Part shown: positions 1 through 64,000 of the stretch, piece after piece
Position numbering within the stretch: position 1 is the stretch's first letter
How the letters are laid out: every line of letters starts with the position of its first letter
Assembly (NCBI GenBank): GCA_963698075.1
Contig: OY969116.1
Span: 862,131-926,130, forward strand
Reading direction: 5' to 3'
Source of the DNA: an uncultured Candidatus Berkelbacteria bacterium
GTDB taxonomy: Bacteria > Patescibacteriota > UBA1384 > UBA12157 > JAENIV01
Length of the DNA: 64,000 bases
The notes under the pieces: model-generated
Database searches by the model: none
Told to the model about the DNA's origin: nothing
What the model saw: the letters and a program-made list of their open reading frames with translations, nothing else
Position numbers and translations under genes: made by a program

Positions 1-1310
1 GCAAAGAGTCACTCAAAGTTGCCGAAAAAGCGGTTGAGGCCCCGGTTAAAAAAGCCGAAGAATTTTGGCATAAGCTCGGACCGGGACTAACCACCGGCGC
101 GGCTGATGATGATCCCTCTGGGGTGGCGACTTATTCCCAGCAGGGCGCTAAATACGGCTTTCAATTATTATGGCTGGCGCCGCTAACTTTTCCCTTGATG
201 GCTGTTGTTCAAGAAATCTGCGCCCGTATCGGCCTGGCCACCGGTCGGGGTTTGGCCGCCAATATCAAAAATCATTTTCCCCGCTGGGTTTTATTTACCA
301 CTGCCGGTCTTCTATTGGTCGCCAATTCCTTTAACATCGGCGCTGATTTAGGTGGTATGGCCAAGGCAACCCAACTTCTTGCCCCGGCAATTCCGTTTTG
401 GCTTTTGATTTTCGGCTTCGTCGTTTTAAGCGGCTTAATGCAGATTTTTATTTCTTACACCAAATATGCTCGCTATTTAAAATATCTGGCTTTAACTTTG
501 ATTGTCTACATTATCACTGCCTTTACCCTCAAGGGCTTTCCGTGGCTTGAGGTTTTCAAACACGCTTTTTCGCCCACGCTTAATTTTAGCAAAGAACAAT
601 TTATTTTAATCACCGGGATTTTAGGGACGACGATCTCGCCATATTTGTTTTTTTGGGAGACTTCTCAAGAAGTTGAGGAACGCATCGCGAATGGCAAAAC
701 CACTATTCATGAACGTCAAGATGTTGCAAGAACCGAGATTCGCAAGATGCGCACTGATGTTTGGACAGGAATGTTTTTTTCCAATTTAGTAATGTTTTTT
801 ATTGTCGCTGTCTGCGGGGCAACTTTGTTTGCTCACGGGATAACTAATATCAACAGTGCTGCTGATGCGGCAGCGGCTCTTAAACCCTTGGCGGGCAATT
901 TTTCCTCCTTGCTTTTTGCCTTGGGCATTATAACCACCGGACTTTTAGGCATCCCGGTTTTGGCCGGCAGCGCTTCTTACGCGATTTCGGAAAGTTTGGG
1001 TTGGCGAGAAGGCTTAAATCTTCGTCTTCGCCAAGCCGCCTATTTTTACGGCATGATTATTTTGGCCATGCTTATCGGTTTGTTTATTAATTTTGTGGGC
1101 CTCGATCCAATTAAAGCCCTAATTTACGCCGCCGTGATCAATGGTTTGGTCGCGCCGGTGATTATGATTCTCATTATGCTTCTTTCCGGCAGACACGAGA
1201 TCATGAATCATTGGGTTAACGGTCCCTGGACAAAAACCATCGGCTGGCTGGCCACAGCTTTCATGATTATTACTGGTTTAATTACGATTTATTCAATTTT
1301 CGGGGAATAA
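1..1310 (+). CDS. mntH: Nramp-family divalent metal (Mn2+/Fe2+) transporter. The 5' end lies upstream of the window.
   Basis: The reading frame is open from nt 3. It carries the Nramp signature GPG-x-DDP (EFWHKLGPGLTTGAADDDPSG) and is polytopic. The ORF track begins at an internal GTG. Confidence 0.78.
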   Translation, partial: KESLKVAEKAVEAPVKKAEEFWHKLGPGLTTGAADDDPSGVATYSQQGAKYGFQLLWLAPLTFPLMAVVQEICARIGLATGRGLAANIKNHFPRWVLFTTAGLLLVANSFNIGADLGGMAKATQLLAPAIPFWLLIFGFVVLSGLMQIFISYTKYARYLKYLALTLIVYIITAFTLKGFPWLEVFKHAFSPTLNFSKEQFILITGILGTTISPYLFFWETSQEVEERIANGKTTIHERQDVARTEIRKMRTDVWTGMFFSNLVMFFIVAVCGATLFAHGITNINSAADAAAALKPLAGNFSSLLFALGIITTGLLGIPVLAGSASYAISESLGWREGLNLRLRQAAYFYGMIILAMLIGLFINFVGLDPIKALIYAAVINGLVAPVIMILIMLLSGRHEIMNHWVNGPWTKTIGWLATAFMIITGLITIYSIFGE

Positions 1311-1311
1311 A

Positions 1312-1968
1312 ATGGGCATATTGTATATTGTGGGTACCCCCATCGGCAATTTGGAAGATATTACTTTAAGGGCTTTACGAATTTTAAAAGAAGTTGATTT
1401 AATTGCCTGTGAGGATACTCGCCGGACAAGCATTTTGTTAGAGCATTATAATATCCGTCAGCCGATGGTTTCTTTTCATCAACATTCAAAACTGCAAAAA
1501 ATTGACTATCTTGTGGATAAACTAAAATCGGGCCAAAATATTGCTATAGTCACGGATGCCGGCACCCCCGGTATTTCTGATCCTGGTGGCGTCTTGATAG
1601 CCGAGGCGATAAAGCATAAGATAGAAATAGAGCCAATTCCCGGCCCGTCGGCTCTGACAACGATGTTGTCGATTGCTGGAATTGGAGCCGAGAAATTTTT
1701 GTTTTTAGGCTATTTTCCCAAGAAAAAAGGCCGCCAAACACTTTTGAAAAATTTAAAAAAATTTCCCTTTCTGATCGTCTTTTTTGAATCGCCGTACAGA
1801 ATTCAGCGGACCCTCGAAGATATCCAAAAATATTTAGATAATCCCGAAGTAATTATTGGCCGCGAATTAACCAAAAAATTCGAAGAAATTTTACGCGGAA
1901 AAATTTCCGAAGTTTTACCGAAAATCCGACCTCAAGGTGAATTCGTAATAATTATCAACCATGAATAA
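1312..1968 (+). CDS. rsmI: 16S rRNA (cytidine1402-2'-O)-methyltransferase, tetrapyrrole methylase fold
   Basis: N-terminus ILYIVGTPIGNLEDIT ... ACEDTRRT ... DAGTPGISDPG is typical of RsmI. Confidence 0.85.
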   Translation: MGILYIVGTPIGNLEDITLRALRILKEVDLIACEDTRRTSILLEHYNIRQPMVSFHQHSKLQKIDYLVDKLKSGQNIAIVTDAGTPGISDPGGVLIAEAIKHKIEIEPIPGPSALTTMLSIAGIGAEKFLFLGYFPKKKGRQTLLKNLKKFPFLIVFFESPYRIQRTLEDIQKYLDNPEVIIGRELTKKFEEILRGKISEVLPKIRPQGEFVIIINHE

Positions 1969-3373
1969 CGAATCAAAATCAAAAGCTGATGTTTTTTTTG
2001 TCACCACCGCCATTGATTACGCCAGTGATCTTCCCCACGTCGGTCATGCCCAAGAAAAAATTGCCGCCGATATTTTGGCACGCTATTGGCGCCGCCGCGG
2101 CCGCGAAGTTTTCTTTCTGACGGGCACCGATGAACATGGCCTCAAAGTTTTTCAAGCTGCCCAAAAAAAAGGTCAAGAGCCAAAACAGTTTGTCGATGAT
2201 ATTGCCTTAAAATATCAAGCCACTTGGTCAGCCCTTGAAATCAAATACGATAATTTTCTGCGCACCACTGATCCGGAACATGAAAAATATGTCCAAGAAT
2301 TTGTCCAAAAACTCTATGAACTTGGCGAGGTCTACAAAGATCGCTACCAGGGACTTTACTGCGTTGGTTGTGAGGAATATAAAGTTAAAAGTGAATTATT
2401 GCCTGGAAATCTTTGCCCGACTCACAAAACTCCTTGCCAAGCAGTTTTCGAAGATGTCTATTTTTTCCGGCTTTCTAAATACAAACAACAAATTTTAGAC
2501 ATTATTAAACAAAAGAAAATTATCATCGAGCCCGAAACGCGGAGAAATGAGATCATTAGTTTCTTGACCAAAGAGCCCTTGCAAGATTTAGCGATTTCTC
2601 GTTCCAAAGTCAGCTGGGGAATTCCCATTCCCTGGGATACAACGCAGACCATTTATGTTTGGGTTGATGCCCTCTTAAATTACCTCACTGGTTCCCGTGG
2701 TAATTGGCCGCCGTCATTGCATATAATCGGCAAAGATATTTTTCGTTTCCACTGTATCATCTGGCCGGCGATGCTCTTGGCCGTCGGTTTAGAACTGCCG
2801 CGCAAAATTTTTATCCATGGTTTTTTATCCGTTGATGGTGAACGGATTTCTAAAACTCGTGGCAATGTGATTGATCCCTTACAAATTGCCAAAATTTATG
2901 GCGTTGATCCCCTACGCTATTTTTTGTTTCGCGAAACGCCCTTTTTTCAAGACGGTGACTTTTCTGTTGACCGTTTTGAGAGGCGATACAAAGCCGATCT
3001 GGCCAACGACCTAGGTAATTTAATCCAAAGAGTTTTAATTTTAGCCAGTCAAAATAAAATTAACTGGCAATATCGGACCATTACCAAGCCCTTTCATCAG
3101 ATCGATCAAGCCATCGAGGATTTAAAATTCGATCGAGCCTTGGAATTGATTTGGGACATCATTACTGAGGCCAACAAACGGATTGATGCTGAAAAACCCT
3201 GGGAATTGGCCAAAACCAACCCAAAAAGATTGACAGAAATTATCAGTCAACTATTGCAGGCGCTTTCTCAAATCGCTTACGAACTTGAACCATTTATGCC
3301 GGAGACCGCTTGGTCAATTATCGAGCAGCTTAAAAGCCTCAAACCCTATGTCCTTTTTCCGAGAAAGAAATAA
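1961..3373 (+). CDS. metG: Methionyl-tRNA synthetase (short class I form)
   Basis: HIGH-type motif (PHVGHA), KMSKS-type motif (RISKTRG) and zinc-knuckle cysteines. Overlaps the rsmI stop. Confidence 0.9.
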   Translation: MNNESKSKADVFFVTTAIDYASDLPHVGHAQEKIAADILARYWRRRGREVFFLTGTDEHGLKVFQAAQKKGQEPKQFVDDIALKYQATWSALEIKYDNFLRTTDPEHEKYVQEFVQKLYELGEVYKDRYQGLYCVGCEEYKVKSELLPGNLCPTHKTPCQAVFEDVYFFRLSKYKQQILDIIKQKKIIIEPETRRNEIISFLTKEPLQDLAISRSKVSWGIPIPWDTTQTIYVWVDALLNYLTGSRGNWPPSLHIIGKDIFRFHCIIWPAMLLAVGLELPRKIFIHGFLSVDGERISKTRGNVIDPLQIAKIYGVDPLRYFLFRETPFFQDGDFSVDRFERRYKADLANDLGNLIQRVLILASQNKINWQYRTITKPFHQIDQAIEDLKFDRALELIWDIITEANKRIDAEKPWELAKTNPKRLTEIISQLLQALSQIAYELEPFMPETAWSIIEQLKSLKPYVLFPRKK

Positions 3374-3384
3374 AGGAGGATTTT

Positions 3385-4224
3385 TTGTTCCCATTTATTG
3401 CCACTGTCACGCAGGCCGCCGGCATCATTGTTGATAAAATAATTTTGACTCGCCGGAGGATGGAGCTTCACGTTTACATCCCGGTTCTTTTTTTATTTCT
3501 GTTTTTACTCACTGGCATTTTGATGCCGTTTTTTGGCAACATTAGTTTAGACATTTTCCGGCCTTACTATTTAATAATCTTCTTGGCCATGATAATCTGC
3601 GCCTTGATTTGGAACGTTTTTTACTACAAAGGTGCCCAGGCGGAAAAAGTTCATGAATTTGAACTCATCATTATGTTCCAGCCATTGCTAACGATTCTTT
3701 TGGCGGCGATATTGATTGAAAAAAATACCAATATTCACCTCCTCATCGCCTCGGTCCTGGCATCCTTGGCGCTGATTTTTTCTCATCTTAAAAGAAATCA
3801 CTTTGAAATTTCCGCCGCCGGCAAGGGTCTCATTTTGGCGGTCGTTTTTATATCTGTGGAGATCATTTTACAAAAGATAATGCTTGAAGTTTTATCGCCA
3901 GTGGCTTTGTATTTTATCCGCACCGGGATTATTTTTCTCTTTTTCATGTTTTTTTATCGGCCGCATATTAGACAAGTAGCCAATACCAATGCCTTGCTGA
4001 TTTTGACGACTTCGGCTTTGGGCGTTGCTCAGATGGTAACCAAATTTTACGGCTTTGAGGTTTACGGGGTGATTTACACTTCTTTAATTTTGATTTTATC
4101 GCCAATTTTGGTCTATATTATCTCGACGATCGCCTTACACGAGCACGTCAAAGCAAGAACAATAATCTCTGGCTTAGTGATTTTAGGTTGTATCATTTAC
4201 GCGACGGTTTTTAATTTAAGATAG
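3385..4224 (+). CDS. Polytopic membrane protein, possibly a DMT/EamA-like transporter
   Basis: About 8-10 hydrophobic helices. TTG start, 5 nt after an AAGGAGG RBS. Confidence 0.45.
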   Translation: MFPFIATVTQAAGIIVDKIILTRRRMELHVYIPVLFLFLFLLTGILMPFFGNISLDIFRPYYLIIFLAMIICALIWNVFYYKGAQAEKVHEFELIIMFQPLLTILLAAILIEKNTNIHLLIASVLASLALIFSHLKRNHFEISAAGKGLILAVVFISVEIILQKIMLEVLSPVALYFIRTGIIFLFFMFFYRPHIRQVANTNALLILTTSALGVAQMVTKFYGFEVYGVIYTSLILILSPILVYIISTIALHEHVKARTIISGLVILGCIIYATVFNLR

Positions 4225-4247
4225 AATAAGATCTAAATAATACGAAA

Positions 4248-4285
4248 CAAGCCGCAGGCTCGAAAGCCTGCGGCTTGTATGTTGT
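4248..4285 (+). terminator. Rho-independent terminator after the membrane-protein gene
   Basis: GCCGCAGGC-TCGAAA-GCCTGCGGC hairpin followed by a T-rich run. Confidence 0.6.
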
Positions 4286-4306
4286 GTTCTCCACCTCCTT
4301 GTGGGG

Positions 4307-5632
4307 TTAGTGCGAAGGCCACTTCTCGCGGAATGGATCATCCGACTCCCGCGAGTAGAAGATGGCGATCAAGTGGCGCTGCCAGCCCATGAAGCCATCG
4401 GGCCAGAGGCGGACGTCCAGCCAATCCCCGGGCGGGACACGCATCGGCGGGTCAGCCCAGGGGTTTTCCCATACCCACATCTGCCAGGCATCGTGGATGT
4501 CAGTGCCAACGTTGTCCTTGCTCTGGCCGTTGAGTTCCCAGGAAGGCAGAGCCACCTTGAACTCCCGGGTCGGCAGGAAGGCTGGGGCGCGACTGCCATA
4601 GAAGCCCTCGCGGACCGTCAGGACAACCTCAGCTTTCGGATCGCGGGGAGACCTCTCGGCTTTGAAGACTTGGTATTCTCCTTGCCGAAGGTCCCAGGCC
4701 GAGTGAACGTAGTTCGGGCTGAATTTGGCCATGCCAGTGGTCAAGAGCCAAGCCGTCACCACCAGGCCGACTGCGAGATAGAAGCCGAAGGTCAGTCTCG
4801 CTATTTCCGGCTCGTTGTCCCAACCGCGCCGCAAGGGACCCTCGTGACTGACGCGAGCCAGCTCATAGCTCTTGATAAAGAGCGCCGAGCAGGCAAAGAC
4901 GAGCCAGTCGCGAGAGAGCAGAGAGTAGACCAGGGGCAGGGCCCAGTAGCGCTGTTCCATCAGTTCATAGAGGTGGCCGTGCCACTTAGGGTCGAGCTTC
5001 TTCTCCAAGATGTCTTCCGCCAGTCCGAGGACCAGGAGGACGACCAGAAAGGCGCCCGCCACGTTGAGCTCCAGGTTGATGGTCAGGAATGTCGGATTGG
5101 AGACGAAACTCTCGTGAAAGAACCTCGTCCCCACGAAGCTTCGGACCGCGAAGATGATCGGATCGGCCAAGAGAACCGCCAAAAGCATTACTGTCGTGGC
5201 CAAACCATGATTGGCGCGATCGATCTTTTCACGGACAAAGCAGACAAGGACCAAGGGAATCAGGAAATTGGCTAGGGGCGGGTGGGCGAGAATCAGGAGT
5301 GACCCCGCCAAACCCCAACCAATACCCAGGACCTTATCCGCTCCTCGAAACCAGACCAGACCGTGGTCGACGAGCAGGTCAGCCACCTTCATCTGGATAC
5401 CAAAGAAGATGGCCAGGGCTCCGACAAGGAGCTCTGTTGGGAGATACACCCCGGCGGCAACGATAGCGATGAGGCTAACCGTACCAGCCAGGGACACCAG
5501 GGCGGCAATATAGGTCAGACGACTGCGGGCCCAGGTGACGATTACAGGGACCCCGAGAACTCGGGGCATAGTCAGGCTTCTGACTGTCACAGCGTGCCTC
5601 CATATAGAGTCAAGGTTCAAATCGTCCCACAT
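4307..5632 (-). CDS. GC-rich (about 58%) polytopic membrane protein with a roughly 150-aa soluble C-terminal domain. Family not recognised.
   Basis: 441-aa ORF with coherent transmembrane-helix periodicity. A near-consensus promoter lies on the minus strand just upstream. Composition is foreign to the surrounding genome. Confidence 0.6.
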   Translation of the reverse strand: MWDDLNLDSIWRHAVTVRSLTMPRVLGVPVIVTWARSRLTYIAALVSLAGTVSLIAIVAAGVYLPTELLVGALAIFFGIQMKVADLLVDHGLVWFRGADKVLGIGWGLAGSLLILAHPPLANFLIPLVLVCFVREKIDRANHGLATTVMLLAVLLADPIIFAVRSFVGTRFFHESFVSNPTFLTINLELNVAGAFLVVLLVLGLAEDILEKKLDPKWHGHLYELMEQRYWALPLVYSLLSRDWLVFACSALFIKSYELARVSHEGPLRRGWDNEPEIARLTFGFYLAVGLVVTAWLLTTGMAKFSPNYVHSAWDLRQGEYQVFKAERSPRDPKAEVVLTVREGFYGSRAPAFLPTREFKVALPSWELNGQSKDNVGTDIHDAWQMWVWENPWADPPMRVPPGDWLDVRLWPDGFMGWQRHLIAIFYSRESDDPFREKWPSH

Positions 5633-5646
5633 CTTTGGGACATTGA

Positions 5647-5675
5647 ATTATAGCATAAATTGGTCTAAAAGTCAA
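5647..5675 (-). promoter_or_regulatory. Sigma70-like promoter for the minus-strand membrane-protein gene (TTGACT-17-TATAAT)
   Basis: The reverse complement reads TTGACTtttagaccaatttatgcTATAAT, about 15 nt before the ATG at 5632. Confidence 0.5.
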
Positions 5676-5773
5676 GGAATTATAATGCAGTTATAAGGAG
5701 GGATTTTGATAATATGTAAAGTTGACCTTTACTATGCTCAACACCCGCAAATCATAAAAATGTCAATACTCAC

Positions 5774-5809
5774 TTGACAAAATTGGTAAAATGTGATAAG
5801 ATGTGATAA
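5774..5809 (+). promoter_or_regulatory. Divergent sigma70-like promoter (TTGACA-17-TAAGAT) with tandem TGTGATAA repeats across the -10 element, followed by a roughly 75-nt hairpin-containing leader
   Basis: TTGACAaaattggtaaaatgtgaTAAGAT. TGTGATAA sits at 5792-5799 and 5802-5809. The leader hairpin is CAAGCG-GAAAT-CGCTTG. Confidence 0.45.
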
Positions 5810-5880
5810 TCAAGCGGAAATCGCTTGAGCGAACCTGAAAACCCGCCGGTGACGAGGTAAATCGGGAAAGGAGGTGGCCC

Positions 5881-6486
5881 ATGCGCTACCTGACAATAGC
5901 TGTACTGGTGGTAATGCTGTTGGGACTAGGGGTTTCTGCTTACGGGGCCCACGTTGAGGAGCCGGGGATCAACCTCGAGTCCATCAACATGGGTTACGAC
6001 CTCGAGCGGACCCCCGATGGCAACGAGACGACCGAGCTCTACGAGAACTTCTCGTTCTGCAACAAGACCTACCGAGTGAAGCTCTCTCTCGAGTACTACT
6101 CTGACGGCTATGACCGCTACACCCTCTACGCCGGCAAGAAGTCCAGCCCGACTATGGGACTGGTGCGCTGGGATGATTCGAGCCGCTTGTGGCTCGGCTT
6201 CAACCACGTCCAGCCCATCTCGAACGAGCTGACACTGATCCTCCGGCCGCTCAAAGGAGTCAATGCCGCCACCTGCGACCGCGCCTATCTCATCGCTGAC
6301 TACCAACTGAAGGGCGAACATCTGGGCGCGATGTTCCTGGCGGTGGGAATCGAGGGCGACGGCAAGGCCGAGGACTACTACCTTGGTCCCACTTACCGCG
6401 ATGGCGGCTGGAGCTTCTGGGCCGCCACACACCTGACCAAGGACGATTTCTACCTGGACGCCAGCTACTCAATGGCGTTCAAGTAG
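5881..6486 (+). CDS. Secreted protein (signal peptide MRYLTIAVLVVMLLGLGVSAYGA) with beta-rich composition resembling small outer-membrane proteins
   Basis: Signal peptide plus an AGGAGG RBS. GC-rich island gene. The beta-barrel-like assignment is inference only. Confidence 0.55.
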   Translation: MRYLTIAVLVVMLLGLGVSAYGAHVEEPGINLESINMGYDLERTPDGNETTELYENFSFCNKTYRVKLSLEYYSDGYDRYTLYAGKKSSPTMGLVRWDDSSRLWLGFNHVQPISNELTLILRPLKGVNAATCDRAYLIADYQLKGEHLGAMFLAVGIEGDGKAEDYYLGPTYRDGGWSFWAATHLTKDDFYLDASYSMAFK

Positions 6487-6510
6487 GGAACAACGACTAC
6501 TGACTAACCA

Positions 6511-6545
6511 GGCAGACAGGCCTTCAAACTTATGGCCTGTCTGCC
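6511..6545 (+). terminator. Perfect 12-bp stem terminator
   Basis: GGCAGACAGGCC-ttcaaacttat-GGCCTGTCTGCC followed by a T-containing tail. Confidence 0.6.
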
Positions 6546-6619
6546 CCATTTTCTCCTGATTCCATCCACGGATGGAGCCAGAAGACGAATGTTGTACCTG
6601 AACAAGGGAGGAAACCCTG

Positions 6620-6763
6620 ATGAACAAGAGATGGTTTCTTTTCGCCGTTATCGTCCTTGCCTGGATCGCTGTGGTTGTTCTGGGAGTCAAGTATGCCCCG
6701 TGGTCGTTTGCCGTCCTCGGCGGCGTCATCATTCTGCTCCTTATCTTGCGGAAGAGGAGGTGA
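6620..6763 (+). CDS. 47-aa hydrophobic membrane peptide (MNKRWFLFAVIVLAWIAVVVLGVKYAPWSFAVLGGVIILLLILRKRR)
   Basis: Below the ORF-track length cut-off. GGGAGG RBS 7 nt upstream. Its TGA stop is embedded in the RBS of the next gene. The overlapping long-frame ORF translates to low-complexity R/P/C-rich sequence. Confidence 0.5.
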   Translation: MNKRWFLFAVIVLAWIAVVVLGVKYAPWSFAVLGGVIILLLILRKRR

Positions 6764-6768
6764 GAGAG

Positions 6769-7413
6769 ATGATGAAGGTGCTTAGAGGCTCCTGCCTGGT
6801 TGCGAGTGGTGTGAAGGAGAAGGACGTATCCTCCTTCCTTCAGGAATGGGACCGGATAGGAGCGGAGCTGATTTCGGTAGAGAGGATCGGTATCAAGAAT
6901 CCTCGCTATCGAGTTCTCGCCTTCCTGCCCAATGGTCCGAATCATTCCTTTGCTTTGACCCACAGGTCTAAAGGCATTCACAATCTGGGTCAGGGCAAAC
7001 TGGTACGGAGCGAGACCGGAGCTGTCCGATTTGTGCCGGAGCGTTACCCCTACCCGGATGCCCAAGAAGTGGGTCGAGGTAGTAGCCGCGTAACCATGTA
7101 CACGGACCGGGACGGAAGGGTACACTTCAGCTTTCTGATACCCGGAACCCACTACCGGTGGCTGCACTGGATCGTTGATCCTCGCCGGATCGGTCCAAGG
7201 CAATTGCCATCAGGCTTTTTCCAATGGGACTTGGGTCTGCCCCAGCGCCGCCTGAGTTTACTAGCAAGTTTCGCGCTGGCGAAAGACACTGGGCGATGCC
7301 TGACACTCCACATGCAAGACCAGTACGGCAAGTTTCACGAACTTCCGGTCGAGAAGCGCGTGGCCAAGGTTCTTGGCCTTCGCGACTGTAACCCTCGAGA
7401 CGAGAGGAGGTGA
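6769..7413 (+). CDS. Hypothetical protein (214 aa) of the GC-rich island
   Basis: ATG preceded by GAGGAGGTGAGAGAG. Same frame as track ORF 6532..7413, but the region upstream of 6769 looks non-protein-like. Confidence 0.5.
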   Translation: MMKVLRGSCLVASGVKEKDVSSFLQEWDRIGAELISVERIGIKNPRYRVLAFLPNGPNHSFALTHRSKGIHNLGQGKLVRSETGAVRFVPERYPYPDAQEVGRGSSRVTMYTDRDGRVHFSFLIPGTHYRWLHWIVDPRRIGPRQLPSGFFQWDLGLPQRRLSLLASFALAKDTGRCLTLHMQDQYGKFHELPVEKRVAKVLGLRDCNPRDERR

Positions 7414-7418
7414 GAGAG

Positions 7419-8254
7419 ATGCCTGAAGAGCCCAAAGATGGCTATCTGATCATCATCAGAGATGTTCGGCACGGCGATTTCGTGGGACTGCTACCGCCTT
7501 TGTTCTGGCAGCCAACGGCGCGACTGTCCACTTGGTCTCCCGAAACGAAGAGAAGCTCGAGCAGATCGCCCACAACATCACCCATTTCCTTGAGGAGGTT
7601 AGGGAGGATCAAGTCGAACGATCAGCCGTTGATCTCCTTGATGAAGGGCAAGTCACGGCGTTCGTGGACGCCTTGCCGAAGAATAAACGGATCTTTTGGG
7701 TCCAGTCTATCGGCATGGGAGCCGGTACTTACCAACTCAAGGACGGAAACCCGTATCTGCATCTTGAGGATATCCCGCTCGAACTTCTTGAGCTGGAATC
7801 GACAACTGTGCTCAAGGGAACACACATCCTGATGCAGAAGCTACTGCCGGTGTTCCGTGAGCAAAACAGTCGCTTCGGAATGGAGACGAGGATTGCGATT
7901 GTAAGTTCGATGTCAGCAATCCGAGGCTATAACGTTGGCGGGACGCACTGCGCAGCCAAGGGCGCGATCAGCCGATATGCCAATGCGGCCATGCTCGACC
8001 TCTGGAAAGAAGGTATCTATGTTACCGATGTCAGGCCAGGGGTCGTCGACACCGGGATGTACGATTCGGAAGCGGTTCAGAAGGCAGTCCTGGAGATCGA
8101 CGCGGAATATGGCAATCACTGGAACCAGAATGGCCTTCAACTTGCTCCGCCCATCGCCGTCGGTTACGCCATCGCTACTGCGCTGACCATTCCCGCTCAC
8201 ATTCCGTCAATCAATCTGGTGGCGCAGGGGCAATTCCCGAACGAGGGGTCGTAA
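7419..8254 (+). pseudogene. SDR-family (short-chain dehydrogenase-like) gene that is frameshifted and degenerate
   Basis: The frame from 7419 encodes ...LIIIRDVRHGDFVG and then needs a -1 shift near 7486 to continue TATAFVLAANGATVHLVSRNEEKLEQ..., which aligns in register with the Rossmann region. The catalytic region reads SSMS...GGTHCAAK, with His in place of the Tyr of the YxxxK motif. Confidence 0.45.
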
Positions 8255-8278
8255 ATCTTAACAACTGAAAATAGATCT

Positions 8279-8317
8279 TGCCCACCATAGCCTTGGGCGA
8301 AGGTGGGCCTTTTCTCC
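8279..8317 (+). terminator. Terminator after the SDR-like gene
   Basis: GCCCACC-atagccttgggcgaa-GGTGGGC followed by CTTTTCTCC. Confidence 0.55.
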
Positions 8318-8377
8318 CGGTTATCACTACGGTGGTAGCTGGAAGCAAAAGAATGTACCTGAACAAAGGAGAAGCCA

Positions 8378-8572
8378 ATGTCGGCTTTTATGGGTGTGAA
8401 GACCAAAGACCGGAAGGGCAGGATCGTCGGGATCACACCGGATGTCGCCGCCGGTATGATATTTCTAGGGCTGGTAACGCCGGTCAGAAAGGTCGTTCAA
8501 CCAACACGCAAGAAGAAGGGGAAGGTTGCCTCGAAGCGCAAATCGGCGAAACGAAAAAAGAAGAGAGGCTGA
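8378..8572 (+). CDS. 64-aa protein with a strongly basic Lys/Arg-rich tail
   Basis: AAGGAGA RBS. Preceded by the same ATGTACCTGAACAAAGGAG module that precedes the 47-aa peptide gene. Confidence 0.45.
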   Translation: MSAFMGVKTKDRKGRIVGITPDVAAGMIFLGLVTPVRKVVQPTRKKKGKVASKRKSAKRKKKRG

Positions 8573-8573
8573 G

Positions 8574-8909
8574 ATGGCCAAGATTCTGCTCTGGAACGTG
8601 CCGGCGGAGTATCGCGAGGCGCTGGAGAAGGAAGCGAGACCGTTCGTGTCGCTGGAGACCCTAGAGATCGATGAAGTTTCTGGTATCAACCAATTTGATA
8701 GCAAAGCCAAAGAGGCGACTGCTTCAGGTAGGCCCTATACTCAGATTGTAGCTTTCTTGACAGAGCCATCCAATGTGAGAGGGGCGCTGGATGTACTCAG
8801 TGAGCGGGCGACAGAAATGCAGGCTGATGTAATCTGTCACACAGCGCTGGTTCCGCTTCCCGACTTCATCGCCGAGTTCAATCGCACCTTCCACCCGTGG
8901 AAGAAGTGA
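8574..8909 (+). CDS. Hypothetical protein (112 aa, MAKILLWNVPAEYREALEKE...)
   Basis: The ATG lies 1 nt after the upstream TGA, giving translational coupling. A terminator follows at 8938-8972. Confidence 0.5.
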   Translation: MAKILLWNVPAEYREALEKEARPFVSLETLEIDEVSGINQFDSKAKEATASGRPYTQIVAFLTEPSNVRGALDVLSERATEMQADVICHTALVPLPDFIAEFNRTFHPWKK

Positions 8910-8937
8910 CATCACATCATCAAGGAGAGGGATCAAT

Positions 8938-8972
8938 GAGGTCCGCCTTTGGTGGACCTCTTCTTTTTCCCT
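8938..8972 (+). terminator. Terminator closing the GC-rich island
   Basis: AGGTCCGCC-tttggt-GGACCT followed by cttctttttcc. Confidence 0.55.
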
Positions 8973-9021
8973 GCAAATCAGCTATATTATAAATAGTATG
9001 GTTGTCAGGGACGGAGGAAAG

Positions 9022-9792
9022 ATGGCAATAGAGTATGATAAGTTTAAAAATCTGGGCCTGGCTGCGGGTTTAAGCGACAATGAAACCAAAATGTATTTGG
9101 CAATTTTGGAAATGGGGCCCTCGGCGATTCAAAAAGTCGCCCAAAAAGTCGGCCTTTCAAGAGTGGCCAGCTACACCATTGCCGAACAACTCATCCAAAA
9201 AGGTTTAGCCAGTTGGTTTAAAAAAGATAAAAAAAGATATGTATCCGTCGAAAATCCTGACTATATTTTAGAACTTATTAAACGTCGCGAGAGCGAACTC
9301 GAAGAAGAAAGAACCAAAATTCGCAAACTTCTGCCTGAACTTAAAACCTATTATCGCTTAGCCGGCAAACGGCCCGAAGTCAGATTTTATGAAGGTGTTG
9401 AAGGGTTAAAGGCGATTTATGAAGATACCTTAAATTCTCAAAAAGACCTTTTAGTTTACTCTGACCTTGCTGCCACTGAACGATTGATTCCGGACATGAA
9501 GTTTTGGAACAATTATGTCAGGCGAAGGGTCAAACTCGGCATCAACGCTAAAGGGATTTGTCCGCGCACCCCGGAAACCGTGGCTTTGGATAAAAAAAGC
9601 CCCCAAGAATTGCGGGAGATTCGTTTCCTGCCAGAGGGCGAAACTTTTGGACCCACCGAACTCTATATTTACGGCGATAAAATTGCCCTGCTTTCGTTCG
9701 AGCGCGAAATCGTCGGTGTCGTCATCGAAAATAGGGAACTAGCCGAAACCCAACGGAAAATCTACACGAGGATGTGGCAGAGCCTTAAGTAA
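9022..9792 (+). CDS. TrmB-family HTH transcriptional regulator
   Basis: The N-terminal wHTH (ETKMYLAILEMGPSAIQKVAQKVGLSRVASYTIAEQLIQKG) is typical of TrmB. GGAGG RBS. Confidence 0.7.
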   Translation: MAIEYDKFKNLGLAAGLSDNETKMYLAILEMGPSAIQKVAQKVGLSRVASYTIAEQLIQKGLASWFKKDKKRYVSVENPDYILELIKRRESELEEERTKIRKLLPELKTYYRLAGKRPEVRFYEGVEGLKAIYEDTLNSQKDLLVYSDLAATERLIPDMKFWNNYVRRRVKLGINAKGICPRTPETVALDKKSPQELREIRFLPEGETFGPTELYIYGDKIALLSFEREIVGVVIENRELAETQRKIYTRMWQSLK

Positions 9793-9875
9793 ACAAACTA
9801 CAACTTAAAGTATAAAGATGATATCATTTAAGTTTTTTCTTGAAGTTTTAACATTTGCGTTTTAAACTTTTAGTT

Positions 9876-10649
9876 ATGTATGTAGATACGCACGCCCATC
9901 TCAATTTTGAGGCGTTCGAAAAAGATTATCGTGATGTAATCAATCGCGCTTTGGCGGCTGATGTAAAGGGCATAATTAATGTTGGTTCTAATTTTGAAAC
10001 GTCAAAGAAAGCGATTGAGATCGCGGAAAAATATGACAAAGGGGTTTACGCCGCCATCGGTCTTCATCCGATCCACGTCAAGGATGAAGAGTTTGATGAA
10101 GCGGCTTTTTTGAAACTGGCCAAAAACAAAAAAGTCGTGGCGCTGGGGGAGACGGGCTTGGATTACTATTATGATAAGTCATCAGCCAAGCTTCAAAAAG
10201 AAATCTTTCGCAAATTTTTACAAATGTCGCATGCGGTTTCGAAACCCGTGATTTTACACTCGCGGGATGCCGGCGAGGATGTTTTGTCAGTACTGATGGA
10301 GGAGCGGCCCGAACCGCGGGGTGTGATGCATTGTTTTCCGGGCGATTGGCCGTATGCGAAAGTGATTCTGGATATGGGCTTATACCTTTCCTTCACCGGC
10401 CTCATCACTTTTTCTAAAAACTATGGAACTTTTGAGGTAATTAAAAATACGCCTTTAGATCGCTTAATGATTGAAACCGACTGCCCATTTATGACACCCG
10501 AGCCATATCGGGGGAAAAGAAACGAGCCAGCTTTTGTTATCGAAGTCGCCAAAAAAATCGCCGAAATAAAAAAATTACCTTTAGAAAAAGTTGCTGAACA
10601 AACTTCAAAGAATGCAATCAAACTTTTTAAATTAGAAATTAATGGTTAA
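9876..10649 (+). CDS. tatD: TatD-family metal-dependent hydrolase (DNase)
   Basis: DTHAHL start, a GxHP motif, and conserved His and Asp positions. Confidence 0.85.
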   Translation: MYVDTHAHLNFEAFEKDYRDVINRALAADVKGIINVGSNFETSKKAIEIAEKYDKGVYAAIGLHPIHVKDEEFDEAAFLKLAKNKKVVALGETGLDYYYDKSSAKLQKEIFRKFLQMSHAVSKPVILHSRDAGEDVLSVLMEERPEPRGVMHCFPGDWPYAKVILDMGLYLSFTGLITFSKNYGTFEVIKNTPLDRLMIETDCPFMTPEPYRGKRNEPAFVIEVAKKIAEIKKLPLEKVAEQTSKNAIKLFKLEING

Positions 10650-11517
10650 AAGACTAAATAGAAAAAATTTTCACATAATCAGAAAAGTTCATTATGACCG
10701 GCGAGAGCGATATATTTGTCTAATTCTCAAACGAAATAATCAGAAGTTTTTTTACAAAGAACTAAATAATGATCGGCCGGATAAATTTAAAGAGCAGATT
10801 GATTTTCAAAAAAGAGTAGAAGAAAGCCAAACGGAAATCATTTTACCAAAATTAATAGATTATAAGCTTGGTGCTGAAAAAAGTTGGGCGCTTTGGGAAT
10901 ATTTACCCGGAAAACATTTAGCTGATTGGAAACCTAAAAAGATAAGACAACTGGCCAATTGGCTGGAACCGATTGTTGAGGTTTTAATTCAAATGTTAAA
11001 AATCAAACCCTTGGAGGGAAATTATCATATCTCTGAAATTATGCTCGAGAGAGCCGAAGGGTGGTCAAAAGAACCGGTCCTGCAAGGTTTTTATTCCGAA
11101 TCATTTAAAAATAAAATTATCTTCCTGATTAACAAAAACCATTCCAAACTAATCAATGGTTTTAATCATTCGGATTTTGTTCCTTGGCACATGCACGAAC
11201 TAAAATTTCCCAAATTTTACCTTGTGGATTATGAGAATTGTAAAGGAAAACCTTTGTATTATGATTTAGCCCATTTTTATCACCGGCTCTATACGAAACT
11301 TGGAGAGCCAAAAATTGCTGATAAATTTCTGGAAATCTTTTTTAAAAGAGCAAAATTACCGCCTGATTTTGAAGCGATATTTTCGACAATTTTAGGCCAC
11401 CGAATTATGGCGGGATTTTTTGACTGCCTTGTTAATAAAGATGGAACTGATATTAAATTACATCAAAAACTATTGGATAATTATCTTAAGACTACAAAAA
11501 ATAGAAAGGGAAAATGA
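10642..11517 (+). CDS. Protein-kinase-like fold phosphotransferase (aminoglycoside/choline kinase family)
   Basis: Brenner-like motif HSDFVPWHM ... LVDYEN. Confidence 0.5.
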   Translation: MVKRLNRKNFHIIRKVHYDRRERYICLILKRNNQKFFYKELNNDRPDKFKEQIDFQKRVEESQTEIILPKLIDYKLGAEKSWALWEYLPGKHLADWKPKKIRQLANWLEPIVEVLIQMLKIKPLEGNYHISEIMLERAEGWSKEPVLQGFYSESFKNKIIFLINKNHSKLINGFNHSDFVPWHMHELKFPKFYLVDYENCKGKPLYYDLAHFYHRLYTKLGEPKIADKFLEIFFKRAKLPPDFEAIFSTILGHRIMAGFFDCLVNKDGTDIKLHQKLLDNYLKTTKNRKGK

Positions 11518-11693
11518 AGAAATCATTTCATCATGGACCTTCAAGTGCGGTGTACGGGCTCGGATTTATCGGCGCGGCAATTTGGTTTATCAGCCAAGCG
11601 CACGGTTTTTGGCCGATCGTTTTAGCAATTTTGAAAGCCATCGTCTGGCCAGCATTTTTGGTCTACCAGGCCTTCCAATTTTTGGCAAAATAG
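11514..11693 (+). CDS. 59-aa small membrane protein (MKKSFHHGPSSAVYGLGFIGAAIWFISQAHGFWPIVLAILKAIVWPAFLVYQAFQFLAK)
   Basis: ATGA overlap with the upstream gene. Two predicted transmembrane helices. Below the ORF-track cut-off. The 117-aa track ORF in another frame is not protein-like. Confidence 0.45.
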   Translation: MKKSFHHGPSSAVYGLGFIGAAIWFISQAHGFWPIVLAILKAIVWPAFLVYQAFQFLAK

Positions 11694-11696
11694 CAT

Positions 11697-11730
11697 CAGC
11701 CGATTTGACCCCCGGCGATTTGGGGGGGGG
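11697..11730 (+). repeat. Copy 1 of the AGCCGATTTGAC-family motif (cagccgatttgacccccggcgatttggggggggg)
   Basis: Begins 4 nt after a TAG stop. Contains the hairpin CCCCC-ggcgattt-GGGGG. Confidence 0.6.
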
Positions 11731-11786
11731 CGTGGTCTGCCGGCGGCAATTGGCCCAGAATTTGGTTTCCTAAGCATTAAACAAAC

Positions 11787-11809
11787 GCCACCTGCGATAT
11801 GCGGGTGGC
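11787..11809 (-). terminator. Terminator for the minus-strand zinc-ribbon gene
   Basis: GCCACCTGC-gatat-GCGGGTGGC. Confidence 0.5.
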
Positions 11810-11834
11810 AAGACGAAATGAAAAGTTGGATCTT

Positions 11835-12227
11835 CTACAGGCTATGGGTGTGGGTTCTGACCGTGAAGTAATGGCAACGCGGACATTTGTGGTGGGTGAA
11901 ATGCCGGCCATAACCAGGTTCCTCAGCCACTTGTTCCATAGGAATAAGACATTTGGGACATAACGCAGCATTCGAATGATCTTCCAGAATGCCACACTCC
12001 AAACATCTAACCTGGAACCGGTGCGGACCCGACGGTACAAACAGAGGAGCGGTGATGAGCTTTTTTTCCTCATCAGACCATACCAACCAACCCAAGAATT
12101 CCCACCGATGTTCACAGACCATCGTCTCCTCAGCAACAGTCATCCAGGGTTCTCCCTTTTTCTTGTGGATATCAGTCCAATTAAATATTACTCCAAATCC
12201 AGATAAAATCAACTCAAAAGAGGCCAA
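11835..12227 (-). CDS. Small zinc-ribbon protein, GC-rich (three CxxC pairs: CLECG...CPKC...CPRC)
   Basis: 130-aa ORF with a TTG start; the alternative internal ATG gives 11835..12143. Cys spacing is typical of zinc ribbons. GC is about 50% against a 38% background. Confidence 0.45.
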   Translation of the reverse strand: MASFELILSGFGVIFNWTDIHKKKGEPWMTVAEETMVCEHRWEFLGWLVWSDEEKKLITAPLFVPSGPHRFQVRCLECGILEDHSNAALCPKCLIPMEQVAEEPGYGRHFTHHKCPRCHYFTVRTHTHSL

Positions 12228-12237
12228 TTTAAAAGCT

Positions 12238-12270
12238 ATTCTATTATTCTATAGAATATGCGAATATCAT
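12238..12270 (+). repeat. Palindromic element copy 1: ATTCTATTATTCTATAGAATATGCGAATATCAT
   Basis: Contains the perfect 14-bp palindrome TATTCTATAGAATA. An identical 28-nt core occurs at 23934. Confidence 0.7.
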
Positions 12271-12318
12271 TTAAAAATCATATTACATTCCCTCAAAAAA
12301 ATCACCCAGGTAATATTA

Positions 12319-13260
12319 TTAATTCTTCCTAATTGTAAACTTCCCAGTTTTAGAACGAGAAACCACACCTTTTTTATGATGAAAACTCTCAATTTTTTCC
12401 GCGTCAAAATGTTTATGGATTTGCGGTTCGAGGTCTTGGATTTTCGCGCAGGCCTCTAAATAATCACAAATCATATTATCAATTTCAATTTCTTTTTGAT
12501 TTTTGCCTTTAGGCATGCTATTTGATTTTTGATTTTGAAACTTCTGTTTCATCAAGGGACAGAGATGCGCGTACTCACAATAATCGCATAAAAAATTATG
12601 TTTTGGCCGCCACTCGTTTTCTTTTTCAATTTTCTCGGCAGTTTTGACTATTTCTTCTTTGATTTGCTCGACTTCATCCGGTCTTCTTTTGGTTGTCATT
12701 TGTGAATCGTGTTTTAAATAATATAAAGTCAGGCGAATCTCTTTGGCTTCGGGCCATAAGTTTTCCACTGCCAAATGATAAATGCAAAGTTGTTTATCGC
12801 GATTAACATCATCTTGAGAAGGTAACTGTTTACTGGTTTTATAATCGATGACTTCAAAAGCACCAATGGGCAGTTTATCGACGCGATCAATCATTCCCGA
12901 TAAAGTATGCTCGCCCACGGGAATTTGAAAGCGTTTTTCGGTTGAGACAATATTTCGCAAGCCGGGTTTGTGACCAGCATGAAATTTATCGAGCATTTGT
13001 TTTCCCCAATCAAAATATTGTTTGGCTTGAGCGGGATTTTTAAAAACCTCGTCGCGCCAGTTGTTTTTGAGATATTCTAAAAGCTCCTCCCGAGGCGGCA
13101 TAATTGGGTCTTTTTTTAAAGCATATTGAACCACTTCGTGAATTAAAGAACCAAAAAAAAGCTCGGGCTTTTCGGGAACCTTAATCCGATCAATGTATTG
13201 GAATTTATATTTGGCCGGACAACGATTAAAAGTTACTAAAGCCGAATAGGAAATGCGCAT
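12319..13260 (-). CDS. Cas4/RecB-family PD-(D/E)XK nuclease with a 4-Cys Fe-S cluster signature
   Basis: N-terminal Cys (RCPAKYKF), motif II EVIDYK, motif III QLCIY, and the C-terminal motif C-x2-C-x5-C (CDYCEYAHLC). No CRISPR array or cas genes are nearby. Confidence 0.7.
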   Translation of the reverse strand: MRISYSALVTFNRCPAKYKFQYIDRIKVPEKPELFFGSLIHEVVQYALKKDPIMPPREELLEYLKNNWRDEVFKNPAQAKQYFDWGKQMLDKFHAGHKPGLRNIVSTEKRFQIPVGEHTLSGMIDRVDKLPIGAFEVIDYKTSKQLPSQDDVNRDKQLCIYHLAVENLWPEAKEIRLTLYYLKHDSQMTTKRRPDEVEQIKEEIVKTAEKIEKENEWRPKHNFLCDYCEYAHLCPLMKQKFQNQKSNSMPKGKNQKEIEIDNMICDYLEACAKIQDLEPQIHKHFDAEKIESFHHKKGVVSRSKTGKFTIRKN

Positions 13261-13350
13261 GAGTTTATTCTATCCTTAAAACTCGTCCTTAGCAAGAAAA
13301 TGTGCTAAAATAAAAAATGGATTTCGGGTTCAATCCATTTAAATAAAAGT

Positions 13351-13854
13351 ATGAAAAATTGGTTGTGGGTGACTTTAATTATTGCTCTTTTTCTCGTCGG
13401 TTTAGCTGGCGGCATCATTTATTGGTCTCTCGTTAAGACAAAAAATATCGCCAACTCCGCTTTAGACGCCGCTAAAAATGCCGAGAGTGTGACGACTCCC
13501 ACGCCTTCTCCTTCGATTTCTACAATACCGGTAGCACTGAATATGCCCTCTGCCGACGTTGCCGGCGAAGATCTCGCCGATGTCCCACGTTACAGCGGTT
13601 CGATGAGGACGGGCTACGATAAAAATGATGATGGCACCGAGATTAACCTCGAATACATTACCTCTTCCAGTACCAAAGAAATTCTCGATTTTTATAAAAA
13701 AACCCTGGTTGACAATGGTTGGACACTTTTTGCCGAAGGCTCCCAAAATTTAAATTTTTCGAAAAGTCAGACTGATGTCTCGATTGAAATCATTGAGGCA
13801 AACAACAATCTTATCCAATATCGTATTCATTCTTTTCGAACTCAAGGGGAATAA
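13351..13854 (+). CDS. Membrane-anchored hypothetical protein with a Ser/Pro/Thr linker
   Basis: N-terminal transmembrane helix followed by a soluble domain. Confidence 0.5.
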   Translation: MKNWLWVTLIIALFLVGLAGGIIYWSLVKTKNIANSALDAAKNAESVTTPTPSPSISTIPVALNMPSADVAGEDLADVPRYSGSMRTGYDKNDDGTEINLEYITSSSTKEILDFYKKTLVDNGWTLFAEGSQNLNFSKSQTDVSIEIIEANNNLIQYRIHSFRTQGE

Positions 13855-13917
13855 ATCTTTTTGCGGGACTTGACAAAACTCTATATATAATCTAATATAT
13901 ATTTAGAAAGGACGATT

Positions 13918-14112
13918 ATGAATAAAAATATTAATGTCTATAATTTACAGGCCAATATTTCCAAGGTTTTGAAAGAAACCGAAAAAGGCGCTGTTTATGA
14001 GGTAAATCGTTATTCAAAACCAGTGGCGGTTTTGATCTCTTACAAAAATTACCTCAAGCTCAAAGGCGAGTGCAAACATTGTATTGAAGATTTAAGGAAA
14101 TTGGTTAAATGA
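13918..14112 (+). CDS. Phd/YefM-like antitoxin-fold protein (64 aa)
   Basis: Matches the Phd/YefM N-terminal pattern NxSKVLxxxEKGxxxEVxRxSKPVAVLIS. Its stop overlaps the iscS start (ATGA). Confidence 0.5.
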   Translation: MNKNINVYNLQANISKVLKETEKGAVYEVNRYSKPVAVLISYKNYLKLKGECKHCIEDLRKLVK

Positions 14113-15290
14113 AAGTATATTTGGACTATGCGGCGACATCGCCGGACAAAAAAGAGGTGTTTCTGGCAATGACGCCATATTTTAAAGAATATTTTGGTAA
14201 CCCTTCGAGCATTCATGCCTGGGGACAGACGGCGCGGAAAGCCATCGATGAATCTAGGGCGACCATTGCTAAATTTTTAAATTGCCAGAGTGAAGAGATA
14301 ATTTTTACCGGCAGCGGCTCGGAGGCGGATAATTTGGCAATCACCGGGCTTATAGATGGCCTCGGGGTAAAAATTAAACCCCATATCATTACCAGCGCCT
14401 TCGAACATCATGCTGTTCTCAAAACCTGCGAGGATTTGAAGAAAAAAGGATTGGCTGAAGTGACCTACATTCGGCCAAATAAAGAGGGGATTATTGAAGC
14501 CGCTACAGTCAAAAAAGCCATCAAGCCAAATACGGTTTTGGTTTCGATTATGTATGTTAACAACGAAATCGGCACCATCCAGCCGATTCGCGAAATCGGC
14601 AAAATGATCGAGAAAAAGAATCACGACCGCCAGCAAAAGATTTATTTCCATACTGATGCCGTTCAAGCCGCCGAATATTTGCCAATGGACGTCGATTATT
14701 TACACGTTGATTTGCTTACCATCGCTGGTCACAAGATTGGCACGCCGAAAGGTGTTGGTTTGCTTTATATCCGCAAAGGCACGCCGCTTACTTCCATTAT
14801 TCATGGCGGCGAACAAGAAAAGGGCCTACGCGCCGGCACGGAAAATGTGCCATATATAATTGGTATGGCTACCGCCATCCAATTAATTAAAAATTTAAAA
14901 TTTAAAATTAAAAATTTAGAGAAACTAAGAGATTATTTTATCAAGCGCATCATAAAAGAAATTCCCGAAGTCTATCTCAATGGTTCTGAAACCCTCCGCG
15001 CCCCCCATATTGTTAATTTTTATTTTAAAAATATTGAAGGCGAATCGATTGTCTTGGGAATGGATCTGGAAGGGGTCGCTTGTTCAACCGGCTCGGCTTG
15101 CACTTCACAAAGCTTAGAGCCCTCCCACGTTATCATGGCAATTTTCAATGATCATTTCAGAGCCGCCGGTTCAGTGAGATTCTCTTTTTCAAAACTGACC
15201 ACCAAAAAAGATTTAGATTTTGCGATTACTAAACTTAAAAAAGTTGTCGCCCACTTAAGAAAAATTAGCCCATACGGAAAGAGAGGTTAA
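14109..15290 (+). CDS. iscS: Cysteine desulfurase (class V aminotransferase, IscS/NifS)
   Basis: PLP-lysine region (TIAGHKIGTPKG) and the catalytic Cys loop SSGSACTS. Confidence 0.9.
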   Translation: MKVYLDYAATSPDKKEVFLAMTPYFKEYFGNPSSIHAWGQTARKAIDESRATIAKFLNCQSEEIIFTGSGSEADNLAITGLIDGLGVKIKPHIITSAFEHHAVLKTCEDLKKKGLAEVTYIRPNKEGIIEAATVKKAIKPNTVLVSIMYVNNEIGTIQPIREIGKMIEKKNHDRQQKIYFHTDAVQAAEYLPMDVDYLHVDLLTIAGHKIGTPKGVGLLYIRKGTPLTSIIHGGEQEKGLRAGTENVPYIIGMATAIQLIKNLKFKIKNLEKLRDYFIKRIIKEIPEVYLNGSETLRAPHIVNFYFKNIEGESIVLGMDLEGVACSTGSACTSQSLEPSHVIMAIFNDHFRAAGSVRFSFSKLTTKKDLDFAITKLKKVVAHLRKISPYGKRG

Positions 15291-15291
15291 G

Positions 15292-15756
15292 ATGGCGATC
15301 GAAAAGTTGTATAGCCAAAAAGTCATGGAGCATTTCTTACATCCGCGAAATATGGGAGTGATAAAAAATCCTTCCGGCATTGGTCGGGTTGGTAATCCCG
15401 TTTGCGGCGACGTGATGGAGCTTTATATAAAAGTTAAAAGTCAAAAGGCAAAAGGCAAAAATAAAAACATTAACAATGAGGATAATGCTATTATCACTGA
15501 TGTCAAATTTAAAACCTTTGGTTGCGGGGCAGCGATTGCCAGTTCTTCGATGATGACGGAAATGATTAAGGGCAAAACTCTTAAGGAAGCGCTAAAAGTA
15601 ACTAACTCGGCGGTGGCTGATGCCTTGGGCGGTCTGCCGCCAATCAAAAGGCACTGCTCGGTTTTAGCCAAAGAAGCACTCGAAAAAGCCCTGGCCGATT
15701 GGCTCGCCTCGCGGCGAAGCGGGCAAAAAAATTTGTCCAAGAACAATCGCCATTAA
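15292..15756 (+). CDS. iscU: Fe-S cluster assembly scaffold IscU/NifU-like
   Basis: NPVCGD, TFGCGAAIASS and HCS motifs. Confidence 0.85.
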   Translation: MAIEKLYSQKVMEHFLHPRNMGVIKNPSGIGRVGNPVCGDVMELYIKVKSQKAKGKNKNINNEDNAIITDVKFKTFGCGAAIASSSMMTEMIKGKTLKEALKVTNSAVADALGGLPPIKRHCSVLAKEALEKALADWLASRRSGQKNLSKNNRH

Positions 15757-15789
15757 AAAAAGATTGTGCTATTATGAAAGAAAGGATGA

Positions 15790-16749
15790 TTGATGATCAC
15801 CTGGATCGATATTTTAATCATTGTCGTGATTATTTTTTATGCCCTTGATGGCTATCGTCAGGGTTTTTGGAAAATTATCCTCGACATTTTGACAGTGATT
15901 ATCTCTTTGGTTATCGCTTTGAAATTCTATCCTTTAGCCGGAAATCTTTTTGTTGCCTGGGGCCTCGATATCAATCTTGCCCGGCCAGTTGGCTTTTTTG
16001 TCCTCTGGACCGTGACTCAAATAATTTTTTATCTTTTGGCCATTCTAATTTTTCATTATTTCCCCAAATATTCTGAAGGGAGAAAAACGGGGAAGATTTT
16101 GGGAATTTTCCCGGGAATCATTAAAGGTTTAATGATCGTTGCCATTTTCTTGATTATTTTAATCACCCTGCCTTTCGCGACCTCATTTAAAAATACTTTA
16201 TCGAAATCTCTCATTGCTGGTCCTTTAATCAAATCGACCGCCAGAATTGAAGGTCAAATGGCCAAAATATTTGGTCAATTAAATAATTCCTTTACATTTT
16301 TAACCGTTGCTCCCGGAAATGAAGAAGAAATTACCCGGTTAAATTTCCAAACCAATGACTTTAACATTGATTCCACAGGTGAGGAGATGTTGGTTTCTTT
16401 AGTCAATAACGAAAGACAAAAAGCGGGTCTGGCACCATTGACCACGGATCTATTACTCAGAAACGTCGCTCGTGCGCACTCAATGGATATGCTCCGGAAC
16501 GGTTATTTTGCTCACAAAAGTCTCTCTGGCGAAACGCCGTATGATCGCCTGACCGCTGCCAATGCTAATTTTCGCCTGGTAGGCGAAAATTTGGCCTTAG
16601 CGCCATCGATTGATTTGGCCCACATCGGCCTGATGAACTCTCCTTCTCATCGAGAAAATATTTTGGATCCTGACTACAAACGGATTGGTATCGGGGTGAT
16701 TGATGCCGATCCTTATGGTAAAATGATTACTCAAATTTTTACTGACTAG
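15790..16749 (+). CDS. Fusion of a CvpA-family membrane domain with a C-terminal CAP/SCP (PR-1-like) domain
   Basis: The N-terminal four transmembrane helices are CvpA-like. The C-terminal HSMDM...GYFAHKS...GENLA...MNSPSHRENIL motifs match the CAP domain. Confidence 0.6.
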   Translation: MMITWIDILIIVVIIFYALDGYRQGFWKIILDILTVIISLVIALKFYPLAGNLFVAWGLDINLARPVGFFVLWTVTQIIFYLLAILIFHYFPKYSEGRKTGKILGIFPGIIKGLMIVAIFLIILITLPFATSFKNTLSKSLIAGPLIKSTARIEGQMAKIFGQLNNSFTFLTVAPGNEEEITRLNFQTNDFNIDSTGEEMLVSLVNNERQKAGLAPLTTDLLLRNVARAHSMDMLRNGYFAHKSLSGETPYDRLTAANANFRLVGENLALAPSIDLAHIGLMNSPSHRENILDPDYKRIGIGVIDADPYGKMITQIFTD

Positions 16750-16758
16750 AAAGCGGTA

Positions 16759-17553
16759 ATGATTTTAAAAGGCAAACCAATAGCCGAAAAAATCTATGCC
16801 AGGTTAGTTAAGGATATTGCTTTGCTTAAACAAAAAAATCTTATCCCGACTTTAGCAGTTATCTTAGCAGGTGAAGATCCAGCTAGTTTGACTTACGTGC
16901 GCGCCAAAGAAAAAAGGGCAAGGATTCTGGGAATAAATTTTAAACTTTTTCATCTCACGGGGATTGCCCCCGAAAGTAAAATTTCCGAGCTAATTGGTGA
17001 CCTTAATAAAAATAAAAATGTCTGCGGCATTGTTCTGCAATTGCCATTGCCAGAAGGATTGGACACTGATAAAATTTTAAGAGCAATTTCGCCTGAAAAA
17101 GATATTGATGGTTTTTCGGGAAAATATCCAGCGCCAACACCATCGGCAATTTTGGAAATTTTTAAATATTATGATATTGGCCTCCAAGATAAAAAAATTG
17201 TTATCGTGGGTTTTGGTCGTTTGGTGGGCAAACCTCTTGAAAAACTAATGCGTAAGCTGAATATTCAGCTAATAATTTGTACTTCAAGTAGTGACATCGC
17301 CTCCGAAACCCTTGACGCCGATATAATTATTTCCGCCACCGGCATTCCGAGTTTAATTAAGCCGGAAATGGTTTCTGAAAAAGCGGTCGTCATTGACGCT
17401 GGCACCGCCGAAAGTCTAGGCGAAATCCGCGGCGATGTCGACCCAAAAGTTTATGAAAAAGTTCTCGCCTACTCTCCCGTCCCTGGCGGCGTCGGCCCAG
17501 TGACAGTGGCGTGTTTGATGAAGAATCTCATTGAAGCGGCCAAAAAAGCTTAA
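16759..17553 (+). CDS. folD: Bifunctional methylene-THF dehydrogenase/cyclohydrolase
   Basis: Canonical FolD layout, with KxKxxxxGI, SxxYxxxK-like and PGGVGP motifs. Confidence 0.9.
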   Translation: MILKGKPIAEKIYARLVKDIALLKQKNLIPTLAVILAGEDPASLTYVRAKEKRARILGINFKLFHLTGIAPESKISELIGDLNKNKNVCGIVLQLPLPEGLDTDKILRAISPEKDIDGFSGKYPAPTPSAILEIFKYYDIGLQDKKIVIVGFGRLVGKPLEKLMRKLNIQLIICTSSSDIASETLDADIIISATGIPSLIKPEMVSEKAVVIDAGTAESLGEIRGDVDPKVYEKVLAYSPVPGGVGPVTVACLMKNLIEAAKKA

Positions 17554-17555
17554 TT

Positions 17556-18062
17556 ATGAAAGATTTAGTTGTCCAAGAAGTAATTGAACAGAAAATTTAT
17601 TTAATCAGAAGCCAAAAAGTAATGATGGATCGCGATTTGGCGGTTCTTTATGGCGTACCGACCAAAAGATTGAATGAAGCGGTTAAAAGAAATCAGAAGA
17701 GATTTCCCTCGGATTTCGCATTTTTACTGACATGGAAAGAAACAACAGGTTTAAGGTCGCAAATTGCGACCTTAAAGAATAAAGAGCATGCAAAATACCG
17801 ACCTTACGTTTTTACGGAACAAGGTGTAGCCATGTTATCCAGTGTTCTAAATAGCGAGCGCGCCATCCAAGTTAATATTCAAATCATTCGGACCTTTATT
17901 AAACTGCGCAAACTTTTAGCCACACATGCGGATCTATTAAAGAAAATTGAAGCAATGGAACGCGGCTACGACCGGCAGTTCCGCATCGTTTTTGAAATCT
18001 TAGAAGAACTACGCGAATCATCTAAAAAACAAATCAAAAAAATCGGCTTTAAGTTAAAATAA
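17556..18062 (+). CDS. ORF6N-domain protein (phage anti-repressor-like)
   Basis: IRSQKVMMDRDLAVLYGVPTKRLNEAVKRNQKRFPSDFAF is the ORF6N signature. Confidence 0.65.
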   Translation: MKDLVVQEVIEQKIYLIRSQKVMMDRDLAVLYGVPTKRLNEAVKRNQKRFPSDFAFLLTWKETTGLRSQIATLKNKEHAKYRPYVFTEQGVAMLSSVLNSERAIQVNIQIIRTFIKLRKLLATHADLLKKIEAMERGYDRQFRIVFEILEELRESSKKQIKKIGFKLK

Positions 18063-18071
18063 AGGAGAAAA

Positions 18072-18521
18072 ATGGCATTAATTTATGAAACAGAAAACTT
18101 TATTGTTGAGGCCGCTGACAAGCCGCATGTGACAAGAACTGATGGCGGACATATTCGAATTCTTCCAAAAAAAGAAGTTGTGGACCGGACTGAACTAAGT
18201 CCAGAAAAAGCCAAAGAATTGATGCGGTTGACAATGATTGTCGGCGAAGCAATGGCGCAGGGCTTGAATAATCGCGGTGTCAATATTGGGCGGATTAATT
18301 ATCAAGACATGGGAAATTGGACGCCAACATTTCATATCCAAATTTATGGCCGTGCCAAAGATGCGAAAATTCAAAAATTCGGCGATGCAGTTCAGCTGCC
18401 TCAGCGCGATACCGGCTTCTACGATAATTTTGAACCGCTCAACGTTGGCGATATCGCCGAAATCCGAAAATTGATTGAAGAAATTTCAAAAAGGGATAAA
18501 TATAATTTAAAAAACTGGTAG
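18072..18521 (+). CDS. HIT-like (histidine-triad superfamily) protein with a variant triad
   Basis: HIT-fold pattern with HIQIYGR in place of HxHxH. Confidence 0.4.
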   Translation: MALIYETENFIVEAADKPHVTRTDGGHIRILPKKEVVDRTELSPEKAKELMRLTMIVGEAMAQGLNNRGVNIGRINYQDMGNWTPTFHIQIYGRAKDAKIQKFGDAVQLPQRDTGFYDNFEPLNVGDIAEIRKLIEEISKRDKYNLKNW

Positions 18522-18538
18522 CCGATTTGACACCCCGC
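18519..18538 (+). repeat. Copy 2 of the AGCCGATTTGAC-family motif (TAGccgatttgacaccccgc)
   Basis: Fused to the TAG stop of the upstream gene. 22 nt upstream of the next ATG. Confidence 0.6.
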
Positions 18539-18553
18539 TTGCGAGGGAAAATT

Positions 18554-18988
18554 ATGGATCTGATTAGTATTAAAAAAATCACAAGTTCAAAAGAATTAAA
18601 AGATGCTTTTAAAATTCGCCACAAAGTTTTTGTAATCGAACAAAAAGTCGATCCAGCTTTAGAGATTGATGGTTTAGATGAAGAATGTGATCAGTTTTTG
18701 GTATATTATGAGAGCCGGCCGATTGGTACCGCTCGGGTGAGATATCTCGATAGTAATGAAGCGAAAATAGAAAGAATGGCCATTCTGAAAGAATTTCGGG
18801 GCAAAAATATCGGGAGCGAGCTCTTAAAATTTATTATGGGTTATCTTAAAAATAAAAGAATTAAAACAGCAGTTTTAAATGCACAAATTCATGCAAAGAA
18901 ATTTTATGGAAAATTCGGTTTTAAAGGGGAGGATGCTGTTTTTAAAGAAGCCGGTATCGATCATGTAGAAATGAAGAAGGATTTATGA
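18554..18988 (+). CDS. GNAT-family N-acetyltransferase
   Basis: Acetyl-CoA-binding motif RGKNIGSELL. The track start at 18527 is a TTG inside the repeat motif, so the ATG at 18554 is preferred. Confidence 0.7.
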   Translation: MDLISIKKITSSKELKDAFKIRHKVFVIEQKVDPALEIDGLDEECDQFLVYYESRPIGTARVRYLDSNEAKIERMAILKEFRGKNIGSELLKFIMGYLKNKRIKTAVLNAQIHAKKFYGKFGFKGEDAVFKEAGIDHVEMKKDL

Positions 18989-19590
18989 AACTATATTTAA
19001 CTTCAGTGGCATCACAATCACTTGATAAAATTGTGCAAGAACTGCCTCAAAAGCCGGCGGAGCTTAAAGTTCTTTTTATTCCCACCGCGGCCGATACTTA
19101 TGCAAAAGACAATCGGCCGTGGTTTGATGCTGACCGCGATAAATTTATTGAACTTGGATTTAAGCTTGAAGATTTTGATTTGAAAGGGAAATCCGAAGAC
19201 GAAGTCCGCGCGGCTCTATCGAAAACCGACATCATTTTCGTCTCCGGCGGGAACACTTTTTATTTACTTGAACATGTCAAAAAAAGTGGCTTTGATAAAG
19301 TTTTGAGGGAGCTAAAAGATAGCGATAAAATCTACATTGGTTCGAGTGCCGGTTCAATCATTCTTGGCCCGAATATCGAACCGATCAAATCCTTCGACGA
19401 TCCCTCCGCCGCCAAATTGGATAATTATGACGGCATCGGTCTTGTTGACTTCGTCGTTCTGCCCCATTGGGGCAAAGAAAAATACGCCGCAAGGCAAGAA
19501 AAAGTCATCAAAGAATTTGATAAAAAATATAAACTCAAGCCAATTAAAGATGGGGAGATGATAACGGTTCAGGTCTTGAGGCGTTATTAA
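18985..19590 (+). CDS. pepE: Peptidase S51 (dipeptidase E-like; class I glutamine amidotransferase fold)
   Basis: IIFVSGGNTFYLL ... IGSSAGSII matches the S51 catalytic Ser region. Confidence 0.7.
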   Translation: MKLYLTSVASQSLDKIVQELPQKPAELKVLFIPTAADTYAKDNRPWFDADRDKFIELGFKLEDFDLKGKSEDEVRAALSKTDIIFVSGGNTFYLLEHVKKSGFDKVLRELKDSDKIYIGSSAGSIILGPNIEPIKSFDDPSAAKLDNYDGIGLVDFVVLPHWGKEKYAARQEKVIKEFDKKYKLKPIKDGEMITVQVLRRY

Positions 19591-19599
19591 GGAGTAAAA

Positions 19600-19944
19600 A
19601 TGTTAGAACAAGAAAAAGGAATGCCTTCTAGGGAAGAAATCATAGCTGAGATTAGGCGTCAGCTAAGTGTTGGAGGTTTATTAGGAAAACATGAAATTGC
19701 CGAGCAAGTTGAGGCAATTGATTGGGCGGGTCGTACGGAGTTGGAAAGACAAAAAACATTTTATCAAAGTAAAATTACTGCGACGGAGAAAAATCTCTCT
19801 TCAGAACCCAAGGGTCCAGCTATGAGGGAAATGGAGCGAGCTGGATCGAGACGAATTGGACATTATGAGAGAATGGTGTCTTTGTTGGATCAACTGATTA
19901 CCTTGACTCCCGAAGAGGAAGAGTCTAAAGCCGATCTAAGATAG
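19600..19944 (+). CDS. Hypothetical protein (114 aa)
   Basis: AGGAG RBS. No recognisable domain. Confidence 0.45.
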   Translation: MLEQEKGMPSREEIIAEIRRQLSVGGLLGKHEIAEQVEAIDWAGRTELERQKTFYQSKITATEKNLSSEPKGPAMREMERAGSRRIGHYERMVSLLDQLITLTPEEEESKADLR

Positions 19945-19954
19945 GGAGATGGTC

Positions 19955-19978
19955 AACACCTCAACGGGGTGAGGTGTT
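19955..19978 (+). repeat. 24-nt hairpin element AACACCTCAACGGGGTGAGGTGTT (copy 1)
   Basis: A 9-bp stem that acts as an intergenic terminator. The reverse complement occurs at 23897. Confidence 0.6.
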
Positions 19979-19990
19979 AGGGAGGAGAAA

Positions 19991-20218
19991 ATGAAAAGAA
20001 TATTGATTATCTTGGGAATTATTATTTTGGCTGGCATGCTTTATTTTGCCGGTAAATATACTTACTATTATATTCAGGTTAAACAAATCAATACTTTTGA
20101 TGCTTGTGTCAAAGCCGGATATAAAATTACAATATATCCGAACGGAACAGACCCTTCGAAATGCACTTTGCCCGACGGCCGCGAACTTTTTGATAAAGTT
20201 TATGGGCCGGATAATTAA
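19991..20218 (+). CDS. Small membrane-anchored protein (75 aa)
   Basis: GGGAGGAG RBS and an N-terminal transmembrane helix. Confidence 0.45.
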   Translation: MKRILIILGIIILAGMLYFAGKYTYYYIQVKQINTFDACVKAGYKITIYPNGTDPSKCTLPDGRELFDKVYGPDN

Positions 20219-20221
20219 ATC

Positions 20222-20243
20222 TAGCCGATTTGACAGCGGGGAC
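20222..20243 (+). repeat. Copy 3 of the AGCCGATTTGAC-family motif (TAGccgatttgacagcggggac)
   Basis: Starts 3 nt after the upstream TAA stop. About 90 nt upstream of a GC-rich gene. Confidence 0.6.
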
Positions 20244-20324
20244 TATAAATGGGCTTGCTCTGCAGGCCATTTTATGGTATAACAACATCAGCCCGAAAGG
20301 GGAGTCAACAAGGAGGATAAACCG

Positions 20325-20819
20325 ATGAAGGTCGGGAAGATCATCTGGGATGTCGTGAAGGTCGTCTTGATGGTCGCTGTCGTGGTACTCGTTGTCTGGT
20401 TCTATCTTGGGGTACACCACAGCATGGTTGAGCAAGCTGCTTTCATGGCGAAAGCCAAGGCAAGCCAGACCATGATGCCTCGCGAACACATCTACATCGA
20501 TCCTCATCAGGTAGTGAAGATCCGCGAGATGCCGCTCGGTAGCCGTGGCTGGGCAATCGCTGAAGCGATTGTTGTTGGCAAAGGGGGTCGGTGTCTTCTT
20601 GACCTTGATGAATACGTAGAACTCAAGGTTAAGCCGGACCGCCCGGCGGTGGAACTCCGTTACCGAAAAGACGGCTTCTACGAGGCGACCGTTCTCGACA
20701 GTAGTATCAGTTGGGAACCGAAGGACGTAACCGGGTCCGAACATGAGAGCGATAGGAGCCTCTGCTATTTCCCACTCCGCGTCAGCTTCGCTGACAGCCA
20801 GAAGGCTGACGCGCGATGA
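20325..20819 (+). CDS. GC-rich (about 58%) membrane-anchored hypothetical protein
   Basis: AAGGAGG RBS and an N-terminal transmembrane helix. Bracketed by motif copies 3 and 4 and by the perfect palindromic terminator GGGCGGCGGCACGTGCCGCCGCCC (20838-20861). Confidence 0.5.
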   Translation: MKVGKIIWDVVKVVLMVAVVVLVVWFYLGVHHSMVEQAAFMAKAKASQTMMPREHIYIDPHQVVKIREMPLGSRGWAIAEAIVVGKGGRCLLDLDEYVELKVKPDRPAVELRYRKDGFYEATVLDSSISWEPKDVTGSEHESDRSLCYFPLRVSFADSQKADAR

Positions 20820-20894
20820 GCGCTCGTGACTTCACGTGGGCGGCGGCACGTGCCGCCGCCCACCAAACTTTACTTAAAATTATTAAAATATTTC

Positions 20895-20916
20895 AGCCGA
20901 TTTGACAGCGGGGATA
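20895..20916 (+). repeat. Copy 4 of the AGCCGATTTGAC-family motif (agccgatttgacagcggggat)
   Basis: Copies 3 and 4 share a roughly 30-nt match that extends into an A/T-rich tail. Confidence 0.6.
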
Positions 20917-20957
20917 ATTAAATAATCCACGAGGGTAGGGCGTTTGCGAGGAGAAAA

Positions 20958-21506
20958 ATGAAGCAGGAAATTGATCAAATCAAACAAGGCCATACTGAAA
21001 TTCAAAAAGCGATAAAATATCTAGTTGATTCATGTTTGGATGAAAATGGGATATCGAAAATTGCTAATCCCAAGCCGGTTGTCCTGCATTCAATAAGAGT
21101 CGGGATGATTTTGTTAAATTACAATTATTCAAAAGAAATTGTAATAGCGGGGATCTTACATGACGTGATTGAGGATGCAGAAATTTCAAAAGAAAAAATC
21201 GCTGAAAAATTTGGGAATAAAATCGCGGCGATTGTTTGGGTGGTTTCGCACGATGCAAATATCGCCGATGACCAATTGAGAACAAAGACTTTGCACTCAA
21301 ATATGAAAGAAGCTGGAAAAGATACGGTGATTGTTTCCATCGCCGATCATATTGATAATTTTCCGTATTTAATATATGCCAAAGATGACGAAGAGCGCGA
21401 ATGGGTTCGTACAAAATGGCTTAAATTTTTCGATGAAGTTGCGTTATTGGCAAAAGACGAGCCAATTTATGAAGAGCTAAAAGAACAAATTGAGAAAATT
21501 AGATAG
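20958..21506 (+). CDS. Stand-alone HD-domain small alarmone ((p)ppGpp) hydrolase, RelA/SpoT N-terminal hydrolase-like
   Basis: HSIRVGMIL ... AGILHDVIED ... FG..IAAIV..VSH matches the RelA/SpoT HD hydrolase pattern. There is no synthetase domain. Confidence 0.6.
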   Translation: MKQEIDQIKQGHTEIQKAIKYLVDSCLDENGISKIANPKPVVLHSIRVGMILLNYNYSKEIVIAGILHDVIEDAEISKEKIAEKFGNKIAAIVWVVSHDANIADDQLRTKTLHSNMKEAGKDTVIVSIADHIDNFPYLIYAKDDEEREWVRTKWLKFFDEVALLAKDEPIYEELKEQIEKIR

Positions 21507-21530
21507 CCGATTTGACACCCGGCGATTAAA
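21504..21530 (+). repeat. Copy 5 of the AGCCGATTTGAC-family motif (TAGccgatttgacacccggcgattaaa)
   Basis: Fused to the TAG stop of the hydrolase gene. 26 nt upstream of the next ATG. Confidence 0.6.
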
Positions 21531-21543
21531 TGAAAGGAGAAAA

Positions 21544-21789
21544 ATGACGACCATATGGGTTATCTTAGGAATCATATCGTTGGTACTTTTGACGATATAC
21601 TGGAAAAATAGAAATGCAGTTTGGGGCGGGTTAACTGCTGGAATAATCATTGCATTAATAATAGCGTTAGTATTTCTGTTTAAAGGTAATGGATTTAATT
21701 GGTACGTTTTAATTAAAGGCGCAATTATCGGAACAATTGCAGGAGTGCTCGCTGAGTTATTAGGCGTGTTAGGTAAAAAAAATAAATAA
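21544..21789 (+). CDS. Small membrane protein (82 aa, two to three transmembrane helices)
   Basis: AGGAGA RBS. The ATG at 21544 is preferred over the track start at 21490. Confidence 0.5.
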   Translation: MTTIWVILGIISLVLLTIYWKNRNAVWGGLTAGIIIALIIALVFLFKGNGFNWYVLIKGAIIGTIAGVLAELLGVLGKKNK

Positions 21790-21816
21790 TTTTTCTTGGC
21801 GCTTCTTTAAAACACA

Positions 21817-22956
21817 ATGAATGTAGAATTCAAAAAAAATAGTAGATACACCTGTGAATATTTTAGTGTGGACTGGCTCAGAAAGGAAATCGAAGATTTT
21901 AGATCACTTAGAAGCGACTATCCCAGTGATTCGATTTGTGCACTGAATTTGTCTTTTGAGTCTAAGACGCATCCGCTCGTTAAAGATATATTGAGTTCTC
22001 ACGCAAGTATACCTAAGGCTCTCGATTTTTCTCTCAATAATCCGAAGTCTCAAGGTGGAATCTCTTTGTGCCTGCTGGGCAGAGATCTCCATTTGCTCAA
22101 GGAGGAGATGGCTCGAAAAGGAAGACGGATCATTAAGAGTCTCCAGGACCCAAATAATTATGAAACTGTTCGATTTGAATTAGCAGTTGCTGCTGCTCAT
22201 AAAATAATTGGTCTAACATCAGATTTTGCTTCTGTGAACTCTGATAAGCCTGATTTAAAAATATCAAACGGTGAAAATTATTTTTTTGCTGAGTGTAAGT
22301 CTAAACAAAATCTTTTCGGATCAACTATTCTTGAATTAGCAGAGGATTTGTTTTTAAGACTACGAGAAAATAAGGATGAAAATAAAATGATAAAAATACC
22401 CTTTTCTCTACTCAGTGAAAGTGCTGGCGAAATCATCCAAAAACTTTCTCAGAAGCTTCCACCGATAAATCCTCAACTAAAATCGAAATTTACTGCATGG
22501 GGGCATTTCAAAGGTGCTACCTATCTAACCGATACAGCAGATTATCTAGTTATTTCTGATGGTAAAACAAAAAACTTAATTTTAATCGAAAAAAGGCGTT
22601 GGAACGGAATACCTAAATTCTATTTTGATAATCTAGATGATGCTATTAAAAAATCTTATGAAGCTGATAAACCTTATGTAGTTTATATTGATCCGGGAAT
22701 ATACGCTGAGGAAATCCATTCTAAAGAAAAAGCGAAAGAAATGCTACAAACAATTTACGAAGATTATAAAAACCAAGTTAGTTCCATTGTGCTGTTCAGA
22801 TTTCGTCCGTTTGCTGACGCAAAAAATAAAATCTGTTGGGGTAAAGGGTTTTTTGTCTACGGAGCTTGTCAGAGGTCACCTGCTAGATTTTTTGGAAGCG
22901 AAAAGGAAGATCACTTTTTATATATTCGTGATTCAGGATTGGAAATTACTGAATAA
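21817..22956 (+). CDS. Hypothetical 379-aa protein whose N-terminal region carries a PD-(D/E)XK-like nuclease motif
   Basis: The helix ELAVAAAH is followed by DKPDLKISNGENYFFAECKSK, which reads as PD...(13 aa)...ExK. This gene is unusually AT-rich. A terminator hairpin follows at 23007-23036. Confidence 0.45.
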   Translation: MNVEFKKNSRYTCEYFSVDWLRKEIEDFRSLRSDYPSDSICALNLSFESKTHPLVKDILSSHASIPKALDFSLNNPKSQGGISLCLLGRDLHLLKEEMARKGRRIIKSLQDPNNYETVRFELAVAAAHKIIGLTSDFASVNSDKPDLKISNGENYFFAECKSKQNLFGSTILELAEDLFLRLRENKDENKMIKIPFSLLSESAGEIIQKLSQKLPPINPQLKSKFTAWGHFKGATYLTDTADYLVISDGKTKNLILIEKRRWNGIPKFYFDNLDDAIKKSYEADKPYVVYIDPGIYAEEIHSKEKAKEMLQTIYEDYKNQVSSIVLFRFRPFADAKNKICWGKGFFVYGACQRSPARFFGSEKEDHFLYIRDSGLEITE

Positions 22957-23048
22957 GAGTTAGACCAAAATTATTTAAATAGAAAAATCAAGAAAGCGCC
23001 AAAGAAATCCCAGGTGAGATAGACAATGTCATCTCACGGGATAAATAA

Positions 23049-23069
23049 CCGCACTCTGCCGGCGGCGGG
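23049..23069 (+). repeat. Left direct repeat of mini-island D (ccGCACTCTGCCGGCGGcggg)
   Basis: CGCACTCTGCC + GGCGG recurs at 23541-23560. The 12-mer TCTGCCGGCGGC also sits at the left edge of island B (11737-11748). Confidence 0.55.
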
Positions 23070-23126
23070 AGGTCTCGGTAAAAGCGAAGGGAGGAGACAA
23101 GCTCCTCCCATTTGGGCGGGCATCTT

Positions 23127-23477
23127 TCAGCCGCCTCGTTCTGCTCGGACTCTGGCCTGGGCTGCAACGTAGGCCTCCTCGTGGGCGCGGTACTCGGGGC
23201 TGTCGACTGGTATCCCGCGGGCCAACAGGTTCATCCCTTCTGACATCAGGCGAAGCTCTTCGGCCTCGGCCTCGGTCGGTGCCGCGTTCAGGCGGTTGAG
23301 CGGCGGGATTCGCGCCTTCTCGGCGTCCGAGAAGCCATCGACATTCACTTGTGGGATACTCGGGGTGCTGGATGCCGTTCCTGTGACGGCGTCGTGGCCA
23401 TAGCCACAGCTGAAGCAACGGTAGCGGCCATGGTCATCCTCGACAACCATCTCCTCTTTACAGCGAGGGCATTTCAT
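23127..23477 (-). CDS. Small zinc-ribbon protein, GC-rich (about 65%); MKCPRCKEEM...CFSCGY
   Basis: 116 aa, with two CxxC pairs at the N-terminus and an acidic/Ala-rich tail. Its own terminator hairpin is GGGAGGAG-acaagc-TCCTCCC at 23086-23110. Confidence 0.5.
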   Translation of the reverse strand: MKCPRCKEEMVVEDDHGRYRCFSCGYGHDAVTGTASSTPSIPQVNVDGFSDAEKARIPPLNRLNAAPTEAEAEELRLMSEGMNLLARGIPVDSPEYRAHEEAYVAAQARVRAERGG

Positions 23478-23540
23478 GGCAGTCCTTTCCTGAAGTCGGG
23501 ATCTAACTATATATTAATAGAAAAATTTTTTTAAACAAGC

Positions 23541-23560
23541 TCGCACTCTGCCAGGCGGAC
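23541..23560 (+). repeat. Right direct repeat of mini-island D (tCGCACTCTGCCaGGCGGac)
   Basis: See the left repeat. The two are 492 bp apart and enclose the terminator, the gene and the promoter region. Confidence 0.55.
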
Positions 23561-23577
23561 AGTGATATAATAAAAAT

Positions 23578-23898
23578 ATGATTTACATAATTATTGCTCT
23601 TATCGTTGGTTTTGGGCTCGGGTGGTTTTTGAAACCGAGAGAGAGCCGCCCCAGTGAGATACAAAAAAATCTCACGGGGCAAGGATTTATCAGCGAATCG
23701 GTGGAGAAGAAAGAGGAGAATTTAGCAAAAGCAAGAGTATACATTAAAGGCAAGGAAAAGATCACCAATGATGAGCTTCAAAAAGCCCTTGGCGTTTCCG
23801 ACGCAACAATTGTTAGATATTTAGACGAACTCGAAAAAGAAGGTCTCATTAAACAGGTCGGCAAAACCGGCAAGTATACTTACTACGAAGTTCTCTAA
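23578..23898 (+). CDS. Membrane-anchored winged-HTH protein (DeoR/MarR-like HTH at the C-terminus)
   Basis: N-terminal transmembrane helix. ITNDELQKALGVSDATIVRYLDELEKEGLIKQ is a classic wHTH. Confidence 0.55.
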   Translation: MIYIIIALIVGFGLGWFLKPRESRPSEIQKNLTGQGFISESVEKKEENLAKARVYIKGKEKITNDELQKALGVSDATIVRYLDELEKEGLIKQVGKTGKYTYYEVL

Positions 23899-23920
23899 CA
23901 CCTCATCCCGTTGAGGTGTT
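23897..23920 (+). repeat. 24-nt hairpin element copy 2 (AACACCTCATCCCGTTGAGGTGTT), in inverted orientation relative to copy 1
   Basis: Its reverse complement differs from copy 1 by one nucleotide. Confidence 0.6.
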
Positions 23921-23933
23921 AAATCTAGACGAT

Positions 23934-23966
23934 ATTCTATTATTCTATAGAATATGCGAATGTCAT
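23934..23966 (+). repeat. Palindromic element copy 2: ATTCTATTATTCTATAGAATATGCGAATGTCAT
   Basis: 28/28-nt identity with copy 1 at 12238, then one mismatch, then TCAT. Confidence 0.7.
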
Positions 23967-24110
23967 CAAGAATAAACAGAGTCATCTAGCACACTTCGAT
24001 TAAAATTTAATCTAAGTGGATAGAATTTAGTTGAAGCCGCGAAAAATCATTGACTTCATATTGTTTTTTTGATAAATTTTCATTAGAACTCTTTAAGGGG
24101 GTGAACAGCG

Positions 24111-24563
24111 GTGGAAAGAACAATTGAGAGACCAAGACCAACAGGTCTTTGTGATCATCGAGAATTGTGCGGTCTTTGGAACGCTATTATGCATGTTCTT
24201 CATGAAGTCGCTGTTTACGAACCCGGCTGTGGTCAATGGCTCATTCCACTCACCATCAAAGGATTCTATTTAAGTACTTTGGGGGAGTTCTTCCATCAAG
24301 AATTTGACGAACCATTTGAGCAACTTACGCCCGATGAAATGGTCGAGCAAGTTCTTGAAGGCGTTAAGGATAATCTTCCTTCGACTGTTATCCGTTCAGT
24401 CATTGAAGCTATCCTTGAGGCCAGGAGGAAACGTGGGAAAGAGATTGATCCGTATGATGTGGCTCTGGGCGAAGTGGCAGTTGGGCTAGGCGTTTGGGCA
24501 AGACAACTTCTACCTGATTGGATTCACTATCGTGATTTGCTTCTGTCTCGGTCTCGGTTTTAG
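24111..24563 (+). CDS. Hypothetical protein (150 aa, GC about 46%)
   Basis: GTG start 7 nt after an AGGGGG RBS. A TTGACT-17-TAAATT promoter lies upstream. A terminator hairpin plus T-run lies at 24545-24590. Confidence 0.45.
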   Translation: MERTIERPRPTGLCDHRELCGLWNAIMHVLHEVAVYEPGCGQWLIPLTIKGFYLSTLGEFFHQEFDEPFEQLTPDEMVEQVLEGVKDNLPSTVIRSVIEAILEARRKRGKEIDPYDVALGEVAVGLGVWARQLLPDWIHYRDLLLSRSRF

Positions 24564-24662
24564 GACCGAGACTTTTTCTTATCGGAAAGATATGTTAAAA
24601 TAGTTCTACTATGAAGGAGAAGAATTCTCTTTCAGAGAAAAATATGGTAGAATATTTTTACT

Positions 24663-25808
24663 ATGGTTAAGAAAAAAAGAGTTATTATCGCTATGTCTGG
24701 CGGGGTGGATTCGTCAGTGGCCGCGGCTTTACTTAAAAAACAAGGCTACGAAGTAATTGGTATTTTTATGAAGCTTTGGTCCCCCTCCGCTGAAGCTACG
24801 GGGGATAAATCCGATAAAGAAACAGGGACGGCGGCTCGGTCAGTTTGCCATAAATTAGACATCCCTTTTTATGTCGTCAATTTCCAAAAAGAATTTAAAT
24901 ATGCGGTCGTGGATTATTATGTCAAAGAGTACGAAGAAGGTCGAACCCCAAATCCTTGCGTGATTTGTAATCGCGACATCAAGGGCGAAATTTTAATGCG
25001 CAAAGCTCTTGAAATGGAAGCCGATTTTTTAGCCACCGGACACTATGCCCGCCGCGTAGCGGCGGGAAATCCTAAGCTCGAAATCCGAAATCCGAAACTC
25101 AAGGAATACTATTTATATACTGCTAAAGACAAAACAAAAGATCAGACTTATTTTTTATGGACGCTGACTCAAAAACATTTAGCAAAATTATTATTTCCTA
25201 TCGGCGATTATACCAAAATAGAAGTTCGCCAGATGGCCAAGAGATGGCAATTGCCGACCGCCGCCCGTAAAGAATCTCAAGGAATCTGTTTTATTCCTGA
25301 CCGTGACATTTGCGGCTTCTTGCGGCGGCATGCCAAAAAGTTGACCAAGCCAGGACCGATATTCGACAAAACGGGTAAAAAATTGGGTCTTCATAATGGT
25401 TTAATCGATTATACTATCGGTCAACGCGAACGCTTGGGAATTGGTGGTTCTCGAGCGTATTATGTGGTAAAATTAAATAGACGCGATAATAGTTTGATTG
25501 TTGGCGCAGAAGAAGATCTTTATGCGAAAGAATTAATCGCGAGGGATTTGAATTGGATTCGGCCACAAATAAGCGAGCAAATAGAATTGTCAAAAATTGG
25601 TGGGAGTATCCGCTACGGTCATCCAATTGAAGCATGTAAAATCGATTTTGAAAGTAATGATCAAGTTAAAGTAATTTTCGACGAGCCCCAGCGAGCCATT
25701 GCCCCCGGACAATCGATTGTTTTCTACCTGCCTTGCCGGCAGGCAGGTAACAGTGATGAAGTTTTGGGCGGCGGCATTATCAAGGAGTCACTTGAAAGTA
25801 TTCACTAA
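24663..25808 (+). CDS. mnmA: tRNA-specific 2-thiouridylase
   Basis: PP-loop SGGVDSSV and the conserved catalytic cysteines. Confidence 0.9.
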   Translation: MVKKKRVIIAMSGGVDSSVAAALLKKQGYEVIGIFMKLWSPSAEATGDKSDKETGTAARSVCHKLDIPFYVVNFQKEFKYAVVDYYVKEYEEGRTPNPCVICNRDIKGEILMRKALEMEADFLATGHYARRVAAGNPKLEIRNPKLKEYYLYTAKDKTKDQTYFLWTLTQKHLAKLLFPIGDYTKIEVRQMAKRWQLPTAARKESQGICFIPDRDICGFLRRHAKKLTKPGPIFDKTGKKLGLHNGLIDYTIGQRERLGIGGSRAYYVVKLNRRDNSLIVGAEEDLYAKELIARDLNWIRPQISEQIELSKIGGSIRYGHPIEACKIDFESNDQVKVIFDEPQRAIAPGQSIVFYLPCRQAGNSDEVLGGGIIKESLESIH

Positions 25809-26988
25809 ATTAACCAAAATCTTTGGCATTATCATTGTTGCCCTGGTTTTTTATTTCCTTGGGTATCTCGTTGGTCATCGAAATATTGTCTTCGAACAAA
25901 ATCTTAAACCGACGATTGTTAACACCAATCTTGGTCAACCAAAAGACGTTGATTTTTCCACTTTTTGGGATGCCTGGAAACTGGTCACTGATAAATACGT
26001 CGGTCAATATTCCGCACAAGAGATGGTTCGTGGTGCCATCAAGGGCATGGTTGAATCTCTTGGCGATCCTTACTCGGCCTTTATGGAACCGGGTACTAAT
26101 CAAATGTTCTTGGAGGATTTGTCTGGAGAAATCCAGGGAATTGGTGCGGAAATTACTTTAAAGGACGGCAAGCTTTTAGTCGTCTCACCCTTAGATGGCT
26201 CGCCTGCCAAAAATGCCGGTCTTAAGCCCCAGGATGAAATTTTAGAAATTGACGGCGAGAAAACTAACGATATGTCTCTTGATGAGGCGATAGGTAAAAT
26301 TCGCGGTAAGGCAGGGACTGAAGTAACCCTTTTAATTAACCGTTCGGGATTTAGTACTCCGAAAGAATTTAAAATTAAACGGGCGATAATTGTCATCAAA
26401 TCAGTTCAGTCTGAAATGAAGGGGAATGTGGCTTATATCAAAATCACCCAATTCGGCGATGATACTTCGACCTTGGCCAAACAAGCGGCTGACGAGATCG
26501 CTAGTAAAAATCCTCATTCAATCATCCTCGACCTGCGCGACAATCCCGGCGGTTATTTGGATTCAGCCGTTGATGTGGCTTCGCTTTTTATGAACAAAGG
26601 TGTCGTGGTCAAAGAACAAGACAAAAATGGCCGGATTGAAGAACTCCAAACTACCCTTGAAGGAAAATTGGCAAAATATCCGATTTTCGTCTTGGTCAAT
26701 GAAGGTTCAGCCTCGGCCTCGGAAATTGTCGCTGGTGCCTTAAGAGATAGTCGCGGAGCCTTAATTATTGGTAAAAAGACTTTTGGCAAGGGTTCGGTGC
26801 AAGAATTGGAAACCTTAAAAGACAATTCCGCCTTACGCTTGACCGTGGCTAAATGGTTAACTCCCAAAGGCAAGACGATTGATAAAGAAGGCATTAGTCC
26901 CGATATTGAAGTCAATTTATCGAACGAGGATCAAGCCGCTGGCCGCGATCCGCAACTTGATCGGGCTTTAGAGGAAGCGAGTCGATGA
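25756..26988 (+). CDS. ctpA: C-terminal processing peptidase (S41 family, with PDZ domain), membrane-anchored
   Basis: PDZ region and the S41 catalytic motif TFGKGSVQ. The start is uncertain: either the ATG at 25756 or the TTG at 25792 after AAGGAG. Confidence 0.8.
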   Translation: MKFWAAALSRSHLKVFTKLTKIFGIIIVALVFYFLGYLVGHRNIVFEQNLKPTIVNTNLGQPKDVDFSTFWDAWKLVTDKYVGQYSAQEMVRGAIKGMVESLGDPYSAFMEPGTNQMFLEDLSGEIQGIGAEITLKDGKLLVVSPLDGSPAKNAGLKPQDEILEIDGEKTNDMSLDEAIGKIRGKAGTEVTLLINRSGFSTPKEFKIKRAIIVIKSVQSEMKGNVAYIKITQFGDDTSTLAKQAADEIASKNPHSIILDLRDNPGGYLDSAVDVASLFMNKGVVVKEQDKNGRIEELQTTLEGKLAKYPIFVLVNEGSASASEIVAGALRDSRGALIIGKKTFGKGSVQELETLKDNSALRLTVAKWLTPKGKTIDKEGISPDIEVNLSNEDQAAGRDPQLDRALEEASR

Positions 26989-27431
26989 AGAAAGTAGTTA
27001 AATCTATGCAAGTTTTATTAATCAAAGATGTTGCCAATTTGGGTCAAGCAGGGGAAATCAAGGATGTCAAGCCAGGATATGCCCGCAATTTTTTAATTTT
27101 AAAAAAATTCGCCGTTTTGCCGAGTGATCCCCAATCTCAAGATTTTCTTCGCGAAAGAGCCAAGAGAAAGCAAGAATCAAAAGCCCAAAAGGATATGACA
27201 TTGTCAAAATTTGACGAATTGACAAATAAAAAAATTGTTTTTAAAGTCAAAGTCAATAAAAAGGGAGTGTCTTTTAAAGCCGTTGGTGCCAAAGACATTG
27301 CTAAAAAACTGGACATAATGGAGGATTGGGTAAAAACAGAGCCGATTAAAGCTCTCGGTGACCATCCAGTTTTAATCAAATCGGGGGATTTAAAGACTCA
27401 AGTTTTAGTTGCCTTAATTCCTGAGAAGTGA
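26985..27431 (+). CDS. rplI: Ribosomal protein L9
   Basis: MQVLLIKDVANLGQAGEIKDVKPGYARNFLI is the L9 N-terminus. The alternative start is 27006. Confidence 0.85.
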   Translation: MKKVVKSMQVLLIKDVANLGQAGEIKDVKPGYARNFLILKKFAVLPSDPQSQDFLRERAKRKQESKAQKDMTLSKFDELTNKKIVFKVKVNKKGVSFKAVGAKDIAKKLDIMEDWVKTEPIKALGDHPVLIKSGDLKTQVLVALIPEK

Positions 27432-27456
27432 TAGATTCAAATTACAAGGAGGGGTT

Positions 27457-28239
27457 GTGGATGATGATAATTTAGAAAAACCATTGAAAATGCCCGAAAG
27501 TGGGGGCGTTGATTATTCCAATCTTTCCCAGCCTGAACCGATGGGGGGAAGAAACGCCCAAGTTACTGGACCGACATACTTCGCCCGCCCGCCACGTCAG
27601 TCAGTAAGTCCCAAGCCGAGTGCCAATCAACCCCCGCCTGCCGGTCCTTCCGGGCGACGGCTTCAACCGATAGAAGATCAAGAACCCAGAAATCCCCTTG
27701 TTTCTTTAATTCTGATGATTTTTTTAAGTCTGATATTAGTGCTGGGCATTCTCGTTTTTATTTCCTGGAAAGGTTGGATTTCTTTGGGAGGGCTTGAAAA
27801 ACTTTGGGGAGGTGGGGAAAAAGCCTTGCCAACACCGACGGCTGCCATTTCGGTTGAACCTTCTTTGACAGTTTCTGAGTCACCCACAGCCAACACGTCG
27901 CCCGTGGTCACCACCAATGTCAATGATCAAACGCGCAAAGCTGATTTAGCTAAGATTAAAGAAGCTTTAGTAAAATATTTTGCTGATAATAACCAATTTC
28001 CACTAGCCACGACAGGAGTAAAAACATCAGATCCGGCGAGCATTCTAGCTCTAGCCTTAGTTCCAAAATACCTCGATAAACTGCCGGATGATCCGCTGGC
28101 ACCCCAATATTATTATAGCTATAAATCAGACGGTCAAAGTTTTGAATTAACGTGTGTGTTGGAGGACAAAACCGATCCCGAGGGCGTAAATGTTGGCCAA
28201 TTCTATATATACAAATTGACAGGTTCCAAGGGGACCTAA
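27457..28239 (+). CDS. Membrane protein with a disordered N-terminus and a C-terminal region resembling the T2SS pseudopilin (GspG-like) globular domain
   Basis: C-terminus PDDPLAPQYYYSYKSDGQSFELTCV. There is no N-terminal prepilin leader. Confidence 0.35.
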   Translation: MDDDNLEKPLKMPESGGVDYSNLSQPEPMGGRNAQVTGPTYFARPPRQSVSPKPSANQPPPAGPSGRRLQPIEDQEPRNPLVSLILMIFLSLILVLGILVFISWKGWISLGGLEKLWGGGEKALPTPTAAISVEPSLTVSESPTANTSPVVTTNVNDQTRKADLAKIKEALVKYFADNNQFPLATTGVKTSDPASILALALVPKYLDKLPDDPLAPQYYYSYKSDGQSFELTCVLEDKTDPEGVNVGQFYIYKLTGSKGT

Positions 28240-28253
28240 AGAAAGGAGAATTA

Positions 28254-28805
28254 ATGATTGCTTTGTGGATTATTTTGGGCATCGTGGGGGTGCTCATCCT
28301 CTGGTTTATTATTGTTTTTAACGGTATTGTTTCTTTGCGTAATCGTACCCAAGAGGCTTGGTCGGATATTGACGTTCAGCTTAAACGCCGACACGATTTG
28401 ATTCCTAATTTAGTTGAAACAGTTAAAGGCTATGCCAAACATGAAAAGGAATTGTTTGAAAAGGTCACTGAGGCAAGGGCTTCAGCGATGCAGGCCAAGG
28501 GGGCTAAAGACGCCGCTGCCAAAGAAAATGTTTTGACCAATACCCTAAAATCAGTTTTTGCCGTTGCTGAAAATTATCCCCAACTGCGCGCTTCAGAGAA
28601 CTTTCAGAAACTTCAGGATGAATTGACAGACACGGAAAACAAAATCGAAGCCGCCCGCCGATTCTACAATGGTAATGTCCGCGATTTCAACATCAAGATC
28701 CAAGTTTTCCCCAATTCAATGGTTGCCGGCATGACTGGTTCCAAAGCATTTGAATTATTCGGCGCTGCCGAGGGCGAAAAAGCCACTCCCGAAGTCAAAT
28801 TCTAA
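28254..28805 (+). CDS. lemA: LemA-family protein
   Basis: One N-terminal transmembrane helix and the LemA coiled-coil pattern. Paired with htpX. Confidence 0.8.
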   Translation: MIALWIILGIVGVLILWFIIVFNGIVSLRNRTQEAWSDIDVQLKRRHDLIPNLVETVKGYAKHEKELFEKVTEARASAMQAKGAKDAAAKENVLTNTLKSVFAVAENYPQLRASENFQKLQDELTDTENKIEAARRFYNGNVRDFNIKIQVFPNSMVAGMTGSKAFELFGAAEGEKATPEVKF

Positions 28806-28809
28806 CATT

Positions 28810-29730
28810 ATGTATAAGGATATAGATTCTAATAAGAGGAGGACAGCTTTCCTTTTGGGTTTTTTCCTCATTTTTGTCATTGGGCTCGGCTATTTATTAA
28901 GTTGGATTTTTGATAATCAATTTATATTGGTGATTGCCGTCATTATCGCCGTTACCCAAGCCTTAGTCTCTTATTATTATTCCGATTCGATCACGCTGGC
29001 GGTTTCCGGGGCAAAGGAAGTTCCGCGAAAAGAACCCTATTTAGATTTGCATCGGGTGGTGGAAAATCTTGCGATTACGGGTGGACTACCCAAACCGAAA
29101 ATTTATATTATCGACGATTCAGCACCGAACGCTTTTGCCACCGGCCGCGACCCCAAACATGCTTCGATTGCGGTAACATCTGGATTGTTGGAAAAGTTAA
29201 ATAAAACCGAGCTCGAAGGCGTGATTGCCCACGAACTTTCACATGTTGGCAACTACGATATTCGTTTGATGACGGTGGTCGTAGTTTTGGTGGGCGTGGT
29301 GGCGCTTTTATCCGATTTCTTTTTACGTTGGACATGGTTTGGAGGTCGGCGTCGCAGTGATGGTGATAGCGGTCAGTTGGGGTTAATACTATTTATTATC
29401 GCCATTGCGATGGCTATTCTGGCACCGCTGGCGGCGACTTTAATCCAATTGGCCATTTCGCGCAAACGTGAATTTTTAGCCGATGCCTCCGGGGCGTTGT
29501 TAACGCGCTATCCCGAGGGTTTGGCCTCGGCGCTCGAAAAAATATCTAAAGACCGTGGACCTTTGGGAGTCGCCAACAAAGCCACCGCCCATCTTTATAT
29601 AGTGAATCCGTTTAAAGAAAATGCCGAAGGCGACGGCCACGGTAGCCGCGGCTGGTTTGCTGGTTTATTCGATACCCATCCGCCAGTGGAAGAGCGAATT
29701 AAAAGATTAAAGGCGATGATTTCGAAATGA
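28810..29730 (+). CDS. htpX: Zinc metalloprotease HtpX (M48)
   Basis: HELSH zinc motif and four transmembrane helices. Confidence 0.85.
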   Translation: MYKDIDSNKRRTAFLLGFFLIFVIGLGYLLSWIFDNQFILVIAVIIAVTQALVSYYYSDSITLAVSGAKEVPRKEPYLDLHRVVENLAITGGLPKPKIYIIDDSAPNAFATGRDPKHASIAVTSGLLEKLNKTELEGVIAHELSHVGNYDIRLMTVVVVLVGVVALLSDFFLRWTWFGGRRRSDGDSGQLGLILFIIAIAMAILAPLAATLIQLAISRKREFLADASGALLTRYPEGLASALEKISKDRGPLGVANKATAHLYIVNPFKENAEGDGHGSRGWFAGLFDTHPPVEERIKRLKAMISK

Positions 29731-31715
29731 CCAAAGAAGCAGCTAAACAAAGAATTGAAAAGTTGCGGGAGCTGATTGAAAAATATCGCTATTCTTATCA
29801 TGTGCTTGATAAATCGCTCGTTTCCGATGAAGTAAATGATTCCCTCAAACATGAATTGCAAGAATTAGAGAATCAATATCCAGAACTAATTACCCCTGAT
29901 TCGCCGACACAAAGAATCGCCGGTGAGGCATTAGAAAAATTTACTAAAGTTACTCACGAAAGGCCGATGCTTTCTTTGACCGATGCTTTTTCATTTGAAG
30001 AACTTAAGGACTGGGAAACTCGGAATGCAAAAGTTATCGAGGGTGACTTTTCATATTTTACAGAACTTAAAATAGATGGGTTAGCCGTTTCATTAGTTTA
30101 TGAAAACGGGCGATTTGTCAGAGGTGCGACCCGGGGCGATGGCCGGGTGGGCGAGGATGTGACCCAAAATCTAAAAACAGTTGAAGCGATCCCGCTTAAA
30201 CTAACAACTGACAACCAACAACTAACAACTACTATCGAAGTTCGTGGAGAAGCTTATATGCCAATCGAAATATTTAAAAAATTAAATATTAAATATCAAA
30301 AAGAGGGGAAAGCGCTTTTGGCCAATCCGAGAAATGCGGCGGCTGGCTCTATTCGTCAATTAAATCCAAAAATAACCGCAGAGAGAAAATTATCTTTTAT
30401 CGCCTGGGATTTATTTGGCCTGGAAACAAAAACTCATGAAGAATCGCATAAAATTTTACATGAATTGGGTTTTAAGACCATCAAAGAAAATCAATATTGT
30501 CGAAATTTGGAAGAAGTCGAAACATTCAAACAAAAAATGGAAAAAGTTCGTGAGAGATTACCTTTCCAAATCGATGGGATAGTTGTCCAAGTCAATGATA
30601 ATGATTTGAAAGCGCGTTTGGGGATAGTTGGCAAAGCGCCTCGGGGAATGATTGCCTATAAGTTTGCGCCCGAAGAGGCAACGACGATTATCGAAGACAT
30701 TATTGTCAATGTCGGTCGCACGGGTACGCTCACGCCAGTCGCGGTTTTAAAACCGGTGTTAATTGCCGGTTCAACGATCTCCCGGGCAACTTTGCATAAT
30801 GAAGACGAAATCCGCAAAAAAGATATTCGTATTGGGGATACGGTTGTAGTTCACAAAGCCGGCGATGTCATTCCTGAAGTTGAAAAAGTAATTAAAGAAT
30901 TGCGGCCGAAAAATGCGCGTGAATTTCATTTTCCTAAAACTTGTCCTAAATGCGGAGGAAAAGTAGTCCGTGAAGAAGGTAAAGCGGCATATAAATGCAC
31001 AAACAAAAAATGTTTTACTATCCAGCGCCGCGGCTTAGAGCATTTTGTTTCACGAGCCGCGTTCGATATGGCTGGCCTAGGACCAAAAATCATTGATAAA
31101 TTCATCGAAGAAGGTTTAATCAAAGACGCAGCTGATTTATTCAAATTAAAAGTGGGCGATATCGAACCTTTGGAGCGTTTTGCCGAAAAGAGCGCCCAAA
31201 ATGTTGTTGATACCATTCAATCTCATAAGAAAATCTCCTTGGCGCGTTTCATTTATGCCTTAGGGATTCCCAATGTTGGCGAAGAAACGGCGATTGATTT
31301 GGCAGAGCGTTTTCGGACAATTGATAATTTACGTAAGGCTAGTTTGGAAGAAATTGATGCTCTCCACGATGTCGGTGGGATAGTTGCCAAAAGCATTTAT
31401 GAATGGTTTCAAGACAGAGGGAATTTAAATTTTATTGATCGCTTAATTAGCGCCGGCATTGACATTGAAAAGGAAGCGATTCATGAAGGCAAATTGTCCG
31501 GCAAGATTTTTGTGCTGACCGGCGGTCTGGAAACAATGACTCGCGATGAAGCCAAAGAAAAAATCCGCGCGCTCGGCGGAGATATTTCCGAATCGGTTTC
31601 CAAAGAAACGGATTTTGTCATCGCCGGTTCCGAGCCGGGCGAAAAATATTCGCGCGCCAAAGAATTTGGTGTTAAAATAATAAATGAAAAGGAATTTTCG
31701 GAACTTACTAAGTGA
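29727..31715 (+). CDS. ligA: NAD-dependent DNA ligase
   Basis: Adenylation motif ELKIDG, OB fold, zinc finger (CPKCGG), HhH and BRCT domains. Confidence 0.95.
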   Translation: MTKEAAKQRIEKLRELIEKYRYSYHVLDKSLVSDEVNDSLKHELQELENQYPELITPDSPTQRIAGEALEKFTKVTHERPMLSLTDAFSFEELKDWETRNAKVIEGDFSYFTELKIDGLAVSLVYENGRFVRGATRGDGRVGEDVTQNLKTVEAIPLKLTTDNQQLTTTIEVRGEAYMPIEIFKKLNIKYQKEGKALLANPRNAAAGSIRQLNPKITAERKLSFIAWDLFGLETKTHEESHKILHELGFKTIKENQYCRNLEEVETFKQKMEKVRERLPFQIDGIVVQVNDNDLKARLGIVGKAPRGMIAYKFAPEEATTIIEDIIVNVGRTGTLTPVAVLKPVLIAGSTISRATLHNEDEIRKKDIRIGDTVVVHKAGDVIPEVEKVIKELRPKNAREFHFPKTCPKCGGKVVREEGKAAYKCTNKKCFTIQRRGLEHFVSRAAFDMAGLGPKIIDKFIEEGLIKDAADLFKLKVGDIEPLERFAEKSAQNVVDTIQSHKKISLARFIYALGIPNVGEETAIDLAERFRTIDNLRKASLEEIDALHDVGGIVAKSIYEWFQDRGNLNFIDRLISAGIDIEKEAIHEGKLSGKIFVLTGGLETMTRDEAKEKIRALGGDISESVSKETDFVIAGSEPGEKYSRAKEFGVKIINEKEFSELTK

Positions 31716-31868
31716 GGGGATATGCGCAAGATTCTATTGCTGGAGATTGCTGTCAGTTTAATGGCAATTTTATTAGTTATCGCCATAAGTTATTGGGCTT
31801 TTCGGACCGATAAATTTTTACCTAAAGCCAGCACAAATGAAATCCAAAAAAAATAATGAGGAGGAGAA

Positions 31869-32663
31869 TTGAAACCAAACAAAACCAGACTCAAGGTTCT
31901 ATTGATTATTTTGGGGATCCTAATTATTGCGTTTGGCATTGTTTTTTACAAATACGGACCCTATTCAGAAGCTGCAAGAGGCGGGATTAAAGGAAAACCA
32001 ACTAGTTCGCCAACATTGACACCGACCAGCTCGGCGTTGCCCATCTCGCCAAAACCATCACCCAGTCCATCGTCGGTAGTCTCGCCATCGCCTTCGACGA
32101 CCGCAACGCCTGCCATTTTATTTTCTGATGATTTTTCCGGGACGCTTTCGAAATGGCAAGTAGTTTATGAAAAAGCTAGTATTTCCAATGGTCAGTTAGA
32201 TTTAATTCCTCTGATTCAAACCTACAATTCTCCGTCAGATACCCACGCACCCTTAATTGTCGCCGGTGATGTTGCTTGGAAAGACTATATTTTCAATGTT
32301 TCCATGAAAACCGTCAGGCAACTTCGACCTTCAAATCCCAACCCCTGGGAAGTCGGCTGGTTGATTTTCCGTTACGTTGATTCTAAAAATTTCTATTATT
32401 TTATTCAAAAGACCAATGGCATTGAATTGGGAAAACTCGTCAATGGTAGTCAGCAGTTTCTTTATACCGCCGGCACGCCAAAACTGACAATCGGTTCAAC
32501 CCATACCTACAAGGTTGTCCTTAAAGGAACAAACATTAAAATCTATATTGATGGTGTGCAAGTGGTCAATGTTAATGATAGTTCATTTTCAGCCGGGAAA
32601 ATTGGGCTCTATAATGAGGATGCCGAAACCTTGTCTGATAATGTTTTAGTGACCTCAAATTAG
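31869..32663 (+). CDS. Membrane-anchored protein with a Pro/Ser/Thr linker and a C-terminal LamG/DUF1080-like jelly-roll domain
   Basis: TTG start after GGAGGAG. The C-terminal domain pattern is W..Y....NG.L.L ... KIYIDG. Confidence 0.5.
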   Translation: MKPNKTRLKVLLIILGILIIAFGIVFYKYGPYSEAARGGIKGKPTSSPTLTPTSSALPISPKPSPSPSSVVSPSPSTTATPAILFSDDFSGTLSKWQVVYEKASISNGQLDLIPLIQTYNSPSDTHAPLIVAGDVAWKDYIFNVSMKTVRQLRPSNPNPWEVGWLIFRYVDSKNFYYFIQKTNGIELGKLVNGSQQFLYTAGTPKLTIGSTHTYKVVLKGTNIKIYIDGVQVVNVNDSSFSAGKIGLYNEDAETLSDNVLVTSN

Positions 32664-32727
32664 GTCTTAATATGCGAAACCCGCCTTCGCATGAAGCTCT
32701 GGCGGGTGATCAGCTGGGATGGCGTAT

Positions 32728-33561
32728 TTAGAAGTTGGAAGTGAAGTTAAGGGCTTTTGCCTTGACCAATCTTCTTAGGAGTTCGATTCTGGGCGTTAGA
32801 ATCGAGTCCAAATCAAGCTGTCGAGTTTGGAAGACAGGCAGTTCTTTCCTCCCGAATCTTTGTCTGGGAGTTATCTCGGTAACCTGATGAGGATCTTTGG
32901 TCACTCGTGGATCCCGGAGACCCTCCATGACCAGGATATCGACATATTGTCTCTGAGTGATACGAGCATCTAAGGTAACTGGTCGAATGATGGCGGAATA
33001 GATGTTGCGTACAATGACGAACTCTCTAAAGTATGCCAGTTTGCCTTGCTCTTGTAGGGCCTGAAACACTTTCCAGTAGTTTATCACTGATTGAATGTCC
33101 TTGATATTAGGAACAAAGAGCATTCTTCGATCTGTACCGAAAGTATCCAACAGGGGATCAGTTTCAGCAATAAACTCAGCGTGGACTTCATCCATTGGTT
33201 GAACTTCAAGGAGCTCGATCTCGCCGCTTGTCAGGAGAATTGGTTCGCCCTCGGCTGGTTCATAGACTTTGCCAAGCTCTTCTTTTGGTACAGCGATACC
33301 GCATGTTTGGCAGAAGAATCCCTGTTTAGCTTGTCCAACTTTTTTGATGACTGTTCTTCTGCGATCTGGTCTCTCGACTGCCACCCTCGTTTTGGGTTTC
33401 GTTGCCATTGGAAGGTCGAGACGTTGCTTGCATTTAATGTGAATAGGGGAGAGGGTTAACTCTTCAGGTTTTTCAGACTCGGCTGAGAAAAGTCTTCCCG
33501 AAACCACAAGATCTTGGAAAACGATCTTTCCCGTCCATTGTGCTCGTGTTCTGGCAGCCAC
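32728..33561 (-). CDS. ku: Ku-domain protein (NHEJ end-binding), GC about 50%
   Basis: N-terminus RAQWTGKIVFQDLVVSGRLFSA aligns with Ku IWKGSISFGLVNIPVKLYSA. CQTCG...GKVYEP...GEPILLTSGEIELL and FIAETDPLLDTFG...GKLAYFREFVIVRNIYSAIIRPV match the Ku core. Confidence 0.7.
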   Translation of the reverse strand: MAARTRAQWTGKIVFQDLVVSGRLFSAESEKPEELTLSPIHIKCKQRLDLPMATKPKTRVAVERPDRRRTVIKKVGQAKQGFFCQTCGIAVPKEELGKVYEPAEGEPILLTSGEIELLEVQPMDEVHAEFIAETDPLLDTFGTDRRMLFVPNIKDIQSVINYWKVFQALQEQGKLAYFREFVIVRNIYSAIIRPVTLDARITQRQYVDILVMEGLRDPRVTKDPHQVTEITPRQRFGRKELPVFQTRQLDLDSILTPRIELLRRLVKAKALNFTSNF

Positions 33562-33651
33562 CCGAGGTGCTCCTTTCGATGTTGTCTAGCGATAGAATTA
33601 TATAATTTAAAATTGCAAAAATCAAGAGCAAAGTGTAAAATCAAAACTGAT

Positions 33652-33948
33652 ATGGCCAAAATTTCTAAAGACGACCTCGAGCATGTCGCCAATCTTGCTC
33701 GTTTGGAACTAAATTCCGAAGAAAAAGCCAAGTTCACTGAACAACTCGGGTCGGTTTTGGAGTATTTTGAAAAACTCGACACCGCCGACACTTCGGAAGT
33801 GGCGGCGATTGATCAAATCAATAATATGGAAAACGTGACGGCGGCGGATAAAATTGGCGAAAAATATGACCGTGATGAACTGCTTGCCAACGCGCCCAAG
33901 CAAGAAGACGGATTTATTAAAGTGAAAGCAATATTTGAAGAAAAATGA
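33652..33948 (+). CDS. gatC: Glu-tRNA(Gln) amidotransferase subunit C
   Basis: ISKDDLEHVANLARLELNSEEKAKFTEQLGSVLEYFEKL matches GatC. Confidence 0.85.
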   Translation: MAKISKDDLEHVANLARLELNSEEKAKFTEQLGSVLEYFEKLDTADTSEVAAIDQINNMENVTAADKIGEKYDRDELLANAPKQEDGFIKVKAIFEEK

Positions 33949-35384
33949 ATCTCAATAAACTAACGTTAAAAGAGGCATCAGAAAAACTCAAAAGTGACGA
34001 GATATCATCGGCCGAGATTGTTGACGATTGTTTGGAAAGAATCGAAAAACATGACAAAGATATTAATGCCTATTTGACGGTCTTATCGGACGAGGCCAAG
34101 AAGGCGGCGGAAGAATCGGATAAGAGCCATAAATGGAAAAGCGAAATTGACGGTTTGTCGATTGCAGTTAAAGATGTTATTTGTACCAAGGGCGTGAAGA
34201 CCACGGCCGCCAGTAAAATTTTGGAAGATTTTGTGCCGCCGTATGACGCGACGGTAATATCTAAACTTAAAAACGCGGGTGCGATAATTATTGGTAAAAC
34301 CAACTGCGATGAATTTGCGATGGGTTCGTCTACGGAAAACTCGGCCTATAAAATTACCAAAAATCCATGGGATACCTCGCGCGTACCGGGCGGTTCATCC
34401 GGCGGTTCGGCAGCCGCGGTTGCCTCGGATATGTGTATCGCGGCGTTAGGATCTGATACTGGAGGATCGATAAGACAGCCGGCTAGTTTATGCGGTGTGG
34501 TCGGATTGAAGCCAACCTATGGTACAGTGTCACGATATGGACTGATGGCAATGGCTTCATCGCTTGATCAAATCGGCGTGTTCGCAAAGACAGTGGGGGA
34601 TGCGGAAATACTCTTTAACATCATTGCTGGTTACGATCCGATGGACTCAACATCAATTCAAAATGCAAAATTCTCAGCCAAGGGCCGATCAGCCTTGGGC
34701 TGGAAAATCGGGGTTCCGAAAGAATATTTTGGCAAAGGATTAGACGAGGGTGTCAAGAAAGTTATTGAAGATGCGATTGAGAAACTCAAAAAAGAGGGAA
34801 ATGAAATTATTGAAATCAGTTTGTCTAACGCTGAATATGCCCTTGAAGTATACTATATTATTATGTTTGTCGAGGTTTCTTCAAATTTGGCGCGCTACGA
34901 TGGAATAAAATACGGCCATAGTACAAAAGAGGCGAAAGATTTGTTGGAAGTTTATTTTAAGAGCCGAGCTGAAGGATTTGGGGATGAAGCTAAGCGTCGA
35001 ATAATTTTAGGCAACTACGCGTCGTCGGCTGGCTATATTGATCAATATTATGCTAAAGCACAGAAAGCACGGTCATTAGTCAAAAAAGATTTTGATGAGG
35101 CATTTAAGAAAGTGGATTTAATCTTGGGTCCGGTTTCGCCAACAACGGCATTTAAAATCGGTGAAAAAACTAACGATCCTTTACAAATGTATTTATCAGA
35201 CATTTATACTATTTCAATTAATTTAGCCGGGCTTCCGGCGATGTCAGTGCCCGCGGGATTATCAAATGGTTTGCCTGTAGGATTGCAAATCATCGGACCG
35301 GTGTTGAGTGAAAACAATATTTTTTCATTGGGAAAAATATTTGAGGGGGTCAGAGGTGAATTACAAAGTGCGCCGATACAATAG
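33945..35384 (+). CDS. gatA: Glu-tRNA(Gln) amidotransferase subunit A (amidase signature)
   Basis: GGSSGGSAAAVA amidase signature. Confidence 0.95.
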   Translation: MNLNKLTLKEASEKLKSDEISSAEIVDDCLERIEKHDKDINAYLTVLSDEAKKAAEESDKSHKWKSEIDGLSIAVKDVICTKGVKTTAASKILEDFVPPYDATVISKLKNAGAIIIGKTNCDEFAMGSSTENSAYKITKNPWDTSRVPGGSSGGSAAAVASDMCIAALGSDTGGSIRQPASLCGVVGLKPTYGTVSRYGLMAMASSLDQIGVFAKTVGDAEILFNIIAGYDPMDSTSIQNAKFSAKGRSALGWKIGVPKEYFGKGLDEGVKKVIEDAIEKLKKEGNEIIEISLSNAEYALEVYYIIMFVEVSSNLARYDGIKYGHSTKEAKDLLEVYFKSRAEGFGDEAKRRIILGNYASSAGYIDQYYAKAQKARSLVKKDFDEAFKKVDLILGPVSPTTAFKIGEKTNDPLQMYLSDIYTISINLAGLPAMSVPAGLSNGLPVGLQIIGPVLSENNIFSLGKIFEGVRGELQSAPIQ

Positions 35385-35838
35385 TGAACATCATAAGAAG
35401 TCAACCGAAGTCCAAATTGTGGAAGGTTTTTTCAAGGCAATTTGGTGGATTATTTCTTTGCCGTTTAGATTAATCTTCGGCCGAAAAAAAGTTTCCGTTC
35501 AGCCCGGCGTCAGTTTGGATAGGGGATACATCCAAACTAAATGGCAGGAAATCGAGCAATTGATACAATTGGGTCGGCCGTCCAATTACGCCCGGGCGGT
35601 TTTGGAGGCCGATAAATTGCTCGATCACATCTTAAAAGGATTCAGGGCGCCGGGAATGACGATGGCTGATCGGCTCAAAGCGTCGCAAAATAAATTTAGC
35701 AAAGAAGGTTATGATGCGGCCTGGAAAGCCCACAAAGTCAGAAACGAATTAGTCCACAACAGCCAATTTGAATTAATGGATTATAGCGCCAAAAATGCCA
35801 TCAATAATTTTAAAAAAGCGATAGACGAATTAATTTAA
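35368..35838 (+). CDS. Membrane-anchored protein with a C-terminal HEPN-like Rx4H motif (KVRNELVHN)
   Basis: The start is uncertain: GTG at 35368 or 35356, overlapping the gatA end. N-terminal transmembrane helix. The HEPN assignment rests on the motif alone. Confidence 0.35.
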   Translation: MRRYNSEHHKKSTEVQIVEGFFKAIWWIISLPFRLIFGRKKVSVQPGVSLDRGYIQTKWQEIEQLIQLGRPSNYARAVLEADKLLDHILKGFRAPGMTMADRLKASQNKFSKEGYDAAWKAHKVRNELVHNSQFELMDYSAKNAINNFKKAIDELI

Positions 35839-35872
35839 TCTCTCGACTTTGCTCGAGATAAAGGAGAAAAAA

Positions 35873-36181
35873 ATGGAACAAGAGCATGGATTTGATCGGG
35901 ATCCGTCTGAAGATCTTGTCGGGGCCGAACAATTAATATACGAAGTATTAATGGCAAAAACCAATTTTAATAGTCCCGCAGAAGCCGTACCAATGGCTAA
36001 AAGTATTTTCCATTGTATTGATTCTCTACAGGGAAGAAATACCCATGCTAAAGGTTATTCTAATCCTAAAGCTGAATTATCCGCTGATTTAATTAGTCCT
36101 GGTGAATTGGCATTGGAGGCCGGTATTGGGAGGGATTTATCTAGAGCGATTTTGGTCAGACTTAATATTCTCAAAGAATAA
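35873..36181 (+). CDS. Hypothetical protein (103 aa)
   Basis: AAAGGAG RBS. No recognisable domain. Confidence 0.4.
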   Translation: MEQEHGFDRDPSEDLVGAEQLIYEVLMAKTNFNSPAEAVPMAKSIFHCIDSLQGRNTHAKGYSNPKAELSADLISPGELALEAGIGRDLSRAILVRLNILKE

Positions 36182-36183
36182 TT

Positions 36184-37581
36184 ATGAATTTAAAAACCGT
36201 CATTGGGCTGGAGATACACGTTCAGCTCAAAACTAAATCAAAAATGTTTTGTAGGTGCGACAATAATGCTGAAAATGCCGCGCCGAATACTTTGGTTTGT
36301 CCGATTTGTATGGGGCTCCCGGGAACTTTGCCGGTGGCGAATAAACAAGCAATTGAATGGACTCTCAAAACCGGCTTGGCTTTAAATTGCCAAATTGCCG
36401 ATTTTTCTCGTTTTGACCGCAAACACTATTTTTATCCCGATTTGCCAAAGGGTTATCAGATTTCACAGTACGACAAGCCGTTTTGCACCGGTGGGTTTTT
36501 GGAAATCGATGTGGCTGGTGAACTCAAAAAAGTCGGCATTCGTCGAGTTCATCTTGAAGAAGATGCCGGTAAGTTAGTTCATCCTTCCGGCAAAAACTAT
36601 TCTCTGGTTGATTTAAATCGCGCTGGCACGCCTTTAATGGAAGTTGTTAGCGAGCCAGAAATCAACTCACCGCAAGAAGCCAAAATTTTTATGCAGGAAT
36701 TACGCTCAATTTTGCGCTATTTAGATGTCTCTGACGCCGATATGGAAAAGGGACATCTACGCTGTGATGCCAATATCTCGATCGAAGAAGATGACAAAGA
36801 AGGAGTCCCAATTGAAATTAAAAATATGAATAGTTTTAGAATGGTCGAGCGGGCATTATCGTACGAAGAAAAGCGCCAAAAAGAAGAGATCGAAAAGGGA
36901 AATAAAGTTGAAAAAGAAACGCGTGGTTGGATTGATGCCAAAGGCATCACCATCTCGCAAAGAGGCAAGGAATATGCCCAAGATTACCGCTATTTTCCTG
37001 AACCGGATTTGCCGCCATATGAGCCAGCCAAACTTTTCGATCTTAAAAAATTAAAAGAAGAATTGCCAGAATTACCGGCTCTCAAGCGTAGTAAATATAT
37101 AGAAATGGGTTTGCCGATTCAAGACGCGGCCATTATTTCCATAGACAATACAATGGCTGCCTATTTTGAAAAAGTGGCCGAAAAAGTTTCGCCGAAATTA
37201 GCCGCCAATTGGATAATTAATGAGTTAAAAAGCGAAGGAATTTTGGATATCGCGCCAGAGAATCTAATAATGCTTTTAGAAAAAATTGAGAGCAACGAAA
37301 TCTCCAGTAAAATAGCCAAAGACGTTTTTGCCGAAATGCATTCCACCGGCAAAAAACCAGACGAAATTATTGCTGAAAAAAGCCTTAAACAAATTGGCGG
37401 TGAAGATGAACTTGGTCGTATTATTGACGAAGTCATTTTAGAAAATAAAAAAACCGTTGCTGATTATCAAAAAGGCAAAAAAGAAGCCTTAGGATTTTTA
37501 GTTGGTAAAGTAATGCAAAAAACTTCCGGTCAGGCCAATCCCCAAGTTGTCAATCAACTACTAGAAGAAAAATTAAGCTGA
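36184..37581 (+). CDS. gatB: Glu-tRNA(Gln) amidotransferase subunit B
   Basis: Canonical GatB N-terminus (IGLEIHVQL) and the C-terminal YqeY-like domain. Confidence 0.95.
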   Translation: MNLKTVIGLEIHVQLKTKSKMFCRCDNNAENAAPNTLVCPICMGLPGTLPVANKQAIEWTLKTGLALNCQIADFSRFDRKHYFYPDLPKGYQISQYDKPFCTGGFLEIDVAGELKKVGIRRVHLEEDAGKLVHPSGKNYSLVDLNRAGTPLMEVVSEPEINSPQEAKIFMQELRSILRYLDVSDADMEKGHLRCDANISIEEDDKEGVPIEIKNMNSFRMVERALSYEEKRQKEEIEKGNKVEKETRGWIDAKGITISQRGKEYAQDYRYFPEPDLPPYEPAKLFDLKKLKEELPELPALKRSKYIEMGLPIQDAAIISIDNTMAAYFEKVAEKVSPKLAANWIINELKSEGILDIAPENLIMLLEKIESNEISSKIAKDVFAEMHSTGKKPDEIIAEKSLKQIGGEDELGRIIDEVILENKKTVADYQKGKKEALGFLVGKVMQKTSGQANPQVVNQLLEEKLS

Positions 37582-37628
37582 CTTGTAATATTTTTTATTT
37601 GCGCTAAAATATATTTCACAAGGAGTTT

Positions 37629-38813
37629 ATGATGCCTAAAAAAATAAACTATTTAGATGATGCCAAAAAATTTCCCAAGAAATTGCGCCGTGGCGGCGTT
37701 TTTATGGTTATTTTTCTGGTGTTGGCCTTTCTCATGGGAGTGGTTGGGGGCACAGGTGCAATTTTACTTCTTTCCTCTAATAGTAAATTTCAAAACGCCC
37801 TGGGGATTAAGGGTTCAAATTTAAATATCGCCACCACTAAAACTGAAAAACTACGCTTAGAGGAATCTTCGGCGATTATTGACTCCTCCAAAAAAGTTAC
37901 CCCGGCAGTGGTTTCTATCACCACTAGTCAAAATGTTTTGGATTTTTTTGGAAGAACGATTGAAGAACAAGGAGGTGGAACTGGTTTTATAGTTACTAAT
38001 GATGGTCTTATTATAACTAATAAACATGTCGCTGAAGCCGGAAGTTCTCTTTCGGTTTTAACTGCTGATGGCAAAGACTATCAAGCTAAAGTGGTGGCTG
38101 AAGATCCGACCAATGATTTGGCAATTTTAAAAATCGAGGCTCAAGGTTTGCCCGTGGTTGATTTAGGGAATTCTGATGATTTACAAATTGGCCAATGGGT
38201 TATTGCCGTGGGTAATGCCTTAGGCCAACTTCAAAATACGGTCACTGTCGGGGTCATTTCTGCTCGCGAAAGACAGCTCATCGCTGGCGGAGGAGGAACA
38301 CAGGAACAATTGAATAATTTGCTCCAAACCGATGCCGCTATCAATTCTGGTAATTCGGGTGGACCGCTGGTCAATTTGGCCGGGCAAGTTATTGGCATCA
38401 ACACCGCCGTGGCCTCCAATGCCCAAAATATTGGTTTTGCCATTCCGATTAATCAAGCCAAAAGCGCCTTAGATTCTTACAAAAAAAGCGGGAAAATTAT
38501 CAAGCCATTTTTAGGAGTTCGGTACGTTACCGTCAACAAAGAAATTGCTCAATCGCAAAATCTCTCGGTTGATTACGGCGCTTTTTTGGTGGGCACGAGT
38601 AATCAAAGTGCCATCGTTGCCGGTTCACCGGCTGACAAGGCCGGCCTAAAAGATGGCGATATCATTTTAGAAATCAATGGTGATCGAATTGATGAAAATC
38701 ACCCACTTGCAGGATTGATAGATAATTTTCAACCTGGCGACACGGTCGATTTAAAAATTCTTCGAGCGGGCCATGAAAGCACTCTTAAATTAAAATTGGG
38801 CTCAACTGAATAA
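37629..38813 (+). CDS. htrA: HtrA/DegP-family serine protease with PDZ domain
   Basis: Catalytic triad regions (TNKHV; DLAILKI; GNSGGPLVN) and a C-terminal PDZ domain. Confidence 0.85.
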   Translation: MMPKKINYLDDAKKFPKKLRRGGVFMVIFLVLAFLMGVVGGTGAILLLSSNSKFQNALGIKGSNLNIATTKTEKLRLEESSAIIDSSKKVTPAVVSITTSQNVLDFFGRTIEEQGGGTGFIVTNDGLIITNKHVAEAGSSLSVLTADGKDYQAKVVAEDPTNDLAILKIEAQGLPVVDLGNSDDLQIGQWVIAVGNALGQLQNTVTVGVISARERQLIAGGGGTQEQLNNLLQTDAAINSGNSGGPLVNLAGQVIGINTAVASNAQNIGFAIPINQAKSALDSYKKSGKIIKPFLGVRYVTVNKEIAQSQNLSVDYGAFLVGTSNQSAIVAGSPADKAGLKDGDIILEINGDRIDENHPLAGLIDNFQPGDTVDLKILRAGHESTLKLKLGSTE

Positions 38814-38961
38814 TCCTCTTGACAACCAAGCTTGTTGATCTATGCTTTAAATAGAGGGGAAATTGAGGATTTATTTTTTTGGTTTATTAGAAAGTTCTAA
38901 CAAGGGACAGTCTTGAGGACTGTTCTTTTGGATATGTACCTTAGCACAAGGGGGTAGACCG

Positions 38962-39270
38962 ATGGCAAGGGTGGATACTGACCGAAGCGCTATTCCTTTT
39001 CCTTTGAGCTATTGTCTAATTTGCGGGGCTTCGCTCCCTGTCTTGATCAGTAGCGATAACGACAGATGGGTTCAGGAAATCTCCTGTCGGGTTTGCCGTT
39101 CGATGAAAGGTAGGATCTATCTTAGACCCGACTCTCTTTTGGCCGAGGGTTGGGTAGCGCTCGGCGATATCAAGATGGTATATGAACCAGCCTTTCTTTT
39201 GCATCATCCGGAAATTGAAGTCCATCAAGATAGAACAATGGTCAAAGTCTGGCTTGCCAAAGCGATCTAA
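38962..39270 (+). CDS. Small zinc-ribbon protein on a GC-rich insert (CLICG ... CRVCRS)
   Basis: 102 aa with two CxxC pairs. A TTGACA-16-TATGCT promoter lies at 38818-38846. A terminator hairpin lies at 39271-39303. Confidence 0.45.
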   Translation: MARVDTDRSAIPFPLSYCLICGASLPVLISSDNDRWVQEISCRVCRSMKGRIYLRPDSLLAEGWVALGDIKMVYEPAFLLHHPEIEVHQDRTMVKVWLAKAI

Positions 39271-39303
39271 GTCCCGTATTCTACTGAGCGGAATGCGGGA
39301 CTT

Positions 39304-40200
39304 TTAGTCACAAAATTTTTTGAGTTTGAGATTTTTATCAGCTTGAGATAAAGAATCAATGATTCTTTCTAAATTACCATCCATAATATTTTCGATTTTT
39401 GACCAAGATTTTTTGATTCTGTGGTCAGTGATTCGGTCCTGCGGAAAGTTATAAGTTCTAATTTTTTCTGAACGGTCGCCGGTGCCAATTTGGAGACGTC
39501 GATTTTCGCCTCGTTCTTTTTCTTGCTTTTCTTCTTCGAGAGCCAAGAGTCGCGAACGCAGGACCTTGAGCGCTTTTTCGCGATTTTTGATTTGTGAGCG
39601 TTCATCTTGGCAAGTGACAATCATGCCAGTGAGCAGATGAGTGATGCGGACAGCGGAATCGGTTGTGTTAACCCCCTGGCCGCCATGGCCGCGCGAACGA
39701 TAAACGTCAATGCGAATATCTTGAGGATTAATTTTAATATCAACCCCTTCGGCTTCGGGAAGGACGGCAACAGTGGCGGCCGAAGTATGTAGGCGGCCAG
39801 ATTTTTCAGTTTTTGGCACTCGTTGAACTCGATGAACACCTGATTCGAATTTTAAGTTTTCATAAGAACCTGGTCCAGTCACTTCAGCGGTTAGGTTTTT
39901 GATGCCTCCAAGCGATGTCCGGTCAGAATCTAAAATGCTGAAATACCAACCCTTTTTTTCGGCGAAGCGTTGATACATCCTTAATAATTCCCCGGCAAAA
40001 AGTTCAGCTTCATCCCCGCCAATGGCGGGGCGGATTTCAAGAAAGACATCCTGTTTAGTATCATTGGATGTCGTCATTTTGAGTGCATTACTTTTGATTG
40101 ATTCAATTTCTTCTTTGGCTAACTCGCGGATTGCGGGGTCATTGCTCGAGCGATATAGTTCTTCAGCTTCTTTGAGTTGCCTTTTTAGCTCTTCGTTCAT
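39304..40200 (-). CDS. prfA: Peptide chain release factor 1 (short form; tripeptide PKT in place of PAT/PVT)
   Basis: GGQ motif ([17 protein letters not shown]). [29 protein letters not shown] aligns with the RF1 PxT region. Confidence 0.8.
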
Positions 40201-40432
40201 TTTTTTTGCCTTTTTTTGCTCTCATTTCTTCGGCTTTTCTGACTCTACTTCGGAATTTATCGACTCGACCGGCGGTGTCAATAAATTTAGCAGTACCGGT
40301 ATAGAAAGGGTGACATGCTGAGCAAACTTCAACATGCAATTCAGGCACAGTCGAACCGACTTCAAAAGTATTGCCGCAAGCGCAGGTAACTTTGGTCCTA
40401 GGATAATACTTAGGATGTATGTCTTTCTTCAT
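40163..40432 (-). CDS. rpmE: Ribosomal protein L31 with a basic C-terminal extension
   Basis: [10 protein letters not shown]..., CxCG...CSxCHPFYTG. The 3' end overlaps the prfA start by 38 nt through an A-rich run. Confidence 0.8.
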
Positions 40433-40573
40433 AATAAGTCTTTTCTAAATGGGTGAATACTTGTCCCTCCGAAATTCGCACCGTCATAACAGAATGTAAT
40501 TCGTTTGACGGTAAAAATGAAGGGGGATCTTTTTTCATACGAAAATATTGTAGCACGAGATTCGTTTCATGTA

Positions 40574-40606
40574 AAGATTACGCCCTCGTCTACGACGAGG
40601 GCGTAA
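40574..40606 (-). terminator. Perfect 15-bp palindromic hairpin terminator for the minus-strand gene 40610..40972
   Basis: GATTACGCCCTCGTC-TAC-GACGAGGGCGTAATC. Confidence 0.6.
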
Positions 40607-40609
40607 TCA

Positions 40610-40972
40610 CTAGTCCTTATCGGGAACGGCCGCAAAGTACAACAGCTTACAGTTTGGGCACCAGCCCATCAGATCGTTGTAGTATCGCTCCTCGCCGGTG
40701 GCGGTGAGAAATGCGACACAAATCATCAGCACTGGCATCTTACAACGAAGACAGTCAATGATAGGGTATCTGATAATCCTGCGCAGGATTCGCTGGGATC
40801 GGCTGACCTTGCGGATGAAGAGTCCAGTAATGTTTTCGCGGCTCAATCCTAGACTCTTCTTGGCAGAAGCCAACTGTTCCAATAACCCCACTATCTCGGC
40901 GTCTGGCATCCGCACGCCGAGCTCAGACTTCACCGGAATTCCGTCTACCAACCAACAGCGTCGTTCCATCAC
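40610..40972 (-). CDS. Sigma-70 region-4-like HTH fused to a C-terminal zinc ribbon (120 aa), GC-rich insert
   Basis: SLGLSRENITGLFIRKVSRSQRILRR resembles the sigma70_r4 HTH. The C-terminus carries two Cys pairs (CLRC ... CPNC). Confidence 0.45.
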   Translation of the reverse strand: MMERRCWLVDGIPVKSELGVRMPDAEIVGLLEQLASAKKSLGLSRENITGLFIRKVSRSQRILRRIIRYPIIDCLRCKMPVLMICVAFLTATGEERYYNDLMGWCPNCKLLYFAAVPDKD

Positions 40973-41505
40973 GGCTGACCTCCGAGTTGGGATGCCACTG
41001 CCGCCCGGCAGTGGGTTCAGCAGCCGAAAGGCCTATCCCATAACATCGGAAGATCATAACAACATGCCTATATGGCATTTTATTTCGATTGAGGAACAAT
41101 TGGCCCATGTGACCTTGCTAATATTAGCATAAACCTTGTCAAAAGTCAAGCCAGGCAAAGTCCGCTTTCGGCGGACCGCCTGGCGCAGACCCGGCAGATG
41201 ACACACTGCAATAACAGGACGTAGTCCGTTTTGCAGTAAGGAATTGTGCGGGGTCAAGGTAATCAATCCATTGATTAAGATTGCGGAATATGCTAAGATT
41301 TCTTTGCGGCGGGAAGCCATATATTTTTTAGTCATTATATATTAGAATAGTATTAAGCAACCGCATAAAGTTATGGCGGGTGCGGCCCCATAAAATTGCT
41401 TTCTTTGCAACCTATTACACAGTGTAAGCAAAGAAGCGCAATTTACGGGGCTTCCTGAACTTTCTTTCTGCTTTCGCAGAAGCGAAATTCAGGAGTGGAA
41501 GGAAT

Positions 41506-42246
41506 ATGCCGATGCCAAGCTTAACTGAATTACTTGAAGCCGGGGCGCATTACGGACATAAAAAAGAACGTTCATATCCCCGAGCCAAAAAGTTTACCTA
41601 CACAATCCGTGATAGTATTTATGTTATTGATTTGGAAAAAACCATTGCCCACTTAAAATTAGCTCTTGATTGGCTCCAACAAGCGACTCATTCGGGAAAG
41701 ATCATATTATTTGTTGGGACTAAACGTCAGGCAAAAGAAGCAGTCAAAAAAACCGCTCAAAATCTCAAGATGCCCTATATTGTCGCCCACTGGCTCGGCG
41801 GGACATTGACAAATTTCGAAACTATCAATAAAAGTTTAAAGAAACTTTCTGAATTAGATGAGCTTATAAAATCAGAGGATTTTGCCAAATATACGAAAAA
41901 AGAAAGAAAAAGAATCGAAGAAAAAAGAATTAAACTCAATGCTCTTTTTGAGGGCTTAAAAAATTTATCCAAATTGCCTGATATTTTATTCGTGGTTGAT
42001 ACCGCCAAGGAAAATGTGGCGGTGTTAGAAGCAAGACGGATGAATATTCCGATTGTCGGTATTTGCGATACCAACGCCAACCCAGATTTAATTGATTATC
42101 CCATCCCGGCCAATGATGATTCTGAAAAATCGATCAAGCTAATTCTTGGAAAAATAGAAGAAGGGTTAAAAGTGAAAAAAACCGAAGAAAAAGACGAAGA
42201 AGCTAAAAAGACGATCAAAAAAGTTTTTAAAAAAAGGAGCAAATAA
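41506..42246 (+). CDS. rpsB: Ribosomal protein S2
   Basis: Canonical S2 sequence. A TTGATT-17-TAAGAT promoter and a long leader hairpin lie at about 41440-41495. Confidence 0.95.
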   Translation: MPMPSLTELLEAGAHYGHKKERSYPRAKKFTYTIRDSIYVIDLEKTIAHLKLALDWLQQATHSGKIILFVGTKRQAKEAVKKTAQNLKMPYIVAHWLGGTLTNFETINKSLKKLSELDELIKSEDFAKYTKKERKRIEEKRIKLNALFEGLKNLSKLPDILFVVDTAKENVAVLEARRMNIPIVGICDTNANPDLIDYPIPANDDSEKSIKLILGKIEEGLKVKKTEEKDEEAKKTIKKVFKKRSK

Positions 42247-42702
42247 ATGATTACGGCCGAACAAATTGCCAAACTCAGAGCTGAAACTGGGGCCGGAGTG
42301 ATGGATTGTAAAAAAGCTTTAGAAGATTCCGATGGCGATTACATTAAAGCCAAAAAGTTGTTAGCCCAGAGTGCCCAAACCATTGCCAAGAAAAAAGCCG
42401 AAAGAAATGCCGAGCAGGGATTGATTGAATGTTATTGCCATGGCGGGAAAATCGGCGTGATTTTAGAACTAGCCTGTGAGACTGATTTTGTGGCCAGAAA
42501 TGATGAATTTAAAAATTTAGCTCATGAACTGGCGATGCAAATCGCTTCGATGAATCCGCAAAATGTGGAAGAATTAATGAGCGAAAATTATATTCGCGAC
42601 GAATCTTTAACGATCCGTCAATTAATTGAACAGACAATTGCCAAAATTGGTGAAAATATTCAAGTCAAAAGATTTACGCGATTTGAGTTGGGGGAAGGCT
42701 AA
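42247..42702 (+). CDS. tsf: Elongation factor Ts (short form)
   Basis: ITAEQIAKLRAETGAGVMDCKKAL is the EF-Ts N-terminal UBA-like region. Confidence 0.85.
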   Translation: MITAEQIAKLRAETGAGVMDCKKALEDSDGDYIKAKKLLAQSAQTIAKKKAERNAEQGLIECYCHGGKIGVILELACETDFVARNDEFKNLAHELAMQIASMNPQNVEELMSENYIRDESLTIRQLIEQTIAKIGENIQVKRFTRFELGEG

Positions 42703-43259
42703 TGTATCAAAATATCCTACGCAATCTCAGAATGAAAATGCAAGAGACTCAAGATAAACTGACGGAGAGCTTTCGTTCTCTTCGCACCGGTAAAGCCAAT
42801 TCTGCCTTGGTGGAAAATATTATTGTCTCTTACTACGGGACCAAAGTGCCTTTAAAACAAATGGCCAATATCTCGATTCCTGACACGAATTCGATTACCA
42901 TCCAGCCATGGGATAATAATTCCCTTGGAGACATCGAGCAGGCCTTGCGTAATTCAGAAACCGGCCTCAATCCAATAAATGACGGCCGTTTGATTAGATT
43001 AAGTCTTCCTCCGATGACTGCCGAAAGAAGAGAGGAATTAGTCAAAATGCTCCATCAAACTGCCGAGGAATGTCGTATCGCTTTGCGCAACCTGCGTGAA
43101 GAAGCTTGGAAAGAAATCAAAAAACAAGAAAGCCAGAAACAAATTACCGAAGATGATCGTTACGATGCCGAAAAGGAATTGAATAAATTGATTGAAGATT
43201 TTAATCTCAAAATCAATGATCTCATTGAGGCCAAAGAAAAAGAATTGAGGACAGTCTGA
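42702..43259 (+). CDS. frr: Ribosome recycling factor
   Basis: Full-length match to the RRF pattern. Confidence 0.9.
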   Translation: MYQNILRNLRMKMQETQDKLTESFRSLRTGKANSALVENIIVSYYGTKVPLKQMANISIPDTNSITIQPWDNNSLGDIEQALRNSETGLNPINDGRLIRLSLPPMTAERREELVKMLHQTAEECRIALRNLREEAWKEIKKQESQKQITEDDRYDAEKELNKLIEDFNLKINDLIEAKEKELRTV

Positions 43260-44314
43260 TGTTAATAAGCATCTTAACTTTTGTCGCTATCTTGGTAATT
43301 CTCATTCTTATTCATGAATTTGGCCATTTTATTATTGCCAAAGCTATTGGAGTTAAAGTTCAAGAATTCGCTTTTGGTTTCCCCCCAAGATTATTTAGTA
43401 TTGTCCGTGGAGGGACGCGTTATTCTTTTAATCTGATTCCTTTGGGGGGTTATGTCAGTCTTCTTGGCGAGGACGAAGCAGTTCTCAAGCCAGGTTCTTT
43501 TTATTCAAAAAAAGTTTGGCAAAAAATTCTCATCGTCGGCACCGGTGTGATCATGAATTTTCTTTTGGCGATTATTGTTCTCGCTATTGGGTTTAGTATT
43601 GGTATGACTCCACTCGTGTCCGATCCGGCTTCTTTACCGGGAGCCAAAACCTCCCAAGTAATGATTGTTGAAGTCGTTTCTGGTTCTCCGGCTTCTCAAA
43701 TTGGTCTGGAAAGAGGTTACATTTTAAACGGCTTTGCTTCTCCCTCTGATTTGCAGCAATTTACGCGCTCTCATGCCGGCCAAACTATTGATCTTTCGGT
43801 CCAAAAAAATGGTAATACTGAAGTTCGTAAAGTTACTTTAACTTCTGGGGACGCGCCGTTGGGAGTGGGCGCTGTTTCTATTACCCGTGTCAAACAACCT
43901 TTTTTCCAAGCTATCAAATCCGCTGTCATCGAAGTTGGTCGCAGTATCATTGTCGTTTTTCAGGTTCTCTGGATGATCATCAAAAGTGTTTTTACGACAG
44001 GTACTGCTGGGGAAGCTGGCGCTGGGGTGGTCGGACCATTTGGTCTTTACAACTATACTAGCGAGGCTGTCAAATTGGGCTTTATTTATGTTTTACAACT
44101 CTTAGCCATTCTTTCAATAAATTTGGGGATCATTAATATTCTGCCCTTTCCGGCTTTAGATGGGGGGAAAGTTCTTTTTCTGGGGCTTGAAGGCATTTTC
44201 AGGAAAAAGGTTATTCGTCAAGAAGTGGAAAATCTTATCCATACCATCGGCTTTATTTTGCTAGTTATCTTGCTTTTGGCAATTACCTTTAGAGATATAT
44301 TACGCTTTCGCTAA
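43259..44314 (+). CDS. rseP: Site-2 protease RseP (M50) with PDZ domain
   Basis: HEFGHF zinc motif, a PDZ domain, and a C-terminal LDGG-containing helix. Confidence 0.85.
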   Translation: MLISILTFVAILVILILIHEFGHFIIAKAIGVKVQEFAFGFPPRLFSIVRGGTRYSFNLIPLGGYVSLLGEDEAVLKPGSFYSKKVWQKILIVGTGVIMNFLLAIIVLAIGFSIGMTPLVSDPASLPGAKTSQVMIVEVVSGSPASQIGLERGYILNGFASPSDLQQFTRSHAGQTIDLSVQKNGNTEVRKVTLTSGDAPLGVGAVSITRVKQPFFQAIKSAVIEVGRSIIVVFQVLWMIIKSVFTTGTAGEAGAGVVGPFGLYNYTSEAVKLGFIYVLQLLAILSINLGIINILPFPALDGGKVLFLGLEGIFRKKVIRQEVENLIHTIGFILLVILLLAITFRDILRFR

Positions 44315-44436
44315 ACTAAAAACTAAAAACTCAAATGTTAAAGTTTTCAGTTAAAACAAAAATGATTAAATCCTTTATCATTTAAATTGAAGCTTTAAGT
44401 TTTGCCATTTAAGCTTTAACATTATAGAATTAAATT

Positions 44437-45654
44437 ATGCGATATTCTCAAAGCTTCATTAAAACCTTTAAAGAAACACCGCGCGAGGCAGAAAATGCTT
44501 CATCAGCCTTGCTTTTACGTGGCGGTTTCATTGACCAGGAAACAAGCGGCATTTATTCTCTGTTGCCCCTTGGTTGGAAAGTAATCCAAAAAATTTCTCA
44601 AATTATCCGTGAAGAAATGGATGCGATTGGCGGGCAGGAAGTATTTCTACCTTCGATACAACCCAAAGAACTTTGGGAGGAAACAGGACGTTGGAGCACC
44701 ATGGACCCTCCTTTGTTTAAATTTAAAGACCGTCATGAAAAAGATTTTGCCTTGGGCTCAACCCACGAAGAGGTAATTGTTGATCTTGTCCGCGATCGAA
44801 TCTCTTCCTATAAAGAACTGCCGCAGATGCTTTATCAAATCCAAACTAAATTTCGTAACGAACAACGCTCGACGGGCGGACTTTTGAGGGTAAAGGAATT
44901 TTTAATGAAAGATGCTTATAGTTTCCATGCTGACCACGAGGATTTTGAAAAATATTATCAAAAAATGGTTGAAGCATATCGCAAAATTTTCAAAAAAGTT
45001 GGCGTTGAAGTAAGAATGGTCGAAGCGCATTCCGGTTCGATTGGTGGTAAACGTTCAAACGAATTTATGATTCTTTCTGAAACAGGCGAAGACGAAGTTT
45101 TTATTTGCGGCTCCTGCGACTACGCTGTCAACGCCGAACTGACTACTGATATTAAAGCTTGTCCGGCCTGTGCTGGCGCGGTTAAATCGGCCAACGCTAT
45201 CGAGGTAGCCCACATTTTCGATTTGGGCGATCTTTATTCAACTAAAATGAATGGCCTTTTCACTGACAAAGATGGCAAACAAAAATCCTATTTTATGGGA
45301 TGTTATGGCATCGGCATCGGCCGGCTTTTAGCTTCGATTATAGAGGTAAGTCATGATAATAATGGCATTATCTGGCCTGAGCAAGTTGCCCCTTATCAAG
45401 TTTATTTGGCTGATTTAACAAACAGGAAGGCAAATAAAGTTTACGACGAACTGACGAAGTCAGGAATCGAGGTTTTGTATGATGATCGTCCGGAGTCTGC
45501 CGGCGTTAAATTTTCCGACGCCGATTTGTTGGGGTTACCTTATCGAGCCGTCGTCTCTGAAAAAACTGGCGACAAAATTGAGGTAAAAAAACGCGATAGT
45601 AAAAAGTCAAGTCTGATAACGCTTGACAAGTTTATTGAACAATTGCGACAATAA
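44437..45654 (+). CDS. proS: Prolyl-tRNA synthetase (short class II form without the editing insertion)
   Basis: Class II motifs, FRNEQRSTGGLLRVKEF, and a C-terminal anticodon-binding domain. Confidence 0.9.
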   Translation: MRYSQSFIKTFKETPREAENASSALLLRGGFIDQETSGIYSLLPLGWKVIQKISQIIREEMDAIGGQEVFLPSIQPKELWEETGRWSTMDPPLFKFKDRHEKDFALGSTHEEVIVDLVRDRISSYKELPQMLYQIQTKFRNEQRSTGGLLRVKEFLMKDAYSFHADHEDFEKYYQKMVEAYRKIFKKVGVEVRMVEAHSGSIGGKRSNEFMILSETGEDEVFICGSCDYAVNAELTTDIKACPACAGAVKSANAIEVAHIFDLGDLYSTKMNGLFTDKDGKQKSYFMGCYGIGIGRLLASIIEVSHDNNGIIWPEQVAPYQVYLADLTNRKANKVYDELTKSGIEVLYDDRPESAGVKFSDADLLGLPYRAVVSEKTGDKIEVKKRDSKKSSLITLDKFIEQLRQ

Positions 45655-45685
45655 TAAAGACAAAAATAAATAGTAAGGAGGTTTG

Positions 45686-45919
45686 ATGGACGAAGACAAA
45701 ACGACCACGCCAGCAGCTGCAGGTGATTCTGGCTCTGATGATACTGGCGCCATGCCAGTAGAAGAGGAGGAAGAGAAACCAACGCCTGCCGGAGAAGGAG
45801 AAGTCGCTGAACCAGCGATAGGTGAACCAGCTGCAGGCGAAGAAGAAAAGAGTGAAGTACCGGCCGCGCCGGCTGGCGATTTGGGCGAAGAGGCCAAAGG
45901 CGAAAAGCCGGAAGAGTAA
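45686..45919 (+). CDS. Small acidic, Pro/Ala/Glu-rich disordered protein (77 aa)
   Basis: AAGGAGG RBS. A strong terminator follows (AAAAACCCCT-gcgattatg-AGGGGTTTTTG, 45938-45970). Confidence 0.4.
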   Translation: MDEDKTTTPAAAGDSGSDDTGAMPVEEEEEKPTPAGEGEVAEPAIGEPAAGEEEKSEVPAAPAGDLGEEAKGEKPEE

Positions 45920-46009
45920 TTTTCAAAATTTTATACAAAAACCCCTGCGATTATGAGGGGTTTTTGTTATTGACAGAAGAACCATTTAATGATACATTTT
46001 TTTCTGTAC

Positions 46010-46530
46010 GTTAAGTTTACCCACCGTAGTCCCGCCAAGCGGGACGAAGGTGGGAATTAGAGATGAGGAAAGGGGGCAGCCATGGGTAGGTGGATAGCGA
46101 TTCTGCTGGCCATACTGGCCTTGATACTGGCCAGTGGGGTTCGATAATGATCGGGTAGCTGCGTCTGGGTGCGAGGTGCCGAGGAAGCACGATGCGTCGT
46201 GTGAGGCGAAGTCCCCGTCCTGGATAATGATACTCGAAAAAGGGTATCAGCCTCGCACCCTCGAGCTGCCAGGTTAAAAACCGGGGCTCGGGCCGAGCCC
46301 ACAAACCACAAGACACGGTGAGTTAAGATGGCATCCCGAAAGGGATAGCTACGACAAGCCGACTCCAACGTGGTTTACCACCAAAGAGGATACAAAGGTT
46401 TCGTTTCTGCTGGGGATGTTTCCCCAGTTGGTAACGGTTCCTTCCCCTGCCTGGTAGCTCTTTCGAGCCCGCGACGAAGCGCGGTCGCGCTTCGTCGCCT
46501 CATCCCTGATTCTTAAGATTTTAATGGCTC
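46010..46530. ncRNA. Candidate structured RNA of unknown class (GC about 57%, non-coding)
   Basis: No frame on either strand gives a protein-like translation. A closing helix GATGAGG/CCTCATC spans about 440 nt. Perfect hairpins include GCGACGAAGCGCG-gtc-CGCGCTTCGTCGC, ATCCC-GAAA-GGGAT, CTGGGGA-tgtt-TCCCCAG and GGGCTCG-ggc-CGAGCCC. There is a long-range pairing GGGTGCGAGG/CCTCGCACCC. I could not match RNase P or tmRNA consensus motifs. Confidence 0.35.
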
Positions 46531-46592
46531 ACCTCTTGAGCCGTTAGATTTAAGATAGACTTTGAACTAAAAGTGTGGTAAACTATCGCCAT

Positions 46593-48551
46593 ATGGAGTT
46601 TAAGATATCCTCAAAATTCAAACCTGCCGGTGATCAGCCGCAGGCGATTGACGAATTGGTGGCAGGTCTTAAGAAAGGCAATAAACATCAGACTCTTTTG
46701 GGTGTCACCGGTTCCGGCAAGACTTTTACGATGGCTAATGTAATTGAAAAAGTCCAGCGGCCAACTTTAGTAATTGCCCACAATAAAACGCTCGCAGCCC
46801 AATTGGCGGCGGAATTTCGCGCCTTTTTCCCCAACAGCGCGGTCGAATATTTTGTCTCCTACTATGATTATTATCAGCCCGAGGCCTATTTACCGACGAC
46901 TGATATCTACATTGAAAAAGAAGTTGAAATCAATGAAGAAATTGATCGTCTGCGGCATGCCGCCACCCAGGCATTACTCGCGCGGCGGGATGTAATTATT
47001 GTCGCCTCGGTCTCTTGTATCTATGGCTTAGGCAGCCCCGAGTTGTATCGCGAGAGCTTTTTAAGTTTAAAGATCGGTCAGCGAATATCACGCGACGAAA
47101 TTATCCATAAACTGATTGATTTATACTTTTCACGTTCCGAGATTCTCGGCCGGGGTAAGTTTCGCGTTCACGGCGAAATCATTGATATTGTGCCAGCCGA
47201 TCAGGAAGTCGTTATTCGTTTAGAAATACATTCCAATATTCTGCAGAATGTCGGAATATTTGATATGGTGTCGATGAGAAAATTGTTAGCGGAAAAAGAA
47301 ATTACACTTTATCCGGCCAAGCATTTTGTAGTTGATGAGCCGACGATGGCGCAAGCGATTGGCGAAATCGAGAAAGAATTGGAAGAAAGATTAAAATATT
47401 TTGAAAAAGAAGGCAAAATTATTGAAGCCGAACGTTTGCGTCGCCGCACCCGTTATGATTTAGAACTTTTGCGCGAAATTGGTTATTGTCCGGGAATCGA
47501 GAATTATTCGCGATACTTAACTGGCCGCCGCGAAGGCCAGGCGCCTTATACCCTCATCGATTATTTTCCCGAAGGCTATTTATTGATCATTGATGAATCA
47601 CACGTGACCGTGCCTCAACTTAATGGGATGTATGAAGGTGATAAATCGCGTAAAGATTCTTTGGTTGAACATGGGTTTCGTTTGCCGAGCGCTCGCGACA
47701 ATCGGCCGTTAAAATTTCCGGAATTTTTGGGCAAAATTAATCAAGTTATTTATACTTCAGCCACTCCGGCCAAATTTGAGCGGGAAAAATCAAACCAAAT
47801 CGTCGAACAAATTATTCGCCCAACCGGCTTAGTTGATCCGGAAGTTGAAGTTCGGCCAATTATTGGTCAAGTTGATGATTTAGTCAAAGAAATTCAAGAA
47901 AGAACTCGCCACGGCGAGCGGGTTTTGGTGACGACCTTGACCAAGCGTATGGCAGAAGATTTATCAGAACATCTCAAAGAAGCTGGCATCCGTGCCGAAT
48001 ATTTACATAGTGAAGTTCAAACTTTGGATCGGGTTGGGATTTTGGATAATCTTCGCAAAGGCGAATTTGATGTTTTAGTTGGCGTTAACTTATTGCGAGA
48101 GGGATTGGATTTGCCAGAAGTATCATTGGTGGCGATTTTAGATGCCGACAAAGAAGGATTTTTGCGAAGTGATGTTTCTTTGATCCAAACCATCGGTCGG
48201 GCGGCACGTAATGTCCGCGGTAAAGTGATTTTGTATGCCGATAACATCACCGGCTCAATGAAGAGAGCGATTTCGGAAACCATCCGCCGCCGCCAGATGC
48301 AAATTGAGTTTAATAAAAAACATCATATTACTCCCAAGACTATCCAAAAAGCGATTCAAACGATTATTGATCACGAACTCAAACCAGAAGTGACGCGCGA
48401 GTATATTAACCTCGAAAATTTAGAAGATGTCCCAGTTGTCATTAAAGCCAAAACTGAAGAAATGAAAAAAGCCGCTAAGGAATTGCGCTTTGAAGAAGCG
48501 GCTATTTTAAGAGATGAGATTGTTCAGTTAAAGAGATTAAGAATTAGATAG
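46593..48551 (+). CDS. uvrB: Excinuclease ABC subunit B
   Basis: Walker A GVTGSGKT and the helicase motifs. A TG-extended -10 (tgGTAAACT) lies 9 nt upstream of the ATG, suggesting a leaderless or short-leader mRNA. Confidence 0.95.
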   Translation: MEFKISSKFKPAGDQPQAIDELVAGLKKGNKHQTLLGVTGSGKTFTMANVIEKVQRPTLVIAHNKTLAAQLAAEFRAFFPNSAVEYFVSYYDYYQPEAYLPTTDIYIEKEVEINEEIDRLRHAATQALLARRDVIIVASVSCIYGLGSPELYRESFLSLKIGQRISRDEIIHKLIDLYFSRSEILGRGKFRVHGEIIDIVPADQEVVIRLEIHSNILQNVGIFDMVSMRKLLAEKEITLYPAKHFVVDEPTMAQAIGEIEKELEERLKYFEKEGKIIEAERLRRRTRYDLELLREIGYCPGIENYSRYLTGRREGQAPYTLIDYFPEGYLLIIDESHVTVPQLNGMYEGDKSRKDSLVEHGFRLPSARDNRPLKFPEFLGKINQVIYTSATPAKFEREKSNQIVEQIIRPTGLVDPEVEVRPIIGQVDDLVKEIQERTRHGERVLVTTLTKRMAEDLSEHLKEAGIRAEYLHSEVQTLDRVGILDNLRKGEFDVLVGVNLLREGLDLPEVSLVAILDADKEGFLRSDVSLIQTIGRAARNVRGKVILYADNITGSMKRAISETIRRRQMQIEFNKKHHITPKTIQKAIQTIIDHELKPEVTREYINLENLEDVPVVIKAKTEEMKKAAKELRFEEAAILRDEIVQLKRLRIR

Positions 48552-48648
48552 TAGATTTTTGATTTAATTAATGATATAATAACATCGCACATTTAATAAA
48601 TTGTATAGGGAAACCCGCGAAAAGCGGGTACTATTTGCGTTTATGTAC

Positions 48649-48718
48649 GACCCCAGCATAACTCCTTCCTGACTTATTGAACTACGTTCAATCACGCAGG
48701 AGCGTCGTATGCGGGGCA
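48649..48718 (+). repeat. Structured repeat R, copy 1 (about 70 nt, three nested helices, central palindrome TTGAAC-TAC-GTTCAA)
   Basis: Outer helix CCCCAGCATA/TATGCGGGG. Middle helix CTCCTTCCTG/CAGGAGCG. Inner hairpin perfect. Confidence 0.6.
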
Positions 48719-48767
48719 GGCAAAATCATCATGTATGACAAAATTATAATTCGCGGAGCTCGAGAAC

Positions 48768-48836
48768 ACCCCAGCACAAAAGCTTACTGGTTTACAGAAC
48801 TACGTTCTGTCACGCCGTGCGCTTTATGCGGGGCAA
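48768..48836 (+). repeat. Structured repeat R, copy 2 (diverged; inner hairpin ACAGAAC-TAC-GTTCTGT), 13 nt upstream of the uvrA ATG
   Basis: Same three-helix layout as copy 1, with compensatory base changes in the stems. Confidence 0.6.
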
Positions 48837-48848
48837 GTAATTTAAAAA

Positions 48849-51665
48849 ATGTTACAAAATATTATTATTAAAGGCGCGCGCGAACATAACCTGAAGAATA
48901 TCGATTTAGTTTTGCCGCGGAACAAATTTATCGTTTTTACCGGACTTTCCGGATCAGGAAAGTCGACTTTGGCGTTTGACACGATTTACGCTGAAGGTCA
49001 ACGTCGCTACTTAGAATCGCTTTCAAGTTATGCGCGGCAATTCTTAGGTCAAATGGAAAAACCCAATATCGAATCAATCGAAGGATTATCGCCGGCGATT
49101 TCAATTGACCAAAAAGCCGCCTCCCACAACCCCCGCTCAACCGTGGGCACGGTAACCGAAATCTATGATTATTTAAGAGTTCTTTTTGCTCGCATCGGCG
49201 TACCTCATTGTCCGATCGGCGGCGAGCCAATCACTAAACTTTCTGTCGAGCAGATGGTAGAAAGAATCCTCGACATCGGCGAAGACAATCAAATCAAAAT
49301 CTTGGCGCCAATTGTGCGTGGTAGAAAAGGCGAGTATCACACTTTGTTTGAAAATTTATTCAAGCAAGGATTTTCCAAAGTCCGCGTCAATGGCAAGGTG
49401 CGCAAACTTACCGAAAAGATTCCCTTAGAAAGATATGAGCAACACACCGTTGAAGTTTTAATTGACGAGGTCGAGGTCTCATCGGAAAATATCGCGCGAA
49501 TCACTGACGATATCGAACAGTCGCTCAAATTGGCTGACGGCTTGGTAACAATTGTTCATCAAAAAAATGAACAAACTTTCAATCAAAAATTATCTTGTCC
49601 GATTCATGGCGCCAGTATTCCCGAAATTGAGCCACGGATATTTTCATTTAATAGTCCTTTCGGCGCTTGCCCGGAATGCGATGGCTTGGGCGCCAAAAAA
49701 GAAATTGATGTCAACTTGATTATTCCGGATAAAAATTTATCAATTGCTCAGGGCGCAATTATGCCGCTTTCCTACAAACCCAATAATTATTACGGCGTGG
49801 TTTTGCGAGCGGCGGCTGACCGTCTGGGTTTTTCTGAACACACACCAATTTCCAACATGCCAGATGAAAGATTGAATGATATTTTGTTCGGCACTGGCGA
49901 TATCCAAACTTTGCGCATTCGCTACTGGACTCACGGTCAGGCACGGACTTTTTGGATTAATTTTGAAGGGATTATTCCTTTACTCGAACGCCGCTATCGC
50001 CAAACAGAATCTGACAATGTTCGCCGCGAGATTGAACGTTATATGAGCCAAACGCCATGTCCTCTCTGCCAGGGCGCGCGGTTAAAAAAAGAAAGTCTGC
50101 TAGTCAAAATCGCCGGTCAAAATATCTCCCAAGTGACAGCAATGTCAGTGGCTAAGGCCCTGGAATTTTTTGAAGGTTTAGAGTTATCAAAGCGCGAGAT
50201 TCTTATTGCCGAAAAAATCTTAAATGAAATCAAAAACCGCTTAAAATTTCTGGTCAATGTTGGCTTGGATTATTTGACTTTGGATAGAGCGGCGTTTACT
50301 TTGGCCGGCGGGGAAGCACAACGTATCCGGCTGGCATCTCAGATCGGTTCGGGGCTAGTCGGTGTTTTGTATATTCTCGATGAGCCATCAATCGGTTTGC
50401 ACGCCCGCGATAATATTCGTTTATTGGAAACTCTCAAACATTTGCGCGATTTGGGCAATACAGTTTTAGTCATTGAGCATGATGAAGAAACCATGCGCGA
50501 GGCAGATGAAATTGTCGATATCGGGCCAGGGGCCGGCAAGAGTGGCGGTCAAATTGTGGCTCAAGGAAACGCCGAGGATATTATCGCCAATCCCGAATCA
50601 ATTACCGGCCAATATTTGTCAGGCAAAAAGAAAATCGAAATTCCTGAAAGTCGCCGCAAGATTAAAGATAAATATCTCACTATCATCGGCGCTGGCGAAA
50701 ATAATTTGAAGAATCTCACCATCCATATTCCCTTGGGCGTTTTTGTTGGTGTCACCGGCGTCTCCGGCTCGGGCAAGTCAACTTTAGTCAATGAGATTTT
50801 GTATAAAGCCCTGGCCCGAAAACTGACGGGTGCTTTGGAACGACCTGGCAAACACGCCCGCATTGAAGGCGCGGAATTTTTAGATAAAGCCATTATTATT
50901 GATCAATCGCCGATTGGCCGAACCCCGCGCTCAAACCCGGCAACTTACACCAATCTTTTTACCCCGATTCGCGAACTATTTTCCAAAACCCGTGAAGCGA
51001 GAATGCGCGGCTATAGCCCCGGCCGTTTTTCTTTTAATGTTGCTGGTGGTCGCTGCGATAATTGCGAGGGCGATGGTTTGATCAAAATCGAAATGCATTT
51101 TATGCCCGATATATACATTCCTTGTGATGTCTGCGATGGCAAACGTTTTAATCGCGAAACCTTGGAAGTCAAATACAAAGAAAAAAATATCGCCGATGTT
51201 TTGGCAATGACGGTTGACGAAGCCTTGGAATTTTTCCGCGACATTCCCAAAATCGCCGATATTTTAGAAATTTTAAAAGACGTTGGTTTGGGCTATATTC
51301 ATTTGGGGCAGGCAGCAACGACTTTATCCGGTGGAGAAGCCCAGCGCGTCAAATTGGCCGAAGAATTGGCGCGCCGGGCAACTGGCAAAACCTTATATAT
51401 TTTAGACGAACCAACTACCGGATTGCACTTCGACGATATTAAAAAATTATTAGCGGTTTTACAAAGATTGGTTGATACGGGAAATACGGTTGTCATTATC
51501 GAACACAATTTGGACGTCATTAAACAAGTTGACTATATTATTGATTTAGGTCCCGAAGGCGGGGATGATGGTGGCCGCCTCATCGCCACTGGCAGTCCCG
51601 AAGACATCACCAAAATCGAAAAATCATATACTGGGCAGTATTTAAAAAAAGTCCTTAAAAAATAA
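48849..51665 (+). CDS. uvrA: Excinuclease ABC subunit A
   Basis: Two ABC ATPase modules and zinc-finger cysteines. 938 aa. Confidence 0.95.
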   Translation: MLQNIIIKGAREHNLKNIDLVLPRNKFIVFTGLSGSGKSTLAFDTIYAEGQRRYLESLSSYARQFLGQMEKPNIESIEGLSPAISIDQKAASHNPRSTVGTVTEIYDYLRVLFARIGVPHCPIGGEPITKLSVEQMVERILDIGEDNQIKILAPIVRGRKGEYHTLFENLFKQGFSKVRVNGKVRKLTEKIPLERYEQHTVEVLIDEVEVSSENIARITDDIEQSLKLADGLVTIVHQKNEQTFNQKLSCPIHGASIPEIEPRIFSFNSPFGACPECDGLGAKKEIDVNLIIPDKNLSIAQGAIMPLSYKPNNYYGVVLRAAADRLGFSEHTPISNMPDERLNDILFGTGDIQTLRIRYWTHGQARTFWINFEGIIPLLERRYRQTESDNVRREIERYMSQTPCPLCQGARLKKESLLVKIAGQNISQVTAMSVAKALEFFEGLELSKREILIAEKILNEIKNRLKFLVNVGLDYLTLDRAAFTLAGGEAQRIRLASQIGSGLVGVLYILDEPSIGLHARDNIRLLETLKHLRDLGNTVLVIEHDEETMREADEIVDIGPGAGKSGGQIVAQGNAEDIIANPESITGQYLSGKKKIEIPESRRKIKDKYLTIIGAGENNLKNLTIHIPLGVFVGVTGVSGSGKSTLVNEILYKALARKLTGALERPGKHARIEGAEFLDKAIIIDQSPIGRTPRSNPATYTNLFTPIRELFSKTREARMRGYSPGRFSFNVAGGRCDNCEGDGLIKIEMHFMPDIYIPCDVCDGKRFNRETLEVKYKEKNIADVLAMTVDEALEFFRDIPKIADILEILKDVGLGYIHLGQAATTLSGGEAQRVKLAEELARRATGKTLYILDEPTTGLHFDDIKKLLAVLQRLVDTGNTVVIIEHNLDVIKQVDYIIDLGPEGGDDGGRLIATGSPEDITKIEKSYTGQYLKKVLKK

Positions 51666-51721
51666 ACGAAAGCCCCCGTAACACTTACGAGGGCGAATGA
51701 GACGTAGTAGTCGCGGCGTCT

Positions 51722-52159
51722 TTATGAAGGTTGAAAGATGGTGGCCCTATCAAACCGACTTAAGGCGCTGATAACTGCTTGATTGCGTTGTTCATAGTAC
51801 TCTTCAAGCGTGACGAACTCAGCAGCAATGGGAGATCCAGGAGTATCGGGGATCTTGACAAAGGAAATCCTGGGCTTGACTGGCCGGTGATATAGGTGAT
51901 GTGCCGCGATGTAGCCATCAACTATTCTTCGAACTTCTCGCTCGGGATGGTTACAGGCCCAGGTCAACAGAAATACAGGCTTGTTTTGGTCCTTGGGATT
52001 CGGCTCAACAACCATGGTAGCTTCTAACTCCAATGAAGCGGGAACTGCGAGATGGGCATTTCTTAACCGATTACGAATTGCTTGACTGTGACTTTGGGGG
52101 AATGAACAGTGATGAAGTACTGCTTGTCTAAGATCGAACGAAATTTCGTACTTCGGCAT
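51722..52159 (-). CDS. Hypothetical protein (145 aa) on a GC-rich insert between uvrA and uvrC
   Basis: Minus-strand ORF with shifted composition. No recognisable domain. Confidence 0.45.
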   Translation of the reverse strand: MPKYEISFDLRQAVLHHCSFPQSHSQAIRNRLRNAHLAVPASLELEATMVVEPNPKDQNKPVFLLTWACNHPEREVRRIVDGYIAAHHLYHRPVKPRISFVKIPDTPGSPIAAEFVTLEEYYEQRNQAVISALSRFDRATIFQPS

Positions 52160-52260
52160 CTGTCCTCTCCTCTTTGAAGGATAACAACATTATAATAAAT
52201 CTACGATTGATGTCAAGAAAATGTTGCGATATATCGCTGAAAGCGTTATAATCGATTGTC

Positions 52261-53466
52261 ATGGAAAACGCAAAACTTTTATTCAAAATCAAAAAATTTC
52301 CTGACACCCCGGGTGTTTATATTATGCGCGATGCGCGACGGCGGCCCTTGTATATTGGCAAGGCGTCATCGCTCAAGCGGCGCGTCTTGTCGTACTTTCA
52401 GCGGCCGCAGGAGACGCGTTTAGAGCAAATGTTGGCGCGAGTATATAGTATCGAAACCAAGAAAACCGATTCAGTTATCGAGGCGCTGTTTTTAGAAAAC
52501 GAACTCATTAAAAAATATAAACCAAAATATAATGTCAAACTTAAAGATGATAAAACTTTTTTGGGCATTTTTATTACCCAAGAAGATTGGCCGCGGATTT
52601 ATCCGGCCAGAATTACCCAGAAATTACCAAAGGGCGAGTTTTACGGCCCATTTCCTTCAGCTGGACAAGTGCGCGAAGCCCTGCAAATTATCCGGAGAAT
52701 TTTTCCATTTAGAGTTTCCTGCACGCCTCTTTCTGGTAAAGCGTGCTTTGAATATCACCTGGGTCAATGCCCGGGGGTCTGCGCGGGCAAAATTAAGGTG
52801 CGAGAATACCAAAAAACGATTCATCAAATTAAATTATTCTTAAAAGGCAAAAAGAAAAGTGTTATTAAAGAACTTGAGAAAGATATGAGACAGGCGGCCA
52901 AAGACACGGATTTTGAAAAGGCGGCGAAAATTCGCGACCGAATTTTCGCTCTCCGTCACATCCAAGACGTTGCTTTAATCCAAGAAGAAGATCTGCGTCA
53001 TCCCGAAGATATTCCGAGCCGGATTGAAGCCTATGACGTCTCCAATATCTCCGGTTCTTTTGCTGTTGGTTCGATGGTTGTTTTTAGCGAAGGTTTAGTT
53101 GATAAAAGCCAATATCGCAAATTTAAGATCCAAATTTCCGAAGCTTGGAAAAGAGGGGCTGACGATGTCGCGGCCCTTAAAGAGATTCTCTCGCGCCGAC
53201 TTAATCATACCGAATGGCCATATCCTGATTTAATTTTAATCGATGGCGGCAAAGGACAAGTAAATGGTGCGCGCGAAATCTTAAAAGCCCGACGGCTTAG
53301 CATTCCGATCGTTGGTATTGCCAAAGGGCCGGAGCGGGATAAAGATGAAGTTATCGGTTTGGAGAATCTTCCCATCGATAAAAAATTGCTTCTGCGCGTC
53401 CGCGACGAAGCCCATAGGTTTGCCGTGCAATATTATCGGTTGAGACATAGAAAAAACTTAAAATAA
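52261..53466 (+). CDS. uvrC: Excinuclease ABC subunit C, short form (GIY-YIG + Cys motif + UvrB-interaction helix + RNase H-like endonuclease domain; no HhH tail)
   Basis: GVYIMRDARRRPLYIGKA is the GIY-YIG motif. A TTGCGA-17-TATAAT promoter overlaps the palindrome GCGATATATCGC. Confidence 0.8.
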   Translation: MENAKLLFKIKKFPDTPGVYIMRDARRRPLYIGKASSLKRRVLSYFQRPQETRLEQMLARVYSIETKKTDSVIEALFLENELIKKYKPKYNVKLKDDKTFLGIFITQEDWPRIYPARITQKLPKGEFYGPFPSAGQVREALQIIRRIFPFRVSCTPLSGKACFEYHLGQCPGVCAGKIKVREYQKTIHQIKLFLKGKKKSVIKELEKDMRQAAKDTDFEKAAKIRDRIFALRHIQDVALIQEEDLRHPEDIPSRIEAYDVSNISGSFAVGSMVVFSEGLVDKSQYRKFKIQISEAWKRGADDVAALKEILSRRLNHTEWPYPDLILIDGGKGQVNGAREILKARRLSIPIVGIAKGPERDKDEVIGLENLPIDKKLLLRVRDEAHRFAVQYYRLRHRKNLK

Positions 53467-53545
53467 ATAGTATAGTGGAACTAAAGGCTAGATCCGCCGT
53501 TGGCGGATCGCCCGGCCGCACTTGGTGCGGCATAGGGAGGTAATT

Positions 53546-54355
53546 TTGCATCGTCCTCTTATTGTTGCTAATTGGAAAATGAATACAACGCTCGCTGATT
53601 CAATCGTTTTGGCAACGCAGATTAAAAATGCCGTTTCGGATTTGGATGTTGAAGTTGTTCTTTGCCCACCTTTTATCTGGCTGGTACCCTTGGCGGAAAT
53701 TTTAGAACATGCCCCGGCTAATATCTCGCTTGGAGCTCAAAATATGTGGTTTGCCGATAAAGGACCAATGACTGGCGAAATTTCCCCTTTAATGCTTAAA
53801 GGTTTAGCCAAATATGTAATTTTAGGTCACAGTGAACGTCGGCTTCATTTTAGTGAATCAAATGCTCTTATTAATGATAAGATCCATGCCGCTCTCCAAT
53901 ATGGAATTACCCCGATTGTCTGTGTCGGCGAACTAAAAAAAATGCAGGAAATAAAACGGGCGCGGGGAAGACCGACAAAATTAGAGGCGAGATCAAATAT
54001 CCTTCAGCAATTAGAAAGCGTCCTAAAAGGGATAAGCCATGAAAATATTGAAAAAATTGTTTTTTGTTATGAGCCTGTCTGGGCGATAAGTAAAGGGACG
54101 CCAGAATCTCGTAACCCGGCGGATGGCGCTTATTCAAACTTAGTCATCGAAAAATTAAGAAATGAAGTCTTGGCCAGAAAATATGGTCAGACGATTGCTG
54201 AGCAGGCCCGATTTATTTACGGCGGCTCAGTTGACGCGTCAAATATTAATGAATTTCTTTTCCAACCGGAAATTGACGGTGCCTTAGTCGGTGGAGCTTC
54301 TTTAAATGCCAAAGAATTTATCATGATTTGCCAGGAGGCAAGCGGGAGAGAATAA
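53546..54355 (+). CDS. tpiA: Triosephosphate isomerase
   Basis: VANWKMN, GHSERR and the catalytic-Glu region. TTG start 5 nt after GGGAGG. Confidence 0.85.
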   Translation: MHRPLIVANWKMNTTLADSIVLATQIKNAVSDLDVEVVLCPPFIWLVPLAEILEHAPANISLGAQNMWFADKGPMTGEISPLMLKGLAKYVILGHSERRLHFSESNALINDKIHAALQYGITPIVCVGELKKMQEIKRARGRPTKLEARSNILQQLESVLKGISHENIEKIVFCYEPVWAISKGTPESRNPADGAYSNLVIEKLRNEVLARKYGQTIAEQARFIYGGSVDASNINEFLFQPEIDGALVGGASLNAKEFIMICQEASGRE

Positions 54356-55185
54356 TGTTAGTTTCGTCAAAGCAAATGGTTCTTGAGGCTAGGGCTAAAA
54401 AATACGCCATCGGTTGTTTTAATACTTCAGATTTAGAAATTACTAAAGCGATCATTCGGGCGGCTGAGGCCCAAAAATCACCGATAATCATTGCCACCTC
54501 GCCTAAAGCCATCGAATATGCCGGGCTCGAGACTTTAGCTTCAATCATTCGATCCGAGGCCGAGAATACCCAAATCCCGGTAGCTTTGCACTTGGATCAT
54601 GGCCTTACTTTGGACATGGTGGAAAATTGTCTAAACATTGGCTATACTTCGGTGATGTTTGACGGTTCGGGATCCGATTTAGAACACAATGAAATCCTGA
54701 CTCGTCAGGCGGTGGAAATGGCTCATTCTCATGATGTCCCTTGCGAAGGCGAACTCGGGTCTTTGGGTAAGGCCGGCCAAAACCGCAGTCGATTAACTAA
54801 CCCTGATGATGTGATTGAATTCGTCCAAAAAACCAGTATCGATTATTTGGCCATTTCCATTGGTTCTGAGCACGGCATTGGGGAAAATGAGGTCTTAGAC
54901 ATTAAATTGCTAAAAAAGATCAATTCATTGACCCACGCCCCGCTCGTTTTACATGGTGCCTCAGGCGTGTCTCGTGATGATATTAAGAAGGCAATCCAGA
55001 ATGGAATCGCTAAAATTAATATTGATACTGATATTCGCCATACTTTCTCTAAATCCATTCGCGAAATTCTAAGGCAAAATACCCAGGAAAAAGATCCTCG
55101 CGAGATTTTATCCGAAGTGATGAATGACGTTCAAAAATTGATTGAAGCAAAAATTAAATTGTATGGGTCAAATAATAAAATATGA
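54355..55185 (+). CDS. fba: Class II fructose-bisphosphate aldolase
   Basis: LHLDHG and the other zinc-binding His positions. Confidence 0.85.
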   Translation: MLVSSKQMVLEARAKKYAIGCFNTSDLEITKAIIRAAEAQKSPIIIATSPKAIEYAGLETLASIIRSEAENTQIPVALHLDHGLTLDMVENCLNIGYTSVMFDGSGSDLEHNEILTRQAVEMAHSHDVPCEGELGSLGKAGQNRSRLTNPDDVIEFVQKTSIDYLAISIGSEHGIGENEVLDIKLLKKINSLTHAPLVLHGASGVSRDDIKKAIQNGIAKINIDTDIRHTFSKSIREILRQNTQEKDPREILSEVMNDVQKLIEAKIKLYGSNNKI

Positions 55186-56192
55186 CATATGAAATTGTTA
55201 CAATTGGTGATTGTATGCGGGATATTTTCCTTTTTCCTGATGTCACAGAGATGGAAAAACCGGCTCGAGGTGAAAAAATCAGAGAGAACTCGGAATTTGA
55301 AAAATATCTCGTTTTTGGCCTCGGTGACAAAATCACGATATCCGATGTTGAATTTTCTGTCGGCGGCACGGCCGCTAATGTTGCCTCAGGCCTTTCAAAA
55401 TTAAGTTTTAAAACAGCGATTATTTCTGCGGTTGGCTCGGATCATGCCGGTATCGATGTTAGAGAAAAGTTACAAACTCAAAAAGTTTCAACCAGTCTCA
55501 TCAAGGTCTATCATAGTAAAAAAACCAGCTTTTCTGTTATTGTGTCGTACAAGGGCGAACGAACAATTTTTGTTTATCACGCTTACGAGCCCCAAAATTT
55601 CCATTTACCAGAGAATCTTGATACACGCTGGCTTTATCTAGGGCCGATGGCTAAGGATTTTGAAAGATTGTTCGATCAGGTCGTTGCCGAGGTGGTCAAA
55701 AAAGACCTGAAAGTTGCCGTCAATCCGGGGGCGGTGCAAATAGAAGCTGGTCTTCATTCATTCGGTGGTCTTTTAAGATTAATAGACATAATTTTTTTAA
55801 ATCGTGAGGAGGCCCAAAAATTATCCGGGTTACCTGGCGTGTCGGATATTCGCGATTTGGCCAAGATAATTCTTGCTCAAGGGCCAAAAATCGTGGTCAT
55901 CACTTGTGGTAAAGAGGGCGCCTATGCTTATAATGGCTTGGATTTTTATCGGGTTGGTGCTTACCCGGCCCACCGCGTTGATGCCACTGGCGCCGGCGAT
56001 GCCTTTGCGGCCGGTTTTCTTGCTGGTATAATAGAAGAGCAAAATCTTCCGACTTCGCTAAAGTGGGGCGTCATTAATTCAGCTTCAGTGATTGGAAAAA
56101 TCGGCGCCCAAGAAGGTTTGCTTTCAAAAGGAATTATAAAGAGGAGGGCAAAGGAGTATCGATGGCCCGCCGACACCTTGCGATTTTCCTGA
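55182..56192 (+). CDS. PfkB-family sugar or sugar-phosphate kinase
   Basis: GGTAANVA N-terminal motif and the C-terminal DATGAGDAF anion hole. Confidence 0.75.
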   Translation: MTYEIVTIGDCMRDIFLFPDVTEMEKPARGEKIRENSEFEKYLVFGLGDKITISDVEFSVGGTAANVASGLSKLSFKTAIISAVGSDHAGIDVREKLQTQKVSTSLIKVYHSKKTSFSVIVSYKGERTIFVYHAYEPQNFHLPENLDTRWLYLGPMAKDFERLFDQVVAEVVKKDLKVAVNPGAVQIEAGLHSFGGLLRLIDIIFLNREEAQKLSGLPGVSDIRDLAKIILAQGPKIVVITCGKEGAYAYNGLDFYRVGAYPAHRVDATGAGDAFAAGFLAGIIEEQNLPTSLKWGVINSASVIGKIGAQEGLLSKGIIKRRAKEYRWPADTLRFS

Positions 56193-56560
56193 AAGGCGTG
56201 GCAGAAAAGGTTTTATCCGGCCAAAAATCCGTCGAAATAAGACTCAGCCAGAATCAAATTGCCCCCTATTTAGAAGTTCAAAAAAAAGACGAGATTCTCT
56301 TGAAAATTTCCGGCGGCAAAATAATTGGCAAAGCAATCGTGGATAATTGTTTATATTACGAAATTTCTAATCAAATAACAGTTAATATGCTTCGAGAAAA
56401 TTATCGAGAAGAGGCCGCCATGGATGAAAAATTCTGGGATACTCATAGGAATGCTCGCTTTGCCACGGTAATCTTTCTTAAAAAACCAACCAAATTTTTA
56501 ATGCCCGTGGTCTTCAAGAAACGTGATCGAAGGCCATGGGTCGTGATGGAGGAGAAATGA
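56162..56560 (+). CDS. ASCH/PUA-like domain protein
   Basis: Short beta-barrel pattern (KSVEIRLS ... ILLKISGGKIIGKAIV). Confidence 0.4.
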   Translation: MARRHLAIFLKGVAEKVLSGQKSVEIRLSQNQIAPYLEVQKKDEILLKISGGKIIGKAIVDNCLYYEISNQITVNMLRENYREEAAMDEKFWDTHRNARFATVIFLKKPTKFLMPVVFKKRDRRPWVVMEEK

Positions 56561-57585
56561 CACGCATGCAAATAGCTATTAATGGTTTTGGTCGAATTGG
56601 CCGAACTTTTTTTCGCGCCGCTTATGCGTTGCATCCGAAAGAATTTAACATCGTTGCTGTTAATGATTTGGGTGATATTGAAACACTGGCGCATTTATTA
56701 AAATATGATTCTTCCTACGGCGAGTTTGCCGGTCAAGTCAAAGTTAAGGGTGATAAATTAATGGTCGATGACAAGGAAATTACGGTCTTATCAGAAAAAG
56801 AGCCTGCCAATTTACCTTGGAAAGATTTAGGGGTGGATCTGGTCATCGAGTCCACCGGCGTCTTTACCGATCGCGAAGCCGCCTCTGCCCACGTCAAAGC
56901 TGGCGCCAAAAATGTGATTATCACCGCACCAGCCGAAGGTGAGAAACCAATCAAAACGATTATTTTGGGCGTCAATGAAGAAGAGTTTAATCCAAGTGAG
57001 GATATTTTATCGATGGCCTCCTGCACGACGAATGCCCTGGCGCCAGTGGCTGATGTTTTGCATAAAAATTTCGGCGTTCTAAAATCATCAATGACGACAA
57101 TCCATTCTTATACGATGGACCAACGTTTACAAGATGATGCTCACAAAGATCTTCGTCGTGCCCGGGCAGCTAGCTTATCAATCATTCCCACCACCACTGG
57201 AGCAACGATCGCTGCCACCGCCGTTATTCCTGACTTAAAAAACAAAATGAATGGGATTTCTTATCGAGTACCGACAGCCACCGTCTCTTTACTGGAATTC
57301 GTTGCTTTAGTCTCAAAGAACGTGACTGTCGAAGAGGTTAACGCGGCTTACAAGAATGCCGCCGATGATCCCAAAACCCAAGGAGCGATTGCCGTTTCAA
57401 ATAAACCCTTGGTTAGCGCTGATTTTAAAGGTGATCCTCACGGGGCCATCATCGACCTCTTGTCAACTCAGGTAATTGATGGTAATCTTGTAAGAGTAGT
57501 GGCTTGGTATGATAATGAATTGGGGTATTCCTACCGTTTAGCAGAATTTTGCAAATATATAGAAGAAAAAACCATAAGGAGTTAA
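56557..57585 (+). CDS. gap: Glyceraldehyde-3-phosphate dehydrogenase (type I)
   Basis: INGFGRIGR, and SCTTNALAP carrying the catalytic Cys. Confidence 0.9.
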   Translation: MTRMQIAINGFGRIGRTFFRAAYALHPKEFNIVAVNDLGDIETLAHLLKYDSSYGEFAGQVKVKGDKLMVDDKEITVLSEKEPANLPWKDLGVDLVIESTGVFTDREAASAHVKAGAKNVIITAPAEGEKPIKTIILGVNEEEFNPSEDILSMASCTTNALAPVADVLHKNFGVLKSSMTTIHSYTMDQRLQDDAHKDLRRARAASLSIIPTTTGATIAATAVIPDLKNKMNGISYRVPTATVSLLEFVALVSKNVTVEEVNAAYKNAADDPKTQGAIAVSNKPLVSADFKGDPHGAIIDLLSTQVIDGNLVRVVAWYDNELGYSYRLAEFCKYIEEKTIRS

Positions 57586-58002
57586 ATGCGTAAAGATTGG
57601 ATTTTAATTGGTATTATTGGGCTGATTTTAATTGTCGGTCTGGGATTAATTGGCTATCTTAAATTATCCAAAAAACAAGTCATTGCCAATCCCGAACCCT
57701 CTGCCTCTGGCCAAGCAATTGCCGGTGCTGTCACAGCCGAATATTTTAGCGAAGATGCCAAAGTTATGTATTTTTATTCTGATTTCTGTCATTGGTGTCA
57801 GAAAGAAATGTCAGACGTTTTGCCTGATTTAGGCAAGGAAGGTTATCGTCTAAAACCAATGGACGTCGCGACCAACCCAAATTTAGGGAACCAATATAAT
57901 ATCACTGGTACGCCCACGTTTGTGGCCGCCAATGGTGATCGATTAGTTGGTTATCAAGAAGCCGCCGCTTTAAAAGCTTTTCTTGATCAACATAAAGAAT
58001 AA
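57586..58002 (+). CDS. Membrane-anchored thioredoxin-fold protein (CHWC active site)
   Basis: CxxC in a thioredoxin-fold context. N-terminal transmembrane helix. Confidence 0.6.
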   Translation: MRKDWILIGIIGLILIVGLGLIGYLKLSKKQVIANPEPSASGQAIAGAVTAEYFSEDAKVMYFYSDFCHWCQKEMSDVLPDLGKEGYRLKPMDVATNPNLGNQYNITGTPTFVAANGDRLVGYQEAAALKAFLDQHKE

Positions 58003-58031
58003 AATTTTTTAAAAAATAAACCGACAAAAAA

Positions 58032-58232
58032 ATGCAGAAACTTAAAAAGGGCCAGCGAATTACAATTGGATTGATAATTTTGGCTATGGGCACTCTTATT
58101 TTGGGGGCTGATCGTCTTTTTGTTTCCGCCGACAACGCCAATTACGGTCAATCAATGACAGTTTTAACCATTGTTGCTCTTTTTTTCTTTTTGATTGCCG
58201 CCATTTGGCTTTTTAGAACAACATTCGATTAG
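58032..58232 (+). CDS. Small membrane protein (66 aa)
   Basis: Two predicted transmembrane helices. Confidence 0.4.
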   Translation: MQKLKKGQRITIGLIILAMGTLILGADRLFVSADNANYGQSMTVLTIVALFFFLIAAIWLFRTTFD

Positions 58233-58249
58233 TTCGATAAAGAGGGTTA

Positions 58250-59662
58250 ATGGCAGTGGAAATCAATGAAAAAAACTTTGAAATAAAACCTCGTCAAAAT
58301 GTTCTCCAGAGTCAAAAATGTCAAAATTTTCGCGATTTTGAAGACGTAGCGCTTTCTCGCGATGAATCAAAATGTATTGGCTGCGGCCTTTGCCGAACCG
58401 CATGTTTGGAATACAACAATTTGGGTATTCCAGTGGAGACAAAAGTTGGTGATTGTACCTATTTCCGTCCAGATGGGAAATTAAAGGTTTCCGAAAGCAA
58501 TTGTACTCGTTGCGGCCAGTGTGTCATGGCTTGTCCAACAGGGACCTTGCAAGAAAAAGATAATATTGAGGATGTAAAAAAAGCCCTCGCTGATCCTGAT
58601 AAAATTGTTGTGGCCCAAACCGCACCTTCTTCAAGAGTCAGTCTGGCCGAAAGTTTTGGCGGCGCGCCGGGAGAGATTTTGGAAGGACAGATGGTAGCTG
58701 CTTTAAAAAAACTCGGCTTTGATTACGTTTTTGATGTTAATTTGGGAGCAGATTTTACCACTTTTGAGGAGGCATATGATCTCAAAGACCGAATTGAGGA
58801 GGGGACGATTCCTCTTTTTACTTCTTGTTGCCCAGCACGGGTAAAATATATTGAAGATTTCCACAAAGACTTGATTGGCAATATTACTTCAGTCCGTTCG
58901 CCTCAGCAATGCCTGGCAGTTTTAATTAACACTTATTTTGCTCAAAAACTTAAATTAGATTATAAAAAAATTATTGTGGTCTCGATTATGCCTTGTATCG
59001 CCAAAAAATTTGAATCGCGGCGCGAAGGCGAAGATAAATCCGGCTACTGGGATGTTGATTGGGTTTTAACCACGCGCGAATTTATTAAAATGGTTAAAGA
59101 AGCGAATATCGATTTAAAAAATATTGAGCCGTCTAAATTTGATTCGCCGTTGGGTGAGGCATCTGGCGCCGGGGCAATCTACGGCGCCGCCGGCGGGGTG
59201 ATGGAATCAGCCATCCGCACTTTTGCCGACATTTTTCATAATGAAAAAATTGATAAAATCGATTACCAAGAATTCCGCGGGATGGAAGGAATTAAAAAAG
59301 CGACAATCAATATCGGCGGCAAAGATATTAAAATTGCTGTTGCTACAGGACTAGCCAACGCGGAAAAAATAATTGCGGAAATAAAACATGGTGAAGTTTA
59401 TCATTACATTGAAGTCATGGCTTGCCCCGGTGGTTGTGTTGGCGGCGGCGGCCAGCCCAAACCGCAAACCCTAGAAATTATTAATAAAAGACGAGAAGCT
59501 TTATATGAAATTGATAAAAAATTATCCATCCGCAAAGCCCACGAAAATCCGGTGCTCCAACAAGTTTATAAAGAATTTTTAGGCTGTCCCGGCTCGGAAT
59601 TAGCCCAAAAATATTTACATACCAATTACAATGTGAGGCAAGCGAGGATTTGTAAAATTTAG
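58250..59662 (+). CDS. hydA: [FeFe]-hydrogenase catalytic subunit (HydA-like) with N-terminal 4Fe-4S ferredoxin domains
   Basis: H-cluster motifs L1 TSCCPAR, L2 MPCIAKKFE and L3 MACPGGCVGGGGQP. Two CxxCxxCxxxCP ferredoxin motifs. Confidence 0.8.
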   Translation: MAVEINEKNFEIKPRQNVLQSQKCQNFRDFEDVALSRDESKCIGCGLCRTACLEYNNLGIPVETKVGDCTYFRPDGKLKVSESNCTRCGQCVMACPTGTLQEKDNIEDVKKALADPDKIVVAQTAPSSRVSLAESFGGAPGEILEGQMVAALKKLGFDYVFDVNLGADFTTFEEAYDLKDRIEEGTIPLFTSCCPARVKYIEDFHKDLIGNITSVRSPQQCLAVLINTYFAQKLKLDYKKIIVVSIMPCIAKKFESRREGEDKSGYWDVDWVLTTREFIKMVKEANIDLKNIEPSKFDSPLGEASGAGAIYGAAGGVMESAIRTFADIFHNEKIDKIDYQEFRGMEGIKKATINIGGKDIKIAVATGLANAEKIIAEIKHGEVYHYIEVMACPGGCVGGGGQPKPQTLEIINKRREALYEIDKKLSIRKAHENPVLQQVYKEFLGCPGSELAQKYLHTNYNVRQARICKI

Positions 59663-59668
59663 GAAAAT

Positions 59669-60193
59669 ATGGCCAAAGTAAAAACTCAAGTTATAGCCAA
59701 AGTCAAATGGGAATCAATTGTGTGGTTTGTAGGATTAATGGCGGTCGTGGCGGTTTTGCCGCACTATGTCCACAATCAATTCATCACCGGGCCGATTGTT
59801 AATGCGGTTTTGTTTATCGCAGTAGTAACATTGGGTGTCGGCAACGCAATATTAATTGGTCTAATTCCATCAGTCGTCGCTTTAATATCGGGATTACTGC
59901 CAGTGCCGCTGGCGCCAATGGTGCCGTTTATAATGATTTCTAACGCAATAATGATTTTAACATTCTCGTATTTTAGAAAAGTAAATTTCTGGGGCGGGGT
60001 TATAGGCGGAACTTTATTTAAGTATGCATTTTTGTATTTAACCTCGACAATCGTGGTTGGTTTAATATCGAATCATAATATTGGCTTGAAAGCCGCGGCT
60101 ACCATGATGGCTTGGCCACAAATCGTGACTGCGATCGCTGGTGGCGTGATTGCGTTTGGGATTTTGAAAATAACTTCTAGGGATTTGAAATAA
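59669..60193 (+). CDS. Polytopic membrane protein, possibly an ECF-transporter S-component-like protein
   Basis: Five to six transmembrane helices. Low-confidence family call. Confidence 0.4.
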   Translation: MAKVKTQVIAKVKWESIVWFVGLMAVVAVLPHYVHNQFITGPIVNAVLFIAVVTLGVGNAILIGLIPSVVALISGLLPVPLAPMVPFIMISNAIMILTFSYFRKVNFWGGVIGGTLFKYAFLYLTSTIVVGLISNHNIGLKAAATMMAWPQIVTAIAGGVIAFGILKITSRDLK

Positions 60194-60214
60194 AAATATC
60201 ACGGAGGAGGCAAT

Positions 60215-60571
60215 ATGCTCGAAGATTTGGTTTTTGTTTCAATTTTCTCATTACTTTTTGGGGTACCAGCTTTAGTAATTTTTTATCTTATTGCCCGAAG
60301 TAGTCCTGGTAATCAAAATATTAATTCTTTTAGTATCCAGGGAATGTTCAAGTTGCTTGCGGAAATAGTCGGCCTCTACTTACTTTTTTGTTCAATTTAT
60401 TTAGCGGTTGTAACAGTTCTTGCATTACCTGGCATTCAAGGCACAGAGGGATTTTCTGCTGTTTTTCTGCTTGGTGGAGATGTAGTAGCATTTATTGTTA
60501 CTATATTAATGACGGTGATATCATTTAGATTAAAAATTGGGCCCAAAGATACCAACATAAACCAAGGATAA
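60215..60571 (+). CDS. Small membrane protein (118 aa)
   Basis: GGAGG RBS. Three to four transmembrane helices. Confidence 0.4.
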   Translation: MLEDLVFVSIFSLLFGVPALVIFYLIARSSPGNQNINSFSIQGMFKLLAEIVGLYLLFCSIYLAVVTVLALPGIQGTEGFSAVFLLGGDVVAFIVTILMTVISFRLKIGPKDTNINQG

Positions 60572-60594
60572 TGACTTTGGAGTTCTAAGACTCT

Positions 60595-61770
60595 ATGAAA
60601 AAAATTCAAGAAGCACAAATTGAAGGAAGGAATATTTTAGTGCGCATTGACACCGATGTGCCGATGGCAAAAGAATGGACTGATGGTCAGACGCGGGAGA
60701 TTTTAGATGACGAGCGCCTGCGCGCCTCTATTCCTACTATCAGATATTTGTTAGAAAAAGACGCCAAAAAAATTGCGATTATGGGCCACGTTGGTCAACC
60801 GAAAGGCGTTGATCTAAATTTTAGTTTGTGGCCAATAGCTAATCAATTATCAGTGCTCTTGGGCTATAAAACCGAATTTTTCAAGCCACAGCTAAACTAT
60901 TGTCTCGATGAAAAAATCATCATTTATGAAAACATGCGTTTTGATCCACGAGAAGAAAAAAACGATCCTGGTCTCGCCCAAGACTTAGCCAAAAATCAAG
61001 ATTTTTTTGTTCAAGATGCTTTTGCCAGTTGTCATCGCGCTCACGCCTCAACCGTTGGAGTGGCAAAATTATTGCCTTCTTACGCCGGGATGGCCGTTCA
61101 AAAAGAAGTGGAAAATCTTTCTCAAGTTATTGCCAGTCCCGCCGAAGGTTGCACCATCATTATTGGTGGTAAAAAAACCGAAGATAAATTACCAATGATT
61201 GCCAACCTTTTAGGCAAGGCGGAAAATTTTTTGATCGGCGGAGTGGTTGCCAATACTTTTTTAGCGGCCAAGGGCTATAATTTGGGAAAATCGCTGATTG
61301 AGACGGAAGTTTTATCTAAGGCAAGAGAAATTTTACAAAAATTTGCCAGCAACCCTTCAAAAAAATTATTAATGCCGGTTGATTTAATATTTTCCAGGTC
61401 GAAAGATATGCCCGTAGATTTAAGACATGAAAATATTGAAGATCTAAATAATATCGATGATTTTTTTGCCGTCGATATCGGGGCGGAGACTACCGCCAAT
61501 TTTCTCGTCACTATCAAAAATTCAAGGACGATTTTTTGGAACGGCAATTTAGGCGTTTCTGAAGTTGAAGAATTTCGGAAAAATACTTGGAAAATTGCCG
61601 AGGCGATTGCCAATTCTCGAGCTCAAAAATACGCTGGCGGCGGTGATACCAGCTCTTTTATTCGCCAAGTGGGCTTGGAAAATAATTTCGATTTTATCTC
61701 CAACGGCGGCGGTGCCACCCTCGAATTTTTGGCCGGTAAACCCCTGCCGGGACTGGAAGTTTTGGAATAA
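60595..61770 (+). CDS. pgk: Phosphoglycerate kinase
   Basis: Canonical PGK N-terminal and C-terminal domain motifs. Confidence 0.9.
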   Translation: MKKIQEAQIEGRNILVRIDTDVPMAKEWTDGQTREILDDERLRASIPTIRYLLEKDAKKIAIMGHVGQPKGVDLNFSLWPIANQLSVLLGYKTEFFKPQLNYCLDEKIIIYENMRFDPREEKNDPGLAQDLAKNQDFFVQDAFASCHRAHASTVGVAKLLPSYAGMAVQKEVENLSQVIASPAEGCTIIIGGKKTEDKLPMIANLLGKAENFLIGGVVANTFLAAKGYNLGKSLIETEVLSKAREILQKFASNPSKKLLMPVDLIFSRSKDMPVDLRHENIEDLNNIDDFFAVDIGAETTANFLVTIKNSRTIFWNGNLGVSEVEEFRKNTWKIAEAIANSRAQKYAGGGDTSSFIRQVGLENNFDFISNGGGATLEFLAGKPLPGLEVLE

Positions 61771-61953
61771 TCGCTCGCCAGTATCCGTCAAAAGATGCCG
61801 GCACTACTTCGACTCCAGCGCGTCGAAGGTGCCTGCTATCTCGGCCAAAAAGTCGCCTGCGGCGACACCATGCTTTTTGGCCTGCGATGGCCACTTTTGA
61901 GGACACTTGGCTTCGCTTTACATAAGAAAAAAAATTGTATATAATATAGTTCT

Positions 61954-63153
61954 ATGGAAATAAAAAAAGAAGATTTACCAAAGTCAAAAGCTAAACTCAC
62001 CATTAAGGTCTCGTCACCGGAAATGCGGGGATTTTTTGCCCGTACTTATAATAAAATTGCGCCGACGATTGAGATTAAAGGTTTTCGGAAAGGGATGGCG
62101 CCGCGTTCAATGACGATTGTCGCCATCGGCGAAAACCGTCTACAGCAAGAAATTATTGACCTAACCTTACGAGAAACTTTCACTGAGGCGCTCAAAAAAG
62201 AAAATCTTATTCCTATCGCATCGCCCAAAATCAATATCAAGATGCTCAAAGATTTAACCGCTGATACCGCTGCCCTCGAATATGAAGCGGAAATTGATTT
62301 ATTGCCAGAAGTTAAACTTGGTGATTACAAAAAAATCAAAATTCAAAGTTCAAAAATCATGCCTCGCGCAGCTGGCAAAATGGAAGTCAGCCAAGACGAG
62401 ATAGATCAGGTTTTATCGCACCTGGCTCGAACGCGGGCCGAGTTTAAAAATATTAGCTGTCCGGTCAAAGAAGGTGACCGTCTCGAAATTAATTTTGAAG
62501 GTTTGGAAAAGGGTGTGAAATTAGAGAATCTTTCGAGCCAAAACTATCCGGTAATTTTGGGCAGTAAAGTTTTGATTCCCGAATTTGAAGCCAAATTAAT
62601 TGGTCTTAAAAAGGGCGATAAAAAAGAATTTAAAGTGATGATGGCGCCAACAGCCAATGATAAAAAACGTCCGATCAATTTCAAAGTCGAAATTTTACAG
62701 ACCCAAGAAGTCATTCTGCCGGAGATTAACGATGAGTTCGCCAAAAAATATCAAAAGAAAGATTTGACCGAGCTTAAAAAAGCAATTAAAGAAGACGTAA
62801 TCAAACAGAAAGAACAACAGCAACAGAGAAATCTTGAAAATGCGGTTTTGGAAGAACTCGTTAAAATTACCCAAGTTGATATTTCTGATAGTCTCATCGC
62901 TCAGGAAATTGATCGTCAAATTAATGAGATCCGCTCACGGACGGCGACAATGGGACTCACTTTTGAAAAATATTTGGAAAATTTAAAGAAAACTGAAGGG
63001 GAATTTCGAGAAAGTCTCAAACCTCAAGCGGAAAAAACGATTAAAATTGGTCTAGCTTTGGGCGAGATTATCAAAAAAGAGGGGATGGATTCCAAAGACA
63101 AAGAAGCCGGGAAGAAAGCTTTGGATAAGTTGATCTCTTATGCGATAAAGTAG
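61954..63153 (+). CDS. tig: Trigger factor (short form)
   Basis: N-terminal ribosome-binding GFRKG motif and the PPIase/C-terminal arms. A TTTACA-17-TATAAT promoter lies immediately upstream. Confidence 0.85.
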   Translation: MEIKKEDLPKSKAKLTIKVSSPEMRGFFARTYNKIAPTIEIKGFRKGMAPRSMTIVAIGENRLQQEIIDLTLRETFTEALKKENLIPIASPKINIKMLKDLTADTAALEYEAEIDLLPEVKLGDYKKIKIQSSKIMPRAAGKMEVSQDEIDQVLSHLARTRAEFKNISCPVKEGDRLEINFEGLEKGVKLENLSSQNYPVILGSKVLIPEFEAKLIGLKKGDKKEFKVMMAPTANDKKRPINFKVEILQTQEVILPEINDEFAKKYQKKDLTELKKAIKEDVIKQKEQQQQRNLENAVLEELVKITQVDISDSLIAQEIDRQINEIRSRTATMGLTFEKYLENLKKTEGEFRESLKPQAEKTIKIGLALGEIIKKEGMDSKDKEAGKKALDKLISYAIK

Positions 63154-63340
63154 TATCGTTCGCCCCAGCCACGCCAAAACATACCGGGCCTAAAATTTCC
63201 CCAGCGAGGAAATTTGACCCTACGCGCTCGGCCTCGCTCTTGACCGTGCAGCTCGGCCTGCGCGAGTTAGTTTTGGGTGGCATGCGGCTCACTTGACAAA
63301 TCAAGAAATGTAAACTATACTTAACATCGAAAAGGAAACA

Positions 63341-63940
63341 ATGAAAGAAGACACAACTAATCAGTATTTAGTGCCGATGGTGCTCGAAAAAAGCCAGTTT
63401 GGCGAACGGGCGTACGATATTTATTCGCGATTGCTTAAAGACCGAATCATTTTTATCGGCGGGCCGATTGATGATGCGGTGGCTAATCTCGTGATGGCGC
63501 AGTTACTTTTCTTGGATGCTGAGGATCCGAAAAAAGATATTTCGATCTATATTAATTCGCCGGGTGGGGTAGTCACCGCCGGAATGGCAATTTATGATAC
63601 AATTCAATATGTTAAAGCTGATGTCTCGACGATTTGTATTGGTCAAGCCGCTTCCGCCGCCGCCATATTATTAACCGCCGGCACTAAAGGCAAACGCTAC
63701 GGCTTGCCTCAGTCTCGAGTGATGATTCATCAAGTGATGGGCGGCGCTGAAGGTCAGGCAACGGACGTTGAAATCCAAACCCGCGAGATTTTGCGAATTA
63801 AAAAAGCCATCAATGAAATCTTGGCCAAACATACCGGTAAAACACTGACAACAATCGAAAAAGACACTGACCGCGATTTCTATATGACGGCCGCTGAAGC
63901 GAAAAAATACGGAATCATCGATCAGGTTATTAAACAGTAG
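63341..63940 (+). CDS. clpP: ATP-dependent Clp protease proteolytic subunit
   Basis: Catalytic Ser in [11 protein letters not shown], plus the His and Asp positions. A TTGACA-17-TATACT promoter lies at about 63292-63320. Confidence 0.95.
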
Positions 63941-63945
63941 AAGCC

Positions 63946-64000
63946 AACCCCGTACAATTCCTTCCTGACTTATTGAATTACATTCAATCACGCAGGAGCG
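63946..64000 (+). repeat. Structured repeat R, copy 3 (partial; the window ends inside it), directly after clpP
   Basis: Near-identical to copy 1 except for compensatory changes in the inner hairpin (TTGAAT-TAC-ATTCAA). Confidence 0.55.

Follow-up and report, generated by a model that had tools for sequence, protein, structure and literature searches.

Described cassette systems and the present locus

Phage morons are independent promoter-ORF-terminator units that have been added between phage genes (PMC3594210). Units of comparable design occur in a 64,000-nt stretch of DNA from an uncultured Candidatus Berkelbacteria bacterium (the window); they and the other segments considered are listed here in chromosomal order.

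Island 1: 4225..8993, multi-gene, GC 0.52–0.61, between EamA and a TrmB-like gene, ~4.7 kb
Cassette D: 11835..12143, minus strand, 102-aa protein with several CxxC motifs, GC 0.50
Variable hotspot: 17556..24660, between FolD and MnmA, 7.1 kb, containing A, B and G
Cassette A: 20246..20912, plus strand, ORF 20325-20819 (164 aa, GC3 0.65)
Cassette B: 23050..23552, minus strand, ORF 23127-23477 (116-aa zinc-ribbon protein)
Gene G: 24111..24563, plus strand, 150-aa orphan
Ku-like gene: 32728..33408, minus strand, matches Pfam Ku (E 5.5e-5), slightly short of the curated cut-off
Gene E: 38962..39270, plus strand, 102-aa orphan with CxxC motifs
Cassette C: 40479..41239, minus strand, ORF 40610-40969 (119 aa, CxxC motifs)
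RNA-like unit: 45970..46560, plus strand, promoter-like TTGACA-17-TACATT followed by an ORF (46082-46147, 21 aa, hydrophobic), strongly structured, GC-rich non-coding sequence and an end hairpin
Gene F: 51722..52159, minus strand, 145-aa orphan between uvrA and uvrC

As in morons, a single small ORF appears to have its own promoter and terminator and a composition foreign to its surroundings; the units are placed precisely in the gaps between conserved genes, are carried by some relatives and not by others, and have spread horizontally. Both a promoter and a terminator are predicted for B, F and G, and promoter-like sites for C, E and the RNA-like unit. Foreign composition is seen in A, B, C and island 1 but not in D, E, F or G, and presence or absence at the same gene junction is observed among relatives. 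Unlike morons, the present cassettes reside in a housekeeping chromosome rather than a phage or prophage (housekeeping flanks, no significant PHROGs match, no phage or IMG/VR match), are clustered in modular landing pads, are flanked by direct repeats, and include one type that retains its ends while the ORF changes.

Integron cassettes and CALINs are likewise mobile one-gene units of ~0.5–1 kb with mostly orphan cargo, serially arranged with a short recurring sequence after each gene, and near-identical in divergent genomes. Their attC site is an imperfect palindrome of 57–141 nt with RYYYAAC...GTTRRRY ends, located at the cassette 3' end. In the window, by contrast, inspection by eye revealed no attC-type structured site (the recurring ~25-nt motif is non-palindromic), and a Pfam search over the scanned ORFs of the 64 kb found no IntI or other recombinase. 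Although the ends of the hairpin ATCTAACGGCTCA-loop-TGAGCCGTTAAA are AAC/GTT, it was rejected as an attC site, since it spans only 26 nt and its 9-bp stem is perfect. Integron ORFs are promoterless and in one orientation, whereas the present units have their own promoter-like sites, lie on both strands, and occupy several separate small sites rather than one array.

The flexible islands of streamlined bacteria also show variable content at fixed junctions, here EamA–TatD, small TM gene–nuclease and FolD–MnmA. However, the present units are far smaller and are GC-rich in an AT-rich genome; neither tRNA, tmRNA nor integrase genes were found in the window, as would mark a classical integrative island. 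The free-standing homing endonuclease genes of phages are similarly small and optional, with their own promoters, an intergenic location shared by diverged genomes and an identity well above that of their flanks. The cargo here differs in lacking any HNH, GIY-YIG or LAGLIDADG Pfam match and any detected nuclease motif or fold, and the high identity ends at the cassette ends, with no fading into the flanking genes. An IS- or MITE-type element was also considered and rejected: terminal inverted repeats are absent from the ends of A, B, C and D, and the flanking repeats are direct, 11–36 nt long and cassette-specific.

Base composition

The window has a GC content of 43.1% (200-nt windows: median 42.5%, sd 6.7), with a backbone of about 42%. 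The original prediction of at least nine segments of elevated GC, with an RNA-like region as a tenth, holds for half of those listed: five of the ten are strong outliers, four coding (4.2–9.0, 20.2–21.0, 23.0–23.6 and 40.5–41.2 kb) and one non-coding (46.0–46.56 kb). A further segment is marginal and four are not outliers at all. Genes were tested with robust z-scores for total GC and GC3 (n=77 genes, cut z=3).

4197-8993: strong outlier, 200-nt peak 0.66
11.7–12.2 kb: marginal, gene D, z 2.5 (GC) and 1.5 (GC3)
20221-20979: strong outlier, 200-nt peak 0.615
22957-23565: strong outlier, 200-nt peak 0.685
24.1–24.6 kb: not an outlier, gene G, z 1.2/-0.6 (GC/GC3)
32.7–33.6 kb: not an outlier, Ku-like gene, z 1.2/0.6
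38.9–39.3 kb: not an outlier, gene E, z 1.7/1.0
40540-41203: strong outlier, 200-nt peak 0.59
45658-46569: strong outlier, 200-nt peak 0.605
51.7–52.2 kb: not an outlier, gene F, z 1.6/0.4

Five genes of island 1 exceed z=3 for both GC and GC3 (another two, with a GC3 z of 2.9, are borderline), as do the genes of A, B and C. GC3 is 0.62–0.81 in island 1 and in cassettes A, B and C (median 0.41). All these genes have the GC1-high, GC2-low, GC3-high profile of real coding sequence. The local rise at 11.7–12.2 kb is due in part to a conserved backbone gene (11514-11693). GC values above 0.50 occur in some 30 other 200-nt segments, with peaks of 0.505–0.585. Each of the segments at 24.1, 32.7, 38.9 and 51.7 kb carries one orphan or accessory gene with a putative promoter of its own, and rather than being compositional inserts, these are accessory genes that are native or, at most, of older arrival.

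The inserts had also been described as single small genes, mostly on the minus strand. Of the nine coding segments, eight conform to the former, the exception being the seven-gene segment at 4.3–9.0 kb. The strand bias is weak (Fisher p = 0.047 for strict outliers): the minus strand carries D, B, the Ku-like gene, C, F and a single gene of island 1, and the plus strand carries A, G, E, the RNA-like region and the other six genes of the island.

The segment at 46.0–46.56 kb is the only one that is rich in structure without a coding signal. Its fold z-score is -9.5, compared with -2.0 and -3.9 in GC-rich coding controls, and it lacks the codon-position GC signal, whereas the GC-rich coding segments show codon periodicity. 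Rfam and tRNA searches of the whole window, this unit included, gave no match. An acidic gene nearby (45686-45919) has a GC1 of 0.77 with a normal GC3 of 0.41.

Island 1

The genes of the island, and the regulator that follows it, are as follows.

4307..5590: minus strand, membrane protein, 427–441 aa, GC3 0.74
5881-6486: plus strand, secreted protein, 201 aa
6620-6763: plus strand, 47-aa transmembrane peptide
6769-7413: plus strand, island-1 gene
7532-8254: plus strand, short-chain dehydrogenase, N-terminus absent in frame
8378-8572: plus strand, island-1 gene
8574-8909: plus strand, island-1 gene
8998..9792: plus strand, TrmB-like regulator with a Pfam TrmB match, native GC

The membrane protein had no match in a Pfam search, and only three database relatives (itself and two at 55% identity). 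Among the six plus-strand genes (5881..8909, GC3 0.62–0.81), adh_short was the sole Pfam family matched. The island is missing in two sibling contigs, L053 and L054, where EamA directly adjoins TatD; the TrmB-like gene has no counterpart in either, and so belongs to the insertion relative to both. A third, L115, carries the island at the same site, with homologues at 50–52% identity compared to 77–87% for backbone proteins; its TrmB-like regulator is 87% identical. The two flanks of the island have only a 9-mer in common.

The FolD–MnmA hotspot

The gap between FolD and MnmA measures 7.1 kb in the window, 4.2 kb in L054, 2.1 kb in L051 and 0 kb in L053, where the two genes adjoin. Its gene content differs among the window, L054 and L051, and gene G is missing from all three siblings. 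The conserved 5' end of cassette A (20246-20302, 57 nt, with a hairpin and a promoter-like TTGCTC-17-TATAAC recognized by eye) is 98% identical to L054 14134-14190, and its conserved 3' end (20835-20912, ~80 nt) is 89% identical to L054 14579-14657, while the ORFs between these shared ends are unrelated (164 aa in the window, 118 aa in L054).

Cassette B has a GC of 0.63. Homology to L106 ends directly past its repeat. The encoded protein is a member of a family that shares conserved motifs and comprises 45 clusters; the structure model of the protein (pLDDT 94.9) predicts a zinc ribbon and a helical hairpin, with no significant match in the PDB.

Predicted expression signals and junctions

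Private promoters and terminators, as originally proposed, are supported as consensus matches only, and promoter matches of this kind are just ~2x as numerous as in shuffled sequence. The predicted signals, from a consensus scan except for hairpins, are:

Gene F: promoter 52216-52189 (12/12), terminator 51694-51672
Cassette B: promoter-like site 23535-23506 (9/12), terminator 23109-23089
Gene G: promoter 24050-24078 (9/12, with TG), terminator 24545-24572
Cassette C: promoter-like site 41149-41121 (9/12, with TG), hairpin 40576-40608
Gene E: promoter-like site 38819-38846 (10/12)
RNA-like region: promoter-like site (10/12, with TG)
Cassette A: hairpin 20836-20863

The terminal hairpins of A (14 bp) and C (15 bp) are perfect.

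The further claim that boundary sequences are shared is borne out by modules that recur in the window and in sibling genomes. A sequence beginning AGCCGATTTGAC is present five times in the window, CTGCC[N]GGCGG has four occurrences (0.1 expected), and a 45-nt element has two copies. In several genomes the junction modules keep their order, and the cassettes interrupt them at varying points. In the hotspot of the window, L054 and L051, successive accessory genes have the motif AGCCGATTTGACA.C.GG.GATTGG after their stop codons. The modules left of D, and the direct repeats that bracket A, B and C, are:

Junction modules: 11698..11746, plus strand, AGCCGATTTGACCCCCGGCGATTTGG, a G9 run and CTGCCGGCGG
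Cassette A: 20-nt repeat AGCCGATTTGACAGCGGGGA, left 20223-20242, right 20895-20914
Cassette A: nested 12-nt repeat GGATAATTAAAT, at 20209 and 20912
Cassette B: 11-nt repeat CGCACTCTGCC, 23050-23060 and 23542-23552
Cassette C: 36-nt hairpin-forming repeat, 40479-40514 and 41204-41239

These repeats are unlike each other in sequence and length, and none were found at D, E, F, G or island 1. What the cassettes have in common is architecture and junction modules, not one common end sequence.

Assembly integrity and the nature of the inserts

Four Logan contigs of run ERR10755944 provided an independent assembly of the same reads.

L114: window 3910-10567, 100% identical (island 1 and both flanks)
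L171: window 15239-25483, 100% identical (A, B, G)
L113: window 36888-41235, 100% identical (E, left side of C)
L172: window 51224-61799, 99.97% identical (F)

A mosaic mis-assembly, in which GC-rich fragments of other organisms are joined into an AT-rich genome, was one of the two original alternatives. Composition does change abruptly at short repeats, which can mislead assemblers, and L113 stops at 41235, within the right repeat of cassette C. However, the Logan contigs are 99.97–100% identical to the window across the tested junctions (they leave out those at 11.7–12.3, 32.7–33.6 and 45.9–46.6 kb, and the right edge of C); the same cassettes occur in the same architecture and loci in contigs from other samples and assemblers (JGI, ENA, NCBI); and the inserts are placed exactly between genes, with host-type promoter-like sites. 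A chimeric assembly is therefore barely credible. Ordinary heterogeneity of native genes, arising from amino-acid composition or expression level and involving no insertion, would suit the segments at 24.1, 32.7, 38.9 and 51.7 kb, a proline-rich gene at 27.4–27.9 kb and the acidic gene mentioned above. As a general account it is most improbable, given the GC3 values of island 1, A, B and C, and that siblings lack or replace island 1, A and B (C is outside sibling coverage).

A recombinase encoded elsewhere in the genome could insert circular cassettes at junction motifs, the repeats being duplicated att cores. The array-like placement of the AGCCGATTTGACA motif, the identical 20-nt and 11-nt repeats around A and B, and a cassette identity far exceeding that of the backbone would fit such an integron-like process. 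It is nonetheless unlikely: no integrase was found in the window, the ~25-nt motif contains no imperfect palindrome of the attC type, the cassettes bear putative promoters of their own and lie in both orientations, repeat sequences vary from cassette to cassette, and insertion points within landing pads vary between genomes. Still less probable is an origin as phage morons or decayed-prophage remnants. The architecture fits the published definition of independent transcription units spread horizontally (PMC3594210), and an ORF6N/KilAC-type gene and a PD-(D/E)XK nuclease adjoin two variable sites, but the flanks are housekeeping genes (IscS, FolD, MnmA, L31, S2, UvrABC), phage structural genes are absent, PHROGs gave only three matches, all weak and partial (E 6e-4 to 8e-3) and to families whose function is unknown, and neither 50,697 phage genomes nor IMG/VR yielded a match to the cargo.

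The explanation we favor, and consider probable, is that related lineages exchange moron-like expression cassettes, which occupy conserved landing pads between the genes of an AT-rich, streamlined chromosome. Judging from gene content, the bacterium may belong to the Patescibacteria/CPR. The housekeeping segment would then hold a flexible compartment of horizontally exchanged DNA, consisting of one 4.7-kb GC-rich island, one structured-RNA unit and a minimum of three self-contained cassettes of 0.5–0.7 kb with a single gene each, their number probably being five or six. Each cassette would be its own transcription unit, in which an AT-rich promoter of the host type precedes a GC-rich ORF and a terminator hairpin that is likewise GC-rich, and the landing pads would be few, intergenic and made of short modules conserved across the lineage. 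As no recombinase, transposase or tRNA was found in the 64-kb window, we can only infer how mobilization occurs: recombination at junction modules and short flanking repeats following DNA uptake would need no cassette-encoded enzyme. The cargo, small zinc-ribbon, membrane and secreted orphans, may provide accessory functions drawn from a putative GC-rich gene pool.

Exchange among related genomes

Comparison with siblings, which the original prediction had called for, revealed metagenome contigs without inserts or with different ones at the same junctions. The same gaps are filled by differing genes in L051, L052, L054, L106 and L107, the junction of cassette D holds other genes in L052, L053 and L054, and L054 carries four GC-rich cassettes within 21 kb. 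L052 and L054 share cassette Y at 95.9% identity, against 68.3% for the adjacent nuclease gene. The B cassettes of L106 and L107 agree at 93.5% (backbone 67–73%), and that of the window is 80–84% identical to both (backbone 70–76%). Presence or absence at fixed junctions, cassette identity far above that of the backbone, conserved ends around unrelated cargo, and flanking direct repeats all lead to a reading as insertion cassettes. These comparisons show that cassettes are gained, lost and replaced at landing pads, and move between related lineages. Sibling contigs end short of 32–64 kb, so that for C, E, F, the Ku-like gene and the RNA-like unit, insert status is judged by composition and architecture alone.

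The proposed family of very small insertion cassettes is essentially supported for A, B, C and the sibling cassettes, and probably for D and G. The full set is heterogeneous, including one 4.7-kb multi-gene island, one non-coding segment and four non-outliers. Assignment of donors, also suggested originally, was unsuccessful, as searches gave no GC-rich donor, phage or plasmid relative; the protein homology searches behind the orphan and donor statements covered only B and the island-1 membrane protein. The high GC of the cargo persists in several AT-rich hosts, which simple import and amelioration would not predict.

Gene content and base composition

Of the window's 77 plausible genes, 68 lie on the plus strand; nearly all of the 77 have housekeeping functions. 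These include translation and tRNA genes (MetRS, ProRS, GatCAB, MnmA, RF1, L31, L9, S2, EF-Ts, RRF), cofactor and one-carbon metabolism (IscS, NifU, FolD), DNA repair and ligation (LigA, UvrABC), glycolysis (TPI, FBA, GAPDH, PGK), and protein folding and turnover (trigger factor, ClpP). Judged by this gene content, the host looks like a streamlined bacterium of the Patescibacteria/CPR type. A search of species-representative genomes with IscS found no close relative (best match at most 49% identity).

The GC content of the window is 43.1%, and the median gene has a GC of 0.42 and a GC3 of 0.41. Measured over 200 nt at a time, GC is far above background at 4197-8993, 20221-20979, 22957-23565, 40540-41203 and 45658-46569. 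Five genes at 4.2-9.0 kb and genes A, B and C exceed z = 3 for both total GC and GC3, and two more genes at 4.2-9.0 kb are borderline. The inserts and single genes considered here are:

4225-8993, GC-rich island 1
11835-12143, minus strand, cassette D, marginal
20246-20912, plus strand, cassette A, a strong single-gene insert (gene A, 20325-20819, plus strand)
23050-23552, minus strand, cassette B, a strong single-gene insert (gene B, 23127-23477, minus strand)
24111-24563, plus strand, gene G, an orphan with its own promoter-like sites
32728-33408, minus strand, Ku-like gene
38962-39270, plus strand, gene E, an orphan with its own promoter-like sites
40479-41239, minus strand, cassette C, a strong single-gene insert (gene C, 40610-40969, minus strand)
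46.0-46.56 kb, non-coding region with a predicted structure
51722-52159, minus strand, gene F, an orphan with its own promoter-like sites

The outlier genes combine high GC1, low GC2 and high GC3, the signature of real coding sequence. Neither a tRNA or tmRNA nor any Rfam family was matched across the 64-kb window (ARAGORN, Rfam); as these searches were empty and the GC-rich blocks are protein-coding, rRNA and tRNA are ruled out as their source. The original prediction listed ten GC-rich segments, mostly with genes on the minus strand. Five of the ten are solid and gene D (11.8-12.1 kb) is marginal in GC; those at 24.1, 32.7, 38.9 and 51.7 kb (z at most 1.7) are not anomalous in composition. 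The strand bias is weak, with three of the eight strict outlier genes (Fisher p = 0.047) and about half of the ten segments on the minus strand. About 30 further 200-nt segments exceed 0.50 GC, peaking at 0.505-0.585. Amino-acid composition accounts for the peaks at 27.4-27.9 kb (a proline-rich pilin-like gene) and 45686-45919 (a small acidic gene with normal GC3).

Continuity of the assembly

The inserts are real and not an artefact of mis-assembly. A mosaic contig had been proposed as one explanation for their density, and this is contradicted by an independent assembly of run ERR10755944, from which four Logan contigs were retrieved by exact-protein look-ups. These match the window at 99.97-100% across most junctions, all except those at 11.7-12.3, 32.7-33.6 and 45.9-46.6 kb and on the right of cassette C.

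Logan contigs of run ERR10755944 and the parts of the window they match
L114, 3910-10567, 100%, the entire island and both flanks
L171, 15239-25483, 100%, cassettes A and B and gene G
L113, 36888-41235, 100%, gene E and most of cassette C
L172, 51224-61799, 99.97%, gene F

Six of the eight contig ends lie within backbone genes and not at insert edges; the others are at 41235, in the right repeat of C, and at 61799, just past the PGK stop codon. Exact-protein look-ups with the nuclease, ProRS and IscS gave no record, the start-codon calls probably differing. The stop of L113 at 41235, within the right 36-nt repeat of C (41204-41239), could be explained by population variants with and without the cassette.

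Variable junctions and lateral exchange

A metagenome scan with IscS yielded syntenic contigs of relatives (L051-L057), with proteins that for the most part share about 50-90% identity with those of the window. The comparison with siblings that had been advised bears out inserts in the window's first 32 kb as such: they are missing, or replaced by other genes, at the same junctions. EamA is directly followed by TatD in L053 and L054, so the window's 4.2-9.8 kb, comprising the GC-rich island and a TrmB-like gene, is an insertion relative to both. A more distant relative, L115 (NCBI GCA_040961635.1), also carries a GC-rich island at this site, with the same left junction; some of its genes differ, and the island proteins are 50-55% identical to those of the window, where the flanking genes reach 77-87%. 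In L053, FolD lies next to MnmA; the two are separated by 7.1 kb in the window, 4.2 kb in L054 and 2.1 kb in L051, with different genes each time. Upstream of a PD-(D/E)XK nuclease gene, the window has gene D, L053 a GNAT-type gene, and L054 and L052 one or two other GC-rich cassettes. About 44% of the window's first 32 kb is missing from one sibling. GC-rich cassettes of the siblings' own number four in 21 kb of L054 and none in L053.

These inserts are optional, and cassettes are also laterally exchanged. Cassette Y, found in L052 and L054, is 95.9% identical between them, against 68.3% for the nuclease gene that it touches. The B cassettes of two other relatives, L106 and L107, are 93.5% identical in backbones of 67-73%, and that of the window is 80-84% identical to both (backbone 70-76%). 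Cassette A shares its 57-nt 5' end (98%) and 80-nt 3' end (89%) with a cassette of L054, and the ORFs inside these ends are unrelated (164 aa in the window, 118 aa in L054).

Two island-1 genes have a leader in common, ...GAATGT(T)GTACCTGAACAARGGAGRAA (window 6560-6620 and 8307-8377; L115 2397-2460). This non-coding leader is 92% identical to L115, though the island proteins are just 50-55% identical. The Nramp-type transporter at 123-1310 has 93% protein identity to its L054 counterpart, with neighbouring genes at about 70%, which suggests that a backbone gene, too, was recently exchanged.

Cassette structure and junction modules

Several inserts have a common architecture and common junction modules. 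The three strong cassettes are each built from a promoter-like, AT-rich region together with an ORF and a hairpin that are both GC-rich, and all of these cassettes are bracketed by direct repeats. The repeat of A is 20 nt and exact, with an exact 12-mer nested; that of B is 11 nt and exact, and the homology to L106 ends precisely past it. That of C is 36 nt at 72% identity, each copy folding as a hairpin with compensatory changes between the copies. No flanking repeats were found at D, E, F, G or island 1. The A, B and C repeats overlap with short modules found repeatedly at the junctions of accessory genes, both in this genome and in its siblings. The private promoters and terminators and the shared boundary sequences of the original prediction hold as sequence patterns. 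The motifs at cassette ends and junctions are:

AGCCGATTTGACA.C.GG.GATTGG, mostly directly 3' of a stop codon
CTGCC[N]GGCGG, observed 4 times against 0.1 expected
AAGAAAGCGCCAAAGAA, then a AACGGCTCA hairpin
TCAAAAAAATCACCC, recurring at accessory-gene junctions
GGGCTTGCTCTGCAGGCCATTTTATGGTATAA, opening the 57-nt 5' end of cassette A
AGCCGATTTGACASCSGGSGATTGG, a cassette-end/junction motif

At the nuclease junction the order of modules is the same in three genomes, and the points of cassette insertion between them differ. The AGCCGATTTGACA motif was rejected as a sigma-70 promoter, there being no -10 box at constant spacing.

Cargo proteins

The cargo proteins are mostly orphans, with nothing significant in Pfam, PHROGs or PADLOC. 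The truncated short-chain dehydrogenase of island 1 and the Ku-like protein are the exceptions. The dehydrogenase has its Rossmann N-terminus in another frame (window 7410-7540), indicating a frameshifted or truncated gene; the independent contig L114 has the identical sequence, which speaks against an error of one assembler. The Ku-like gene matches Pfam Ku at E 5.5e-5, just under the curated cut-off, and LigA (29727-31715) lies about 1 kb upstream with one gene between; end-joining might have a bearing on how foreign DNA is captured. The product of a GC-rich L054 cassette (473-886, GC3 0.79) has an N-terminal hydrophobic helix of the prepilin type, so part of the cargo may have to do with the cell surface or pili.

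Pairs of CxxC occur in B, C, D and E. An exhaustive homology search with B gave a small family (45 clusters) in which the motifs CPxCG...DDHGRFxC and IPPINRLH are conserved; its predicted structure is confident (pLDDT 94.9) and matched no solved fold. Family members in other AT-rich genomes are GC-rich as well (gene GC 0.61, contigs 0.35-0.37), and there too each comes with an AT-rich promoter and terminator of its own. Among the sibling loci retrieved, tblastn with the cargo found neither paralogues nor homologues. Donor assignment, as originally recommended, was unsuccessful, the search for a GC-rich donor genome, phage or plasmid coming up empty: the cargo had no significant match in phage genomes or plasmids, the B-family profile had none in IMG/VR, and there the cassette-end and junction motifs were absent or gave chance matches without further similarity.

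A non-coding unit with a predicted structure

The region at 46.0-46.56 kb resembles a cassette in layout: it has a promoter-like site, TTGACA-17-TACATT, and at its end a hairpin that also occurs in sibling junction modules. It is GC-rich with no codon-position signal, and its sole ORF encodes a hydrophobic peptide of 21 aa (46082-46147). Its fold z-score is -9.5, compared with -2.0 and -3.9 for GC-rich coding controls, and it has no match in Rfam, phages or plasmids. On these features it is a candidate novel structured RNA, and, more speculatively, the RNA may be connected with a small ORF resembling that of a toxic peptide.

Possible mechanism and relation to known elements

The cassettes would enter after DNA uptake, by recombination at the conserved intergenic modules or short repeats; a pilin-like gene and the Ku-like gene are present in the window. 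A serious rival is that a site-specific recombinase drives the cassettes in trans; no recombinase or transposase is encoded within the 64-kb window. In function the closest analogue is the phage moron, but the cassettes here are without phage context. In organisation it is the integron cassette, but here there is no attC, no IntI and no promoterless ORF. A literature search on GC-rich cassettes in Patescibacteria found nothing relevant. It is conceivable, if rather unlikely, that the cassettes form a distinct, previously undescribed class of miniature mobile expression cassette. Such a class would have conserved ends, the 5' one with a promoter and the 3' one with a terminator, and between them a GC-rich ORF that can be exchanged, or else a structured RNA. 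It would insert at short conserved intergenic modules, leaving direct repeats, spread across diverged lineages without a cassette-encoded enzyme, and draw on a GC-rich gene pool kept up against the AT bias of the host. Functionally this would resemble gene capture by integrons, but without attC or IntI and with expression signals built in.

Streamlined host-dependent bacteria are usually pictured as gene-poor and static. Here, GC-rich imported DNA makes up roughly 12% of a 64-kb housekeeping stretch, in units of the smallest self-sufficient kind possible, one gene with its own expression signals, that are nearly unchanged between lineages with core genes just about 70% identical. If true, the recombination proposed would explain how such bacteria sample new small proteins, possibly with surface, host-interaction or conflict functions, and the 57-nt end and junction motifs would allow metagenomes to be mined for the cargo pool. 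For genome binning, sharp GC breaks in such genomes should not be trimmed as contamination.

Other small elements

A hairpin element of about 65 nt occurs in tandem upstream of uvrA (48645-48715 and 48763-48833), again 3' of clpP (63941-64000, cut by the window end), and in L051 (1256-1298). The change in its inner stem, UUGAAC/GUUCAA to CAGAAC/GUUCUG, is compensatory. The element folds with z-scores of -3 to -4 and has no match in Rfam. A run of nine Gs at 11722-11730, between two junction motifs left of cassette D, is perhaps a tract prone to slippage, or else a spot sensitive in sequencing. Two copies of a 45-nt element (12226-12270 and 23922-23966; 89% identical) contain the perfect palindrome ATTCTATAGAAT and promoter-like hexamers on both strands. 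They lie upstream of orphan genes D and G, next to a gene for a membrane-anchored HTH protein (23578-23898), and may be operators.

Follow-up and report, generated by a model that had tools for sequence, protein, structure and literature searches.

The GC-rich block at positions 4290–8975 of the 64-kb stretch of DNA analysed here (the window) occupies a fixed chromosomal position, is old and conserved, evolves under purifying selection, keeps its regulatory region and comes and goes together with neighbouring genes as one unit. We consider it probable that this is not a recent import but an envelope-gene locus of long standing, specific to its lineage, in a bacterium with a small genome (probably a member of Patescibacteria/CPR).

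Composition and boundaries of the block

GC content of the block is 55.5% (0.555) versus 0.421±0.014 (maximum 0.447) in native 4.7-kb windows, a difference of ~9.5 SD, and no other multi-kilobase stretch in the 64 kb exceeds 0.51. At the left edge GC rises from 0.43 to 0.58 within ~100 bp at 4250; at the right edge it falls from 0.54 to 0.37–0.41 at ~8900–8950. Inside the block it dips to ~44–46% in the intergenic region 5633–5880. The GC-rich domain thus consists of two transcription units only: its ends coincide exactly with the terminators, and the promoter region is left out of it (Table 1).

GC3 peaks in exactly the seven listed frames (0.62–0.81 versus 0.27–0.50 in native genes), and these are therefore real coding frames; dN/dS is 0.2–0.3 for those with orthologues. 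GC1 and GC2 are raised as well, amino-acid composition is shifted, and 2-fold and 4-fold sites are both affected; the codons AAG, GAG, TTC, CAC, ATC and CTG are used at 0.41–0.84, compared to 0.09–0.35 in native genes. The tetranucleotide signature of the block falls just inside the native range, at its lower end (base-composition-normalised TETRA correlation with the rest of the window 0.49; native segments 0.60±0.06, minimum 0.487); for the L002 block, the correlation with the window is 0.60. Further single-gene GC-rich islets were observed in the window, one of them encoding a zinc-ribbon protein comparable in type to the small Cys-rich genes that the L002 block carries.

These data bear out much of an earlier note on this DNA. 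Windowed GC and a terminator scan recovered the ~4.7-kb GC-rich block with sharp edges at two terminators that it had described, and a promoter scan recovered its AT-rich divergent promoter region with TTGACT-17-TATAAT on the minus strand. The plus-strand series, for which it listed internal terminators, has terminator-like hairpins at 6511–6545 and 8280–8317, and its seven genes and their strands were found as listed, the last protein having 111 aa and not 112. It named no family for the products with confidence; of these products, the short-chain dehydrogenase (SDR) alone matches a model in Pfam, NCBIfam, PHROGs or PADLOC.

Table 1. Features of the block, its control region and the adjoining genes (window coordinates).
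Feature	Position	Strand	Remarks
EamA/DMT-family transporter	3385–4224	+	Pfam EamA 2e-15; native GC; convergent with membrane-protein gene; co-varies with block
Bidirectional intrinsic terminator	4247–4278	both	14-bp stem, 100% complementary; T-runs on both strands; common to EamA (+) and membrane-protein gene (−); left composition boundary
Polytopic membrane protein (core gene 1)	4307–5590 (ORF to 5632)	−	Gene callers start at 5590, giving 427 aa
Promoter of membrane-protein gene	5675–5647	−	TTGACT-17-TATAAT with upstream TG; 11/12 matches; both hexamers invariant in 4/4 island lineages compared
Palindrome GTAAAG-N5-CTTTAC, candidate operator	5716–5732	.	Between the two promoters; unique in window; kept in window, L002 and L003, not in L004
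Promoter of plus-strand operon	5774–5802	+	TTGACA-17-TAAGAT with upstream TG; 10/12 matches
Palindrome/hairpin TCAAGC(G)-loop-(C)GCTTGA	5810–5828	+	Directly downstream of plus-strand promoter; candidate operator or 5′-UTR stem
Secreted protein, 201 aa (core gene 2)	5881–6486	+	Signal peptide, 12 amphipathic β-strands
Hairpin after barrel gene	6511–6545	+	12-bp perfect arms, then T-rich stretch; putative internal terminator or attenuator
47-aa hydrophobic peptide, RKRR tail	6620–6763	+	Called by independent gene callers on L001; GC3 0.71; lineage-specific
214-aa protein	6769–7413	+	GC3 0.63; lineage-specific
SDR gene, decayed	7419–8254	+	Original ATG 7419 with strong RBS; frame break at ~7455–7470
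Hairpin GCCCACC...GGTGGGC after SDR relic	8280–8317	+	Followed by CTTTTCTCC; internal terminator-like; read by eye, outside the simple-scan list
64-aa protein	8378–8572	+	One hydrophobic segment, Lys-rich tail; called on L001; lineage-specific
111-aa cytoplasmic protein (core gene 3)	8574–8909	+	Conserved ends MAKILLWNVP ... FIAEFNRTFHPWKK
Intrinsic terminator closing plus-strand operon	8938–8960	+	10-bp stem, then TTCTTTTT; right composition boundary
TrmB-family transcription regulator	9022–9792	+	Pfam TrmB 2e-10; native GC

Core genes, middle genes and the control region

The conserved core consists of the genes for the membrane protein, the barrel protein and the small cytoplasmic protein, with middle genes that vary by lineage. 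The N-terminal ~10-helix domain of the membrane protein has relatives in a family of ~180-aa membrane proteins, while its C-terminal ~130 aa are lineage-specific; no solved structural relative was found. Among its polar positions (numbered as in the window protein), D71 and H128 are invariant and K68, A70, E75, H76, D124 and N127 near-invariant, and these residues may have a catalytic or ion-binding role. Small homologues of the membrane domain in other AT-rich genomes have native low GC; one lies beside TrmB-like genes and two within a few kb of TatD. In L019 a distant small homologue of the membrane protein is paired divergently with a TrmB-like gene.

The secreted protein is predicted to fold into a 12-stranded β-barrel resembling the KdgM/NanC family (Pfam PF06178). 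The model reached a pLDDT of 65 from a 3-sequence alignment (the other four models, 35–48). The earlier note had likened this protein to small outer-membrane proteins; the barrel may serve as a channel. KdgM/NanC porins (PDB 4pr7, 2wjr) are small 12-stranded outer-membrane barrels, with ~9% identity to the secreted protein; the likeness comes with no sequence-profile match and with moderate model confidence only, and, unlike these porins, the secreted protein ends in F-K rather than in an aromatic terminal residue. An outer membrane has been proposed to be absent from Patescibacteria (PMC12102498), and the host of this porin-like barrel is probably a monoderm Patescibacterium.

Orthologues of the 111-aa protein share 61% identity in L002 and 52% in L004, which has a paralogue too; no family or PDB match to it was found. 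No orthologue of the 47-aa peptide was found in L002 or L004; the leader GAATGT..ACCTGAACAAGGGAGG is common to the 47-aa and 64-aa genes, and the 64-aa protein gave sub-threshold family matches only. The 214-aa protein has no family match (Pfam, NCBIfam, PHROGs) and no PDB match, and the RBS and ATG of its gene are a 19-nt exact repeat of 7403–7421. The SDR gene is a frameshifted relic. Its remaining ORF (7532–8254, 240 aa, TTG start) matches Pfam adh_short from profile position 30 only; upstream of the ORF the same frame continues as ...FRGTATAFVLAANGATVH without any start codon, and MPEEPKDGYLIII is found in a different frame. When the two parts were translated as one, the score rose from 45.3 to 61.6 bits, and the match then began at profile position 13. 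The Gly-rich motif is absent, the catalytic Tyr is replaced (THCAAK), and no SDR was found in sister islands.

The control region was compared between the window, L002, L003 and L004, the four lineages with contigs covering it. The AT-rich region is strongly conserved, L004 included, and of host type. It holds 7 promoter-like sites versus 2.2±1.5 in shuffles. The −35 hexamer and spacing of the plus-strand promoter are kept in 4/4 lineages and its −10 hexamer in three, being different in L004. The TCAAGC...GCTTGA palindrome is the sole match in the window (2/100 shuffles gave one); its TCAAG/CTTGA arms are invariant in 4/4 lineages and the loop is variable, and with no covariation in the arms across the four lineages, DNA and RNA roles are not separable.

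Age of the locus and origin of its GC excess

The GC-rich block is found at the same position in four other lineages, one with MetRS identity of only 50%. Its flanks are MetRS, an EamA transporter, a TrmB-family regulator and TatD (Pfam matches; L002 annotation), all of native GC. Flank proteins of L002/L007 are 77–87% identical to those of the window and block GC is 56–65%; L003/L032 have the same arrangement; L031 (TrmB 71% identical) has 50–56% GC upstream of TrmB, its block being recognised from composition and position only; and in L004/L005 (MetRS 50%, TrmB 64% identical) block GC is 50–58% versus 30–43% in the flanks. The five block-bearing lineages (window included) are a thin taxon sample, mostly of short contigs.

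Core orthologues are under purifying selection (dN/dS 0.2–0.5). Synonymous sites are saturated between block-bearing lineages (flank 2-fold sites keep a residual signal of 0.09 for the window versus L002/L003), and the block is GC-rich in each of them; slow amelioration therefore does not explain the GC excess, which is an old feature that the locus has maintained. At 2-fold sites island GC is 0.74 in both lineages versus 0.26 in flanks, and passive decay from such values would arithmetically require an impossible ancestral GC >1. With 5 W→S versus 12 S→W, polarised 4-fold changes are not numerous enough to demonstrate equilibrium.

The closest relative (L034–L037; MetRS 89% identical) lacks both the block and TrmB, which adjoins the block in 5/5 lineages. 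Homology to this relative ends at 3369/9881, not at 4290/8975, and the variable unit is therefore EamA + block + TrmB (~3370–9880). In L034 an unrelated EamA allele stands in place of this segment, and the breakpoints fall between genes; EamA identity is 81–84% in block-bearing sisters and 41% in L034. Here the results depart from the earlier note, which took the block for probably foreign DNA that had gone in cleanly between terminator and promoter, both native: the locus is old and syntenic, with saturated synonymous divergence, and homology does not break at those elements. The note had also raised the occurrence of the same genes at native GC in sister genomes; they are present there at the same position, but again GC-rich.

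We propose that the control region comprises two back-to-back extended −10 σ70-type promoters with one or two palindromes as candidate operators. Of these promoters, one would drive the polytopic membrane protein leftward and the other a rightward operon, in which the Sec-exported, predicted 12-stranded β-barrel channel comes first, the small conserved cytoplasmic protein last, and in between small genes that are interchangeable (in the window, two membrane peptides, the 214-aa protein and the decaying SDR). The adjacent TrmB-family protein, a candidate regulator of the block, and probably the convergent EamA too would be members of one co-inherited module. GC of the two transcription units would have been held at an equilibrium of its own over a divergence that exceeds one substitution per synonymous site in several lineages, and would hence be actively maintained. 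As the cause we lean towards selection that acts on the transcripts or on the codons they use; alternatively, cassettes from a GC-rich pool may have been exchanged repeatedly.

That alternative treats the block as a hypervariable surface locus, at whose fixed site divergent GC-rich cassettes from a separately evolving pool are swapped by recombination in the flanks; we regard it as possible, though doubtful. Gene content does differ among lineages with 77–87%-identical flanks: L003 lacks a 325-aa gene of L002, and between these two the membrane protein is 85% identical and the N-terminal part of the barrel only 40%, with membrane-gene dS (0.53) lower than flank dS (~1.0). Such differences fit cassette exchange as well as vertical descent. 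The whole-segment replacement in L034 also favours exchange, and the single-gene islets elsewhere in the window, that of the zinc-ribbon protein included, could be a sign of a GC-rich mobile gene pool. On the other hand, among ~15 billion proteins searched, full-length relatives were found only in the same chromosomal context, and homologues of block genes in another context, extrachromosomal copies of core genes included, were not found. Core-protein divergence keeps the rank order of flank divergence (L002–L003 < window–L002 < window–L004), genes for sugar biosynthesis and glycosyltransferases are absent, and swapping among AT-rich relatives by itself leaves a GC-rich pool unexplained.

A local GC-biased neutral process (a gene conversion hotspot or a transcription-linked mutation/repair bias, with no selection on products or transcripts) would account for a shift at all three codon positions and at 2-fold and 4-fold sites, for a GC domain that ends at terminators and spares the promoters, and for the signs of recombination at the locus. 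We find it improbable: flank recombination should also enrich EamA, TrmB, MetRS and TatD; rpsB, tsf, GAPDH and trigger factor, native and presumably highly transcribed, are not GC-rich, against a general transcription-linked bias; and gene conversion, reported to shift bacterial GC3 by a few percent, falls far short of the ~40 points seen at 2-fold sites.

Recent horizontal acquisition of a 4.7-kb island from a GC-rich donor, between the EamA terminator and the TrmB promoter, is more improbable still. The size of the GC deviation, its sharp edges, the raised GC1 and GC2 with shifted amino-acid composition, the ORFan products and the absence from a close relative would suit it. Against it stand the same GC-rich block at the same site down to 50% MetRS identity, the saturated synonymous divergence, the conserved host-type control region, the tetranucleotide signature at the lower end of the native range, the mismatch between indel and composition boundaries, and the lack of donor homologues among the proteins searched. 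Nor did island ORFs match mobility-gene families (Pfam, NCBIfam, PHROGs), and no flanking direct repeats or tRNA genes and no viral relatives were found. A chimeric join of a GC-rich organism's DNA at ~4290/~8975, as the sharp steps and the metagenome-type source (929-kb contig) might suggest, is effectively excluded by a separate Logan assembly (ERR10755944; it may share reads) that is 100% identical for 6658 bp spanning both junctions, by the same gene order in four other assemblies from other samples, and by both junctions lying where convergent or tandem genes have functional terminators.

Comparison with known systems

O-antigen (rfb) and capsule loci of Enterobacteria and streptococci are fixed-position hypervariable surface loci of atypical GC. 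Like them, the block has envelope/surface products, a fixed site between conserved housekeeping flanks, gene content that varies among close relatives, a strikingly genome-unlike, unameliorated composition and whole-segment replacement with breakpoints in the flanks. Unlike them, it deviates upward (GC-rich in an AT-rich genome), lacks glycosyltransferase, sugar-nucleotide and flippase genes, and holds a three-gene core in all its variants; the unit also includes a regulator of its own and a divergent promoter region that is conserved. With classical genomic islands the block shares atypical composition, ORFan content and absence from one close relative; it differs from them in having no mobility-gene family match, tRNA or att repeat, in synteny across deep divergence (saturated dS), in conserved promoters of native type and in that no donor was found.

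TrmB-family proteins are sugar-responsive regulators that adjoin transport genes in Thermococcales and other prokaryotes. The block resembles TrmB-regulated operons in that a TrmB-family HTH regulator adjoins channel-like and membrane protein genes and palindromes lie in the promoter region, yet it carries no ABC transporter or glycolytic gene, and to our knowledge the GTAAAG-N5-CTTTAC and TCAAGC-N-GCTTGA palindromes match no known TrmB or TGM site. Finally, bldA/TTA in Streptomyces is a case of codon-based regulation. The likeness is an analogy only, namely a defined gene set using genome-rare codons; here whole-gene composition including amino-acid usage is shifted, not one rare codon, and the window has no tRNA genes. 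By this analogy, rare codons could tie translation of the block genes to tRNA supply.

Composition, gene content and control region of the block

The block, a run of GC-rich genes at 4290–8975, has a GC content of 0.555 vs 0.421±0.014 (maximum 0.447) in native 4.7-kb windows. Sliding-window GC forms a plateau of 52–62% from ~4250 to ~8900 between flanks of 38–45%, and no second multi-kb segment near the GC content of the block is present in the 64-kb window. As the earlier note had described, both edges are sharp and fall on terminators. The seven ORFs that it had listed were reproduced by an independent gene caller applied to an identical Logan contig, and GC3 follows their frames (0.62–0.81 in exactly these frames, 0.27–0.50 in native genes). 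They encode a membrane protein, a predicted β-barrel protein, proteins of 47 and 214 aa, an SDR-like product, and proteins of 64 and 111 aa. Their neighbours are MetRS and an EamA transporter on the left and a TrmB-family regulator and TatD on the right.

Features of the block and its edges (window coordinates)
Feature	Position	Strand	Remarks
Left terminator	4247–4278		bidirectional, perfect 14-bp stem; left GC step
Membrane protein gene	4307–5590	-	core gene
Divergent intergenic region	5633–5880		GC dip to ~44–46%
Minus-strand promoter	5675–5647	-	TTGACT-17-TATAAT with upstream TG; both hexamers kept in 4/4 lineages
Palindrome GTAAAG-N5-CTTTAC	5716–5732		conserved in the three closer lineages
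Plus-strand promoter	5774–5802	+	TTGACA-17-TAAGAT; -35 and spacing kept in 4/4 lineages, -10 in 3/4 (L004 differs)
Palindrome TCAAG(C)-loop-(G)CTTGA	5810–5828		directly after plus-strand promoter; arms conserved
Barrel gene	5881–6486	+	201 aa; core gene
Leader copy, 47-aa gene	6587–6622		GAATGT..ACCTGAACAARGGAG
Leader copy, 64-aa gene	8352–8380		GAATGT..ACCTGAACAARGGAG
19-nt exact repeat AGAGGAGGTGAGAGAGATG	6753–6771		before 214-aa gene
19-nt exact repeat AGAGGAGGTGAGAGAGATG	7403–7421		before SDR relic
111-aa protein gene	8574–8909	+	core gene
Right terminator	8938–8960		right GC step
TrmB gene	9022–9792	+	PF01978 winged-helix match, 2.1e-10, 40.8 bits (cut-off 25.6 bits)

The GC-rich domain corresponds to two transcription units: it begins past the promoters and stops at the terminators, and the promoter region, TrmB and EamA have native composition. 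The minus-strand promoter proposed from the sequence was recovered in the AT-richer intergenic dip. This divergent region could be aligned among the window and the related contigs L003, L002 and L004, with a mean column identity of 71% and long invariant runs; the adjoining coding DNA is barely alignable between the same lineages. Both palindromes are unique in the window. Since the TCAAG/CTTGA arms show no covariation, an operator and an RNA stem are indistinguishable there.

Searches of the block products against Pfam, NCBIfam, PHROG and PADLOC matched the SDR-like ORF only. This ORF matches PF00106 (adh_short; 9.3e-12, 45.3 bits, cut-off 26.6 bits) starting from profile position 30. Directly before the TTG at 7532, the codons specify a helix–strand segment typical of SDRs, with no start codon. 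The ATG at 7419, which with its strong RBS repeats the RBS and ATG of the 214-aa gene exactly over 19 nt, opens MPEEPKDGYLIII, out of frame with the SDR ORF. A joined SDR translation scored 61.6 bits, with the match reaching profile position 13. The Gly-rich motif TGxxxGxG is absent both in frame and in the joined translation, with the N-terminal part in other frames, and the YxxxK site reads THCAAK, the catalytic Tyr being replaced by His. No SDR gene was found in the sister blocks. The SDR gene is a decaying passenger. Translation of the upstream region with code 25 (TGA = Gly) was also tried and gave a product still unlike an SDR.

The 47-aa and 64-aa genes are each preceded by a terminator-like hairpin and have a common leader, and the genes for the 214-aa protein and the SDR relic follow copies of the 19-nt repeat. 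This pattern suggests that the middle of the block may have grown by duplication or recombination of small gene modules. The barrel protein, whose C-terminus reads ...SYSMAFK with Lys last where the β-signal of BAM-assembled outer-membrane barrels would have an aromatic residue, has no KdgM/NanC profile match in Pfam or NCBIfam at E ≤ 1 and no PDB sequence match at E ≤ 10.

An rRNA locus, considered because of the size and GC content of the block, was ruled out by the lack of an Rfam match and by GC3 periodicity that tracks the ORFs. Rfam gave no match in the whole window at gathering thresholds and none in 4000–9200 or 40200–46600 at E ≤ 0.1; thus, the GC-rich stretches are not known RNA genes.

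Other, shorter stretches of the window also deviate in composition. A single-gene islet at 20300–20900 (ORF 20325–20819, plus strand; GC 52–56%, GC3 0.65), is an oddity like the main block; its 164-aa product has an N-terminal membrane anchor and matches no family. The GC maximum of the window (60–65%) lies at 23000–23480, where a minus-strand ORF (23127–23477) codes for a zinc-ribbon protein (CxxC...CxxC) of 116 aa. This product matches Zn_Ribbon_TF only weakly and below the cut-off (1.5e-4), and it is similar in kind to small Cys-rich proteins of the L002 block. Just upstream of uvrB (46575–48551), positions 46000–46520 (GC 56–58%) hold no convincing ORF and no Rfam match at E ≤ 0.1, and could represent an undescribed or divergent structured RNA. 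Between rpmE (40163–40432, minus strand) and rpsB (41506), ~1 kb at 40450–41400 has no plausible ORF; GC rises locally to ~53% at 40700–41000, and there is no Rfam match in the region. Cumulative GC skew has its minimum at ~3800–4000 and then rises steadily, changing sign near the left edge of the block; this may mark a replication origin or terminus, the left arm (1–4000) being too short to tell.

The locus in related lineages

The earlier note had allowed for a chimeric join at the block edges. The Logan assembly of ERR10755944 (L001, 6658 bp), possibly built from the same reads as the source, is 100% identical over 3910–10567 and crosses both junctions. Genes for the barrel protein and TrmB also lie on a 929,420-bp contig in NCBI and ENA, presumably the source genome. 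Assemblies of further samples show the gene order again, which is a stronger argument than the identity of L001. A chimera is thus effectively excluded.

A search of 5.8 billion clusters gave only three close relatives of the membrane protein, and an HMM search of 1.84 billion representatives added one further full-length relative. All full-length relatives found sit in the same chromosomal context. Contigs L002, L007 and L008 (two NCBI assemblies) carry TatD-TrmB-[six genes]-membrane protein-EamA, with flanks 77–87% and core proteins 50–56% identical to those of the window. In SRR31719924, one contig (L003) carries MetRS (86%)-EamA-membrane protein-barrel, and another (L032) carries the block end followed by TrmB and TatD. 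A more distant lineage (L004, L005 and L009, from ENA and JGI; MetRS only 50%, TrmB 64% and EamA 39% identical) has MetRS-EamA-[membrane protein, barrel, 178 aa, 78 aa, 101 aa with a paralogue]-TrmB. In L031, where TrmB is 71% identical, the 1.4 kb upstream of TrmB is taken up by small, unrelated ORFs. Three genes form the conserved core: one encodes the membrane protein, another the secreted β-rich protein, and the third a product of ~100 aa whose ends are invariant (MAKILLWNVP ... FIAEFNRTFHPWKK). The genes between them vary by lineage.

Occurrence of the same genes at native GC in sister genomes, a prospect raised in the earlier note, was not observed: the genes are present at the same site, yet they are GC-rich again. 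Block GC is 56–65% in L002 (flanks ~40%), 50–58% in L004 (flanks 30–43%) and 50–56% in L031 (flanks 33–41%).

An outgroup TrmB homologue (P0116, 41% identical) is non-syntenic and uninformative, the nearest named TrmB homologue is from Candidatus Magasanikbacteria (37% identity), and searches of genome contigs with the single protein or a 2-sequence alignment returned no confirmed match.

The 90%-identity cluster of the window MetRS led to four contigs from four samples (L034–L037) that are close to the window (MetRS 89%, Nramp 86%, TatD 80% identical; ~80% at the nucleotide level) and have the order Nramp-RsmI-MetRS-EamA'-TatD, with neither the block nor TrmB. EamA' is only 41% identical to the window EamA, and its stop codon overlaps the TatD start. 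Nucleotide homology between L034 and the window ends at 3369 and restarts at 9881, which means that the unit that varies among close relatives is EamA, the block and TrmB together, not the GC-rich part alone. Lineages that branch more deeply carry the block, and the most parsimonious explanation is therefore that the L034 lineage has replaced or lost the segment. The comparison also shows that whole-segment exchange occurs at the locus. Mosaicism between L002 and L003 agrees with this: the membrane proteins are 85% identical and the first 85 residues of the barrel only 40%, L003 is without the 325-aa gene of L002, and dS is 0.53 for the membrane gene and ~1.0 for the flanks.

Gene content also varies directly after TatD (window 10642–12300 vs L034 13078–14316). 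The window carries an APH-like phosphotransferase gene (GC 33%) and a 50%-GC patch at 11600–12200 there, and L034 and the L007 lineage carry a GH99/WbsX-like gene. L034 also has, at 2695–5673, a UvrD-family helicase gene with an intein (Pfam Intein_splicing).

Persistence and origin of the GC excess

Core genes have dN/dS of 0.2–0.5, indicating that they are functional, and dS between the window and L002/L003 exceeds 1.2 in block and flanks alike. Native genes have GC4 of 0.55 at 4-fold codons and GC3 of 0.31 at the remaining codons, whereas the block has 0.69 and 0.72, respectively; the contrast is therefore mainly at 2-fold codons (AAG, GAG, TTC, CAC, ATC, CTG). Amelioration was computed at 2-fold sites, because 4-fold sites alone are misleading when native GC4 is already 0.55–0.61. 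At 2-fold sites in conserved residues, the flanks keep only 0.09 of the signal between the window and L002/L003 (~0.3 per lineage). GC at 2-fold sites is nevertheless 0.74 in the block in both lineages vs 0.26 in the flanks, and 0.63 vs 0.23 in the comparison with L004. By arithmetic from these values, passive decay at flank rates would require an ancestral deviation >1. Block composition is stable, and its GC excess is maintained, not residual. Polarised 4-fold changes in the L002/L003 pair (5 W→S vs 12 S→W) are too few to establish equilibrium.

Native codon usage in this genome is context-dependent. The 4-fold families favour C or G (GCC, GGC, ACC, CGC, CCG), and the 2-fold families favour A or T (AAA 0.83, TTT 0.80, AAT 0.78, GAA 0.77), so GC3 alone understates or misplaces compositional contrasts here.

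After normalization for base composition, block tetranucleotide usage shows a correlation of r = 0.49 with the remainder of the window, compared with 0.60±0.06 (minimum 0.487) for native segments, and the L002 block correlates with native DNA of the window at 0.60. The block signature is at the low edge of the native range. Evidence for a foreign origin is thus essentially base composition and the accompanying shifts in codons and amino acids.

The earlier note had read the block as a probably foreign island inserted between a native terminator and a native promoter. Composition does deviate as in a mobile island (GC 0.555 vs 0.421±0.014; 2-fold-codon GC3 0.72 vs 0.31). However, a recent insertion is largely rejected, because four other lineages, at saturated dS, have the block at this very site (only L034–L037 are without it) and signs of mobility or a donor were not found. 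The seven products include no integrase, transposase, conjugation or phage gene (Pfam, NCBIfam, PHROGs), there are no tRNA genes in the 64-kb window, no direct repeats pair the block ends, and protein searches returned no donor homologue of block genes. The core genes have no relatives in IMG/VR viral contigs, which, together with the PHROG and PADLOC negatives, gives no link to phage or defence.

By its N-terminal domain, the membrane protein is related to a family of ~180-aa membrane proteins (103 HMM matches) that no Pfam model covers. The small homologues have native low GC in AT-rich genomes represented by metagenome contigs. The L019 homologue forms a divergent pair with a TrmB-like gene and has two further TrmB paralogues nearby, and in L016 and L030 TatD lies within a few kb. 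Hence, the nearest kin of the largest block gene are not in GC-rich donors, and their neighbourhood is similar. The three TrmB-like paralogues of L019, a distant AT-rich genome, fall within 6 kb (9123–14787) around the small homologue, which hints at a wider functional tie between this membrane-protein family and TrmB-type regulators.

Interpretation and comparison with known systems

The best-supported interpretation is an old, lineage-specific envelope module whose two transcription units are kept GC-rich. Besides TrmB and EamA, it would include the divergent promoters, the membrane protein, and an operon that opens with the barrel gene and varies in its middle. Selection on transcripts or codons is a candidate cause that would agree with the transcription-unit boundaries. 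Cassette exchange from a GC-rich pool agrees with the mosaicism, although no such pool was found. Biased gene conversion is a poor fit given the native GC of the recombining flanks, and a general transcription-linked bias is another, as rpsB, tsf, GAPDH and genes like them show no GC enrichment.

We regard as rather unlikely a joint reading in which transcript or codon selection, e.g. for tRNA-dependent or RNase-resistant expression of envelope genes, has held the GC of the divergent operons ~13 points (~40 at 2-fold sites) above that of an AT-rich, reduced genome across deep divergence, and the locus is an undescribed envelope module with a porin-like 12-stranded barrel in an organism without an outer membrane. 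If it were true, the barrel would have to act in the membrane of a host cell or in an unrecognised outer layer.

Atypical GC is routinely taken to signal horizontal transfer of recent date, and predictors of islands in CPR and other reduced genomes depend on it. The block is what such predictors would flag, yet it is syntenic, of old age and subject to purifying selection. Its codon usage stays at a separate equilibrium with genes at native composition a few bases away, including its likely regulator TrmB, and it so offers a natural case for asking what holds local composition off the genomic equilibrium: transcript selection, biased conversion or cassette pools. The membrane-protein family, represented in the protein library by ~100 clusters at 50% identity, has no Pfam model or solved fold. 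A lasting GC anomaly and a porin-like barrel are both surprising, and both are testable.

Among known systems, the KdgM/NanC porin family may be comparable to the barrel protein, for which a 12-stranded β-barrel after a signal peptide is predicted. The identity of the host is inferred from the 929-kb contig, the gene content and the nearest named TrmB homologue. Absence of an outer membrane is the state proposed for Patescibacteria (PMC12102498), and if the host is a Patescibacterium, the predicted barrel would be out of place. A KdgM/NanC-like barrel in such a lineage would bear on how ultra-small episymbionts build their envelope or contact their hosts.

Like O-antigen and capsule loci, the block sits at a fixed site with conserved flanks on both sides, varies in gene content and has atypical GC. 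Unlike in those loci, genes for glycosyltransferases, sugar-nucleotide synthesis, Wzx/Wzy and ABC exporters were not detected in the window, L002 and L004 blocks. The block can be classed with the hypervariable surface loci that occupy a fixed site and have atypical composition, as a variant with uncharacterised gene families.

Follow-up and report, generated by a model that had tools for sequence, protein, structure and literature searches.

The question raised by this locus is what kind of element a short sequence repeated at gene junctions of a Patescibacteria (CPR) chromosome might be, and what keeps it there. The stretch of DNA analyzed, here called the window, comprises 64 kb of a 929-kb genome, and all motif counts for this genome refer to it. 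We tentatively favor, with a probability of roughly 0.4, the view that one small Patescibacteria lineage has a clade-specific, PeSL-like gene-junction module of which the motif is the conserved core, and that the motif copies act as short homology anchors for the shuffling of accessory genes. Its sequence conservation is probably kept by a putative protein-binding site.

Sequence and placement of the motif

The exact 12-mer AGCCGATTTGAC occurs five times in the window, at 11698, 18520, 20223, 20895 and 21505, against an expectation of about zero, and always on the + strand, just as the initial annotation had it. When up to one mismatch is allowed in the 11-mer, the window holds nine matches against 1.5 expected, a number reached in none of 100 shuffles; the exact 11-mer gives a single chance match in about 1.35 Mb (80 unrelated loci). 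The full motif of about 26-35 nt (or 25-35 nt) reads (T)AGCCGATTTGACA-SCSGGSGATTGG(T)GGGGAAA. The 20-30 nt that the copies had been said to share hold only for pairs, such as c1 and c5 with 22 of 23 nt identical, while all five have just 12-13 nt in common; the 30 nt once attributed to c3 and c4 shrink to an exact stretch of 20 nt, AGCCGATTTGACAGCGGGGA. A further 17 copies come from six metagenomic genomes of relatives that share the gene backbone, giving 22 copies in seven genomes. Across these, about 19 of the 22 copies keep the core of 10-11 nt, CCGATTTGA(C), without change, although the backbones are only 66-76% identical in nucleotide sequence, and two half-sites, GCCGATTTG and GGCGATTGG, stand 15 nt apart. 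Motif subtypes are common to different genomes whatever the neighboring genes. The motif is absent from the more distant CPR and archaeal loci searched, and the viral contigs yielded no copies, only two chance matches inside GC-rich phage coding sequence.

The five copies (c1 to c5), all within 11.7-21.5 kb, and the features around them are as follows.

11697..11732, + strand: c1, cAGCCGATTTGACCCCCGGCGATTTGGGG, 4 nt past the TAG of a 59-aa membrane-protein gene (11514-11693)
11777..12270, - strand: GC-rich cassette 3' of c1 with a zinc-ribbon-like 102-aa ORF (11835-12143)
18519..18553, + strand: c2, whose TAG also serves as stop of the HIT gene (18072-18521)
18554..20218, + strand: accessory unit between c2 and c3, comprising GNAT, peptidase S51, a 114-aa ORF and a 75-aa membrane ORF (Pfam)
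19955..19978, no strand assigned: palindromic junction hairpin AACACCTCA-ACGGGG-TGAGGTGTT, directly 5' of the SD of the 75-aa gene
20209..20220, + strand: 12-mer GGATAATTAAAT (75-aa gene, 3' end), with a second exact copy at 20912-20923
20222..20243, + strand: c3, tAGCCGATTTGACAGCGGGGAC, 4 nt past the TAA of the 75-aa gene, with the GC-rich cassette directly 3'
20244..20893, + strand: GC-rich moron-like cassette with promoter, ORF, terminator hairpin and AT-rich tail
20894..20923, + strand: c4, cAGCCGATTTGACAGCGGGGATAATTAAAT, its first 20 nt identical to c3
20949..21506, + strand: HD-domain (HD_4) gene with SD (Pfam)
21504..21543, + strand: c5, its TAG being the stop codon of the HD gene
21544..21789, + strand: 81-aa membrane ORF, absent from rel3
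23897..23920, no strand assigned: second window copy of the palindromic hairpin, after a small wHTH gene (23578-23898)

A co-oriented ORF lies upstream of all 22 copies; its stop codon ends between -7 and +1 nt from the motif in 15 of them, and in seven the motif's own TAG is that stop. Within the window this applies to c2 and c5 alone, not to three copies as had been proposed. The copy placed just past a TAA, c3, does follow one, at 4 nt rather than 3, and its TAG is in frame with that stop (TAA ATC TAG). About 76 nt separate c4 from a preceding TGA, and it lies behind a terminator hairpin; between the cassette terminator and the HD gene nothing else is conserved. On the downstream side, 19 of 22 copies have a co-oriented gene, the next ATG follows the motif at anything from 25 to 157 nt, and two or three copies have no gene to regulate. 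The earlier range of 22-90 nt to the downstream start fits c2-c5 when measured from TTGACA and fails for c1, which has no co-oriented downstream gene and faces the convergent minus-strand gene with its own terminator (11777-11800; the promoter region of that cassette contains repeat D2); convergent genes also face the copy at L082 2155. Eight copies are compact, with the SD or ATG 25-44 nt from the start of the motif, and in compact copies the motif closes with a G-rich, SD-like tract (GGGGAAA) that precedes the ATG by 5-12 nt. The motif often passes into the SD of the following gene. In c2 the 3' half, GAGGGAAAATT, is continuous with the SD and ATG (18554) of the GNAT gene, and in c5 the 3' half, ACACCCGGCGATTAAATGAAAGGAG, leads to the ATG at 21544. 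Genes downstream of the copies are functionally alike, being of 'housecleaning' types (HIT, NUDIX, HD, HAD, GNAT, S51). No copy of AGCCGATTTGAC occurs in the approximately 44 kb of window core genes, where junctions measure just -8 to +11 nt, and the motif is likewise missing from every core gene of the window and of about 95 kb from the relatives. The motif is confined to hypervariable accessory arrays, and in the sequence covered the objection that it might simply be the promoter consensus of core genes finds no support.

Synteny breaks and exchanged units

In comparison with five syntenic relatives, every window copy lies at a synteny breakpoint. The HIT homology block shared with rel1 ends at 18530, inside the motif; the 3' homology block of the GC-rich cassette ends at 20912, the HD block at 21527 (against rel3) or 21515 (against rel2), and the block of the 59-aa gene at 11692. 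Some of this coincidence is trivial, since junctions are 0-10 nt long and breakpoints are necessarily intergenic; about half of the breakpoints of the window array are without a motif.

The HD gene together with c5 is 94% identical in nucleotide sequence to its counterpart in rel3, where most of the backbone is about 74% identical and one 1.4-kb block 83%, and 83% identical to that in rel2 against a backbone of 66%; the two form a unit that has recently passed between genomes. The motif stays beside its upstream gene as the downstream gene changes, following the HD stop in all three genomes with an HD gene, with differing 3' halves, and the HIT gene in two of three. As was first noted, two copies bracket a GC-rich gene: the ORF at 20325-20819 specifies 164 aa with no family match, has 55% GC as against 33-42% in its neighbors, and is served by a promoter (TTGCTC-17-TATAAC, 20255-20283) and a terminator hairpin (20836-20863). 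A cassette at another site in rel1 is 98% identical to the window cassette over the 5' 57 nt and 89% over the 3' 80 nt around an unrelated ORF, the backbone being about 72% identical; the motif-GC cassette-motif layout is also found in rel4. The 12-mer GGATAATTAAAT, with just two exact occurrences in the 64 kb, flanks the segment from c3 to c4. The indel of the 81-aa gene has its left edge inside the motif and its right edge just 5' of TTTCTTGGCGCTTC. These comparisons show gain, loss or exchange of units such as HD plus motif, motif-GC cassette-motif, and motif plus 81-aa gene, one boundary falling inside the motif, and the cassette-junction behavior suggested by the initial annotation is thereby upheld.

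The order motif-GNAT-S51 recurs in rel4 (L102 13062) behind a different upstream gene. Members of the palindromic hairpin family, compensatory variants among them, are likewise found upstream of HD in rel2 and rel3 and at other places; the copy at 23897..23920 lies at the far end of the accessory array, the small wHTH gene is conserved at the ends of arrays, and a split motif copy at L082 2155 has a hairpin inside it. In rel2, an ortholog of c1 (L085 10743) stands after the homologous small gene. Degenerate orthologs of c2 and c3 occur, respectively, at the HIT stop in rel1 (L082 10449) and after the 75-aa gene in rel4 (L102 10191), possibly also in the heavily diverged sequence of L104, and another decayed copy lies at L099 10546; hence, not every copy is under selection. 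Orthologous sites bear different 3'-half subtypes.

Alternative readings of the motif

The motif might be a purely cis-regulatory DNA site (an operator, activator site or alternative-sigma promoter) of a 'housecleaning' regulon, its coincidence with breakpoints being a by-product of intergenic position. The co-orientation of most copies with a downstream gene, the functional likeness of those genes, the wHTH gene at array ends, the spaced half-sites and the position of c4, the one conserved feature between a strong terminator and HD, all speak for this, as do a perfect TTGACA and a GCCGAT equal to bases 1-6 of the sigma-28 -10 element. However, a -10 hexamer at 17+/-1 nt is missing in nearly all copies, the start signals of the compact copies leave TTGACA too near to be a -35, no TAAA stands at a fixed distance upstream, and several copies have good sigma-70 promoters downstream. 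The motif is not a self-sufficient sigma-70 promoter, and the initial annotation was right that it is no standard -35/-10 promoter. Its attachment to the upstream gene and the convergent genes facing c1 and L082 2155 also fit poorly with regulation, and we consider this reading unlikely, if the likeliest of the alternatives. An intercistronic or leader element acting in RNA, be it a processing site, the binding site of a translational regulator or a standby or SD-enhancing leader that couples stop to start, would account for the sense orientation of all copies, for the run from stop codon to SD-like tract, and for the operon contexts of c2 and c5, which require the motif to be transcribed. It is nonetheless improbable: the motif has no conserved secondary structure or covariation and matches no Rfam family, conservation is strongest in the 5' core, a long way from the SD, and some copies lie behind terminators (c4, L082 9508, L102 15062) or 5' of a separate promoter, outside the relevant mRNA.

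A dedicated site-specific recombination site, analogous to attC or attI, at which an unlinked recombinase moves circles of a gene with its 3' motif, is invited by the stop-codon anchoring in co-oriented arrays, by the single-gene cassette between identical 20-nt copies with its parallel in rel4, by the mobility of the HD-motif unit and by the hairpins and cassettes found repeatedly in or beside the motif. It was also among the suggestions of the initial annotation, and the evidence does not support it. The motif lacks inverted repeats, R''/R' boxes and significant single-strand folding (z -1.0 to +1.0); homology ends at motif positions 11, 18 and 23, so that there is no fixed crossover point; the motif is missing at one cassette end in several cases (left of the rel1 GC cassette and the rel3 HD unit, right of the L093 GC cassette); and the 64-kb window encodes no integrase or recombinase. 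We regard such a site as quite unlikely, though less so than an RNA element. Least probable of all is a selfish or neutral miniature repeat without function, spread by duplication and gene conversion. The earlier idea of a small mobile repeat does capture the pattern of birth and decay, with identical copies within a genome and decayed ones at orthologous positions, and the occurrence of common subtypes in different genomes independently of neighboring genes. It leaves the strict orientation and stop-codon anchoring unexplained, gives no account of the invariant core, and would concern a sequence of 25-35 nt with neither terminal repeats nor hairpin and no known means of self-movement.

A proposed junction module and its parallels

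Under the favored reading of homology anchors in a junction module, the identical short copies would be portable stretches of homology. DNA taken up or already in the cell would recombine at one motif copy. Its other end would join either illegitimately or through another short repeat, namely the AACRCCTCA hairpin or an SD. If a circular molecule of motif and cassette recombined with a chromosomal copy, the product would be the motif-cassette-motif structure with identical 20-nt repeats that is observed. PeSL regulatory cassettes behave in this way in the hyperplastic regions of phages of the T4 type. Against the homology-anchor model, 13-35 nt is very short for RecA-dependent recombination. 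More tentatively, the core CCGATTTGA(C) and the half-site GSGATTGG 15 nt downstream may be under selection because a sequence-specific protein reads them on DNA. The most plausible reader would be a factor controlling expression of the downstream unit, for which the motif would serve as operator, activator site or non-canonical promoter element; the small wHTH or ORF6N proteins specified by genes next to the arrays are candidates for this role.

Several known systems offer partial parallels. The motif contains exactly GCCGAT of the sigma-28 (FliA/SigD) -10 element GCCGATAA and the sigma-70 -35 TTGACA, but neither partner element stands at the spacing required (TAAA at N15, TAnnnT at N17), and its conservation reaches well past either hexamer. 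Neisserial minimal mobile elements are accessory genes at fixed hot spots between conserved genes of naturally transformable bacteria, the homology being provided by the conserved flanking genes, and the dRS3 repeats of dRS3/NIME arrays are inverted repeats and phage integration targets; accessory-gene exchange by recombination and short conserved repeats at junctions are shared with the motif, whereas sequence and architecture do not match. Integron attC sites, including the homogeneous chromosomal arrays such as the Vibrio cholerae repeats, are lineage-specific and directly follow cassette ORF stops in co-oriented arrays of small accessory genes, and the motif resembles them in its placement, in its arrays and in being lineage-specific. 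However, attC sites are 57-141 nt long, with an imperfect R''/L''-L'/R' palindrome and a GTTRRRY core, while the motif of 25-35 nt has neither and its boundaries are imprecise; no IntI was found in the 64-kb window.

The parallel on which the favored reading draws is that with the PeSL (promoter-early stem-loop) regulatory cassettes known from T4-type phages (Arbiol et al. 2010, PMC2839356; Comeau et al. 2014, PMC4122927). The motif differs in belonging to a bacterial (CPR) chromosome rather than a phage, in having no sequence similarity to PeSLs, no demonstrable sigma-70 promoter and no terminator stem-loop of its own, and in being shorter and anchored to the upstream stop. In common, the two have short conserved repeats where small non-essential ORFs adjoin, co-oriented with the genes and concentrated in hyperplastic regions between conserved blocks, where they bound insertions, deletions and replacements between related genomes; in both, a stem-loop partner often adjoins, and single ORFs stand between direct copies, an arrangement compatible with circle formation and integration.

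Motif copies and the genomes that carry them

The window is part of a Patescibacteria (CPR) bacterial chromosome whose proteins also occur on a 929-kb contig, and it encodes FolD, IscS/NifU, LigA, UvrABC, GatAB, S2/Ts/RRF, glycolytic enzymes and an FeFe hydrogenase. A phage origin was rejected, as megablast of 11-23 kb against phage records gave no match. Named homologs of its HIT protein are mostly labelled Patescibacteria or Parcubacteria, and a FolD query of the GTDB representative genomes returned no close relatives, the matches being only 33-42% identical. The relatives used here are contigs recovered via homologs of the HIT, HD and 75-aa proteins, together with three stretches added by a metagenome scan with a strict 23-nt form of the motif (five stretches matched, two of them from one already recovered contig). 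They form four genome sets, rel1 (L092 and L082), rel2 (L085 and L099), rel3 (L096) and rel4 (L102), and three fragments, L093, L094 and L104. The four sets share a backbone of Nramp, EamA, TatD, a PD-(D/E)XK nuclease (minus strand), IscS, NifU, CvpA, FolD and (ORF6N), which continues beyond a hot spot with MnmA, CtpB, L9 and LigA, at 66-76% nucleotide identity. The hot spots between the backbone blocks, one running from folD/ORF6N to mnmA and a second beside the PD-(D/E)XK nuclease gene, differ in content in every genome; both are filled from a small pool reshuffled between close relatives, comprising HIT, NUDIX, HD, HAD, GNAT, peptidase S51, His-phosphatase, small membrane proteins, a small wHTH and GC-rich orphan cassettes in variable order. 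In the window the PD-(D/E)XK nuclease gene lies at 12319-13260, ORF6N at 17556-18062 and the small wHTH gene at 23578-23898. Elsewhere in the window, a 5.6-kb GC-rich island (4225-9800; 53.5% GC) separates EamA from TatD, two genes that adjoin each other in rel1, rel2 and rel4. Most of its ORFs have no family match, and its content includes a fragment of a short-chain dehydrogenase and a TrmB-like regulator.

The five copies claimed in the initial annotation are borne out, with AGCCGATTTGAC occurring exactly at 11698, 18520, 20223, 20895 and 21505, all on the + strand of the 64 kb. With at most one mismatch the 11-mer has 9 matches in the window against 1.5 expected, a number reached in 0 of 100 shuffles, and its exact form occurs once in ~1.35 Mb of 80 unrelated loci. 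The sharing of 20-30 nt described earlier holds between pairs of copies, such as c3 and c4 (identical over 20 nt, AGCCGATTTGACAGCGGGGA) and c1 and c5 (which have AGCCGATTTGACMCCCGGCGATT in common), whereas only 12-13 nt are common to all five. Likewise, the upstream stop codon is the TAG of the motif in two copies only, and c1 lacks a + strand gene downstream:

c1, 11697 (+), motif copy 4 nt past a TAG; no + strand gene downstream, faces a convergent GC-rich gene
c2, 18519 (+), motif copy at the stop of the HIT gene, its TAG being the stop codon
c3, 20222 (+), motif copy 4 nt past a TAA, upstream of a GC-rich cassette
c4, 20894 (+), motif copy ~76 nt past a TGA, behind the terminator hairpin of that cassette
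c5, 21504 (+), motif copy 3' of the HD gene, its TAG being the stop codon

Across all genomes there are 22 clear copies, these five included, in addition to one split copy at L082 2155, and every relative set and fragment (rel1-rel4, L093, L094, L104) has the motif. The more distant HIT or HD homologs lie on DPANN-like contigs or on a remoter CPR contig, and these lack the motif. Among viral contigs the strict 23-nt pattern had no match and an 18-nt pattern only two, both attributable to chance and lying within phage coding sequence rich in GC. Zero copies fall in the ~44 kb of core genes in the window (0-4 kb and 24-64 kb), among them S2-Ts-RRF, uvrABC, the glycolysis genes and ligA. The motif is a real, non-random, lineage-restricted repeat and, as far as copies of the strict 23-nt form go, its family seems to be small and confined to the clade. 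As a separate observation, HIT homologs 68-72% identical to that of the window (18072-18521) occur in five contigs (L088, L107-L110) whose gene content (NurA, Hjc, PTH2, RFC, Pelota) is archaeal and DPANN-like, suggesting that CPR bacteria and DPANN archaea have recently shared the HIT gene.

Anatomy of the motif and its position relative to genes

The aligned copies give the consensus (T)AGCCGATTTGACA-SCSGGSGATTGG(T)GGGGAAA, in which CCGATTTGA is invariant in ~19 of 22. The first part is repeated directly, in weaker form, by the second, the units GCCGATTTG and GGCGATTGG lying 15 nt apart. Two main subtypes of the second part exist, ACACCCGGCGATT and ACAGCGGGSGATT, and several genomes contain both. 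Judged from sequence, this asymmetric 10-11 nt core with a repeated half-site suggests recognition by a DNA-binding protein. In all 22 copies the upstream ORF is co-oriented with the motif; its stop codon ends between -7 and +1 nt from the first base of the motif in 15, and is the TAG of the motif itself in 7. Four copies lie 68-91 nt from a stop, each behind a terminator-like hairpin, and three of these (c4, L082 9508 and L102 15062) come after GC-rich cassettes. The next ATG, on the other hand, may lie anywhere between 25 and 157 nt away. The stop distance is thus tight and the ATG distance variable, which ties the motif to the 3' end of the gene before it and not to the start of the gene after it. 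Motif-bearing junctions measure 32-138 nt as against -8 to +11 nt for core junctions in the window, and where the copy is compact, the motif's G-rich end likely serves as the Shine-Dalgarno (SD) sequence. A sequence after a 114-aa gene (window 19942-19954; TAG followed by GGAGATGGTC), which also precedes a hairpin in L104, resembles the 3' half of the motif without the 5' core and may be a decayed or truncated copy.

The first reading held that the motif is not a standard -35/-10 promoter, and the spacing agrees: TTGACA is exact in four of the five window copies (c1 has TTGACC), but almost no copy has a -10 element 16-18 nt further on. At 17 nt downstream only c2 has a weak AATTAT, the others showing ATCCAC, GCTTGC, AGGAGA, AAATTG and similar, and TATAAT-like hexamers, where present, are 19-21 nt away. 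Eight of the 22 copies begin only 25-44 nt before the ATG, so that any -10 would overlap the SD or the ATG and TTGACA cannot serve as a -35 there. With hardly any -10 elements, no room for a start in eight copies and no copies in the core operons of the window, the motif was rejected as a sigma-70 housekeeping promoter, and its absence from the ~44 kb of core genes in the window equally argues against the general promoter of the organism. Several long junctions hold good canonical promoters downstream of the motif:

TTGACT-17-TAATAT, promoter downstream of the motif in L082
TTGATC-16-TGgTAGAAT, promoter downstream of the motif in L102
TTGCTC-17-TATAAC, promoter of the GC-rich cassette after c3

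In L082 a motif copy and the TTGACT-17-TAATAT promoter are followed, before a 59-aa ORF, by a ~340-nt non-coding stretch (11170-11513). This stretch matches nothing significantly in Rfam and could represent a long leader or an ncRNA. A more specialized promoter was also considered. GCCGAT is identical to bases 1-6 of the sigma-28 -10 element GCCGATAA, and TT, not AA, comes next. The spacers from TAAA to GCCGAT are flat over 4-35 nt in the 22 copies, with no fixed distance, and the columns upstream of the motif are uninformative beyond A/T richness. A sigma-28 (FliA/SigD/WhiG-type) promoter was rejected for want of a TAAA ~15 nt upstream of the -10, as were sigma-B-like, ECF-like and phage single-subunit RNA polymerase promoters, for which inspection by eye and counts revealed no partner element at a consistent distance.

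Synteny breaks, exchanged units and partner elements

The suggestion of a cassette junction gains from comparison with the relatives: every window copy sits at a synteny break, with homology blocks ending inside the motif. The HIT block shared with rel1 stops at 18530, the next gene being GNAT in the window and HAD in rel1, and the motif is retained at the HIT stop in both. The 3' homology block of the GC-rich cassette stops at 20912, and the HD block at 21527 against rel3 and 21515 against rel2. Taken together with its 3' motif (the HD unit), the HD gene matches rel3 at 94% identity, against ~74% for most of the backbone (one 1.4-kb block reaches 83%), and rel2 at 83%, against 66% for the backbone. 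With identity above that of the backbone, the HD unit has therefore been exchanged recently; on the left it breaks off in a hairpin/SD region, on the right within the motif. The window also has an 81-aa gene that rel3 lacks, an insertion with its left edge inside the motif and its right edge in unrelated sequence. The motif is kept after HD in three of three genomes, after HIT in two of three, and after the 75-aa gene in two and possibly all three (it is degenerate in rel4 and heavily diverged in L104), and the arrangement of the motif followed by GNAT-S51 is conserved behind differing upstream genes. Decayed orthologous copies are found at L082 10449, L102 10191 and L099 10546 and in L104. 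About half of the breakpoints in the window array lack the motif, and since a genome this compact leaves only a few real intergenic spacers for breakpoints to fall in, any element located between genes would show some of this association.

The gene between c3 and c4 belongs to a set of small GC-rich cassettes, of 50-55% GC against 43% for the genome overall and 33-42% in neighboring genes:

Window 20244-20893 (+), small GC-rich cassette
Window 11777-12270 (-), small GC-rich cassette
L082 1100-1540, small GC-rich cassette
L082 9003-9507, small GC-rich cassette
L096 150-560, small GC-rich cassette
L102 14700-15020, small GC-rich cassette
L093 1-600, small GC-rich cassette

Each has its own sigma-70-like promoter and GC-hairpin terminator around an orphan ORF of 66-164 aa, these ORFs being unrelated to each other, without Pfam or PHROG match and with nothing significant in a PHROGs search; the cassette promoter pattern had no match among viral contigs. 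The c3-c4 cassette, itself such a self-contained promoter-ORF-terminator unit, is 98% identical over its 5' 57 nt, the promoter/5'UTR end, and 89% over its 3' 80 nt, the terminator end, to a rel1 cassette at a different site, which carries an ORF unrelated to that of the window. The same motif-cassette-motif layout recurs in rel4, with the copies at L102 14666 and 15062 flanking a 66-aa GC-rich ORF. The 12-mer GGATAATTAAAT flanks c3 to c4, being the native 75-aa gene end on one side and overlapping the 3' half of the motif on the other; it is a real repeat, but could not be worked into a transposition model, and a target-site duplication was rejected.

A second junction element, a palindromic hairpin of the form AACRCCTCA-N4-6-TGAGGYGTT, often lies at the other end of an exchanged unit, just before an SD:

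Window 19955-19978, AACRCCTCA hairpin
Window 23897-23920, AACRCCTCA hairpin
L082, L092, L096, L099, L102, L093 and L104, many copies of the AACRCCTCA hairpin

It shows compensatory variants (ACGCC/GGCGT and ACGGC/GCCGT) and usually precedes the SD of an accessory gene, as at the 5' end of HD in rel2 and rel3, and a related hairpin sits inside the split motif copy in rel1. Two other repeats were observed in the window. A 45-nt direct repeat (12226-12270 and 23922-23966; 89% identical), with the palindrome TTCTATAGAA presenting TAGAAT on both strands, has one copy upstream of the minus-strand GC-rich gene, while the other follows the hairpin at the distal end of the accessory array; it could be a shared operator or promoter. 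A structured element of ~75 nt occurs at 48643-48722 and 48761-48838, in tandem between uvrB and uvrA, and at 63948-64000, where the window end cuts it; each folds as an imperfect, long hairpin whose apical stem differs between copies by compensatory changes (UUGAAC/GUUCAA vs CAGAAC/GUUCUG; z = -3.8 and -3.2 for the folds), and it has no Rfam match and may be an undescribed ncRNA or REP-like element.

Rival readings and comparison with known systems

In the best-supported reading the motif is a clade-specific junction module, its copies being joints for the exchange of accessory gene units. The pattern comprises repeats confined to hyperplastic regions and placed at indel and replacement boundaries, single ORFs flanked by identical direct copies, orthologous sites with hybrid subtypes, and a stem-loop partner element. 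Were the motif purely a regulatory site, the orientation of the copies and the functional coherence of the genes would be accounted for, but its anchoring to the upstream gene and its orphan copies fit poorly, and we consider this unlikely, if still deserving some weight. Placement from stop to SD would also suit an RNA-level intercistronic element, which is nonetheless very unlikely given copies that lack structure and in some cases lie outside the relevant transcript. The sole candidate stem, GCCG-N10-CGGC, pairs in 65% of cells, with shuffled or slid controls doing as well, and the fold z-scores of the copies are unremarkable (-1.0 to +1.0); a structured RNA or attC-like folded site was rejected on both counts. 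Rfam had no match at the gathering threshold in the window and nothing meaningful at E<=5 around the copies. That the repeat is functionless is highly improbable, as this would leave its orientation, anchoring and cross-genome conservation unexplained. A miniature repeat of the MITE/REP type was rejected because the motif has no dyad symmetry, as opposed to the terminal inverted repeats or palindrome of such elements, and occurs in the sense orientation only (22/22). DNA uptake sequences (DUS/USS) have a very high genome-wide density (~1 per kb), core genes included, whereas here five copies in 64 kb all fall inside 10 kb with none in core regions, and this candidate too was rejected.

The more specific proposal that the motif is the crossover site of an undescribed CPR gene-cassette system, analogous to the integron, would have an unlinked, unrecognised recombinase or nuclease act on an asymmetric ~25-nt site at the stop of each cassette and so build the folD-to-mnmA arrays of small "housecleaning" and membrane genes. 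The motif resembles integron attC sites in following the cassette ORF (within 7 nt of the stop in 15/22) and in forming co-oriented arrays (c2-c5 in the window; L102 13062-15062). It has neither the GTTRRRY core nor an imperfect inverted repeat of the R''/L''...L'/R' type, and no recombinase domain, IntI included, was found in the scanned window ORFs. Without dyad symmetry, a fixed crossover point, two-sided boundaries or a nearby recombinase, a dedicated recombination site is decidedly unlikely.

As to what preserves the core sequence, the most economical guess would be a role in expressing the downstream unit; between the HD gene and the strong terminator before it, nothing but c4 is conserved. 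CPR genomes are tiny and streamlined, and little is understood of how accessory genes are acquired and shuffled in them, which gives interest to a specific short sequence at the joins of reshuffled genes. If it is a recombination anchor or recombinase site, it would provide a sequence handle for mobile cassettes in uncultured CPR genomes and might give a landing pad for genetic tools; if regulatory, it would mark one of the first lineage-specific regulons in these organisms. A literature search for the motif sequence returned only unrelated papers (on zebrafish skin and oyster herpesvirus), and one on CPR junction repeats or integrons found no paper.

No described family could be matched to the motif, which seems to work like a junction or regulatory cassette of a known general kind; to our knowledge none has been described in this organism group. 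One-sided events (the 81-aa gene and the rel1 cassette) would, by their look, be homology-anchored illegitimate recombination, which would be plausible in naturally competent CPR cells. The closest parallel is with the PeSL cassettes of T4-type phages, whose copies recombine with one another, shuffling ORFs and giving rise to mini-circles (PMC2839356, PMC4122927). The motif differs from these in not being a promoter by the criteria used here and in lacking a stem-loop, a separate hairpin family being sometimes adjacent instead. Like PeSL, its copies lie in hypervariable regions at the boundaries of indels and replacements between close relatives, and direct copies flank single ORFs in the window (c3/c4) and in rel4, consistent with circles: a circular molecule of motif plus cassette integrating at a chromosomal copy would generate the exact c3-cassette-c4 structure.
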